From positions 1 through 35,465 of IMG/VR virus record IMGVR_UViG_3300023065_000102: a stretch of 35,465 bases of DNA. One strand, written 5' to 3'. Source of the DNA: an uncultured virus (IMG/VR IMGVR_UViG_3300023065_000102). The translations under genes and the position numbers were made by a program. The notes under the pieces were generated by a model. That model searched no databases. It was given only the letters and a program-made list of their open reading frames with translations, and was not told the DNA's origin. Below are positions 1 to 35,465 of the stretch, one piece after another; the first letter of the stretch is position 1, and every line of letters begins with the position of its first letter.

Positions 1-36
1 CCGAATGGCGACGGGGGTGTCGAGTACGGCGGACAT
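1..36 (-). CDS. recX: RecX regulatory protein, 5' end only (runs off window)
   Basis: ATG at 36 reads MSAVLDTPVAIR, immediately downstream of recA; matches the Pseudomonas RecX N-terminus and recA-recX synteny. Confidence 0.85.
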   Translation of the reverse strand, partial: MSAVLDTPVAIR

Positions 37-57
37 AGTCGCTATCTACAACAGTGA

Positions 58-1125
58 TCAATAACCGGCGTCGGCATCAGCCACGTCGTCAGCACTGGCT
101 TCGGCAGCGGCAGCCTTGCCCGCTTCGGCGGCAGCACCGGCTTTGAGCAGCTTCTCGCGGATCTGCTTCTCGATCTCGGCACCAATGGCCGGGTTCTCAG
201 CCAGGTACTTGGCGGCGTTGGCTTTGCCTTGGCCGATCTTGTTGCCCTGGTAGGCGTACCAGGCACCGGACTTCTCCACCAGACCCTGAGAAACACCCAG
301 GTCGATGATTTCGCCGTTGCGGTAGATACCCTTGCCGTAGAGGATCTGGAACTCGGCCTGACGGAACGGCGGCGAGACCTTGTTCTTGACGATCTTGACG
401 CGGGTTTCGCTGCCGACCACTTCGTCGCCTTCCTTGACCGCGCCGGTACGGCGGATGTCCAGGCGCACAGAGGCGTAGAACTTCAGGGCGTTACCGCCGG
501 TGGTGGTTTCCGGGCTGCCGAACATCACGCCGATCTTCATACGGATCTGGTTGATGAAGATGACCAGGCAGTTGGCGTTCTTGATGTTACCGGTGATCTT
601 GCGCAGCGCTTGGGACATCAGACGAGCCTGCAGGCCTACGTGCATGTCACCCATCTCGCCTTCGATCTCGGCCTTGGGCACCAGGGCTGCCACGGAGTCG
701 ACGATGATCACGTCGACCGCGTTGGAGCGCACCAGCATGTCGGTGATTTCCAGCGCCTGCTCACCGGTGTCTGGCTGCGACACCAGCAGGTCGTCGACAT
801 TGACGCCCAACTTGCCGGCGTATTCCGGGTCAAGGGCGTGCTCGGCGTCGACGAAGGCGCAGGTGGCGCCGTTCTTCTGGGCTTCGGCGATGACCGACAG
901 GGTCAGCGTGGTTTTACCCGAGGACTCCGGGCCGTAGATTTCGACGATACGGCCTTTTGGCAGGCCGCCAATGCCGAGGGCGATGTCCAGGCCCAGGGAA
1001 CCGGTGGAGATAGCCGGGATGCCGGTGCGCTCGTGGTCGCCCATGCGCATGACTGCGCCTTTGCCGAATTGGCGTTCGATCTGACCCAGGGCCGCAGCCA
1101 AGGCGCGTTTCTTGTTGTCGTCCAT
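58..1125 (-). CDS. recA: Recombinase RecA (355 aa from MDDNKKRAL)
   Basis: GPESSGKTT Walker [38 protein letters not shown]; start corrected to 1125. Confidence 0.99.
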
Positions 1126-1168
1126 TGAAACCCTCACGTGTTCGACTTGGCCCTGATGGCCGGAATAC

Positions 1169-1184
1169 CTGTATAAGTAGCCAG
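1169..1184 (-). promoter_or_regulatory. LexA (SOS) box of recA promoter
   Basis: CTGTATAAGTAGCCAG fits CTG-N10-CAG, ~45 bp upstream of recA ATG next to an AT-rich -10-like sequence. Confidence 0.9.
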
Positions 1185-1228
1185 TATTATTCCACAGCGA
1201 AGCGCGCGCGCAAACCCCTGTCGTCGAT

Positions 1229-1711
1229 TTACTCGGCACCAAGCTGTAACAAGCCGTCTAACGCGGCGATCACCGTTTGTCGGCGCACCGCATCACGGTC
1301 GCCGTCGAACTGGCGGCGCTCGCTGAAGACACGGCTGCCATCGGCCCAGGCCAGCCACACGGTACCCACCGGTTTTGCCGGCGAGCCACCGTCCGGCCCG
1401 GCCACACCGCTCACCGCCACCGCAAAGCGCGCGCCGCTGGCCGCCTGCGCCCCGCGGGCCATGGCTTCGACCACCTCCTGGCTGACCGCCCCCACCTGGC
1501 CGAACAGTGCCGCGGGCACCCCCAGCTGGCGGGTCTTCTGGGCATTGGAGTAGGTCACGTACCCGGCCTCGAACCAGGCCGAACTGCCGGGGATGCGGGT
1601 AATGGCCTCGGCGATGCCACCGCCCGTGCAGGATTCGGCGGTGGTCACCTGGGCATTGAAGCGGCGCAGGTGCTCGCCCAGGCGGGCGGAAAGTGCGGTG
1701 ATCGGGTCCAT
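1229..1711 (-). CDS. cinA: CinA/PncC family nicotinamide-nucleotide amidohydrolase
   Basis: [18 protein letters not shown] and SGVAGPDGG motifs; position upstream of recA. Confidence 0.95.
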
Positions 1712-1765
1712 GTCAGGCTCCTTGAAGACTGCGCACTACCCTACCACCCCATGCGCGGCGCGGCT

Positions 1766-2833
1766 TCAGGAAACCTTCAGGCTATCGCGGGCAATGGCGC
1801 TGAACGCACGCTCGTCGCGCCGCCCAAGACGCGGTAGGCCGGCTGGCCAGCCCTGGGTCCAGTCCAGGCCACGCAAATGGCGCATGTCCTCAATCGCCGA
1901 ACGCCACCAGACCACCTTGCAGGCGCGCTGGTAATCGTCGCGGCCGATGACACTGCCATATAAAAGCTTGCGGCCGACACCCCGCAGCTCTGGGGGCACG
2001 CGCGTAAGGCTCCACTTGACCGAAAGGCGGTTGAGCCAGGATGGCACCGGGCGATGCGCAGGCACCTTCAAGGCCAGGCCAGGCATCTTCGGCGTAAAGC
2101 GCTCGCCGTGGCGGGCGAAGAAAATCTCCAGAATGGCGTGGATGTACTGCTTCATCGCAAAGTAGTGGCTGATCACGCCACGCGCCTGGTTGATCTGCAC
2201 GCCCTGCAACTCGAACGAAAAGGCGATCTGCTCGATGGTGTGCAACTCACGGGCGTAAGGCGTCCATGCATCGATGCGCTGGATGGCCCGTTCGGCAATG
2301 CCGGCATTCTCACGGGTGAAGCCCAGGACACCGCTGTTGCACAGCCGCAGGTCGTCGCTCGGCACAGCGCCCGCACGCGCAAGCCCTGCGCTGAAGCCGA
2401 GGTAGTCCTCACGGTGCGACGCCTCGGCCCAGCGCATCTCGACCTCGTCCACTAGGTACTGCCCGGCATCCACCTGGCCAAACAGCTTCAGCGGTGACTG
2501 CAGGAACACCGTGTCGGTGTCGATGAACACTGTCTTGTCCGCCCACTGCCCAGCTTGCGCAATGGCGCAGGCCTTGCGCCGATGGGTGTAGCCGCCCTCC
2601 CCGGTCCAGGCCTGCAGGGTCGCGTCATCCAGCGCGATCACCTCTACCGGCCAACCGGCGAATGCCTGCGGCTGGTCGGTCAACACACGAATCACCGGCA
2701 GCTCCGCCGGCTTGCAGCGCGCCAGGGCGGTGAGGATGCTGAGCTTGGCTTCCAGCTGGTAAATCCGCCGATCACCGTACAGGAGGTAGATCAGTTGCTG
2801 CTTTACATAAGGGATACGGCTGGACAGGTTCAT
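1766..2833 (-). CDS. Putative nucleotide-diphospho-sugar transferase (GT-A-like), outside the prophage
   Basis: VFIDTDTVF DxD motif, CNSGVLGF, EQIAFS; probable start MNLSSR at 2833. Confidence 0.55.
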   Translation of the reverse strand: MNLSSRIPYVKQQLIYLLYGDRRIYQLEAKLSILTALARCKPAELPVIRVLTDQPQAFAGWPVEVIALDDATLQAWTGEGGYTHRRKACAIAQAGQWADKTVFIDTDTVFLQSPLKLFGQVDAGQYLVDEVEMRWAEASHREDYLGFSAGLARAGAVPSDDLRLCNSGVLGFTRENAGIAERAIQRIDAWTPYARELHTIEQIAFSFELQGVQINQARGVISHYFAMKQYIHAILEIFFARHGERFTPKMPGLALKVPAHRPVPSWLNRLSVKWSLTRVPPELRGVGRKLLYGSVIGRDDYQRACKVVWWRSAIEDMRHLRGLDWTQGWPAGLPRLGRRDERAFSAIARDSLKVS

Positions 2834-3019
2834 CACTACGTCACGGCTAGGGGCATTCAAAAAGGCCGCGCATTCTAGTGCAGTCAAGGACGAAGCTCCA
2901 TGATGGCCCGCCGAACTGCGCGCACATGCCCCACTGCGGCCGCCTGCATCTGGATGAAAAAGCCTGTACCATTGCCGGTTTTACCATCGCCAACCAGATC
3001 ACCCGCTGTAAGGCCCTGA

Positions 3020-3058
3020 ATGTCAGATCTCTCCGCACACACCCCGATTGTGCTGTAG
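3020..3058 (+). pseudogene. mutS: Detached native 5' end of mutS ([12 protein letters not shown])
   Basis: ATG TCA GAT CTC TCC GCA CAC ACC CCG AT matches the MutS start at 33860-33885, then diverges and stops at 3056-3058. Confidence 0.88.
3026..3048 (+). repeat. Left att core, 23 bp GATCTCTCCGCACACACCCCGAT
   Basis: Exact direct repeat of 33863-33885. Confidence 0.95.
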
Positions 3059-3169
3059 TACCAACCGGAACAGGCGCATAAGCCCCTATTTATCGAGGCT
3101 TGAGCGCCATCTCTCATTCTGGCATTAGCATATGCATGGGCGTAGATTGGCATGGAATGGCGTATGGTT

Positions 3170-3236
3170 TGCCCCAATTTTGCCCCACATCCGGACCATG
3201 GGGAATGAGCCAGCCGATGCATTGTGACTGCCCCAA
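3170..3236 (+). repeat. Putative integrase arm-type sites (TGCCCCA at 3170, 3181, 3229)
   Basis: TGCCCCAATTTTGCCCCAC has the same 11-bp-period layout as TGCCCCAAAATTGCCCCAC inside the other end. Confidence 0.7.
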
Positions 3237-3436
3237 CGATTATAAACGAGCTTGTTTCCTTTCACGCTAGCATGACGTCTATCGGCGCGGTCAAGCTTAG
3301 AAGCTGAGATAGCCACCGCTGAGCCAAGCTATGCCCGGAGCTCCCCTAGCCGGCTCAACTCGCACATCATGCGGATAGCAAAATGACATCGCCTGCAGCT
3401 ATAGTTGTTCATGTCTAAAAGCATGGACAAATAGAA

Positions 3437-3937
3437 ATGAGCGAAGGATTACCAACGCCCGCAAACACTGGTGCTAATGGCATGCAACTGAAAGGCTCAG
3501 CTAACGAGCCTGGCTTTCGCGCTGATGCTCCGCTTGAGGGGGTACTGCTAAAAACCGTCAAAGGCCTTGCTGAAAATCATCCGAGAAGCTTAGGAGGCGA
3601 TACCAACGCCGCATTCCTCGCCGGGATAGTTCACCACCTTACGAATGACTTAGAGTCTGTAAAAAGCAAATTAAATACTAAAGACGCTCAAACACTTGAG
3701 CTTACAACACAGCTAACCAACTCTCGAATCAATGAGACAAAGCTAATCGAGCAACTAGATTCAGCCAATAAAACCTCGCGCATCAATCAGTGGACGGGAA
3801 TCATTGGAACTGCACTGCTCGGTATTGCGCTAGACATGTACAAAAGCAATATGCAGTTGTCATATGCTGTAGGCTTATTAGGTGGAATCATTCTCCTCCT
3901 CCCCATAGGCATCACTCACATAGGTAATAAGAGATGA
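3437..3937 (+). CDS. Cargo protein: coiled coil plus two C-terminal TM helices, function unknown
   Basis: 166 aa, heptad-like segment LTNDLESVKSKL...LIEQLDSA, hydrophobic WTGIIGTALLGIALDMY and LSYAVGLLGGIILLLPIGI; AT-rich. Confidence 0.8.
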   Translation: MSEGLPTPANTGANGMQLKGSANEPGFRADAPLEGVLLKTVKGLAENHPRSLGGDTNAAFLAGIVHHLTNDLESVKSKLNTKDAQTLELTTQLTNSRINETKLIEQLDSANKTSRINQWTGIIGTALLGIALDMYKSNMQLSYAVGLLGGIILLLPIGITHIGNKR

Positions 3938-4329
3938 GACCTCTAAATCTATGGGGTGTCCAGGACGCTGGCACCCCTAACAAAGAACTCATTGCCATCA
4001 TGGTTACGGAACAGTGCGACCTCGCCAACTACTGCGTACTGATCGGCCATCAAAACATGGATGGTACTGCTACTCCAATTCAAGACCACATGTTTTGGTT
4101 CGGCAACGGAATCGTCAACGCCGGGGATTGGCTATTCATATATACGGGCCCAGGCAAATCCACAGTTCAAAAAATAGATGAAGTCAACAACATAATCAGC
4201 GTCCACTGGAACAAAGACAAAACGATATTCCAGAACAGATCTTTGATCCCAATCCTATCTAAGCTTTCGGAGGTATCATTCCCCCCCCAGCCTGAGGCGA
4301 AGGAACAGGCTTTCCTACTGGAAAGATAA
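3934..4329 (+). CDS. Cargo protein, lamin-tail-domain-like beta sandwich (tentative)
   Basis: 131 aa, ATGA overlap with upstream gene; pattern ELIAI..CDLANY..HMFWF..VNAGDWLFIYTGPG..VHW..IFQN resembles LTD consensus; no signal peptide. Confidence 0.65.
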   Translation: MRPLNLWGVQDAGTPNKELIAIMVTEQCDLANYCVLIGHQNMDGTATPIQDHMFWFGNGIVNAGDWLFIYTGPGKSTVQKIDEVNNIISVHWNKDKTIFQNRSLIPILSKLSEVSFPPQPEAKEQAFLLER

Positions 4330-4994
4330 AAAGCCCGCGAAATACTTGTAACACATGCAACAAAGGCGCCACCACATACTTGGAGCAAGCCGCCTACACT
4401 TGGCACTAGCATCGTTCCAGGCAGATAACAGCCCCGTGAATTGCCTGATCGCGTAGGCCGCCGCTCGGGGCGGCTGTCTCGGACTGGACATTGTGCATTT
4501 CTTCGGATGGCCCAACATCTAGGACGCAGAAGTAATGGTCGACAACGTCGCCAAGCAGCGATTGGCCGAGCTAGCCAGCAACGCGTAAAGCTGATTTCAC
4601 CAAGCAGATTGAGCGAAAGCGCCAATTTTTCGCTGAGAAGTGATCATACTTGGGCTGAACCCGTTACAGATAAAGAGCCATTCACACCAAGTGAAGTGTC
4701 TTTGCCTCATTGTCGTAGTTCGAAACGATGGTTTCCAGATAGCGCCCGTAAAACAGGTAGATATGAGTGGATCGTCGCGCTCGGGCGTAGGTCTTGACAT
4801 TCGCCTGCTCGGCCAGTGGAGCGCCGATATGGCGCAGTGGGCATGTCGTGTAGGCGATAGCCTAGGGGGAGCTAGAAAAAGTGCTCACGACTGGCGCAGC
4901 CATTGGGCACCTAGTATATTTCGAGCTTTAGAGTTATCCCACAATACTAGAGCAATATAAACTCTTATAGTTTACCCCAAGGAGACCATAAAGC

Positions 4995-6029
4995 ATGGAC
5001 AGTGAAAAATTGCGCATTGCATACCAAGACAACATAGGTCGAGCTGAACGCCTACGCGATGCGGTCATCGTGCAACTGCTAGAGCTATTCGCCCCCGCAA
5101 ACATAACCCTTGGCGTCCCCATTGAAAGCCGCATTAAAGACCTCACCTCAATTTTTGAAAAAATCGAAAGAAAAAGCATCAAGCTCGAAAATATACTAGA
5201 GCTACAAGACCTCATTGGAATACGTTGCATCTTACTATTCAAAAGAGACCTGGTAGAAATTAAAAAATTGATAACCAATACATTTGAAATAATTTCATCC
5301 GAGGACACAGGGGATCGACTTAGCGATTCGGAATTCGGATATCAGTCTCAGCACTACATAGTCAGAATCCCTACAGCCTGGCTTTCGCTCCCAAGCCTAT
5401 CAGGACTAAATGAGTTCTTTATCGAACTCCAAATTAGAACTCTTGCACAACACATATGGGCAGCAGCATCTCACAAATTACAATATAAAAATGAATCAGG
5501 CGTACCACTCCCAGTCCGAAGATCAATAAACAGAGTTTCTGCACTATTAGAAACTGTAGACCTAGAGTTTGAGCGAGTACTCAAAGATCGCGATGATTAT
5601 GTCACCCACGTAAAAAGCTCAATTACCAAAGACGAACTTATAAACGTTGACAATCTCGCGAAAGTATTGGCAGATATGTTGCCAGCAAACAACATAGCCG
5701 ACAATGAACCCTATGCCGCACTTCTAGACGACCTAACCAAACTAGGCGTAACACACACAAATAGATTAAAAGAAATTATAAAAAGCCATCTAGGCAAGGC
5801 ACTGGAAGAGGAGAGAGGGAAAGCTATAACACCCATTATAAAACTGGCAGCAGCGCCAAACACAGAATGGTGCAACCGATATGAGCGAGGTGCTTACTAT
5901 ACTCATACAGGCCTAACCCGGATAATGCTGAAAGAGGAGTTCGGCAGCGAGATCGTGAATAAAATCTCACATGTGATCTGCCAGCCGCTGTTCATTCACC
6001 CTGATCTTGAAACACCTACAAATGAATAA
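4995..6029 (+). CDS. RelA/SpoT-domain small alarmone synthetase-like protein with C-terminal extension
   Basis: SRIKDLTSIFEK, DLIGIR, GYQSQHY, ELQIRTLAQHIWAAASHKLQYK; AAGGAG RBS; no HD hydrolase domain. Confidence 0.92.
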   Translation: MDSEKLRIAYQDNIGRAERLRDAVIVQLLELFAPANITLGVPIESRIKDLTSIFEKIERKSIKLENILELQDLIGIRCILLFKRDLVEIKKLITNTFEIISSEDTGDRLSDSEFGYQSQHYIVRIPTAWLSLPSLSGLNEFFIELQIRTLAQHIWAAASHKLQYKNESGVPLPVRRSINRVSALLETVDLEFERVLKDRDDYVTHVKSSITKDELINVDNLAKVLADMLPANNIADNEPYAALLDDLTKLGVTHTNRLKEIIKSHLGKALEEERGKAITPIIKLAAAPNTEWCNRYERGAYYTHTGLTRIMLKEEFGSEIVNKISHVICQPLFIHPDLETPTNE

Positions 6030-6086
6030 TATTTTTTTCAAAAATAGCCTACGCTGATAGGACGGACTATAAGCATCAAGCCTTTA

Positions 6087-6102
6087 CTGTATAAATAAGC
6101 AG
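6087..6102. promoter_or_regulatory. LexA-box-like site
   Basis: CTGTATAAATAAGCAG, CTG-N10-CAG with AT-rich spacer, close to the recA box sequence. Confidence 0.65.
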
Positions 6103-6209
6103 GCAATAGTCTCACCGCGTTTTATGCACAAAGGCTGGACTTGCAGGAAAGGGCTGCGGATTCGGCAGGCCGGACTGGATGTTGGCGCATCCGCCCGGCT
6201 CGCCTCTTT

Positions 6210-6767
6210 TCATTTGGTGACTTCTCGGACGTAGGCCTGGCAGGCCCTCAGTGCGATCAGTCCTCGATCACCGCCGTCGGTGATACCGATAATTCGCTGA
6301 GCATGCGCTGGGTCAAGTTGGCCACGAATGGGTCCATGAACCATGCCTCCGGTGCCGGCGGCTTCTCGCACCCCACCGTCACAACCCGGGGCGGCAAAGG
6401 CTCCAGCGTCGACAAGGACTGACAACCGCAAGTCAGCAGTAGCCAGCCTGTCACGCAGGCGAGCTTGAATCTGTTGTGCATCGTTCATCTCCTTCCAATG
6501 TGTTTTGCCCTGCTCCTGAAGGCGATCCTCCAGGTCTTTTCGCCGAGCTTTCTGCTCTGCCAACTGCTCCAGGGCAGCAGCCGCTGCCGCCTCACGCTCA
6601 CGACCACGAGTCCGATCCCTGTCCGCCAACTGCTGGACATAGCCGGCAGCCTGCTCAGCCAACTGCTTTCCGTACTCACTAGCCTGCCACACCCAGGCGC
6701 TTCGGCCGCCGGCATAGAGCCCGACCGCCACGGCCAGAAGTGCGATGCGCCAATTCAGCGACATCAC
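6210..6767 (-). CDS. i-spanin (Rz-like)
   Basis: N-terminal TM, coiled coil, RLRDRLATADLRLSV and LRACQAYV; directly follows endolysin. Confidence 0.88.
   Translation of the reverse strand: MMSLNWRIALLAVAVGLYAGGRSAWVWQASEYGKQLAEQAAGYVQQLADRDRTRGREREAAAAAALEQLAEQKARRKDLEDRLQEQGKTHWKEMNDAQQIQARLRDRLATADLRLSVLVDAGAFAAPGCDGGVREAAGTGGMVHGPIRGQLDPAHAQRIIGITDGGDRGLIALRACQAYVREVTK
6257..6481 (-). CDS. o-spanin lipoprotein (Rz1-like), embedded in Rz
   Basis: Lipobox LLLTCGC, Pro-rich mature region, fully nested in another frame of the i-spanin. Confidence 0.8.
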   Translation of the reverse strand: MHNRFKLACVTGWLLLTCGCQSLSTLEPLPPRVVTVGCEKPPAPEAWFMDPFVANLTQRMLSELSVSPTAVIED

Positions 6768-7333
6768 TGCAACACCTCAAGTGCACGCGTGTAGAGCGCC
6801 TGGCGATCTTTCAACCCATTCAGGCCACCATTGATGCGGCGCGTGATCGACTCGAAAACCGCGTCATCGGCCTGCAACACCTTGTCAGCCAGGGTATTAA
6901 GCCCCGCACGCTGCCAGAACCAGCCGGCCGACAGCGAGGCGTACACGGGCTGTTCGAGCAGATCAGGGGTATTGAGCAAGCTGCTGTCACCGAACAGCGC
7001 TTCGCTGCAGGCTTCGTAGTTGTCGCGGCCGGTAATCTGGATGAGCCCACGGCCACGGTACCGCTGGCCATCACCGTCAGCCTCCGGGGTATTGCCGAGG
7101 CGCTGCGCCAGGCGCCCAGTGTCGTACTTGGCCAGGTAGGCATCGTTACCGAGTTCGCGCACGTAAAGCAGCTGGCCAGACTCATGGCCGACTTGCGCAA
7201 GGAATGCGGCAATGCGCCGAGGCGTAATGATCGAGTACTTACCCATCGTCGCATTGAGTCCAGGAACAAAAACGCCGGCTTTGCGGCCGGCGTTGGGGAG
7301 GATCTGCTGCAACTGTTGAACTGAGATAGCCAT
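6764..7333 (-). CDS. Endolysin, glycoside hydrolase family 19
   Basis: FLAQVGHESG, YRGRGLIQITGRDNY, ITRRINGGLNG; start MAISV at 7333 after GGAG. Confidence 0.93.
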   Translation of the reverse strand: MAISVQQLQQILPNAGRKAGVFVPGLNATMGKYSIITPRRIAAFLAQVGHESGQLLYVRELGNDAYLAKYDTGRLAQRLGNTPEADGDGQRYRGRGLIQITGRDNYEACSEALFGDSSLLNTPDLLEQPVYASLSAGWFWQRAGLNTLADKVLQADDAVFESITRRINGGLNGLKDRQALYTRALEVLQ

Positions 7334-7370
7334 TGATTTCTCCAGGGTTGGCCATATACGGCCATGAGGG

Positions 7371-8414
7371 TTAGAGCTGCTCAACCTTGAGCGGCTTTTC
7401 GTCTTTCTTTTTCTTGCCCGAGGCTTTGGCCTTGCCCTTCTTGCCGCCGTTGCATTCCACAGTTGTTGTCCAACCGTTCTGGGTAAACACCTGCTCGACG
7501 CTGTCCACCAGGTACTCGCCATCGAGCCCGACCTTGAAGTCCAGCGCATTGATCGAACATTCAGCGAACAGGTCGTGTCGACCTGCCATTTCCAGGCGCA
7601 CGCTGGCGGTGCTGCGGTTAAACGCGGCCAGCCGCGCCTTGGCGGCCTGCTTGGCGGCGGTTTCGTTGGGGTAGATATGGCGGTCGGTATGAACCGACGG
7701 CAGGCCATCCGGCGATTCGTCGTTGTCCAGCTGGACGACCTTCAAGGCTCCGGTTTTCGGGTCCTGGTGCTGGGTCTTAACCGCCTTTTGCGTACTGCGA
7801 TCGCCCAGTCGGAACTGGTAGCGGAAGACTTCCGTCTTGTTGATCTTCACGACCTGCAGCGACTTGCCCGACGTACTTTTGCCGCCCTGCCTAGGCATGA
7901 CCAGCAGCTTGCCTTCAGCCACCTTGGCCGTGCTGTCGTACTGACGCGCCAGGCGCGTGACAAAGTTGAAATCCGACTCGTTGCGCTGGTCGATGCGCTC
8001 GACCTTCGTCGTGACTGGGCACACCGGTTCCCAGCCGTTGCGCTTGGCAATTTCGGTGACAATCTGCGAAAGCGGCACGCCCTCCCAGCTGCCGCTTCGA
8101 ATGGTCTTTCCACTGCCACGCATATCGCTGGCCTTACCGCGAATGGTCAACTCGTCCGGTGGGCCGGACAGCTGCACCTCGTCGACGGTGTAGGCCCCCA
8201 TCCGCTTGAGAGGTTGGCCCTCATAGCCCAGTAGGACCTCGACCACGCCTCCTCGCGCCGGTAGTGCGACGACCTGATCGCGGTCGTCAATTCGCAGCTC
8301 AAACTCATCCGACGCCATGCCGGGCTTGTCCGAGATCCTCAGCAGCATCAAGCGGTCATTGATCAGCGCGGTGATGTCCTTGCGGTCCGCGATGATTCGA
8401 TAGGTTGGTTTCAT
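7371..8414 (-). CDS. P2 gpD-like baseplate hub / late control D protein
   Basis: SDEFELRIDD, LGYEG, YTVDEV, QRNESDFNFVTRLA; position after gpX. Confidence 0.9.
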   Translation of the reverse strand: MKPTYRIIADRKDITALINDRLMLLRISDKPGMASDEFELRIDDRDQVVALPARGGVVEVLLGYEGQPLKRMGAYTVDEVQLSGPPDELTIRGKASDMRGSGKTIRSGSWEGVPLSQIVTEIAKRNGWEPVCPVTTKVERIDQRNESDFNFVTRLARQYDSTAKVAEGKLLVMPRQGGKSTSGKSLQVVKINKTEVFRYQFRLGDRSTQKAVKTQHQDPKTGALKVVQLDNDESPDGLPSVHTDRHIYPNETAAKQAAKARLAAFNRSTASVRLEMAGRHDLFAECSINALDFKVGLDGEYLVDSVEQVFTQNGWTTTVECNGGKKGKAKASGKKKKDEKPLKVEQL

Positions 8415-8424
8415 GCTTACTCCA

Positions 8425-8455
8425 GAAACAGAAAGCCCCGCACGGGACGGGGCTT
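8425..8455 (-). terminator. Rho-independent terminator-like hairpin between gpX and gpD
   Basis: AAGCCCCG-7-CGGGGCTT followed by a T-rich tract on the minus strand. Confidence 0.6.
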
Positions 8456-8473
8456 CGTTACAGGTACGCGGGG

Positions 8474-8680
8474 TCAGTCGAACAGTTGCAGCAACTCGAC
8501 CGCCGGTGCCGATAGATCGGGCAACAGGATCAGCAAGCCGGCACGATAAGGCTGCGCTTGCCTGGCCAGATCCGGGTTGGCTTCCAGCACCGCCTCGACG
8601 GTGCCGTTGAGGTGCCCGTAGTGGTGCTGACAGATCACGTCGAGCAGGTCGCCGTCAGACGTTCTGCATGTCGTTGCCAT
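8474..8680 (-). CDS. P2 gpX-like tail protein
   Basis: GDLLDVICQHHYG, VLEANPDLA, LLPD. Confidence 0.92.
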   Translation of the reverse strand: MATTCRTSDGDLLDVICQHHYGHLNGTVEAVLEANPDLARQAQPYRAGLLILLPDLSAPAVELLQLFD

Positions 8681-9500
8681 AACTCACAAACTCCAGGTTA
8701 AAACCCTGTTTACGGGGGATGCCGCCTGACAGCAGGTGGCTTTGTTGCTCTTCAATACTGACCAGGCACCAATTGCCCAGCACCTCGCCGTAGCCCGTGA
8801 CCAGGTTCAGCGGCTGCAGGTTACGGCCAATGGTGCGCAGCACGTTCAGCTGCTGCAGGCCGCCCTTGTGATGGGGGAAAATCGCGCCCTTGAGCGTGAT
8901 CTTTTCCTCACCCAAACCCACAGCCTGCTGCGCCACAGTGCGGCGAAGGCGTTCCTGACCAGCCCAGCGAAACGACGCCTGCCGGCGCAGTTCGTCAAAC
9001 GCAGCCGTATCGAGGTTGAAGTAATACGGCTGCTTCTTGGGGTCATGCGGCTGGATAATCAGCAGATGCGGGAACGGCGCGACGGCCTCAGGTTGCGGCG
9101 TTGTCGTGCCCAGCAGACCGCCGGTGGGCACGATGTTGGACAGCGAAGGGCTGACCAAACCCGCCACCCGGCCGGCCTCGGCCGAGACCTTGTCCGCCAT
9201 CCGCTTGAACGTGCCTAGTCGCTCCTGCACCTGGGTGGCCCCGTTAACGACACGGCTATAGGTCGCGGCCACCTGCCCCACACGGGACTGCGCCACGTTG
9301 ATACTGCGCACGATCCGGCCGAGCTTGGCGCCGACCTCGGGCGGCACGAACGGAATACTGTCCAGTTCCGCCGCAGCGCCCGTGATGCTGCCGATAGCGC
9401 CATTAAGGGGTGACAGCATGCCATCCATACTCTTGCGTCCAGCCTCCCCTGCCGCAACCAGTCCCGTCAGAGATGATTCCAGCAGCTGCATGTAGGCCAT
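8655..9500 (-). CDS. P2 gpU-like tail protein
   Basis: ELRRQASFRWAGQERL, ITLKGAIFP, LVTGYGEVLGNW; start MAYMQ at 9500 after AGGAGG. Confidence 0.88.
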   Translation of the reverse strand: MAYMQLLESSLTGLVAAGEAGRKSMDGMLSPLNGAIGSITGAAAELDSIPFVPPEVGAKLGRIVRSINVAQSRVGQVAATYSRVVNGATQVQERLGTFKRMADKVSAEAGRVAGLVSPSLSNIVPTGGLLGTTTPQPEAVAPFPHLLIIQPHDPKKQPYYFNLDTAAFDELRRQASFRWAGQERLRRTVAQQAVGLGEEKITLKGAIFPHHKGGLQQLNVLRTIGRNLQPLNLVTGYGEVLGNWCLVSIEEQQSHLLSGGIPRKQGFNLEFVSYGNDMQNV

Positions 9501-9510
9501 AAGGCCCTCC

Positions 9511-12500
9511 TTAGACGTGTGGTTGATCGAATAGCTGAGTCGAGGACATCCGCGCCGATACTTCACGCTGCCAAGCCTCAAACAGCTGCCGCAGGGGCGA
9601 TTCGATTTCACGAACGACCTGCGCCGGGTCCTTCACATCACCCTGCACATCGATCTTGATATTTGGCGAAAAGGAGAACGCCTGGTCCACCTGCGGCGCC
9701 GCTGCAGGCGCAGGCGCGGCTGCCTTGGCTGGCTGTACCAGTTCCGGCATTCGCGGCGCCGGCGGCGTTGCCTTGGCCATCATGTCGCGCACTACATCGC
9801 CAAACCCGGCAGGCAGGGTCGCCAACTGGGGGGCTGTTTGGAGTGGCACTGCCTCGCCAGCTGGCTTGGGCTCGCTACGATCGACAACTACTGGCGCCGG
9901 TGCCGACTTTGCCGGAACCTCGCGCAGCGTCTCACCCAGCTTGATCGGCGGCGTTTCCGGCGCCGGTTGCGGATGAGCTTGCGGCGGCACCAAGCCTGCG
10001 CCAGGGAAACGCACCTTGCTGGCCGTCAGCGCCGGCAGCAGGTATGGGTCCCTGGACTCAGGATCGAGCGGGTCATAGGACACCGGCGGTTCTACCGGCG
10101 CCGGCGTGGCCACCGTGCGCACCGTGTCGCCAAGCTTCGCCGGTGCGGCCGGTAGAGGCCGCGCTGGCTCAGGCTCGGGTTCTGACTCTGGCTCGGGCAC
10201 CGGTTCTGGTTGAATCGGCGGCCGCACCAGGGGCGCACCTGGGAAACGCACCTTGTTGGCGGACAGCGCCGGCAGCAGGTACGGGTCCTTGGACTCAGGA
10301 TCGAGCGGGTCATAGGACACCGGCGGTTCTACTGGCACCGCCGTGGCAACCGCGCGCACCGTGTCGCCAAGCTTCGCCGGTGTCGCCGGCAGGGGCGGCA
10401 CTGGCTCAGGCTCAGGCTCAGGTTCGGGCACCGGTTCAGATTGAATCGACGGCCGCACCAGAGGCGCACGCGGGAAACGTACCTTGTTGGCCGTCAGCGC
10501 CGGCAGCAGGTACGGGTCATTGGAGTCAGCATCAAGCGGGTCATTGGACACCGACGGCTCTAACGGCGCTGGCGTGGCCACCGCACGCACCGTGTCGCCC
10601 AACCTCGCAGGTGCCGGCGCTGGGAGCGGTACTGGCTCAGGCTCGGGTAACGGATCTGGCTCGAGCACAGGCTCAGGTTGAGCCGGCGGACGCACCAGCG
10701 GTGCACCTGGGAAACGCACCTTATTGGCCGTCAGCGCCGGCAGCAGATACGGGTCCTTGGACTCTGGGACGAGCGGGTCATAGGGCACCGGCGCCGGCGT
10801 GGCCACTGTGCGCCCCGTGTCGCCCAGTTTTGCCGGCGATGTCGGTAGCGGCTTGACGACTGGCTCGCGATTGTCGACCACCGCAGGCTCAGACATTTGG
10901 ACTGCAGGCGTCGCCACCGGCACCAACTTGGTGGCCTTGACCAGGTCACGCATCGCATCGCCTAAGGCCGGCGCGGGCAATGCCGGCACAGGCTCGCGGC
11001 TAACATCCACTAAGGGCAAAGGCACCTGGACTGCGGGGGCAGGTACCGGCTTGGTGGCATCGACCAGGCCACGCATCAGCGCACCTAGAGCCGGCGCCGG
11101 TGATGCCGGCACAGGCTTGGTAACAGGCTCGCGGTTATCAACCACCACGGGCTTAGGCACCTGGACTGCAGGCACCATGACCGGCTTTTCCACTTTCGGG
11201 GAAGGTACCGGCTTGGTGGCCTCGACCAGGTCACGCACTGCCTCACCCAAAACCGGCGCCGGCGATACAGGCACAGGCTCGGCAACAGGCCTGCGATTAT
11301 CAACCACCACGGGCTTAGGCACCTGGACTGCAGGCGCCACGTCCGGATTTTCCACTTTCGGGGAAGGAACCGGCTTGGTGGCCTCGACCAGGTCACGCAC
11401 TGCCTCACCCAAAGCCGGTGCCGGCGATGCCGGCACAGGCTTGGCAACAGGCCCGCGATTATCAACCACCACGGGCTTAGGCATCTGGACTGCAAGCGCC
11501 ACGTCCGGCTTGTCCACTTTCGGTGAAGGCACCGGCTTGGTGGCCTCGACCAGGTCACGCACCGCCTCACCCAAAGCCGGCTTGGCAACAGGCCCGCGAT
11601 TATCAACCACGACGGGCTTAGGCACCTGGACTGCAGGCGCCACGACCGGCTTGTCCACCTTCGGTGAAGGCACCGGCTTGGTGGTCTCGACCAAATCACG
11701 TACCGCCTCACCCAATTCCGGCACGGGCGATACGGGAACAGACTTGACGACAGGCTCGCGACGATCGACAAGCACTGGAGGCTGCTGTGCCGGTTCTGAC
11801 GCCACCGGGAGCGGCACCGATGGCTCACCCTTGCCCTCCACGCGCTCCTGCGCAGGTTGCAGCGTGGCGCTTAACGCTTCTCTCGGTGCCGTTGGGTTTT
11901 CCGACTCGGCCTTGGTTTCGGGTGACTCATCACCGAACCAACGCTTGCCCAACCAACCGCCCAGCGATTGACCACCCAGGCCACCTAATACGGCCCCTAC
12001 AGCCCCCCCAACAGCAGTACCGATGACGGGCACTACGGAACCAATAGCAGCGCCGGCCGCAGCACCGGCTAAGGTACCTGCAAGACTGCCTGCAGCGCCA
12101 CCGTACCCCTCAGCCTTCTCATCCTGAGATTTGGCATTGATTGCCACATCGATCGCGGCCGCACCGGCATCGACAACGTTGCCACCAGGGAGCCGCTTGG
12201 CGAGTCGAGTAATCCCTCGCACCGAGCGCGCCACTTTGCCGAGCTCATCCCCGACGGTCGGGGCCGAAGGAGCTGCGAGCAGACGTTGCGGCCTGACCAT
12301 AGCAGCCTGGGGCGCCTCGACTTTCGCAACGGGCCGGGCCGTAGTGCCCTGTTTCGCCGCACGTCTACGCTCCCGGCGGCGACTTCTACGACTGCCTCCG
12401 CTAGGCGGCGCTGCCGGGGAACTATTTGCAACACGACTGCCGATCCCTCCGATGGCATCGGCGTTAACCACAAATACACGCTGCGTGTCGCCGCCGCCCG

Positions 12501-14253
12501 TTACCGGGTCATTGGCCGATGCCGGCTCACTCGCACGGGAAGAAAACACCTTGCCTAGCAGGCCAAGCCCGGTGTCGACCACCTTGCTGCCCGTCTTGGG
12601 CAGCTCAATGGGCGCACGATCGCTGCGCCCCACTCGACCGGCCAGCCCCTCCAGGCCTCGACCGCGTGCGATGTTGAACACGCCTCGACCGATTTTCACC
12701 GCGCTAGATGCGGTCATGAACGCCAGGACCGCTGCCGTAACGCCTCCAACGCCGAGGACAAGCGATGGGAAGCTTTCCGACAATGAGGTGATGCCACGAG
12801 CAACCGACGTCAGCCCCTTAGCGGCTAGGTCGGTGGCCGGGCGGATGGCATCGCCAATGCTGCGCATGGCGTCGTCAGCCGCCTGGACCGTCTCAGCCCA
12901 CTGCTGCGCTGAGGTTTCGCGGCGCTCAGCCAGGTTCTTGTCGAGGATGCCCGAAGCCTTCTTGGAGTCGGCTTTCAACTCCTCGTACAAACCCCGGTTT
13001 TGCCCATAGGCAGTGAGAGCCGCCTTGACCTGCATGTCAGCGAAGATATCGCCGGTGCGCAGGGTCTTCTCCAGGGCCTCCAGCGCTGCCTTGGCTTTCT
13101 CCGGGTCGACTTCCTTGTCGATCTTAGCCTGGGCATCCTTGATCTTTTTGGCCTTCGCCGGGTCGGTCGCCTCGACGTATTTCATAGCCAAGGCCATGGA
13201 CGCCTCAATGACGTTCATGCCCTTCTGCAGACCAGTGTTCAGCGAGGCCTGATAATCAATGCCTACATCGCTGTAGGCTTTTTTGATATCGCCAGCGCCG
13301 ATCTTCTCCATCCAGTTCTTGAAGTTATTCGCCGCCTCGTCCGAACTACCGGCGGTCTTCATCTGGACCTGCAGCATGGAGCCCAGCGAGGTCACCGCAT
13401 CCAGGCCGGTGATACCGTTTTTCTCCATGCCGGCCAGCAGTTGCGGGAACCACTTGGCCATGTCGCTGGCTTCGAAGCTGCCCGCCTGGCCTTGGTAGGC
13501 AATCGCCTCCAGTGCCTGTTGCATGACCTTCGGATCACTGATCTTGGCGTTTTGCTCCAGCGCCTGGATCATTGATGCCGTATCGACACCCGAGGCACCC
13601 TGGCCAATGGCGAACTTGGCCGCCACCGGCGCATACGACAGCGCCTTGTCCAGTTCCATGCCGGCACCGACCAGCTGGTTGACCAGGTCGGCCACGTCAT
13701 TGCGCGCCATGCCGGTGTCTTTGGACGTGTCGATCACCGTCCGGTTAAGCTGCTGTTCCTGCGGCTTATTGACGATATCGGCCTTGATCGCAATGTCACG
13801 AATGATCGCCTGATAGTTCGCACTGATCATCGTCGGCACAGCGGCGGCGCCGGTAGCCACTACAGCCTTGCCGATGTTCGACTTGAGCGATTCCTTGCCT
13901 GCCTGCAACTGCTGGTGACCCTTTAGCTGCAGGTCAGCCGCCCTGGCCTCTCGGCCTAGACGCTGATACTCCCGACTGAGGCGGCCGACCTCGACGCCCT
14001 GCTTGCGCAAGGCATCCAGATTACTGTCCAGCTTGCGTAGCAGCTTGTCAGCACCGGCGGTGCCACTGTCATGCGCGCGCTTCCATTCCTCGCGCAGCTT
14101 GATGGTTTCGCCAATGGTACTTTTCAGCACCTTGGCTTTGTTGCCCTTGGCCTCCAGCTTCTCGATGCCGCTTTCGACCGTTTTGAATGCGGCGCCGACC
14201 GATGAGGCGACGGCGCCCCCGATCACCAGCGATAGCGCTAGCCTGCTTGCCAT
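9511..14253 (-). CDS. Tail tape measure protein with expanded Pro-rich repeat region (1580 aa)
   Basis: Position between chaperone and gpU; Ala/Gly-rich helical N-half (GQAGSFEASDMAKWFPQL), GAAIGSVVPVIGTAVGG segment. Confidence 0.92.
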   Translation of the reverse strand: MASRLALSLVIGGAVASSVGAAFKTVESGIEKLEAKGNKAKVLKSTIGETIKLREEWKRAHDSGTAGADKLLRKLDSNLDALRKQGVEVGRLSREYQRLGREARAADLQLKGHQQLQAGKESLKSNIGKAVVATGAAAVPTMISANYQAIIRDIAIKADIVNKPQEQQLNRTVIDTSKDTGMARNDVADLVNQLVGAGMELDKALSYAPVAAKFAIGQGASGVDTASMIQALEQNAKISDPKVMQQALEAIAYQGQAGSFEASDMAKWFPQLLAGMEKNGITGLDAVTSLGSMLQVQMKTAGSSDEAANNFKNWMEKIGAGDIKKAYSDVGIDYQASLNTGLQKGMNVIEASMALAMKYVEATDPAKAKKIKDAQAKIDKEVDPEKAKAALEALEKTLRTGDIFADMQVKAALTAYGQNRGLYEELKADSKKASGILDKNLAERRETSAQQWAETVQAADDAMRSIGDAIRPATDLAAKGLTSVARGITSLSESFPSLVLGVGGVTAAVLAFMTASSAVKIGRGVFNIARGRGLEGLAGRVGRSDRAPIELPKTGSKVVDTGLGLLGKVFSSRASEPASANDPVTGGGDTQRVFVVNADAIGGIGSRVANSSPAAPPSGGSRRSRRRERRRAAKQGTTARPVAKVEAPQAAMVRPQRLLAAPSAPTVGDELGKVARSVRGITRLAKRLPGGNVVDAGAAAIDVAINAKSQDEKAEGYGGAAGSLAGTLAGAAAGAAIGSVVPVIGTAVGGAVGAVLGGLGGQSLGGWLGKRWFGDESPETKAESENPTAPREALSATLQPAQERVEGKGEPSVPLPVASEPAQQPPVLVDRREPVVKSVPVSPVPELGEAVRDLVETTKPVPSPKVDKPVVAPAVQVPKPVVVDNRGPVAKPALGEAVRDLVEATKPVPSPKVDKPDVALAVQMPKPVVVDNRGPVAKPVPASPAPALGEAVRDLVEATKPVPSPKVENPDVAPAVQVPKPVVVDNRRPVAEPVPVSPAPVLGEAVRDLVEATKPVPSPKVEKPVMVPAVQVPKPVVVDNREPVTKPVPASPAPALGALMRGLVDATKPVPAPAVQVPLPLVDVSREPVPALPAPALGDAMRDLVKATKLVPVATPAVQMSEPAVVDNREPVVKPLPTSPAKLGDTGRTVATPAPVPYDPLVPESKDPYLLPALTANKVRFPGAPLVRPPAQPEPVLEPDPLPEPEPVPLPAPAPARLGDTVRAVATPAPLEPSVSNDPLDADSNDPYLLPALTANKVRFPRAPLVRPSIQSEPVPEPEPEPEPVPPLPATPAKLGDTVRAVATAVPVEPPVSYDPLDPESKDPYLLPALSANKVRFPGAPLVRPPIQPEPVPEPESEPEPEPARPLPAAPAKLGDTVRTVATPAPVEPPVSYDPLDPESRDPYLLPALTASKVRFPGAGLVPPQAHPQPAPETPPIKLGETLREVPAKSAPAPVVVDRSEPKPAGEAVPLQTAPQLATLPAGFGDVVRDMMAKATPPAPRMPELVQPAKAAAPAPAAAPQVDQAFSFSPNIKIDVQGDVKDPAQVVREIESPLRQLFEAWQREVSARMSSTQLFDQPHV
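9940..10830 (-). repeat. Four 231-237-bp in-frame tandem repeats (YDPLDPESKDPYLLPALTANKVRFPGAPLVRPP core)
   Basis: Anchor GGC(C/G)G(T/A)CAGCGCCGGCAGCAG recurs at 10021, 10258, 10489, 10726. Confidence 0.95.
10840..11780 (-). repeat. About six in-frame tandem repeats, mostly 162 bp (LGEAVRDLVEATKPVPSPKV...PAVQVPKPVVVDNR)
   Basis: Unit anchor recurs at 10925, 11048, 11210, 11372, 11534, 11675. Confidence 0.95.
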
Positions 14254-14273
14254 CGGTGCCTCCTATTGCGAGC

Positions 14274-14390
14274 TCAATCTGTGAGCCACCAGACCATGTC
14301 CGCATAGGACATGGTCATGATTTCCTCAGGCGAGAAATTCAGTTCAGCAGCAAGCCGTTTGGCGGCTTGCTTCTGCACGGCAGGATCAAA
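14274..14390 (-). CDS. gpE'-like frameshift extension of tail assembly chaperone
   Basis: FDPAVQKQAAKRLAAELNFSPEEIMTMSYADMVWWLTD* in the +1 frame relative to gpE; resembles the P2 GpE' family. Confidence 0.7.
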   Translation of the reverse strand, partial: FDPAVQKQAAKRLAAELNFSPEEIMTMSYADMVWWLTD

Positions 14391-14682
14391 ACTCGTCGTC
14401 TCGCACCAGAAAGGTGTAACCCGTCGCTACCCGGTTGTAATCCTTGTACGCCAGGCCTTCCAGGTCCCTGACGCCAACCTCGGCCAGCGAGGCGAACAGG
14501 TTCAGCTCGCGCTGCTCGTCGTCGCCGTCCGCAGTCCGGGTCGAGTTGCGGATATCGCGCACGGTTGGAGCACGCAGGGTGATGTTGTCGCATTTGATGC
14601 CGTTCAGCTCGACCGGCTTGGACAAGGCAATGGTGACGCTTTCAGCGGTCAGGGTAATGAACTTCGGCAGCGGCTTGCTCAT
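14386..14682 (-). CDS. Tail assembly chaperone (P2 gpE / Mu gp41-like)
   Basis: ITLRAPTVRD, LFASLAEV, DYNRV; between tube and tape measure. Confidence 0.9.
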   Translation of the reverse strand: MSKPLPKFITLTAESVTIALSKPVELNGIKCDNITLRAPTVRDIRNSTRTADGDDEQRELNLFASLAEVGVRDLEGLAYKDYNRVATGYTFLVRDDEF

Positions 14683-14727
14683 GGTTTTGTATCCTTGATT
14701 TGGAAGATTGAGTGGAGTGATTAGGAA

Positions 14728-15240
14728 TCAAGACAGGCCAAGGTCGCGGCGCTGGCTAGCCAGCTGGTCGACGCCGTTGATCACACGGGTCATGCCAACC
14801 GGGTCGATCTCGTAAATGACCTCGCCGCCGACTTCGAGCTTGTAGTAGGTCACGGCAATGGCGTGCTTGAGTTCGGCCTTGTCGCCGGCCTTCCAGTCAC
14901 CCATGTCGATCTCTTTGAGCGTGCCGCGCAAGGTAACGATGACCGGCTTGGTTTCACCCTTCTGGATCTTGTAGGTGCCACGGAACACACCGTTGAAAGC
15001 ATTACCGTCGGCCAGGCCGAAAAACTTCAGCGATTCCTTGCGCTGGCCGGTGGTGGTGAAGTTGGCTTCCATCTTCTCCATGCCCATGTCCAGCTCGATG
15101 GGGATATCCATCCCGCCGGCACGGTGCTCCTCGGTCTTGAGCGTGAGCTTGGGCAGGGTCAGGTTGGGGACGTCGCCGTTAAAGCTGATGCCATCCACGA
15201 ACAGGTTCAGGTTGGCCAGTGTTTCGGGAATCATTGCCAT
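14728..15240 (-). other. Major tail tube protein (P2 FII-like)
   Basis: LTLPKLTLKTEEHRAGGMD, EIDMGDWKAG, INGVDQLA. Confidence 0.95.
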
Positions 15241-15252
15241 GTGATGCGCTCC

Positions 15253-16422
15253 TTAGGCGGCTTGGTCGAGGACTTCGGTCAACCACTGGTTGGTGATTTC
15301 GACGCGGAAATTGGGGTTTTCAGCCGGCGGAACGTCGGTAAAGCGGATGTTCCAATACACCTTGCCCTGCTCCAGCGCGCTGACTGTGTTGAGGGCCTGG
15401 TCGGCGTAGACTTCAAAGTTGATGATTGCGCCCTGGGCTTTCAGGTCGCGCATGAAGGACTGCAGGCCCTCGGTTACGTCGCGGACGTAGGTCGAGGTGA
15501 TCGCGCGGTCAACCGCCCACTTGTGGCCGTACAGAATCGCGTCCATGACCATGTCCATGGTCCGCACGCGAGTGACAAACGCCCACTTGGTATCGCTCGA
15601 CAGCGTGCGGTTGCCCCACAGGCGGAAACCGTCGTCGCGGATGATGGTCGCGATATTGGCGTTGTTGAGCAGATTGGCCCGGCAGGTCTCGTCGCCGTCC
15701 AGGTACTCGATGGCGCGGCCGGTACCGGTGATGCCGACGAACTCCTTGTTCGATGGCGAGGCCCAGAAACCGTATTCGCTGTCGGTGTAGGCAAACACGC
15801 CAGCGGCCCAGGCCGACGCCGGTGCATCGACAGTCGCATTGGCCGTGCTGTCCCACTGCTGCACACCCGGATCGACCATGTACAGACGCTTGGAGCCGAA
15901 CAGCTTGGCATAGGTAGTAGCCGCCTCGTCGGTGGTACCAGGCCCGTCGATGATGGCGATAGCACGCAGCTTGGCCGCAATCGAATCCATGGCAGTGGCC
16001 ACCGCCTGGGTCGCGCTGTGCTTGGGCGCCACGATGATGCGCGGCTGGGCGTTGAAACGGCTCTTGCCGTCGAGCAGCGCCTGCAGCCCGGTACGCCTGC
16101 CATTGGCCTGCACTCCACCAATGATCGCCGAGGTCTGTGCTGCAGCGTCGGCGCCCTTGGCCACACCGGTGGCGACAATGACCGCCTTGGAGCGAGCATA
16201 GATAGCCTGGCAGGCCTTGGTGATAGCAGCCGTTGCGCCAAAGGCGGCAATCGCCTCGTTCTCGCTGGTGATCAACACCACGTCACCGACCTTGGCCGAC
16301 ACGTTCGCGCCCTCGGTAAAGGTGTCCACCAAGCCAATGATCGAGGACGACGGCAGCGAGAGATTGCGCGCGCCGGCGTCGATGTTCGTTACGGTAACGC
16401 CGTGAAAGAAGTTTGCAGCCAT
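15253..16422 (-). CDS. Contractile tail sheath protein (P2 FI-like)
   Basis: FFHGVTV, GFWASPSNK, GFRLWGNRT, FTDVPPAEN. Confidence 0.96.
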   Translation of the reverse strand: MAANFFHGVTVTNIDAGARNLSLPSSSIIGLVDTFTEGANVSAKVGDVVLITSENEAIAAFGATAAITKACQAIYARSKAVIVATGVAKGADAAAQTSAIIGGVQANGRRTGLQALLDGKSRFNAQPRIIVAPKHSATQAVATAMDSIAAKLRAIAIIDGPGTTDEAATTYAKLFGSKRLYMVDPGVQQWDSTANATVDAPASAWAAGVFAYTDSEYGFWASPSNKEFVGITGTGRAIEYLDGDETCRANLLNNANIATIIRDDGFRLWGNRTLSSDTKWAFVTRVRTMDMVMDAILYGHKWAVDRAITSTYVRDVTEGLQSFMRDLKAQGAIINFEVYADQALNTVSALEQGKVYWNIRFTDVPPAENPNFRVEITNQWLTEVLDQAA

Positions 16423-16485
16423 TTGAAACTCCAGAATGCACAGGGCCGCGTCATGCGCGGCCCGAGGATGGGAGAAATGAAACCG

Positions 16486-16809
16486 TCAGCGCTGCAGGAT
16501 CTGCAGCACCTGGACCAGCAGCGCCACGATCAGGCAGGCCACCAGGGGATAGAGGAAGTCGAGGCGCCCGTCAGGCGTCCATCGCCAGATACGCAGGCCG
16601 TCGTACCAGCGCAGATTGGCCAGGTGCACCGACTCGGCGTGCGCCAGGTTGCGCTCGCCTTGGGTGTACTCGCGGCCAGCGAAAAAGAAGATGCCGGCAG
16701 CGGCGCCGGCCCAGTGGCCAGCCGGTACGCCCAGCAGGGCCAGGCCGCCCCACAGGACAGCCATGATCAGCAACGCCGCAAGGACATGCTCAAGGTGGGT
16801 TCGGTTCAT
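16486..16809 (-). CDS. Phage membrane protein of unknown function
   Basis: 107 aa, three hydrophobic segments, GREYTQGE motif, GGAGG RBS. Confidence 0.7.
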   Translation of the reverse strand: MNRTHLEHVLAALLIMAVLWGGLALLGVPAGHWAGAAAGIFFFAGREYTQGERNLAHAESVHLANLRWYDGLRIWRWTPDGRLDFLYPLVACLIVALLVQVLQILQR

Positions 16810-16826
16810 ACGTGCCCTCCAGGCAC

Positions 16827-16846
16827 AAAAAAAGCCGCATGGCGGC
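16827..16846 (-). terminator. Rho-independent terminator-like hairpin after tail fibre genes
   Basis: GCCGC-3-GCGGC followed by T7 on the minus strand. Confidence 0.6.
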
Positions 16847-16874
16847 CTTGGGTGGTCAGTGGATTAAGGAGGTG

Positions 16875-17339
16875 TCAGACGGGACCGTCGACGCCGTCAA
16901 TGCTGGCTTGGATGGTGGCAATGGCCTCGTCGACGATGGCTTCCATGGCGACATGGCTAGGCGCCTTGAGCAGGTCCTGCTTGCCCTTGAGGCGTGCGGC
17001 ACGGATCGCGTACAGGGCCAACTGCCAGGCCTGCGCCTTGGCCAGAATGCTCTCGGTGGCGGCCTGGGCGTCGAGGTCGGCGGCATCCATCCAGGCCTGC
17101 ACACTGGGCGGGGCCTCGCCAGTGTAGTTGGCTTGGGCAAATGCCTCGGCCTCCGTGGCGGCGGTCTGGTGCTCCAGGGCGCGCAGGGTATCGCCGGTAA
17201 GAACACGGCGCGCCGCATCCGCAGCCTGGTCGACCTGCTCGCTTGCGGCCACCCGCGCGGCGCCGAGAGGTAAGGCAGCGAAGTCGAAGCCAACATACTG
17301 CTGGCCGTTGTAGATGACGTTGATTTCAGCGGTTTTCAT
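16875..17339 (-). CDS. Tail fibre assembly/chaperone-like protein
   Basis: Follows fibre genes; VDQAADAAR, PPSVQAW, IRAARLKGK. Confidence 0.7.
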   Translation of the reverse strand: MKTAEINVIYNGQQYVGFDFAALPLGAARVAASEQVDQAADAARRVLTGDTLRALEHQTAATEAEAFAQANYTGEAPPSVQAWMDAADLDAQAATESILAKAQAWQLALYAIRAARLKGKQDLLKAPSHVAMEAIVDEAIATIQASIDGVDGPV

Positions 17340-17348
17340 GAGGGGTCC

Positions 17349-18113
17349 TTACAGGGTGGCCAGGTTGGTGAGAATACGGGTTAGCGTCTTGACGTCAGTG
17401 CCGGCGGCGATACCGTCGATATAGCGGCCAGCGAAGTCGCTCGGGAAACTCACGGCGCCGCAGCCCAGGGCAACGCACGACGACGGCGCACTGACGAGGT
17501 AGCCCACGAAGTCGGCGGCCTTCTGCACGGTTACGGCGTTCATCTGAATACCCATCAGCGGCGGCACCGAGAAACTGCCGTAGGTACGCAGGAAGCTGTT
17601 CATGCGGTTAGACACCACGGTCGGGGTAACACCCGCCGGCGATGGCAGGGAAATAGTCAGGCCGCGCAACTCGATGTTGGAGGCTTGCCGCTGCAGCGCG
17701 AAGCCTCCAAGGCGGGTTTCCAGTGGGCTTTGAGGGTTGGCTGAGTCGGACAGCTGCTGGAAGTACTTGGCGCGCAGGACCTCGACGCCAGTCGCGCCGC
17801 TAACCACCACCACCGCGCAGGTGCAGTTGACCTGACGATTCAGGTCGTAGTCCTTGAGCAGGTACATGTTGCACAGCCCCGACGACGGGGTCGCCGCAAT
17901 GGCACGCTCGATGGTCTTGAACGGTGCGGCCAGGGTGCCCGCGTTGGTGTCCAGACCGATCACCGGGTCAACGTACCAGTCGCGGGTGGTTTCAGGGACG
18001 GCGGCGATAGCGGCGTTTACGGCCGACTCAATGCCGGCCTTCTTGGTGTTGAAGTAGTTCAGCAGCGCGCGGGCTTCGGTGGTCAGGTTGGCTACTTCGG
18101 ATTCGAGACTCAT
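17349..18113 (-). CDS. Putative distal tail fibre / receptor-binding protein
   Basis: N-terminal coiled coil MSLESEVANL, WYVDPVIGLDTNAGTLAAPFKTI motif; position in fibre cluster. Confidence 0.65.
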   Translation of the reverse strand: MSLESEVANLTTEARALLNYFNTKKAGIESAVNAAIAAVPETTRDWYVDPVIGLDTNAGTLAAPFKTIERAIAATPSSGLCNMYLLKDYDLNRQVNCTCAVVVVSGATGVEVLRAKYFQQLSDSANPQSPLETRLGGFALQRQASNIELRGLTISLPSPAGVTPTVVSNRMNSFLRTYGSFSVPPLMGIQMNAVTVQKAADFVGYLVSAPSSCVALGCGAVSFPSDFAGRYIDGIAAGTDVKTLTRILTNLATL

Positions 18114-18119
18114 GGGGTT

Positions 18120-18986
18120 TTAAGCTCCGTGGATTTGTGTAACGACTAGGGTCTGCAGCGCAATAGTGGCTGCAGCATTGGATACGATTGCGCTCAGCAA
18201 GCCCTCGCGGTCAGCGTCTTGACGCTGCTCGGCGGCCCTCATGCGCAGCAACAGGTGGGCGATCTGTTCGCCAGCAATGCGCTGCAGCTCAGCCTCAGCG
18301 TCGGCCGCATCCTGCTGTTTCAGGGCGCGCAGCTGCTCCGCAAGCAAGGTCGCGCCCTGGGTGGCATTCAGCTCGGCGAACATCTCGCGGTCGGCATCCT
18401 GGCGCCGTTCGGCGGCCTTCATGCGCGGCGCCAGGTCGTTGATCTGCTCGCCGGCAATGCGCAGCTTTTCCGCCGCCTGCTCAATCGCGTCACCGCGTTT
18501 CAAGCCGCGCAACTGCTCAGCGATCAAGGCCGCCGCCTCAGCGGCCAGCGGCTCGGCAAGGCTCAGGCTCAAGCCCGCCTCACCGCTGACGATGGTCACG
18601 CTATTGGCCGGCAGCGCAGCCAGCGACAGGTCGTAGGCCAGCAGCACGTCGGTATTGGCTGACTTGTAGGTCAACGCCTCGGTGGGGTGCGACCAGACCG
18701 CCAGCAACGTGCCGTCGCTCAGCAGAAAGCCGACCTCACGCACCCAGAATGCCCGCGTGCCATCGGCCAGCGCGGTCAGGTGCAACAGCGTGCTGCTCAG
18801 GCGCTCGCCACCGCTGATAGGGTATTTGGCCACCTGGTTGACCAGGCTTTTCTGCCCGTCGTCGGGTGTATATCCCGTGCTGCCCAGGGCGATATGGGTG
18901 ATCTGCGCCGCGATACCGGTGTTGTCGGCGCGCAGGATGGCCGCAAGGCCCGCCTTGGTGATCACAGGTTGTAACGGTGTACTCAT
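18120..18986 (-). CDS. Proximal tail fibre (tail-collar fibre, P2 gpH N-terminus-like) with duplicated coiled coil
   Basis: ITKAGLAA, ITHIALG, WVREVGFLLSDGTLLAVW; follows gpI. Confidence 0.82.
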   Translation of the reverse strand: MSTPLQPVITKAGLAAILRADNTGIAAQITHIALGSTGYTPDDGQKSLVNQVAKYPISGGERLSSTLLHLTALADGTRAFWVREVGFLLSDGTLLAVWSHPTEALTYKSANTDVLLAYDLSLAALPANSVTIVSGEAGLSLSLAEPLAAEAAALIAEQLRGLKRGDAIEQAAEKLRIAGEQINDLAPRMKAAERRQDADREMFAELNATQGATLLAEQLRALKQQDAADAEAELQRIAGEQIAHLLLRMRAAEQRQDADREGLLSAIVSNAAATIALQTLVVTQIHGA

Positions 18987-19705
18987 TGCACAGCCTCCAT
19001 CAGCACCCGCAGCACTGCCCGCGCACGGGTAGCACAGGCGACCTGCAGGCCCGATTCAGCATTGATGGGGATGCCCTGCGCCTCGGCATAGAGCCGAGAC
19101 AGGCACCGCGTATTGGCGGCATTGGCCAGCAACAGGCTTTGCTGGCAGAGCGGCATGGGTACCGGCTGGGCCTCGACCAGGCGCCGCTGCAGCGCTCGGC
19201 CCCGCGAGGCGTTGGCCAGCAACAAACCGCCATCGAAGCGCGCCCCCAGGCGAAAGTCGTAGTGGCTGCGCTCGTTCTTCGCCGCGTCGATCAGGGCACG
19301 CAAGCGCTCCCCCAACTGCGGCGAGATAATCGAGCCCTCCCCCTCGCGATTCTCGTTCGCCCAGGCCGTAACCTGAAACGTGTACGGGGCTGCGTTCGGG
19401 ATCTGGTGCCACTCCTTGAAATCCGCGTTGACCCGCACGGCCTTGAGCACCCGCCGGATCGCGCCGACGGTGCCCTTGGTCTTGTGGACCGGAATGGCCT
19501 CGCGGATCAGCTCACGGCGCTGGGAGTCGGCGTTGGCTGCCTCCCAGCCCTCGACCTTCCAGGCCCAACCGAGCCAGGGAAGGAAGTTGGGCGGGCAGCG
19601 CGCCGAGTCGGCAACCCCCCGGATGATTTCCGGGTCAATGCCCTGCTCGCTGGCCGCCTCCAGCGAACGCTCCAGCAACGTGGCGTTCTGCGGCAACAGG
19701 CTCAC
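18983..19705 (-). CDS. P2 gpI-like baseplate/tail protein
   Basis: SLLPQNATLLERSL, CPPNFLPWLGW, HKTKGTVGAIRR. Confidence 0.93.
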   Translation of the reverse strand: MSLLPQNATLLERSLEAASEQGIDPEIIRGVADSARCPPNFLPWLGWAWKVEGWEAANADSQRRELIREAIPVHKTKGTVGAIRRVLKAVRVNADFKEWHQIPNAAPYTFQVTAWANENREGEGSIISPQLGERLRALIDAAKNERSHYDFRLGARFDGGLLLANASRGRALQRRLVEAQPVPMPLCQQSLLLANAANTRCLSRLYAEAQGIPINAESGLQVACATRARAVLRVLMEAVQ

Positions 19706-20682
19706 ATTGCCACCTGTGTGGTCAGCGCAATGGACGTGCAGTTGGGGTAATGCCGCTTATCGCACACCACCCCGTCAGCCGGGTGGGTCAGGTCCACCTT
19801 GCTGATGCCCGTTACGTGTAACGCCGCGTAGATGGCCGAAAGCGGCAGCTGCCCCTCCAGACGCCTGGCCTCGGCAATCGCCACATCCAGACCTTGCCGG
19901 GCCGAAGCTTTGACCACTGCCGGGTCCGGCCCTGCCTCCACATGCAGGACGGCCTGCACCTTGAAGTCACTGGGTGCACCGTTCTGCACGCGCGGGCGGT
20001 CTGTAATCGGCCGCACGCTCTCAGCAGACAGCGCCGCCTGGACCGTGGCCACCAGTTGCTCCGCAGGCGTGGTGCTGGCTGTTGCCGCCAGAATGGCCAG
20101 TGACACGTCACCGGGCAGCGGACTGGCCAAGCCGGCGTCGTAGTTGCAGACCACCACCATGGCGCCATCCGGCAGCAACGCCTTGACCTCGGCGCTGACC
20201 GGCACCCCGGAAAACCGGGGGGAATCAACCGAGACATGCACCAGGTCGGCCGATGAACTCAGCGCGTGGTATTCGTAAGCCCCGCTGCTGCCGGCGACCG
20301 ACAGCGCTTCCAGTGACAGCCGCGTGCGGTAGCGCAGCGCCTCGTCACCCTCCATCACCGCAGCCACAGGCGGCACCGCATCGGGGTCGGCGGCACGTAT
20401 AGTCAGCCGCTCGACGCCATAGTCAGCCGCCCGGTTGTCCAGGTCAGCCCCCTTGGCGTAGGCCAGCGTGCTGGCCTTGGCGGCCGCGTTGACCCGTGCG
20501 CGCATCAGCATCTCCCGGTAGGCCATGACCTCCATCAGCTTGACCACCGGATCGGACTCCAGCAGCGCGGTCCACTGATCGCCCATATGGGCGCGGAAGA
20601 TGCTCAGCACATCCTGATACAGCGTCTCAAACTCCAGGGTTTCCACCACGTCGGGCGGGGGCAGCAAAGAAAGATCGATCAT
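19702..20682 (-). CDS. P2 gpJ-like baseplate protein
   Basis: IDLSLLPPPDVVE, LESDPVVKL, LSVAGSSGAYEYHA, VRPITD. Confidence 0.95.
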   Translation of the reverse strand: MIDLSLLPPPDVVETLEFETLYQDVLSIFRAHMGDQWTALLESDPVVKLMEVMAYREMLMRARVNAAAKASTLAYAKGADLDNRAADYGVERLTIRAADPDAVPPVAAVMEGDEALRYRTRLSLEALSVAGSSGAYEYHALSSSADLVHVSVDSPRFSGVPVSAEVKALLPDGAMVVVCNYDAGLASPLPGDVSLAILAATASTTPAEQLVATVQAALSAESVRPITDRPRVQNGAPSDFKVQAVLHVEAGPDPAVVKASARQGLDVAIAEARRLEGQLPLSAIYAALHVTGISKVDLTHPADGVVCDKRHYPNCTSIALTTQVAM

Positions 20683-21005
20683 GCGCTTACCTCCAGTACG
20701 GCAGCGTTGCCCAGGTACTCGCCCGTCAGCTGCAGGGTGATCTGGCCGCCGACCACTGCCGTGACCCGAACCCGCTCAAGCTTCAAGCGCGGCTCCCAAC
20801 GGCCCATCGAACGCGCCACCTCCGCCTGTACGGCGCTTTTCCAGCCCTCGTTAACCGGCAGGTCGACAAAGCGCCGTAGGTTGCTGCCGTAGTCGGGCCG
20901 CATGCGCCGACTGCCCAAGGGGGTGGTCAGAATGTCCTCAATCGACTGTCGCAGGTGGTCGAGGCCCGTCAGTGGCTGGCCGGTTTGCCGGTCCAGGCCA
21001 ATCAT
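20679..21005 (-). CDS. P2 gpW / gp25-like baseplate wedge protein
   Basis: HLRQSIEDILTTPLGSRRMRPDYGS, RWEPRL; start MIGLD at 21005. Confidence 0.95.
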   Translation of the reverse strand: MIGLDRQTGQPLTGLDHLRQSIEDILTTPLGSRRMRPDYGSNLRRFVDLPVNEGWKSAVQAEVARSMGRWEPRLKLERVRVTAVVGGQITLQLTGEYLGNAAVLEVSA

Positions 21006-21007
21006 GG

Positions 21008-21256
21008 TTAGCCGTCCAGGCGCTGCAGGTCGGCATGGCCACCCAGGAACGCCAGCGCTTCGTCGTCGTCGCCCTGGACGGTCACGCGGTGGGCCAACAC
21101 CTTGAACTCGCGCAGCTCGCCCCCCGCCTGCAGAAACAGGGAGCGCGAGGCATAGGCGCTGTCGGTGAAGGTCACGTCGGCCGGCGTGACAGGTCCCATC
21201 GCGGAGCCGGCCGCATCCGTTGCCGCGTCGTCCGCAGCGGTTTTCTTGGTCGCCAT
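21008..21256 (-). CDS. Small phage hypothetical protein upstream of gpW
   Basis: 82 aa from MATKKT, CTGGAG RBS, FTDSAYASRSL. Confidence 0.7.
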   Translation of the reverse strand: MATKKTAADDAATDAAGSAMGPVTPADVTFTDSAYASRSLFLQAGGELREFKVLAHRVTVQGDDDEALAFLGGHADLQRLDG

Positions 21257-21276
21257 AAGGCAATGCTCCAGATACG

Positions 21277-21298
21277 AAAAAGCCCGCGATAGCGGGCT
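21277..21298 (-). terminator. Rho-independent terminator-like hairpin after the spike-gene remnant
   Basis: AGCCCGC-4-GCGGGCT followed by T tract on the minus strand. Confidence 0.65.
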
Positions 21299-21299
21299 G

Positions 21300-21317
21300 T
21301 CAGTGTTTGTGGTTTGC
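21300..21317 (-). pseudogene. Probable last five codons of baseplate spike gpV (ANHKH*)
   Basis: GCA AAC CAC AAA CAC TGA: terminal HxH as in P2/Mu-type spikes, exactly where gpV should end upstream of gpW. Confidence 0.7.
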
Positions 21318-23213
21318 CCGAGCCTTCCATGGTCGAGTGGAACAGGATCGCGGTGTCCAGCTTCGCGCCCATATGCTGCAGCGGGAACGCCAGCCACTTC
21401 ACCAGCCAGTCCAACGCCTCGGCGTCATGGTTGCAAAGGAACGAGATCAGCCAGCGCAAGTTCTCGCACGCAGCGTCGTCGCGGGCCGGCTCAAGCGGCA
21501 AACCCTCGAATGTGTTGATGTAAATCGCCGGATCCTTGGTCATCGTCGGGTCGAACACGATGTGGTCAACGTCCACTACACGCCGATCCGGACTGTTCAG
21601 CCAGAGCTGATAGGCATCGCCCAAGGCCATCTTCACGCTGCCCTCGGGCAGACGGCGCTTCTTTTCACGATCCCAGGCCTCTTTCGTGCCGTCTATGTAG
21701 ATGTAGCGGTCGAGCGGCTCCAGCTTCAGCGTGCCGCCCTTCTTGCTGGACATCTTTCGGGCCTGCTCGAGCTCTGCCACCTGCTCGGAGGCGATAAGCT
21801 TCTTGTCGGTCCGCTCCATCCACTCTTTTGCGAGCGGCTTGCCGACCAGGGCCTCGAAGCCTGTTCGCTTCATCGAACGCCCCTTGTCCAAGTCCCACAC
21901 GTTGGTGGTGCATTCGACCAGGGCAAAGCGGCGCATCGCACCGTCAACGTCCAGGGTGGTACCCCCTGCCCCCCCGTTGGCCGAGGAGCCGGCCGGGCTG
22001 GGCGCCTCGACGTCCGATGGGGCGTGGGGAAGGTGATCGATATCGGCGTCGACGACGGGCTGCTGCTCGGCCGGCTCGGCTGCCGATGGGGTACGGGGAA
22101 GTTCGCCCAATGGAGGCGGTTCCGGTGGACGGGATTTCGCGTCAATGCCGAGGATCTGTGCCGCCGCTCTGGTCGCAGCCTTCTGGTCGCCATCGTGCAT
22201 CAGGATGCAGAACACGTCGAACGCGTCGTTCTTGTGCCCGTTGGCCAGGGGATCAGAAGTGTGATGCGAGTAAAGTTTGCGATCTTTGATCGTCACACCT
22301 GGCAGCCCTGAGCTGCTGTGCGGGCTCAACCATTTCCCATCAATGCGCTTGTAACCATGCGCCTCGATCATCGTGGCGATGTCATGGACCCGGTTGAATT
22401 CGGGAATGACTTCAGGGAGCCGGTCACCAGATCGTGCAGCAGCTGGTGATGGCCGGGCCACGGGACGAGCTGCAGCCGCAGGTGCTGCCGCCTTCGGCTT
22501 CCAAGGGCAAACAGCCTCCCCCTTCGGTTTGAATTCGTTCCACCCCTGCCAGATGCCCAGCAGGTCAGCCGGCAACTCGGGCAGCCCCTCAGCAGTCGGC
22601 GGTGTACGCCACGTGTAGGGTTTACGAGTGCCTGGGTGAATGGATGGCGGCAAGACGTCCTGCACCAGGCCGCCCCGCAGCTCGAAAACCGTCACTTTCT
22701 TGAAGGGCTCAGCCGCCATGCGAAAAGCCGCCTCGCGGGCAGCATCGTCTTCGTCCTGCGCGGCCTTCACTTGCGCCATGAGCCCCTTGTAGATGGTGCC
22801 ATCGGGGTCGTTTTTGTTCGGCCACACCAGGGCGTGGCGAGTCAGCTCCACACCTTCAGGAACGCGGAACATCACGCGGAATCGTTCAGGGTTGCCTACT
22901 GAGGTCGGGTACGCATCAGCGAGCGCGTCAACGTCGAGCCCAAGGGTCTGCTGCAAGACCTGCCGGGCCAGCTCAACGTCATCTACGTCGAGCGAGCAGG
23001 CACGACTCGGCCCGAGCACAACACCAAGGTTGTGATTCGGGCTCGCAGTCCAGAACGCTTCAGCCTTCGAGGCATCCGTGAAATAGCCACCAGGCTTGTT
23101 CCAGCCGGCACCCTTCGGACCCTTCTCACCTGGTTCAATGGGAACCAGGGCAAGATCGAAGGCATCAATGTAGCGCCGCGCCCAATCAGCTGTGGTAGAG
23201 GATGGGCGATCAC

Positions 23214-23417
23214 TCATCTCCGACGCTCCCGCAACTGCTGGCAGCTGATGCAAGTCTCGCACCCCGCCACCAGCAGCTGACGCACCTCCGGGATTGGTTC
23301 ATCGCAGTCTTCACAGAACTGCGCACTCGGCTTCGTCACTGGGCGAATGCGGCGTTGAAGGGCTACCTGCAGGTGATAGTCGGCTTGGTCGTTGGCCACA
23401 TCGATCACATCAGCCAT
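23214..23417 (-). CDS. TraR/DksA C4 zinc-finger protein
   Basis: MADVIDVA, CEDCDEPIP..R..CETCISCQ. Confidence 0.92.
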   Translation of the reverse strand: MADVIDVANDQADYHLQVALQRRIRPVTKPSAQFCEDCDEPIPEVRQLLVAGCETCISCQQLRERRR

Positions 23418-23898
23418 GAGCTTCGTCCTCCATGGCTTGGCGGGCACCCGCCATGATTGCCAGCACCTGACGGATAACATCCATCCCGCGCTGTTCGAGG
23501 TCGACCACTTCACCAGCCGTCCAGACATTGTCGGCGGCGCCTTCGTGCAGGCTACCGACGAACTCACTGGACTCTTCAAGGAGCTTGGCTACTGCCTGCA
23601 GCGCTTCATTAGTCGCTGGGACCGGCTCCGGGCGATACCAGACAGCACCGGCCGGACGGACCAAGGCATCAAGCAAACGCGGGTCAGCGGTCCAGCGGAC
23701 GATTTCTTCGATCTCGTCCGGGCTTGGCCAGCGGCGCTCTTCGGTAGGGTGGAGTTTCTTCTGCAGGGCATCCACGTCCATGACCATATCGAAGGCCAGC
23801 TTTGTGATACCGCCGTGATAGTCGCGACCGGCGCGGTAGAGCGCCTGCCGCAAGGCGAGAACCGGACCTGCATCCGGCAGTAGATCAATGCGACTCAT
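23410..23898 (-). CDS. Phage regulatory CII-family protein
   Basis: YHGGITKLAFDM..LQKKL HTH-like; position after cro. Confidence 0.75.
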   Translation of the reverse strand: MSRIDLLPDAGPVLALRQALYRAGRDYHGGITKLAFDMVMDVDALQKKLHPTEERRWPSPDEIEEIVRWTADPRLLDALVRPAGAVWYRPEPVPATNEALQAVAKLLEESSEFVGSLHEGAADNVWTAGEVVDLEQRGMDVIRQVLAIMAGARQAMEDEAHG

Positions 23899-24024
23899 AA
23901 CCGTAAATCCTCGGTTTACGGTGTAGCCAGAGAATGAGGTAGGACCTATCCTACAGCTACGACCGTACTGTGCTGTGCGTCGTCGTCGCTGGGCCAGGGA
24001 GGTGAGAGTCCCTGGTCCAGCACC

Positions 24025-24249
24025 TTATTCCTTTGCTTGCCTCAAATACGCCCAATCAATGTCCGGTCGCAGCGCTTCACAACGAATCGCCCCTTCCGTT
24101 TCTCGATCCAGGCAAACAGCCAATCCCGCACTAGCGCGGCGGTTGCCGTAGGCGACTTGTTTCAACTGCCCAACAGACGTTCCGCAACGTTTCGCGAAAG
24201 CCTCGAGCCCTTCCTTGTCCATCGTCTTCAAAAACTCGCTAAGCGTCAT
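24025..24249 (-). CDS. Cro/YdaS-family regulator
   Basis: FAKRCGTSVGQLKQVAYGNR HTH, LRPDIDWAYLR; divergent from repressor. Confidence 0.9.
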   Translation of the reverse strand: MTLSEFLKTMDKEGLEAFAKRCGTSVGQLKQVAYGNRRASAGLAVCLDRETEGAIRCEALRPDIDWAYLRQAKE

Positions 24250-24271
24250 AGACTCCTCCATTGGCGGCTAG

Positions 24272-24327
24272 ATTAGCAATTGCTAATTCGCAAGGCAATA
24301 GCAAGTCGTAATTTACTGTTTGCTAAC
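24272..24327. promoter_or_regulatory. OR-like repressor operators
   Basis: Perfect palindrome ATTAGCAATTGCTAAT (24272-24287) plus degenerate copies at 24297-24312 and 24312-24327 between cro and cI. Confidence 0.8.
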
Positions 24328-24346
24328 GGAAAGCAATCATCTCCAC

Positions 24347-25051
24347 ATGGATATCAACGAAAGGCGTATCGCCTCCCTCCGTACGATCATGGGTGCACTG
24401 AGCCAGAAGGAATTCGCTGAGGCTTACGACCTAGACGCGTCGTACCTGTCACAACTGCTCAACGGCCATCGCAAGCTGGGGGAAAAGGCTGCGCTAAATC
24501 TGGAGCTCAAGATTGGGCTCGCGGCAGGGACGCTGACATCTCCTCCCTCCGAGGAGCCATCCACCGCAGCCCCAGACAACGTGGTTCGCCTGCCCACCAG
24601 GGCGGCAAAGGACAAGAACTTCGTGCTGATTCCGCACCTCGATATCGCGGCGTCTATGGGGCATGGCAAGGCAGCCCCAGGTATGCACATTGAAGTCATC
24701 CGCGACATGACGGTTCACCTCGACTGGCTCAGGATGCAGGGCCTGAGCTTCTCGAATGTCGACAACTTGGCCATCATCACAGGAGATGGCGACAGCATGT
24801 CTGGCACGTTCGCCGACGGCGATGCTCTGCTTGTGGATCGTGGGATTTCCGAGGTGAAAACAGACGCGATATACGTCTTCACCCTCGAGGGCGATCTCTA
24901 CATCAAACGCCTTCAGCGCCTTACCGGAGGCCAGTTGCGAATGATCTCCGACAACCCCATCTACCCACCGATTACCATCGATGAGTCGATGATCGAGCGC
25001 ATGCATATCCAAGCCCGCGTCCTGCTGGCCTGGAACGCGAAGAAGCTCTAA
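24347..25051 (+). CDS. CI/PrtR-like repressor (HTH + S24 peptidase)
   Basis: SQKEFAEAYDLDASYLSQLLNG HTH; ASMGHG cleavage-region motif, GDSM serine, YIKRL lysine. Confidence 0.95.
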   Translation: MDINERRIASLRTIMGALSQKEFAEAYDLDASYLSQLLNGHRKLGEKAALNLELKIGLAAGTLTSPPSEEPSTAAPDNVVRLPTRAAKDKNFVLIPHLDIAASMGHGKAAPGMHIEVIRDMTVHLDWLRMQGLSFSNVDNLAIITGDGDSMSGTFADGDALLVDRGISEVKTDAIYVFTLEGDLYIKRLQRLTGGQLRMISDNPIYPPITIDESMIERMHIQARVLLAWNAKKL

Positions 25052-25108
25052 CGAACTCCCGTGCTGCGCCCTACCGGCATTTGCTGGGGCGTAGCCACAT
25101 CCTGATAA

Positions 25109-25149
25109 TTTAGCATTTGCTATTGATCAATTAATTAGCCTTTGCTAAT
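25109..25149 (+). promoter_or_regulatory. OL-like operators overlapping a PL-like promoter
   Basis: TTTAGCATTTGCTATT and ATTAGCCTTTGCTAAT share TAGC-N4-GCTA with OR; TTGATC-17-TAATTT overlaps them. Confidence 0.78.
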
Positions 25150-25191
25150 TTCATCCCCGTGCCCCCTCTCTCACATCAAGGACACGGAAGA

Positions 25192-25356
25192 ATGAAATCA
25201 GCACAGCACAAAGGATCGGTCACGGTCCTGATCCACCCCACCGCCTGCAGCAGCCTTGCAAAGATTCAGGCATTCCAGCGCAGCACCGGCTTGCAGTTGG
25301 TCGTCACCCAGGATGGTAAGGCCCACGCAGTAGCGGCCACCGTAGGTGCAGCATGA
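25192..25356 (+). CDS. Small early phage protein
   Basis: 54 aa, VLIHPTAC..IQAFQRSTG; stop overlaps next ATG. Confidence 0.65.
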   Translation: MKSAQHKGSVTVLIHPTACSSLAKIQAFQRSTGLQLVVTQDGKAHAVAATVGAA

Positions 25357-25862
25357 GCGAGTTCCAGATACCTCTCCGCCAGATCATGCTGCTGCAGAGC
25401 ACCCTGGACAAAGGCGGCTCAGTGACCTGCAAACTGCAGCGCCCGGAAGTGTCGCTTGACGCTCAGCTTGAGATCGAGAACGACACTACTCACCACCGCA
25501 TCAAGGTGACCCTTGGGCCGCTCCTCAGCAGCCTGAGCCTTCCTCGCGCACTTTCGACCAAGTGCCAATCATTGCGGGACTTTCTGCAGGACCTGGCCAA
25601 TGGCCGAGCTGACTCTGGCGCCCAGTCGGAAGAAGCACTCGCACTCTTGGAGGCGCAGGTCAGTGTGGAAGAAGTGCTCCTAACCGGCCAAACCGCCTAT
25701 GTCATCGCCACGGTCAACCGCGAACTGCCCCTTGGCGCCGTAGTGACCAACGAGCAAGGGGATGTTTGTGTCGCCGTCACGGGTGCCTGCAAAGAACACC
25801 TCGCTGCAGCAGTGCGCGGAAAGCTTCAGCACGGCCCCGAAGGCCTCGGGAAATGCGCATGA
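25353..25862 (+). CDS. Phage hypothetical protein
   Basis: 169 aa with ATGA overlaps at both ends. Confidence 0.75.
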   Translation: MSEFQIPLRQIMLLQSTLDKGGSVTCKLQRPEVSLDAQLEIENDTTHHRIKVTLGPLLSSLSLPRALSTKCQSLRDFLQDLANGRADSGAQSEEALALLEAQVSVEEVLLTGQTAYVIATVNRELPLGAVVTNEQGDVCVAVTGACKEHLAAAVRGKLQHGPEGLGKCA

Positions 25863-26104
25863 GCACGCTGGAACAACTGCGCAGTGAGTTCGCCACCCCT
25901 TGCCCGACGCTGTCCGCCGTGAGGGAGCGCTATTTCGCTCACATCGGTACAGACCGACGACTCAGGGAGCTCATCAACAAGGGCCAGATCGATCTGCAAC
26001 TGAGCAAGTTACACAACTCGGCGAAGGCCCAGCACGTGGTTTACCTGCAGAACCTGGCCGCATATCTGGATCGCCAGGCAGAGCGCACTACTCAATCCGC
26101 TTGA
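25859..26104 (+). CDS. Pyocin activator PrtN-family protein
   Basis: TLSAVRERYFAHI, INKGQI, SAKAQHVVYLQNLAAYLD. Confidence 0.8.
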   Translation: MSTLEQLRSEFATPCPTLSAVRERYFAHIGTDRRLRELINKGQIDLQLSKLHNSAKAQHVVYLQNLAAYLDRQAERTTQSA

Positions 26105-26189
26105 ACCAGGCGGCCCCGGCCAACAGGGGCACACTGCCCGCCACCGACTCTCACCCCGCAAGGTGGCGGGCCACGAAGGAGCACAGCAC

Positions 26190-26708
26190 ATGCAACCTCA
26201 TCAGTATGCACTCGCCGCTGGCATCGGCTGGATGGTCACCCTGATCATCCTTCCTTTCCTGATCGCTAAGGCACGCCGACTTGCTTATGCCCGAGGCTTC
26301 GAGGCCGGCAAAACCTTCCACGACCAGACCTTGAGCCTTCAGCTCAAGGAAGCCAAACAGGCCCTGGACGATCTACGCGCAGAGCTGCTGCGTACTCAGC
26401 AAACCGGCAATGTGCAGCTTGCCGCGCGCGAGGCCAGCATTGCTGCGCTCAAGGCAATTATCAGCGAACTTGAAGCCCGAATCATGTCGTACACCGGCCT
26501 CCCGGTGACTAAGGCTGACTACGAGAACTTGATCAACGCTTCGTCCACGATGCGCCTGGCTCAGCGCACCTTCAAAGCCCTGAGAACCGAAGCCAAGGCA
26601 ACGCGAGCAGGTGCCCAGGCTGACGTCATTGACGAGCTGGCCAAACGGATCCATGCCCAGCTGCGCAGCACTCCGGCCAGCGCCGCCAAAGCAGGGGCTG
26701 CAGCATGA
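26190..26708 (+). CDS. Phage hypothetical protein, N-terminal TM plus coiled coil
   Basis: AAGGAG RBS, hydrophobic ALAAGIGWMVTLIILPFLIA; overlaps MTase start. Confidence 0.75.
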   Translation: MQPHQYALAAGIGWMVTLIILPFLIAKARRLAYARGFEAGKTFHDQTLSLQLKEAKQALDDLRAELLRTQQTGNVQLAAREASIAALKAIISELEARIMSYTGLPVTKADYENLINASSTMRLAQRTFKALRTEAKATRAGAQADVIDELAKRIHAQLRSTPASAAKAGAAA

Positions 26709-28534
26709 CGGCCGCCCGTCAGATCATTATCCAGGGTGCGCAGCAGCAAGCCCTGCCCTTCCAGCGCGAACTGTACGTGGACCTGTTCGCAGGTGCCGGC
26801 GGAGCAAGCAGCGGCGGCGCCCGCGTGTACCGTGCCCCTGACATTGCCATCAACCACAACCCCATCGCAATCGCAGTGCACCGCGCGAACCACCGCAACA
26901 CCCGCCACTACATCTGCGACATCTACGAGGTCGACCCACTTGAAGCCACTGGCGGCCAGCCCGTGGGCATCTTGTGGGCATCTCCGGACTGCCGACACTT
27001 CTCCAAGGCCAAAGGTGGAGCCCCACGCAGCAAGAGCGTTCGCTCCCTGCCATGGGTCGTGGTCCGTTGGGTCTTCGCTACCAGGCCACGCCTGTTCCTC
27101 ATGGAAAACGTCGAAGAGTTCCAAGCCTGGGGGCCGCTGGACGACGCAGGCAAGCCGATCAAGGCAGAGATGGGTCGCACCTTCAAGGCATTCGTCTCTT
27201 GCCTCACCACCGGCTTGGCTGCAGATCACCCCGACATGGGCGAGATCATGGAGTGCATCGGGCTGTGGGTACCGATGGACGCACTTGTGCGCGGCCTGGG
27301 CTGCAATGTGGAGTGGCGTGAGCGCCGGGCATCCAACGCCGGATCGCCGACCATCCGCAAGCGCCTATTCCTAATCGGCCGCACCGATGGCCGCCCTATC
27401 GTCTGGACGAAGCCCAAGCGGCACGAAAAGCCGAAGGCAGGCCAACTGCCGTGGCGCACAGCCGCCGAATGTATCGACTTCAACGACCTTGGCAAGAGCT
27501 TGTTTGGCCGCAAGCGTCCATTGGTGGACAACACCTGCCGCCGCGTGGCCAAGGGCTTTTGGCGGCACACCGTGATGGCCGAGCAGCCTTTCGTGATTCC
27601 AATGAACGAACAACAGCTGGCCGCCGCAAGCCTTACCGAGTTTGCCAACGCAAGCACCCAAAGGACGTTCAGTGCGGTCGAGCCTCTGCGCACCCAAGTA
27701 GCGCAAGTGAAAGGCGGCCACTTCGCGCTGGCAGCCGCCCACCTCACACACCTGACGCACCACGGCGACCGTTCGGGATATCCCCTGACCGAGTCAACAC
27801 GCACCATAACCGGAGCCAACCGAGGCGAACAGGCCATGGCCACCGCCACGATGGTTACCCTGCGCAAAGGAAGCACTGGCACGAGCATGACCAAACCGGT
27901 CAACGCATTAACCACAGGCAGCGGGCATCATGCGATTGCTGCGTGCCACTTTGAACAAGCAAACGGCGGGTTCTACACCGGTGATGGTCGAGCGGCATGC
28001 TCTCCCCTGAGCACCACCCTCGGACGCGGCACCAAACAGAGACTGGCCAGCGCCTACCTGGTGAAGTACTACGGCACCGGCGGCCAGTGGCAAGGCATGC
28101 GCGAACCGATGCACACGCTACCCACGAAGGAGCGCATGGCCCTGGTCAGCATCGTCCAAGTGCCTGCCGCAGTCCTGCCACCGGAACTGATGAAGAAAGC
28201 GCGCCAGTGCGCCCGCTTCCTGCACACCTATCTGCCCGAGCACTTCCCTGAGCCGGCCGACCTGGTGCTGCTGGGCGACTACGCGCTGGTCGACTTCACC
28301 CTGCGCATGCTGAAGGCGCCAGAGTTGAAGCTCGCTCAGGGCTTCAGCCCTGACTACATCCTCGATCGCGGGCTATTCGAGAACCAGCGCACAGGTGAGC
28401 TGGAGTGGCGCGCCATCAGCAACACCAACCAGATCCGATTGATTGGCAACAGCGTCTGCCCTGACGAGGCGGAAGATCTTATCGCCGCCAACGCCAAAGA
28501 TCTGATCGATCTGTACCAGCGGGAGGCCGCATGA
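26705..28534 (+). CDS. DNA cytosine-5 methyltransferase (orphan)
   Basis: DLFAGAGG (I), ASPDC (IV), MENV (VI), RKRLF (VIII), IGNSV (X). Confidence 0.93.
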   Translation: MTAARQIIIQGAQQQALPFQRELYVDLFAGAGGASSGGARVYRAPDIAINHNPIAIAVHRANHRNTRHYICDIYEVDPLEATGGQPVGILWASPDCRHFSKAKGGAPRSKSVRSLPWVVVRWVFATRPRLFLMENVEEFQAWGPLDDAGKPIKAEMGRTFKAFVSCLTTGLAADHPDMGEIMECIGLWVPMDALVRGLGCNVEWRERRASNAGSPTIRKRLFLIGRTDGRPIVWTKPKRHEKPKAGQLPWRTAAECIDFNDLGKSLFGRKRPLVDNTCRRVAKGFWRHTVMAEQPFVIPMNEQQLAAASLTEFANASTQRTFSAVEPLRTQVAQVKGGHFALAAAHLTHLTHHGDRSGYPLTESTRTITGANRGEQAMATATMVTLRKGSTGTSMTKPVNALTTGSGHHAIAACHFEQANGGFYTGDGRAACSPLSTTLGRGTKQRLASAYLVKYYGTGGQWQGMREPMHTLPTKERMALVSIVQVPAAVLPPELMKKARQCARFLHTYLPEHFPEPADLVLLGDYALVDFTLRMLKAPELKLAQGFSPDYILDRGLFENQRTGELEWRAISNTNQIRLIGNSVCPDEAEDLIAANAKDLIDLYQREAA

Positions 28535-28827
28535 GCACGCACCGCCATGACTGGTACATGAGCGAGGGCGACGACGGCGGCCTGTATCACTGCAGGAAGT
28601 GCAGACGTAATCACCAAGGCACCGTCCCAGAAGCTCGCGACTGCCCAGTGTCAAACGCCGAGCATCACGCCGCCGCTTGGCTCGGCCAGGCCGGGCTGTA
28701 CCGCAATCGGTTTGACGCCGTGCGCAACTTCGAGCAATCCGTCGCGCCGGTATCCGCCAACGAACTGTTTGAGCTGGCCAGGAAACAGGTTCTCAGCCAG
28801 CTCAACGAGGGCCGCCAACATGGATAA
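28531..28827 (+). CDS. Phage hypothetical protein
   Basis: 98 aa, CRKC, WLGQAGLY; overlapping start/stop. Confidence 0.7.
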   Translation: MSTHRHDWYMSEGDDGGLYHCRKCRRNHQGTVPEARDCPVSNAEHHAAAWLGQAGLYRNRFDAVRNFEQSVAPVSANELFELARKQVLSQLNEGRQHG

Positions 28828-29023
28828 ATCAACACGCACCTGGCAGTTGATCAGCCTCGCGCTCGCAGTGGCGCTGATCGTCGCCCTCGTCGAGCTGCAT
28901 CACAACACCACCGCTGGCAGCCCTGCGAACGGCACGTTACCGACCGCTAACAGCTCCACAAACCTTGAGCAACTGGCCCTCAGCCCGAACACTCGCCGAG
29001 TCCATGAGAGGTATTCGCTGTGA
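28820..29023 (+). CDS. Small membrane-anchored phage protein
   Basis: MDKSTRTWQLISLALAVALIVALV; GAGG RBS. Confidence 0.6.
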   Translation: MDKSTRTWQLISLALAVALIVALVELHHNTTAGSPANGTLPTANSSTNLEQLALSPNTRRVHERYSL

Positions 29024-29205
29024 TCGACACATCGACCTACACCCCAGCCACTCGCACCCGCAAGGGTATGCAACCGATGTTCCGCCCAGCCATGTCGTTC
29101 ATCTGCGACATCTGCGGCAACGCCCGCGTCAAGGGCAACCACAACCGGTGCTCCAAGGTCCGCCAAGCAGCTGGGTTCATCATCAGCCGGAGGGCTACGG
29201 CATGA
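29020..29205 (+). CDS. Small putative zinc-binding phage protein
   Basis: CDICG..H..CS; GTGA and ATGA overlaps. Confidence 0.65.
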   Translation: MIDTSTYTPATRTRKGMQPMFRPAMSFICDICGNARVKGNHNRCSKVRQAAGFIISRRATA

Positions 29206-29693
29206 CAATCGACATCATCAGACTGAAGGCACTCGCCACTGCTGCTGCCGCTAATCAATACGACTCCGTAGCCCTGAATGACTACGGTACAGCACTACCG
29301 CACGCGACAGTGTTGGGCTTGATCGCAGAGATTGAGCGCCACCGCCTGATAATCGCGGAGGGCGGTACGCCCGACATCAACAACGCCCACACAGCAGCTC
29401 TGCGCGTTCTCGAGGAACGGCTGCGCCAGATAGACGGCAATGGATACACAGCAGAGCGGGATGACCAGTACACCCGAGGCCAGCTAGCCGACGCTGCCGG
29501 TGCATATGCGTTTTGGGCTTACACCTGCAACATGGAGCATTACGAGGTAACTACCATCCCGCCATCTTGGCCATGGCAGCCCGAACAGTGGAAGCCAACT
29601 AATCAAAGACAAATGCTCGTCAGAGCCGGCGAACTGATTTTAGCGGAAATCGCCCGCTTGGATCGCAAGCATGCACGTGAGGTGACCGCATGA
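29202..29693 (+). CDS. Ead/Ea22-like protein fused to an ERxRQ...WPW...WKP domain
   Basis: MTIDIIRLKALA..PHATVLGLIAEIER then EERLRQ..DDQY..WPWQPEQWKP..LILAEIARLDR. Confidence 0.65.
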   Translation: MTIDIIRLKALATAAAANQYDSVALNDYGTALPHATVLGLIAEIERHRLIIAEGGTPDINNAHTAALRVLEERLRQIDGNGYTAERDDQYTRGQLADAAGAYAFWAYTCNMEHYEVTTIPPSWPWQPEQWKPTNQRQMLVRAGELILAEIARLDRKHAREVTA

Positions 29694-29884
29694 GCACACC
29701 TCGCTGGGTACTGATCAACCGAGCCGCCGAGCTTACCGGCTACTCCGAGGATGCCATTCGCCACAAAGTGAAGAATGGAACCTGGGCGCAGGGCCGGATC
29801 TGGCGAAAGGCCCCTGATGGCCGCATCACCATCAACATTGCAGAGTATGACAAGTGGGCCGAGAGCGCATCACAAGTGGCCTAG
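29690..29884 (+). CDS. xis: Excisionase
   Basis: AAELTGYSEDAIRHK wHTH, WRKAPDGR; overlaps integrase start. Confidence 0.88.
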   Translation: MSTPRWVLINRAAELTGYSEDAIRHKVKNGTWAQGRIWRKAPDGRITINIAEYDKWAESASQVA

Positions 29885-31101
29885 AGGCCGAACTGGCTAA
29901 GCACACCGGTATCGAGATTCACGGGGGCAACTTACGGGTTGTTTTCATGTGGCGCCGCATCCGCTGCCGCGAGTCTCTCGGCCTACCGGTAACCAAAGCC
30001 AACATCAAACACGCCGCTCTTCTCAGGGCGGCGATTCTTCACGAGATAAAAATCGGCACTTTCGAATACGGGCGTCACTTCCCAAACTCGAAGCACGCAG
30101 CTAACTACAGCAATGCAAAGGACGAACGCCTGGCTGCCCTAGCAGAGCGATACAAGCCGTTGAAGGCCATCGACATCACTCCTATGACTGAGGAGAAGTA
30201 CTCGTATGCCATCGATATTTGCGTTGACCTGGTGGGCGAGGACCGACTGGCCGGCGTCCTGCTGCCTGAAGACATCCACGTTCTTCGAGCACGCCTGATT
30301 GAAACCAGAGCCCCCTCGACCGCCAACCACTACCTCGCCACTTTCGCCGGTTTCCTAACCTGGTGCGAAAGCAACAAGTACTGCATCACCGGCCTCGCCG
30401 CCGCCTGCACCCGCTTCGCAATGAGCGAGAAGGAACCAGACCCGCTCACCCATGACGAGTTCGACCTACTCATCTCGAAGGGGTGCCTACACCCCCAGGA
30501 CACGGCCGCTATCACACTGGCGGTGTATACCGGACTGCGACCAGGTGAACTCTGTGCACTAGCGGTTGAAGACATCGACCTTAAGGCCGGCAAAATCGAG
30601 GTCACCAGGGCGATCACCGCGAATGGCACATTTAAGACCCCAAAGACAGGTAAGCCACGAACGGTGCTTCTGATGGAGCCTGCTCTAAACGCTTGTCGCG
30701 CTCTGATCGAAATGGTTGCTGCCCACCCGAAGCGGACTATCGACGTATATTTGAACCGACACGAGTGGAGAGAGGAGTCTGTAACCCCCCTCCTATCACC
30801 GAGCACTCAAGCGAGAAAGCGGGGCATCAACGAATGGTTTGTGTCCACCGCCTGGAACACCAAATGGGCAACCATCCAGCGTAGAGCCGGTATCAGATCT
30901 CGCCGGCCTTACCAAACGCGTCACACTTACGCATGTTGGTGTCTTACGGCGCGTGGCAATCTAGCCTTTATTGCCAAGCAGATGGGTCACAAGGATTTCA
31001 CGATGCTGGTAGAGGTGTATGCAAAGTGGATGGACGACGAGTCACCCGCTGAACTTGAGCGTATATGGAGTATGCTGCGAAGACTGAGAACTCAGCTATA
31101 A
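29854..31101 (+). CDS. int: Tyrosine integrase with N-terminal arm-binding domain
   Basis: RCRESLGL arm domain, YTGLRPGE, KTPKT, YQTRHTY, MGH, VY. Confidence 0.96.
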   Translation: MGRERITSGLEAELAKHTGIEIHGGNLRVVFMWRRIRCRESLGLPVTKANIKHAALLRAAILHEIKIGTFEYGRHFPNSKHAANYSNAKDERLAALAERYKPLKAIDITPMTEEKYSYAIDICVDLVGEDRLAGVLLPEDIHVLRARLIETRAPSTANHYLATFAGFLTWCESNKYCITGLAAACTRFAMSEKEPDPLTHDEFDLLISKGCLHPQDTAAITLAVYTGLRPGELCALAVEDIDLKAGKIEVTRAITANGTFKTPKTGKPRTVLLMEPALNACRALIEMVAAHPKRTIDVYLNRHEWREESVTPLLSPSTQARKRGINEWFVSTAWNTKWATIQRRAGIRSRRPYQTRHTYACWCLTARGNLAFIAKQMGHKDFTMLVEVYAKWMDDESPAELERIWSMLRRLRTQL

Positions 31102-31160
31102 AATCAGCAACAGCGAATTTGAAAAATTCGCTGCTTGACTCCCAACCCAATAAAAACATA

Positions 31161-32210
31161 CTAGATATGTGCGTAATCAGATCTCAACCGAGCAAGTGTA
31201 TCCTCAAAGAAAGGAACCTTTGGAGAGGATGCGTAGAACGCGTATCGCAATGCAAAACCAAACGAACCCCACTCGTTATGTACTGCATTCACAGCATGCT
31301 TTATAGCTTTCCCACTCCCTGTGTGAACCCCCTTAACTCTATCTATCTCGATACGACGCTTATCGTGACTGGCGGCATCAACGACCCTTACAAACATATC
31401 ATAAACATCATGACCCCGGACAAATAGATATGCGCTTTCCGGACAAACGCTCTTCTCACGCGCCACCTCTAAAAAGTCAGAAAACTCCAACTCTAGACCT
31501 TCATCATACACCATCTGAAGCAAGTTATGACTTACAATATTTATACGCTGCCGAAAGCCAAAAAGAACATCCGCAAGGGGTGTCTCATGACCTAAGTTGT
31601 ACCCACCAATCGAAGATAATGCGCCATAAAACTCCGACTTCCAGGCCTGTACCTTTTGCACACCCAAAATAGCATTACAAAATGAAAGCAGTAGGAGAGA
31701 GCTATGTATTATCGCGCTAACTGAGGAAAGAAAAGCCGATGGAGGACATGCAACATCTTCCTTGGTACAAGCCGCAACGGACTCAAAAATAACGTCAACC
31801 AAATCACCATGAAGAAACGCGTTCTCAATGGAGTATATATTGGTATAGTAAATATACTGGGAGAATTTCTCCTGCACAGGAAGAGCTAGCCCCCGAAGAT
31901 ACCCATCGTCGCCGTCCAAACAAAATATTAAGTTTGGACCAAGCTTAAAGTCACCCAACTCTTTGAGCGCTATAAGTCTTTTACATCCATTTGCTTTTTT
32001 ACCATCACTCGCATTGTGCTCTTCAGAAAACTTGACATCGAACCGCACATTTGCCAGCTTGGGAAGACAGGCATTCCAGAACCGCTTGTCATCTCGCGAT
32101 TCGACATAGACCATGACAACCGCCGTCTCTGAGCCGTCAATGTTGAAAAATTTAGCTTTAGCAATATCTGATGAATCCAAAACAAATCCAAACTCGCTTT
32201 GAATAAACAT
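31161..32210 (-). CDS. ariB: DUF4435 TOPRIM-like nuclease, PARIS AriB-like
   Basis: VYVESRDDKRFW, CLDGD, YYTNIYSIEN, VRGHD; ATG 1 nt after the ATPase stop. Confidence 0.82.
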   Translation of the reverse strand: MFIQSEFGFVLDSSDIAKAKFFNIDGSETAVVMVYVESRDDKRFWNACLPKLANVRFDVKFSEEHNASDGKKANGCKRLIALKELGDFKLGPNLIFCLDGDDGYLRGLALPVQEKFSQYIYYTNIYSIENAFLHGDLVDVIFESVAACTKEDVACPPSAFLSSVSAIIHSSLLLLSFCNAILGVQKVQAWKSEFYGALSSIGGYNLGHETPLADVLFGFRQRINIVSHNLLQMVYDEGLELEFSDFLEVAREKSVCPESAYLFVRGHDVYDMFVRVVDAASHDKRRIEIDRVKGVHTGSGKAIKHAVNAVHNEWGSFGFALRYAFYASSPKVPFFEDTLARLRSDYAHI

Positions 32211-32211
32211 A

Positions 32212-33375
32212 TCAACCGCCCTGCGCAACCAATCTAGCCATATTCACAACCTTTTCCTGATCAGTATTCATGACCAAGAATGGTGAATGAGTTGCAACGA
32301 TAAACTGGCAATTCGGAGCCAAGTCTATCAAACCAGGAAGAAGCATTTTCTGCCATTCCATGTGCAGTGACAAATCGGGCTCATCCAAAACAAACAACGC
32401 GCCATCTCTATTGAGAAAAACTATCAAAAACAAAGCTAGTAGGGTTTTCTCCCCCCGAGAAAGCGAAGACCACTTCACGAACTTCCCCGCTTGAAGCTCA
32501 ACACCAAGACTCTTATCCCGCCAAACAAGTTTTCGGGATGTCAATGCAAATATCTTGTTAATTCCTACAAACATAGGGTGATCAGCAAAGCGCTTTTCAT
32601 CTGTAATGAAAATGTCCCGCGCTTTTATTTTCGACATCACGTACTGCCTAGTCTGAACCATAAGCTCATTATCAGCAGTGTCTGCTTCTGCCCCTTGCTT
32701 TTTCAGAAACTCATCAATGTACTTATCAATCTCATCACCGAGATCCTGCCTGACCAGCTGACTGGAAATAAACTCATTAATCAACACATAAAGAGTTTTA
32801 TCAAGATCACCTTCGAGTTCTTTCTTTGCAAAGACAGCACTCTCAGATGACCTTTCGTAGCCGAAAACCACTCTATCGCTAATGAAGCCAACAACCCTCA
32901 AGCTCTTGACAAACTCCGGCGCCTCCTCGGGACTTCTGTTTAACTGCATCGCGCAATAAACTTGATCCTCATCATCCCCGCTCTTGGAAGCAAATCCTTC
33001 TCGCATCTTTGTTTCAACAATGGCTTTCGCCATAGAGGCAAACATTTCTGGCAATGGCTTCGGATTAATTAAAAGCTGCCTAATAGAGCTTTCCCAATCC
33101 TTTTTCTTGACTGTTCCAAGGGTGTCAAATTTCATGCCGTGAAATGTATATCCACCCTCGAAATCAAGCTTTATGATCCAGTCTTCAGACCAGTCCGAAT
33201 AATCTATGCCATTAACTAAAGACAACGACTCCAAAATAGCGGAGAGTACTCGGGACTTGCCTACACCATTAAAACCTGTCAGCACAAGGATATTACGCCC
33301 CGGATCAAGAGAGATAGTTATTTCCCTCCCTTCACAAGGCGAGTTAAACAAACACACTTTTTCAAGACGATTCAA
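32212..33375 (-). CDS. ariA: ABC-type (AAA_15/AAA_21) ATPase, PARIS AriA-like
   Basis: TGFNGVGKS, LSRGEK, VLDEPDLSLH, ATHSP; start uncertain (TTG 33375 after GAGGG, or ATG 33405). Confidence 0.82.
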   Translation of the reverse strand: MNRLEKVCLFNSPCEGREITISLDPGRNILVLTGFNGVGKSRVLSAILESLSLVNGIDYSDWSEDWIIKLDFEGGYTFHGMKFDTLGTVKKKDWESSIRQLLINPKPLPEMFASMAKAIVETKMREGFASKSGDDEDQVYCAMQLNRSPEEAPEFVKSLRVVGFISDRVVFGYERSSESAVFAKKELEGDLDKTLYVLINEFISSQLVRQDLGDEIDKYIDEFLKKQGAEADTADNELMVQTRQYVMSKIKARDIFITDEKRFADHPMFVGINKIFALTSRKLVWRDKSLGVELQAGKFVKWSSLSRGEKTLLALFLIVFLNRDGALFVLDEPDLSLHMEWQKMLLPGLIDLAPNCQFIVATHSPFLVMNTDQEKVVNMARLVAQGG

Positions 33376-33797
33376 TTGGCATCCCTCGTTCAACCGGTAG
33401 CTCATTGCTACAAGCTGAAAATATTTATACCTATTTAATATAGCATCATCAGTATGCCTTTTACATCCACCGACTACACCTTGTGACATCTCCCAGTCAA
33501 GAGCACCAGGGTGCTTCAGCATTCGCCATCCAATCGACGGCTAGATTGCGACAGTCGCTGCTCTGGACTCCGCGCTCTCAAATCCGATTCCCCCCCTCCC
33601 CCTAGAAATTCGCTCACAGGAACGACGCCCTTCACAACCTCACCATGAGAGAGAGGACAACTGCTTGCTCAGAAAGCAGCACATGGGTTCCCAGAAAATG
33701 CATTGACTCATAGCGTGTTGGCCATAGAGCTGACGTGATAACCTTGCCACCATCCTATTTCTGCTTGGACATGAACGCTGAAAAGCTATCAGCCCAA

Positions 33798-33815
33798 TGC
33801 CCCAAAATTGCCCCA
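33798..33815 (+). repeat. Putative integrase arm-type sites (TGCCCCA x2)
   Basis: 11-bp-period direct repeat matching 3170-3187. Confidence 0.7.
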
Positions 33816-33844
33816 CGGCTCCTAGAAAGCGCTCCAAACACTTG

Positions 33845-35465
33845 ATGAATAAAGCAATTTCTGATCTCTCCGCACACACCCCGATGATGCAGCAGTACTG
33901 GAAGCTGAAAAACCAGCACCCGGACCAGCTGATGTTCTACCGCATGGGCGATTTCTACGAGATCTTCTACGAAGATGCGAAGAAAGCCGCAAAACTGCTG
34001 GATATCACCCTGACCGCGCGCGGCCAGTCGGCCGGCCAGTCCATCCCCATGTGCGGCATTCCGTTCCATTCGCTGGAAGGCTACCTGGCCAAACTGGTCA
34101 AGCTCGGCGAATCGGTGGTGATCTGCGAACAGATTGGCGACCCGGCAACCAGCAAGGGCCCGGTAGAGCGCCAGGTGGTGCGCATCATCACCCCCGGCAC
34201 GGTCAGCGACGAAGCACTGCTCGACGAGCGCCGCGACAACCTGATTGCCGCGCTGCTGGGCGATGAACGCCTGTTTGGCCTGGCGGTGCTGGACATCACC
34301 AGTGGCAACTTCGGCGTGCAAGAGATCAAAGGCTGGGAAAACCTGCTGGCCGAGCTCGACCGCCTCAACCCGGTCGAACTGCTGATCCCCGACGACTGGC
34401 CACGCGACCTGCCGGCCGAAAAACGCCCTGGTGCGCGCCGCCGCGCCCAGTGGGACTTCGACCGCGATTCGGCGCGCAAGGCCCTGTGCCAGCAATTCGC
34501 GACCAAGGACCTCAAAGGCTTTGGCTGCGACAAGCTGACCCTGGCCATCGGCGCCGCCGGTTGCCTGCTGACCTACGCCAAGGAAACCCAGCGCACCGCC
34601 CTGCCGCACCTGCGCAGCCTGCGCCACGAGCGCCTGGACGACACGGTCATCCTGGATGGCGCCAGCCGCCGCAACCTGGAGCTGGACGTCAACCTGGCGG
34701 GCGGGCGCGACAATACCCTGCAGTCGGTGATCGACCGCTGCCAGACCGCCATGGCCAGCCGCTTGCTGACCCGCTGGCTGAACCGCCCACTGCGTGACCT
34801 CAAGGTCCTGCAGGCGCGCCAGGATTCGATCCGTTGCCTGCTCGACGGCTACCGTTTCGAAAAACTGCAGCCGCAGCTCAAGGAAATTGGCGATATCGAG
34901 CGGATCCTCGCCCGTATCGGCCTGCGCAATGCCCGCCCACGCGACCTCGCACGCCTGCGTGATGCCCTCGGCGCCCTGCCCGAGCTGCAAAACGCCATGG
35001 CCGAGCTGGAAGCCCCGCACCTGGCACGCCTGGCCGCCATTACCGGCACCTACCCAGAGCTGGCCAGCCTGCTGGAGCGGGCGATCATCGACAACCCGCC
35101 CGCGGTAATCCGTGACGGCGGCGTGCTCAAGGCCGGCTACGACAATGAGCTGGACGAGTTGCTGGCGATCAGCGAGAACGCTGGCCAGTTCCTGATCGAC
35201 CTGGAAGCCCGTGAAAAAGCCCGTACCGGCCTGGCCAATCTCAAGGTCGGCTACAACCGCGTGCATGGCTACTTCATCGAGCTGCCGACCAAGCAGGCCG
35301 AACAAGCCCCGGGCGACTACATTCGCCGCCAGACCCTCAAGGGTGCGGAGCGCTTCATCACCCCAGAGCTCAAGGCGTTCGAGGACAAGGCACTGTCGGC
35401 CAAGAGCCGCGCCCTGGCCCGCGAGAAGATGCTTTACGATGCCCTGCTCGAAACCCTGATCAGCC
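33845..35465 (+). CDS. mutS: DNA mismatch repair protein MutS (partial, runs off window) with prophage-supplied N-terminus MNKAIS
   Basis: [40 protein letters not shown]; missing from the ORF track because it has no stop in the window. Confidence 0.99.
33863..33885 (+). repeat. Right att core, 23 bp
   Basis: Exact direct repeat of 3026-3048, inside mutS codons 7-14. Confidence 0.95.

Follow-up and report, generated by a model that had tools for sequence, protein, structure and literature searches.

The window, a 35,465-nucleotide stretch covering a whole virus record that was assembled from an environmental sample and in which the host genome is seen only within these limits, holds a crippled Pseudomonas prophage. 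It lies within the first codons of mutS, for which it supplies a substitute start. The element spans 30.8 kb (3049-33862) between exact 23-bp repeats, and its target corresponds to codons 3 to 10 of mutS. We are confident in explaining it as a defective temperate myovirus-type prophage of an integrase family that targets the first mutS codons, with mutS kept by a surrogate 5' end. As such, it is a new example of an arrangement described in 2017, and both the mechanism and the idea of a switch were already published (Chu et al. 2017, mBio 8:e02045-16, PMC5296598).

Table 1. Positions, strands and supporting evidence for features of the window
Feature	Position	Strand	Evidence or remark
recA	58-1242	-	Pfam RecA 3.8e-143; host flank
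cinA	1229-1711	-	Pfam CinA 3.2e-53; host flank
Host gene, 373 aa as listed	1766..2887	-	Divergent from mutS in uninterrupted state
Native mutS upstream region	2913..3024	+	Conserved CCTGTAsyATT motif and TAAGG Shine-Dalgarno-like site
Orphan host start of mutS	3020..3058	+	MSDLSAHTP start, IVL at end, then stop
attL core	3026..3048	+	Exact 23-bp repeat
Arm-type repeat GCCCCAATTTTGCCCCAC, attL-proximal arm	3171..3188	+	Motif search
Low-G+C cargo genes	3437..6422	+	G+C 0.47 at 4001-6000
RelA/SpoT-domain protein	4995-6029	+	Pfam RelA_SpoT 1.2e-22; PADLOC PDC-S33 1.2e-16
GH19-type endolysin	6764..7708	-	Pfam Glyco_hydro_19; phrog_181 endolysin 1.9e-72
P2/R-pyocin-like contractile tail module	7371..21005	-	Pfam and PHROG matches
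gpW	20679-21005	-	Start at 21005 from tblastn with L049 gpW
Truncated Prim-Pol primase	21172..23262	-	Comparison with L002 primase; PHROG profile
Early rightward genes: DksA/TraR zinc finger, CII-like activator, Cro-like repressor	23214..24261	-	Pfam/PHROG
CI-like repressor, HTH and S24 peptidase domains	24320..25051	+	Pfam Peptidase_S24 6.1e-21
Early leftward genes	25159..29693	+	Pfam/PHROG/PADLOC
C5 cytosine methyltransferase (among early leftward genes)	26705-28534	+	Pfam/PHROG/PADLOC
Excisionase (xis)	29690..29884	+	phrog_539 excisionase 5.9e-14
Tyrosine integrase (int), N-terminal arm-DNA-binding domain	29854..31101	+	Pfam Arm-DNA-bind_2 3.3e-21, Phage_integrase 1.8e-17
AriB-like (DUF4435)	31161-32228	-	PADLOC AriB 3.7e-20
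AriA-like ATPase	32212-33522	-	PADLOC AriA 6.9e-25
Element DNA that must hold any integrated-state mutS promoter	33523..33844	+	Position
Arm-type repeat GCCCCAAAATTGCCCCAC, attR-proximal arm	33799..33816	+	Motif search
Element-derived start codon and five codons (MNKAIS)	33845..33862	+	Sequence
mutS, first 540 codons	33845..35464	+	Pfam MutS_I to MutS_IV; open to window end
attR core	33863..33885	+	Exact 23-bp repeat

Element ends, empty site and the two mutS starts

The core, GATCTCTCCGCACACACCCCGAT, occurs exactly twice in the window, both times on the + strand and never on the - strand, and an exact 23-mer repeat within 35 kb is far beyond chance. The repeat extends imperfectly to 43 nt (3019-3061 against 33856-33898, 86%; repeat family D12). 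The sequence-only reading had placed this duplicated core in the first mutS codons, with the left copy behind an ATG whose frame ends after 12 codons and the right copy behind an in-frame start derived from the element, and the analysis bore out all of this. The left ATG at 3020 opens 12 codons closed by a TAG at 3056-3058; in 20 of 140 species genomes, an uninterrupted mutS begins with its MSDLSAHTP. The right-hand ATG lies at 33845, not 33846, and its frame continues from MNKAIS through MutS domains I to IV to the end of the window; a second in-frame ATG upstream, at 33797, is not conserved in relatives. As the right core covers the codons of DLSAHTP and two bases of the Met codon that opens MMQQ, the insertion is at or adjoining the HTPMMQQ motif. 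The core is read in one and the same codon phase in its two copies, with a GAT (Asp) codon opening at 3026 and again at 33863, so recombination within it would rebuild an in-frame mutS. The G+C content is 0.589 in the element and 0.637 and 0.650 in the flanks.

An empty site was found in a related genome (locus L048), where recA, cinA, an unknown gene and mutS (MSDLS) follow one another uninterrupted. Positions 1-3061 of the window align to 2972-6036 of that locus and 33856-33962 to 5994-6100, and both alignments overlap within the core repeat. The host gene next to the left end had no match in Pfam, PHROG or PADLOC; homologues of it adjoin the native-type mutS start in L048 and in a second locus, L049, whose ORF is 75% identical. 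When 37 mutS upstream regions of the native Pseudomonas type were combined into a profile, it matched the DNA before the orphan start with an E value of 3.8e-17.

In the integrated state, this native region is 30.8 kb away from mutS, and the genes immediately upstream (31161-33522) run in the opposite direction; we therefore infer that mutS is transcribed from element DNA. The earlier claim of such a dependence thus follows soundly from the geometry, but a consensus scan of 33300-33950 returned no sigma-70-like site to go with it, a result that is uninformative since the same scan also returned none in the native region. Within the interval that must hold any such promoter, only about 33777-33862 is common to related elements. 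The best candidate found by eye, a weak one, combines TTGGAC (33765-33770) and TATCAG (33787-33792) with 16 nt between them and 8 of 12 matches, and no RNA-library contig covers 33624-33841. In most relatives a TAAG motif precedes the surrogate ATG; here it is replaced by CAAACACTTG, so that translation initiation of mutS may be weaker in this copy.

Recombination genes, tail module and internal deletion

All the features of a lambda-type integration module are present, namely an arm-binding tyrosine recombinase, an excisionase, arm repeats on both sides and the core repeat. The arm-type motif, GCCCCA-N5-GCCCCAC, occurs twice against 0.13 occurrences expected (two matches were reached in 2 of 100 shuffles), and the same motif is found in the same place in the int-linked junctions of relatives. 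The element had been credited with int, xis, arm-like repeats and a RecA-cleavable repressor. The genes, the repeats and an S24 CI-like repressor whose translation holds GDSM and KR motifs (the GDSM...K catalytic motifs) are there, but that translation showed no canonical Ala-Gly cleavage site. Int and Xis are presumably active.

The tail module contains gpD, gpX-like, gpU, tape measure (9511-14253), tube, sheath, fibre and assembly genes, gpI, gpJ and gpW. The endolysin ORF as listed overlaps the next gene, and its true start is probably further in. Compared with the 938-aa primase of the closest relative (locus L002), the primase here is 86% identical over residues 1-650, the similarity stopping inside ...MEGSGK, a Walker-A motif, after which come 46 unrelated residues; its alignment to the PHROG primase profile reaches only position 571 of 855, versus 841 of 855 for L002. 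The deletion junction lies near 21312, and gpW starts 166 bp after the truncated primase. Since L002 runs on into a terminase small subunit gene (terS), it represents a whole phage, and neither its terS nor the C-terminus of its primase has a match in the window. In the int-less tail cluster of L049, a spike gene (gpV) and a holin gene stand next to gpW, and neither has a match in the window. None of the 38 ORFs scanned fell into the PHROG category 'head and packaging', and head, terminase, spike and holin genes all went undetected in the element. An intact temperate phage was rejected on the primase cut at residue 650, the unmatched terS and the empty head and packaging category. Judged by its sequence, the element is a deletion derivative and defective, and with a truncated primase and none of these genes found, the excised circle would probably be incapable of replication or packaging.

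In the proposed mechanism, a lambda-type integrase would have joined the phage attP to the 23-bp core encoding D-L-S-A-H-T-P of MutS, the phage arm beside the core carrying a surrogate mutS 5' end made of an ATG, five codons and about 65-85 nt of upstream DNA. Integration would give a complete mutS frame in which MNKAIS replaces MS, and would leave the host start and promoter stranded at attL. The target gene would be preserved by design; phages that insert in gene ends generally preserve it, and those in the 3' ends of tRNA genes or of icd keep the gene alive with an attP copy of the target end. In contrast to these, it is the 5' end that is replaced here, so that a start codon, a ribosome-binding region and a promoter are needed besides coding sequence. 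A crossover between the two identical cores would restore native mutS scarlessly, and MutS activity is probably about equal in both states. A later internal deletion, from inside the primase to just before gpW, would have removed the replication, packaging, head, spike and holin functions, and the element could at most excise and then be lost.

Published relatives and competing explanations

The likeness drawn earlier to the SpyCI elements turned out to be loose. SpyCIM1 of Streptococcus pyogenes, an integrase-bearing island of phage origin, sits at a mismatch-repair locus, and its excision changes the drive of the repair gene; SpyCI interrupts the mutS-mutL transcript, mutL is off while it is integrated, and it is not known to carry structural genes. 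An integrase-bearing phage-derived island at such a locus is common to both, but here the mutS frame is intact in both states, being complete with its own ATG when integrated, and a tail module is present. On these two points, judged by sequence, a SpyCI-type mutator island was rejected.

A closer match is provided by Chu et al. (2017; PMC5296598), who described integrase elements in the mutS HTPMMQQ motif that supply a new start and promoter in many bacteria, including V. splendidus 12B01, E. coli 536, B. multivorans CF2 and P. putida F1; their Table S2 gives many Pseudomonas hosts. The element shares with these a tyrosine integrase, the HTPMMQQ-coding start of mutS, an orphan start upstream, a new start with its upstream region and terminal direct repeats, a likeness in site and junction layout. 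Its two cores match at all 23 bp and share one codon phase; the 2-bp scar of 12B01 is therefore not expected, which makes it similar to F1. Whereas the F1 element measures 43,005 bp, this one is a 30.8-kb deletion derivative. It also differs from the published elements in the PARIS-like defence pair (31161..33522) inserted between int and attR, of which no counterpart was found in 177 other loci compared.

The sequence-only reading went further and proposed an excision-controlled mismatch-repair switch. In its full form, such a switch would have an element promoter drive mutS during integration, at another level or under other control, and excision triggered by SOS would hand the gene back to the host promoter; the integrated and excised states would then have unequal mutation rates, to the advantage of the cell. 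The promoter and start are exchanged, Int, Xis and an S24 repressor are present, the missing TAAG might lower the MutS level in this copy, and with spike, holin, packaging and part of the primase lost, induction need not kill the cell. A two-promoter switch has been proposed for this element family, P. putida F1 included, and scarless excision of the F1 member was detected by PCR; however, the same authors state that no scarless member had yet been found to differ in expression or mutation rate (Chu et al. 2017, PMC5296598). With the primase truncated, the excised circle would be lost, which amounts to one-way curing and not to a toggle. The unrelated cargo that different elements carry upstream of the arm-type site is a poor fit to a conserved regulatory design, and the many Pseudomonas genomes that keep an element-type end with no integrase nearby point to a permanent 5' end without switching. 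We consider such a switch unlikely.

A working R-type tailocin that retains an integrase, which would make the element a mobile tailocin instead of a dead prophage, would account for an R-pyocin-like tail module with an endolysin and no head genes. In the P. fluorescens group, the mutS/cinA region is known to house tailocins (Mavrodi et al. 2009), and clusters between mutS and cinA are described in Pseudomonas (Mavrodi et al. 2009; Ghequire et al. 2015). Among the 38 native-type species, 8 have tailocin clusters beside an untouched mutS start, and the int-less tail clusters that adjoin mutS in other species encode a gpW with 74-85% identity to the one here. Such clusters share the neighbourhood, the P2-like tail module, the endolysin and the S24 repressor with the element, but they have neither an integrase nor att repeats, and the element has both. 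A complete R-type tailocin set was rejected: the element has sheath, tube, tape measure, baseplate, fibres and endolysin, but gpV and holin are unmatched. The position of gpW just behind a primase cut in its Walker-A motif looks like an accidental deletion, and the closest relative is a whole phage, all of which makes a functional tailocin improbable. Finally, as the window is a virus record taken from an assembly, a chance repeat or a chimera joining a phage to a mutS fragment was considered. The same junction layout in 36 genomes, isolates included, an independent DNA contig from a soil run that bridges 32000-33892 across attR at 0 mismatches, and the contiguity of the left and right flanks in L048 make this artefact extremely improbable.

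Element-type mutS 5' ends across Pseudomonas

The integrase has 37 relatives (64-92% identity) in species-representative genomes, and mutS lies directly downstream on the same strand in 36 of them; the contig of the 37th ends 1.3 kb past int. All 36 junctions carry a surrogate start of six codons, which begins with MNK in 29 and is exactly MNKAIS in 17, and the gap between int and the mutS ATG is 75 nt or less in 18. Within the DNA compared, an orphan host start followed by ATTGTG was found in 4 of 37 loci. The same arm motif flanks a mutS-like mimic on both sides in a free Aeromonas phage whose integrase is 44% identical.

We classed 140 Pseudomonas species genomes by their mutS 5' end. The element type was found in 102, and 90 of these have no integrase within 6 kb, which suggests that the surrogate 5' end often becomes permanent; these counts are new here and speak against an obligatory switch. 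A profile of the 36 int-linked attR arms matched 62 of 64 and 23 of 26 loci of the two int-less types, whereas among native-type loci it gave only 2 weak matches in 38. Of the 90 int-less genomes, 28 have cinA within 6 kb. Neither an orphan host start nor a native promoter remnant turned up in the 3 kb adjoining cinA in any of 10 int-less genomes. At two loci (L009 and L015), the orphan start left by the present-day element is itself of the element type.

On balance, we lean slightly toward the view that the working mutS 5' end in most Pseudomonas species is a fossil attR of this mutS-targeting phage family, fixed after prophage decay or deletion and since overwritten again by newer elements; the opposite direction, a phage capturing a host 5' end, is still conceivable. 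Such a fossil end spans the start codon, the first six codons, the ribosome-binding region and at least 65 nt upstream. The counts, the attR-arm profile, the orphan starts at L009 and L015 and the Aeromonas phage speak for this view, and the lack of orphan starts and native remnants beside cinA speaks against it. A limited literature search, which took in Chu et al. (2017) in part, found no earlier statement of this idea. If this is true, phages would time and again have given a core gene of genome maintenance a new and lasting regulatory region.

Prophage insertion in the first codons of mutS

The core GATCTCTCCGCACACACCCCGAT was found in exactly two copies in the window, both on the plus strand, and the repeat (family D12) extends imperfectly to 43 nt with 86% identity. 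From the left copy, a frame of only 12 codons can be read, while the frame of the right copy continues through MutS domains I to IV up to the window end. Since the exact 23-bp core is present twice and both frames were read, the sequence-only reading of a split mutS with an orphan left start and an in-frame right start was confirmed; the right start had been placed at 33846, one nucleotide away from the actual ATG. An in-frame ATG further upstream was also evaluated as an alternative mutS start and rejected, as its conservation is absent in relatives. The first codon of the core (Asp) has an identical phase at the left and right ends, and recombination within the core would therefore restore an intact mutS.

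The genes of the left flank identify the region as the mutS/cinA-recA region of a Pseudomonas, and the element, which spans 3049-33862, has a G+C content of 0.589, versus 0.637 and 0.650 in the flanks. In the species-representative genome L048, recA, cinA, an unknown gene and mutS are unbroken, with the start MSDLSAHTP. Window positions 1-3061 aligned to L048 2972-6036 (80%) and positions 33856-33962 to L048 5994-6100 (96%), both alignments overlapping within the repeat; by this comparison, L048 is the empty site. Moreover, a profile made from 37 native-type upstream regions had its sole window match beside the orphan start (E 3.8e-17), indicating that the host's mutS upstream region now lies at attL. 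The gene of about 370 aa between cinA and mutS is conserved, being also present in L048 and in L049, a tail cluster lacking an integrase; searches of Pfam, PHROG and PADLOC gave no match for it.

Features of the window
Feature	Position	Strand	Remark
recA and cinA		-	left flank
Gene between cinA and mutS, 373 aa, without family	1766-2887	-	left flank; divergent from native mutS start
Native-upstream profile match	2913-3024
Imperfect repeat, left copy	3019-3061
Orphan mutS frame	ATG 3020, TAG 3056-3058
Core, left copy	3026-3048	+	attL
Low-G+C cargo including RelA/SpoT-domain protein	3437-6422	+	attL end
Endolysin and P2/R-pyocin-like tail module (gpD, gpX-like, gpU, tape measure, tube, sheath, fibre genes, gpI, gpJ, gpW)		-
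Tape measure, 1580 aa	9511-14253	-
Prim-Pol primase, DksA/TraR zinc finger, CII-like gene, Cro-like gene		-	after tail module
CI-like HTH/S24 repressor, several small genes, C5 methyltransferase, excisionase, tyrosine integrase with arm-binding domain		+
Perfect 9-bp inverted repeat	31113-31135		between convergent int and ariB
PARIS-like defence pair (AriB-like DUF4435, AriA-like ATPase)	31161-33522	-	between int and attR
Best by-eye promoter candidate	33765-33792		weak
Stretch common to other elements	about 33777-33862
Alternative in-frame ATG	33797		rejected
mutS start at attR	33845
Imperfect repeat, right copy	33856-33898
Core, right copy	33863-33885	+	attR

The recombination functions named in the sequence-only reading were recovered, namely an integrase with an arm-binding domain, an excisionase gene and an arm-type motif near each end. 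The motif GCCCCA-N5-GCCCCAC has two matches in the window, one near each element end and on the same strand, where 0.13 would be expected; among 100 shuffles, 2 had as many. The pair fits arm-type integrase sites. The same reading had described the repressor as RecA-cleavable; the translation does show GDSM and KR, motifs of the S24 Ser/Lys dyad, and no canonical Ala-Gly site was seen in it. The RelA/SpoT-domain protein of the attL cargo has 344 aa, is the PADLOC candidate PDC-S33 and is flanked by small ORFs without family; this block may be an alarmone-synthetase toxin or a defence module. The tape-measure gene is unusually repetitive for its kind, with tandem repeats of about 162 nt (4 to 6 copies) and about 231 to 237 nt (3 to 4 copies) at 68 to 88% identity. 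The inverted repeat following int (CAGCGAATT, 5-nt loop, AATTCGCTG) is likely a bidirectional terminator.

Next, the completeness of the element was evaluated. No match to the PHROG category "head and packaging" was found among the 38 ORFs scanned. Over residues 1 to 650, the primase is 86% identical to its 938-aa counterpart in L002, the closest relative. It diverges inside the sequence MEGSGK, which is the Walker-A motif, and stops after 46 more residues. In L002, small genes and a terminase small subunit come after the primase; in the window, gpW starts 166 bp past the primase stop. The tail cluster of L049, located beside a native mutS start, has the order gpW, gpV, unknown, holin, unknown, PrtR-like repressor; neither its gpV and holin nor the terminase and primase C terminus of L002 matched the window by tblastn (E limit 1e-3). 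Most simply, these comparisons would be explained by a single internal deletion reaching from within the primase to a point shortly before gpW. Table S2 of Chu et al. 2017 lists 43,005 bp for the element of P. putida F1, compared with 30.8 kb here.

As described by Chu et al. 2017 (PMC5296598), integrase elements are inserted inside the mutS HTPMMQQ motif in hundreds of Beta- and Gammaproteobacteria, with an orphan host start upstream and a start and promoter provided by the element; many Pseudomonas strains appear in its Table S2. The window has exactly the arrangement set out in that text, with in-gene insertion, orphan start and surrogate start. Overall, the element is a mutS-targeting, lambda-type integrating prophage crippled by deletion, and the surrogate mutS 5' end on its attP arm keeps the target gene whole; its anatomy is real and well explained, and the locus is one more, degraded, member of the family described in 2017.

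Integrase-linked junctions and mutS 5' ends across Pseudomonas

A search of species-representative genomes with the integrase gave 37 loci with 64 to 92% identity in Pseudomonas, Ectopseudomonas, Stutzerimonas, Metapseudomonas, Azotobacter and Azorhizophilus. At 36 of them, mutS follows directly downstream in the same orientation, and the contig of the 37th stops 1.3 kb past int. Ahead of an Asp/Glu codon, each of the 36 junctions carries a six-codon leader (29 start with MNK and 17 are exactly MNKAIS), preceded by a GCCCCA-N5-GCCCC motif and, in most junctions, by cTAAGycAyTG immediately before the ATG. The gap between int and this ATG is at most 75 nt in 18 of the 36 and holds 1.2 to 3.3 kb of cargo in the remainder. 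In the window, this slot is filled by the PARIS-like pair, related elements having 0 to 3.3 kb of other cargo there, and only a short stretch before attR is common to them. Orphan host starts followed by ATTGTG were seen within the available DNA at 4 of the 37 loci (L009, L015, L032 and L034). Integrase fragments (57 to 336 residues matched) abut mutS genes with an element-type start in L031, L032, L034, L036, L037 and L015, and such truncated integrases show stages of element decay in place.

No free phage with a close integrase of this Pseudomonas group was found in the phage collection, all 342 matching records being below 60% identity. The best match was Aeromonas phage pAEv1818, whose integrase is 44% identical; at 3740-3980 of this phage, the arm motif, in the form GCCCCA-N5-GCCCCA, is located just downstream of the integrase, followed by an ATG-led short frame resembling a mutS start and by the arm motif again. 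We infer that this stretch is probably a mutS-targeting attP in Aeromonas. Whether transfer went from phage to host or from host to phage was judged solely by the arm motif and the Aeromonas phage.

In the genus of L001, mutS 5' ends were sorted by leader type and compared with a profile of the 36 integrase-linked attR arms. The gene is present in 150 of 151 species genomes, two of which are unpublished and count in that tally only. For 140 species genomes, the survey set comprised 6 kb of DNA ahead of mutS, leaving out G001 (the centre, equal to L001), G101 and G153 (unpublished), G102 (partial match), G037 and G055 (contig edges), G022, G025, G047 and G079.

Types of mutS 5' end at the 140 surveyed loci
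Leader	Loci	attR-arm profile matches
Short native-type (MS, MT, MSQS and similar)	38	2, both at most 4.6 bits
Four-codon, with integrase	1	1
Six-codon MN-type, integrase match within 6 kb	11	11
Six-codon MN-type, without integrase match within 6 kb	64	62
Six-codon MSK-type	26	23

An element-type 5' end was found at 102 of the 140 loci, and 90 of these lack an integrase match within 6 kb; such a match exists at 12 loci overall, with at least 40% query coverage in 9. At 28 of these 90 loci, cinA is no more than 6 kb away, which means that hardly any of an element is left there. The orphan starts left by present-day elements in L009 and L015 are themselves element-type (MNKALT or MSKNTS), which, judging from these two sequences, indicates serial overwriting of the mutS 5' end. 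Neutral to an element origin of these 5' ends, or counting against it, a search of the 140 loci for orphan starts gave no hit within 6 kb upstream of mutS in genomes without integrase. At the element-type loci of this kind, those 6 kb also yielded no remnant of the native promoter, and neither feature was present in the 3 kb beside cinA in 10 of 10 such genomes.

In P. fluorescens-group strains, Mavrodi et al. 2009 described tailocin-like prophages between mutS and cinA; for P. putida F1, they noted that the prophage upstream of cinA is an unrelated one. That all mutS/cinA tailocins are fossils of this element was rejected as a general rule, given that tail genes lie beside an untouched native mutS start at 8 of the 38 native-type loci. 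Hence, not every such tailocin entered via the in-gene att site.

Expression of mutS in the integrated state

By geometry, mutS would have to depend on element DNA in the integrated state, because its native region is 30.8 kb away and the hairpin and 2.4 kb of opposite-strand genes follow int. A consensus promoter scan gave no site at 33300-33950 and none in the native region (2750-3450), being too strict to discriminate; the best candidate by eye is weak (TTGGAC, 16 nt, TATCAG), and the TAAG usual before the ATG in relatives is absent from the window copy. RNA-library contigs from three soil metatranscriptome runs agree perfectly with the AriA/AriB genes, their ends lying at 33587, 33588 and 33623. 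Positions 33624-33841 are in no RNA contig, these being low-depth contigs that cannot reveal transcript starts, and in the one RNA contig reaching 33842 the upstream part is another strain's junction; a DNA contig spans 32000-33892. For an ariA transcript end near 33588, this is at most a weak hint.

The sequence-only reading had proposed that excision of the element switches mutS between two promoters. This idea is already in print for mutS, as a hypothesis there too, in the text of Chu et al. 2017 (PMC5296598), where PCR revealed scarless excision in E. coli 536, B. multivorans CF2 and P. putida F1, and a 2-bp frameshift left by excision in V. splendidus 12B01 resulted in a hypermutator. For the window, we consider an excision-controlled switch possible but unsupported. 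The surrogate 5' end seems often to be permanently fixed, which speaks for adequate function and against a primarily regulatory role, and with a truncated primase any excision of the element would be one-way curing.

In two species with native-type mutS (L074 and L081), the conserved motif of the native upstream region reads CTGTAGTATTAGACAG, of the form CTGT-N8-ACAG, which is that of a LexA box. If this box is real, the SOS response may control native mutS or the divergent gene in some species.

The single locus adds little, and the genus-wide survey of mutS 5' ends matters more. The locus is nevertheless a handy test case for the two-promoter idea, since the att cores, int and xis are intact and means of replication, packaging and lysis were not found, so that phage killing would not confound a comparison of lysogen, cured and locked strains. 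Most Pseudomonas mutS genes may run on a fossil phage arm; no statement of this idea was found in the literature searched, including the sections covered of Chu et al. 2017, whose figures may bear on it. If most Pseudomonas species do use such an arm, phage integration would have driven regulatory turnover, repeatedly and with lasting effect, at a gene on which the mutation rate depends, and the annotated MutS N termini of the genus would be a record of past infections.

What the first reader, a model, noticed from the sequence alone, without database searches (positions are those of the whole stretch)
21277..21335. Deletion scar: helicase Walker A joined to the last five codons of the spike gene, a snapshot of phage-to-tailocin decay
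Seen on the minus strand: ATG GAA GGC TCG GGC AAA CCA CAA ACA CTG A reads MEGSGK in the primase frame and GCA AAC CAC AAA CAC TGA (ANHKH*) in another frame, followed by a terminator and the gpW cluster. No terminase, portal, capsid, holin, tail-completion or full gpV gene exists in the element. Established: P2/Mu spikes end in an iron-binding HxH motif, and mutS-cinA is a tailocin hotspot in Pseudomonas. Inference: one deletion through GGCAA microhomology removed replication, packaging and head genes and placed tail and lysis genes downstream of the CI-controlled cro operon, a tailocin-like circuit that still has int/att. Loss of the spike probably makes the particle non-functional unless complemented.
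Basis: partly seen in the sequence, partly recalled or inferred. Interest (0 to 1): 0.8.

Follow-up and report, generated by a model that had tools for sequence, protein, structure and literature searches.

The report
Deletion scar in a mutS prophage
A Pseudomonas prophage sitting in the start of the mutS gene lost about 11.5 kb in one clean deletion that fused its primase to the last codons of its tail-spike gene, leaving a headless, spikeless, holin-less remnant that is a broken phage rather than a working tail-like bacteriocin.

Summary
On the minus strand, a Prim-Pol/helicase gene is cut right after the GSGK of its Walker A motif (last native base 21313). It runs straight into GCAAACCACAAACACTGA (21317-21300), the conserved 3' end (ANHKH*) of the gpV spike gene, then that gene's hairpin, a conserved 82-aa ORF and gpW.

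Intact relatives carry both genes in the same order, 11.4-11.7 kb apart. That interval holds the helicase half of the primase, a Q-like ORF, the holin, terminase, portal, protease, capsid, neck, a PA0615-type collar and the spike. None of these is left in the window. All 17 remaining tail and lysis genes are full length.

The junction is bridged by an independently built contig of a public run and sits in a second, identical contig, so it is not an assembly error. I found it in no other record.

The element (about 30.8 kb) is bounded by a direct repeat of the first mutS codons and keeps int and xis. Its tail genes are collinear with the P. aeruginosa R-pyocin cluster, but it lacks three parts that cluster keeps: holin, collar and spike.

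Verdict: a recent, microhomology-mediated deletion in a prophage. The "tailocin circuit" reading is unsupported. Interest is modest.

The parts
21313..21318 (-). Deletion junction. GGCAAA is shared by the primase parent (GGC AAA of GSGK) and by spike variants that read ACG GCA AAC.
   Evidence: homology ends at 21314/21313 and begins at 21317. (run X1 loose end at 21318 continues into an intact spike). (L016 has GCAAAC).
21172..23262 (-). Truncated primase-helicase: 650 native residues (Prim-Pol, ending G647-S-G-K650) plus 46 out-of-context residues.
   Evidence: (intact relative has 937 aa: Prim-Pol 28-232, DUF5906 P-loop domain 643-751, Pox_D5 839-884). (relatives have open frames of 944-951 aa).
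21300..21317 (-). Remnant of the gpV spike gene: last five codons plus stop (ANHKH*).
   Evidence: The upstream gene in relatives carries PF04717 and PF21930 and matches PDB 4s37 at E 1.3e-65 and 3qr8.
21271..21298 (-). Hairpin plus T run that follows the spike gene in relatives (terminator-like).
   Evidence: conserved in relatives. (a like hairpin sits at the same place in an R-pyocin cluster record).
21008..21256 (-). Conserved 82-aa ORF between spike and gpW (phrog_7077, function unknown).
6210..21005 (-). Retained late genes: gpW, gpJ, gpI, two fibre genes, fibre-assembly gene, 107-aa membrane ORF, sheath, tube, gpE, tape measure, gpU, gpX, gpD, GH19 endolysin, Rz/Rz1.
   Evidence: All 17 are full length against G001.
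23214..25051 (.). Immunity and early region: S24 repressor (24320-25051, +) divergent from YdaS/cro-like (24025-24261), CII-like (23410-23898) and TraR zinc finger (23214-23579), all on the minus strand.
   Evidence: Same order in phage PG1.
29690..31101 (+). Excisionase (29690-29884) and tyrosine integrase (29854-31101).
   Evidence: The integrase family lies beside mutS in 36 of 37 loci.
3019..3061 (+). attL: the native mutS start (ATG TCA GAT CTC TCC GCA CAC ACC CCG AT) followed by phage sequence and a stop.
33856..33898 (+). attR inside the live mutS gene. The 23-nt identical core is GATCTCTCCGCACACACCCCGAT. The 5' side is phage-supplied (ATG AAT AAA GCA ATT from 33845).
   Evidence: MutS domains.

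Best explanation
The window holds a temperate myophage of the Pseudomonas putida group, with a lambda-type head and an R-pyocin-type contractile tail. It is integrated by its own tyrosine integrase into the first codons of mutS. One illegitimate deletion of about 11.4-11.7 kb, between two copies of a short repeat (GGCAAA, or less if the parent used another Ala codon), removed everything from the P-loop of the primase-helicase to the sixth-last codon of the spike gene. The losses are the helicase domain, a probable late antiterminator, the holin, terminase, portal, protease, decoration and capsid proteins, the head-tail joining proteins, the collar and the spike. What remains is a grounded prophage. 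It still has repressor, cro, int, xis and att, so it can probably be derepressed and excise. It cannot replicate, package, lyse through its own holin or build a complete tail. The tail genes are intact most likely because the event is recent. Shown: the junction, the parental sequences, the lost gene content and the element borders. Inferred: the mechanism of deletion, its recency and the lack of function.
For: Junction: blastn to phage isolates ends at 21314/21313.

Intact relatives: two IMG/VR relatives are collinear with the window on both sides, with homology breaking at 21314/21313 and resuming at 21317. Between those points they carry 11,400 nt and 11,736 nt. Over the whole element this is the only large gap against the 43.6-kb record G001, apart from a diverged immunity region, the fibre tip, tape-measure repeats and end cargo. 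An isolate contig in run X4 is 97% identical over 21314-23500 and has 11,659 letters where the window has 198.

Primase integrity elsewhere: 4 of 5 relative records have an uninterrupted primase frame of 944-951 aa. All 10 mutS-side loci that reach far enough have the primase contiguous across the Walker A.

Spike in relatives: 14 of 14 informative IMG/VR relatives have the spike upstream of the 82-aa ORF.

Deleted content. None of the 17 proteins from the interval matches the window (best E 0.11). Searches of the window for PF04717 and PF16085 found nothing.

Not an artefact: a 1,247-nt contig of run X1 spans 21033-22279. A separate 11.4-kb record is 100% identical over 7,669 nt including the junction.

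Borders: direct repeat at 3019-3061 and 33856-33898. In genome G009 the same repeat bounds 40.5 kb, and a further gpJ lies outside attL. That fits 30.8 kb plus the deletion. CheckV rates the window's record 79% complete.
Against: Only contigs, not raw reads, could be laid. X1 may be the sample the window came from, and the identical second record may come from the same population, so independent replication of the junction is not proven. The host genome is not held (the record is a 35-kb virus contig), so a spike, collar or holin supplied from elsewhere cannot be excluded. All retained tail genes are intact, which would also fit selection to keep them. A terminator-like hairpin sits at the same place after the spike gene in an R-pyocin cluster record, so the hairpin alone does not argue against read-through from the early operon. 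The length of the microhomology depends on an unknown parent: 8 of 11 relatives have GCC, not GCA, at that codon.
Confidence: 0.82

Rival explanations
1. Incipient tailocin. The deletion put the tail and lysis genes under the repressor-controlled early-right operon, so SOS induction now yields tail particles. The missing spike, collar and holin are supplied by another element in the cell.
For: The S24 repressor and cro lie upstream and in the right orientation. All 17 late genes are intact. The hairpin after the spike is also present in an R-pyocin cluster record, so it need not block expression. Endolysin and spanins are retained. The locus is the known tailocin hotspot.
Against: Spike, collar and holin are absent, while the collinear R-pyocin cluster keeps all three. 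The Q-like ORF next to the holin is also deleted (a lead only). No resident tailocin lies at the usual place: attL is 1.3 kb from cinA, whereas in G007 and G009 a further gpJ lies beyond attL. The allele occurs in 2 records only and in 0 of the species-representative genomes, so there is no sign of retention over time.
Confidence: 0.07
2. Recombination between two neighbouring elements (a tandem lysogen, or a prophage next to a resident tailocin) rather than a deletion inside one prophage.
For: Related genomes do carry a prophage and a second tail cluster side by side at this locus (passages of PMC4684702 on strain BW11M1). Locus L029 looks like such a scrambled product. The outcome would look the same.
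Against: The tail, lysis and cargo genes all lie inside the att repeat. Both halves show similar divergence from one intact phage, G001: about 84% on the early side and 78-83% on the late side. Every informative close relative of the tail module is a phage with a spike, and those with enough upstream sequence also have neck and head genes. This route also needs a much larger deletion.
Confidence: 0.06
3. Assembly chimera: the two halves belong to different molecules.
For: The window is a metagenome contig. Related strains with an intact spike and an intact primase occur in the same or similar runs.
Against: A 6-nt overlap cannot join contigs in a k-mer assembler. A separately built contig of run X1 bridges the junction by 280 and 960 nt. 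A second record is identical across it. Depths either side are alike, 5.5-10.6.
Confidence: 0.02

Closest known systems
R-type (R2) pyocin cluster of Pseudomonas aeruginosa (record OQ658366.1; PDB 6u5b, 6u5f, 3j9q, 4s37)
   Same: Gene-for-gene collinear tail and lysis module, and part of the regulatory module: PrtN-like, TraR zinc finger, gpW, gpJ, gpI, fibre N-terminus, sheath (74% identity; E 1e-192 to PA0622), tube, gpE, tape measure, gpU (Ripcord PA0626), gpX, gpD and GH19 lysin. No head or packaging genes.
   Different: The pyocin cluster keeps the holin, collar PA0615 and spike PA0616, which the window has lost. The pyocin has no integrase, att or primase fragment and sits next to anthranilate-synthase-type genes, not mutS. 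The window has an extra 82-aa ORF where the pyocin record has a 152-nt spacer.
Intact IMG/VR relatives G001 (43.6 kb, CheckV 100%) and G003
   Same: Same early region (primase 85-88% identical), same tail and lysis module (about 78-83% nt), same order and orientation.
   Different: They carry the 11.4-11.7 kb that the window lacks. Their integrases are only about 30% identical, so they integrate elsewhere. Immunity region and end cargo differ.
[quoted passage not shown] 2015, PMC4684702; passages read)
   Same: A prophage with an Rp1/Rp2-clade tail lying next to mutS in the P. putida group.
   Different: It is described there as a prophage. I saw no deletion scar reported in the passages read, and I could not compare sequences.
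Phage PS17 (sheath record D26449.1)
   Same: Closest cultured-phage sheath, 73% identity. It is the classical relative of R pyocins (passage of PMC4684702).
   Different: Only a 1.7-kb fragment is on record, so genome organisation is unknown.
Defective ('grounded') prophages in general
   Same: Internal deletion of lytic functions with retention of immunity, integration and accessory genes.
   Different: Here the event is resolved to the base and both parental sequences are available in relatives. (The general concept is recalled, not taken from a call.)

Membership tests
R-type tailocin | Central spike (gpV / PA0616) | tested here: not met
   Only 5 codons plus the stop remain. PF04717 search of the window found nothing. 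tblastn with the G001 spike found nothing.
R-type tailocin | Collar / tail-end protein (PA0615 type) | tested here: not met
   The homologue in G001 matches 6u5f 'Collar PA0615' at E 4e-34 and lies in the deleted interval. No match in the window.
R-type tailocin | Sheath, tube, baseplate wedge, hub, tape measure, fibres | tested here: met
   Full length against G001.
R-type tailocin | No capsid, portal or terminase genes | tested here: met
   Pfam scans of the large ORFs. 0 of 17 interval proteins matched.
R-type tailocin | No integrase; fixed in the chromosome (as stated in passages of the Carim et al. preprint) | tested here: not met
   Integrase, excisionase and an att repeat are present.
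R-type tailocin | Lysis cassette with holin, endolysin and spanins | tested here: not met
   GH19 endolysin and Rz/Rz1 are present. The holin PF16085 lies in the deleted interval of G001 and is absent from the window.
R-type tailocin | LexA-like repressor controlling the cluster | tested here: inconclusive
   An S24/HTH repressor is present and divergent from cro. Control of the tail genes was not tested.
R-type tailocin | Release of bactericidal particles | not testable with these tools
   Needs induction, EM and killing assays.
Integrated temperate phage (prophage), defective | Bounded by att repeats, with int and xis at one end | tested here: met
Integrated temperate phage (prophage), defective | Collinear with complete phage genomes | tested here: met
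   (G001)..
Integrated temperate phage (prophage), defective | Loss of functions needed for a lytic cycle | tested here: met
   Helicase domain, terminase, portal, capsid and holin are lost.
Microhomology-mediated deletion | Both flanks contiguous with distant sites of one parental molecule | tested here: met
   (X4 contig).
Microhomology-mediated deletion | Short direct repeat at the two break points, one copy kept | tested here: inconclusive
   6 nt (GGCAAA) if the parent's spike read ACG GCA AAC, as in L016 and the X1 variant. Only 2 nt uninterrupted if it read GCC, as in 8 of 11 relatives. The actual parent is unknown.

The most novel reading that the evidence does not exclude
The G001-type phages are gene-for-gene collinear with the R-pyocin cluster and, in this branch, carry an integrase specific for the first codons of mutS. 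On this reading they are the living source of the mutS-cinA tailocins, and the scar is a caught first step. The remnant is still SOS-inducible, transcribes its tail genes from the early operon through the conserved post-spike hairpin, and is completed in trans (spike, collar, holin) by a related element in the same cell or community.
Probability: 0.08. Interest if true: 0.65.

Novelty: new member of a known kind. Interest (0 to 1): 0.3.

Why it matters
It is a base-resolved natural example of how one illegitimate deletion can strip the head, packaging and replication modules from an R-pyocin-type phage at the locus where Pseudomonas tailocins accumulate. It also shows why most such events are dead ends. 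This one removed the holin, collar and spike, which the working pyocin cluster keeps, so a successful tailocin needs more precisely placed losses. The side observations may be more useful than the scar itself. They are the attachment site in the first mutS codons, the integrase family found beside mutS in 36 of 37 loci, and the collinearity of these phages with the R-pyocin cluster. Together they give a concrete, testable reason for the hotspot.

Tried and rejected
- The junction pattern gave 0 hits in genome contigs. In metagenome contigs and viral contigs it hit only the window's own record and one other.
- The sigma-70 scan found no promoter-like site in 20600-24400, not even at the repressor/cro divergent region, so it says nothing about a promoter for the tail genes.
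- I first took the hairpin after the scar as an argument against read-through. I dropped this after finding a like hairpin at the same place in an R-pyocin cluster record.
- The 82-aa ORF and the neck protein have no solved relatives. The 82-aa ORF has no Pfam family.
- A search for papers on PA0615 and PA0616 gave only expression studies, nothing on whether they are essential (listing only).
- Runs X2 and X16 cover parts of the stretch. No listed piece of either bridges the junction, and the lists are cut, so no conclusion on absence can be drawn.
- The closest mutS-side genomes (G006-G009) have a gpJ only 47-55% identical. No mutS-integrated relative with the same tail module was found, and the intact comparators integrate elsewhere.
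- A satellite reading (an element that borrows a helper's heads) was considered and dropped. There is no replication function and no small terminase, and the structure is explained by simple collinearity with one gap.

Full report
**The observation.**
The sequence is as described. On the minus strand, the 696-aa ORF 21172-23262 carries a Prim-Pol domain and reads ...HSTMEGSGK. The lysine codon ends at 21313. One base out of frame, GCA AAC CAC AAA CAC TGA occupies 21317-21300. A hairpin with a T run follows at 21298-21271; it folds at -15.4 kcal/mol with z = -3.2. Then come an 82-aa ORF (21008-21256) and gpW (20679-21005). The primase frame does not stop at the scar. It runs on for 46 meaningless codons to 21172.

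**What the two halves are.**
In an intact relative the primase has 937 aa: Prim-Pol at 28-232, a P-loop domain (DUF5906) at 643-751 and Pox_D5 at 839-884. GSGK is therefore the Walker A at the very start of the helicase domain, and the window keeps residues 1-650 only.

The gene upstream of the 82-aa ORF in relatives is a 200-aa protein with the gpV OB-fold and a beta-helical trimerisation domain. It matches PDB 4s37 at E 1.3e-65 and the P2 gpV entry 3qr8 at E 1.7e-15. 4s37 ends ...NSNHHTH and the relative ends ...NTANHKH.

In the first alignment, 6 of 8 relatives end ...AAC CAC AAA CAC TGA followed by the same hairpin. The two exceptions, L005 and L013, have an extra roughly 390 nt between the spike and the 82-aa ORF. 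A scan of 15 loci found the spike end plus hairpin in 11, all ending NHKH*. Of 16 IMG/VR loci, one is the same allele as the window and one has no upstream sequence. The other 14 all have the spike upstream.

**Size and content of the deletion.**
Four of five relative records carry an uninterrupted primase frame of 944-951 aa, 78-88% identical to the window's 650 residues. The fifth is an incomplete provirus.

In two of these records, homology to the window breaks at 21314/21313 and resumes at 21317. The intervening sequence is 11,400 nt in L022 and 11,736 nt in L023. An isolate contig in run X4 is 97% identical over 21314-23500 and has 11,659 letters where the window has 198.

In G001 the interval encodes the following:
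- the helicase part of the primase;
- small ORFs, one of which resembles antiterminator Q clusters (feature score 0.94, a lead only);
- a holin of family PF16085;
- small and large terminase, head-tail adaptor and lambda-type portal;
- ClpP-type protease, decoration protein D and major capsid protein E;
- head closure and tail-completion/neck proteins;
- a homologue of the R2-pyocin collar PA0615 (6u5f, E 4e-34);
- the spike.

None of these 17 proteins matches the window; the best E-value is 0.11. Family searches of the window for the spike and the holin found nothing. All 17 retained late genes are full length against G001. Across the whole element this is the only large gap relative to G001. 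The other unmatched stretches are the immunity region, the fibre tip, tape-measure repeats and end cargo.

**Real or artefact.**
A 1,247-nt contig of public run X1, built by a different assembler, covers 21033-22279 with two differences and so bridges the junction. Depths on either side are similar. A separate 11.4-kb viral record is 100% identical to the window over 7,669 nt including the junction.

X1 may be the window's own sample, and the second record may be the same population, so this rules out misassembly but does not show spread. A degenerate junction pattern found nothing in 185,579 species-representative genomes. In the metagenome collection it found only the window's own record.

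Run X1 also holds a contig that leaves the window at 21318 and continues into an intact spike (...AAC ACG | GCA AAC...). Run X16 has contigs that leave at 21314 and continue the primase. With that spike variant, and with L016, the two parents share GGCAAA. With the GCC codon seen in 8 of 11 relatives, the shared run is shorter.

**Borders of the element.**
A 43-nt direct repeat lies at 3019-3061 and 33856-33898, with a 23-nt identical core. The right copy is inside mutS. The left copy is the native start, ATG TCA GAT CTC TCC GCA CAC ACC CCG, followed by foreign sequence and a stop. On the right, the phage supplies a new start, ATG AAT AAA GCA ATT. The element is therefore about 30.8 kb. It carries xis and int, with an AriA/AriB-like pair between int and attR.

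Integrase relatives lie next to mutS in 36 of 37 genome loci from Pseudomonas, Stutzerimonas and Azotobacter. The 37th contig ends too soon. The window's MutS is 97% identical to P. putida-group strains. Ten of ten such loci that reach far enough have a primase continuous across the Walker A.

In genome G009 the att repeat bounds 40.5 kb and a second gpJ lies just outside attL. G007 shows the same layout across two contigs. Resident tail clusters therefore sit outside the att-bounded prophage. In the window attL is 1.3 kb from cinA, so the tail genes belong to the prophage and no resident tailocin is present at this locus.

**Comparison with a tailocin.**
The tail module is of the R-pyocin lineage. 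The sheath matches PA0622 at E 1e-192, gpJ matches PA0618 and gpU matches Ripcord PA0626. An R-pyocin cluster record (OQ658366.1) is collinear with the phage family in this order: PrtN-like, TraR zinc finger, holin, collar, spike, W, J, I, fibre, sheath, tube, E, tape measure, U, X, D, lysin. The pyocin is thus this kind of phage minus replication and head genes, but it keeps the holin, collar and spike. The window's deletion took all three.

That a spike is needed to build a P2-type baseplate and tail is recalled textbook knowledge, not tested here.

**Regulation.**
The tail genes do now lie downstream of the cro-CII-TraR-primase' operon, which faces an S24 repressor. Whether transcription reaches them is unknown. 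The hairpin after the scar looks like a terminator. However, a like hairpin sits after the spike gene in the R-pyocin record, so it is evidently compatible with a tail operon. The likely native late activator, the Q-like ORF, is deleted. The promoter scan was uninformative.

**Most likely story.**
A recent illegitimate deletion at a short repeat grounded the prophage. The mechanism could be slippage or end joining; this is inferred. On derepression the element may excise but cannot replicate, package, lyse through its own holin or make a complete tail.

Rivals, with my odds:
- an incipient tailocin completed in trans, 0.07;
- recombination between two neighbouring elements, 0.06;
- a chimera, 0.02.

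Locus L029 (P. parasichuanensis, integrase 90% identical) shows another, more scrambled remnant at the same site. There a full sheath gene abuts the C-terminal half of a spike, followed by gpW and a short gpJ. This suggests decay is the common fate at this site.

**Literature.**
I read passages, not whole papers.
- mutS-cinA is described as a hotspot for tailocins and prophages (Carim et al. preprint 10.1101/2020.05.27.113977; Mavrodi et al. 2009, PMC2647930).
- Ghequire et al. 2015 (PMC4684702) describe a prophage with an Rp2-branch tail between the tailocin and mutS in P. putida BW11M1, and related prophages elsewhere.
- Four searches turned up no description of an attachment site in the first mutS codons of Pseudomonas, and none of a scar like this one. 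Supplements were not opened and may hold relevant tables.

**Limits.**
No raw reads, no host genome and no expression data were available. The intact comparators with the same tail module integrate elsewhere (integrase about 30% identical). The mutS-side genomes checked have other tail modules (gpJ 47-55% identical).

Noticed in passing
window 3019-3061 and 33845-33898: The prophage integrates in the first codons of mutS. The native start and promoter are left behind at attL, and the live gene gets a phage-supplied start (MNKAI- in place of M-) and upstream region. Integrase relatives lie beside mutS in 36 of 37 loci across Pseudomonas, Stutzerimonas and Azotobacter. This may explain the hotspot and could affect mutS expression.
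   Followed up: partly
window 31161-33522 (-): An AAA_21 ATPase plus a DUF4435 protein, best PADLOC matches AriA and AriB (PARIS-type defence pair). They lie between int and attR.
   Followed up: partly
window 3437-6029 (+): Cargo at the other end of the prophage: a RelA/SpoT-domain protein (4995-6029; PADLOC candidate PDC-S33) and two ORFs without any family. G001 carries different cargo here.
   Followed up: no
window 9511-14253 (-), repeats 9955-11750: The tape measure has 1,580 aa with two sets of tandem repeats (units of about 231-237 nt and about 162 nt) rich in Pro, Val and Ala. The R-pyocin record's tape-measure gene is 2,226 nt.
   Followed up: no
L029 2889-5838: Another remnant at the same att site in P. 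parasichuanensis: a full sheath gene directly followed by a 135-aa spike fragment (beta-helix domain only), gpW, a short gpJ and a fibre gene starting inside its N-terminal domain. No early genes are present.
   Followed up: partly
L022 4280-4867: The ORF just upstream of the holin in the intact relative (phrog_4300) resembles antiterminator Q clusters by language-model features (0.94). This fits a Q-dependent late operon that reads through the hairpin after the spike.
   Followed up: partly
window 21008-21256; L075 14171-14322: The 82-aa ORF (phrog_7077) is conserved between spike and gpW in this phage family. The R-pyocin record has only a 152-nt spacer with the hairpin there.
   Followed up: no
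window 16486-16809 (-): A 107-aa ORF rich in hydrophobic stretches (probably a membrane protein; phrog_1443) lies between the fibre-assembly gene and the sheath gene. It is 91% identical in G001 and absent from the R-pyocin record.
   Followed up: no
window 25766-26104 (+): A PrtN-family protein (PF11112) sits in the repressor-side operon, 32% identical to the PrtN-position gene of the R-pyocin record. Its role here (activator or excision helper) is open.
   Followed up: no
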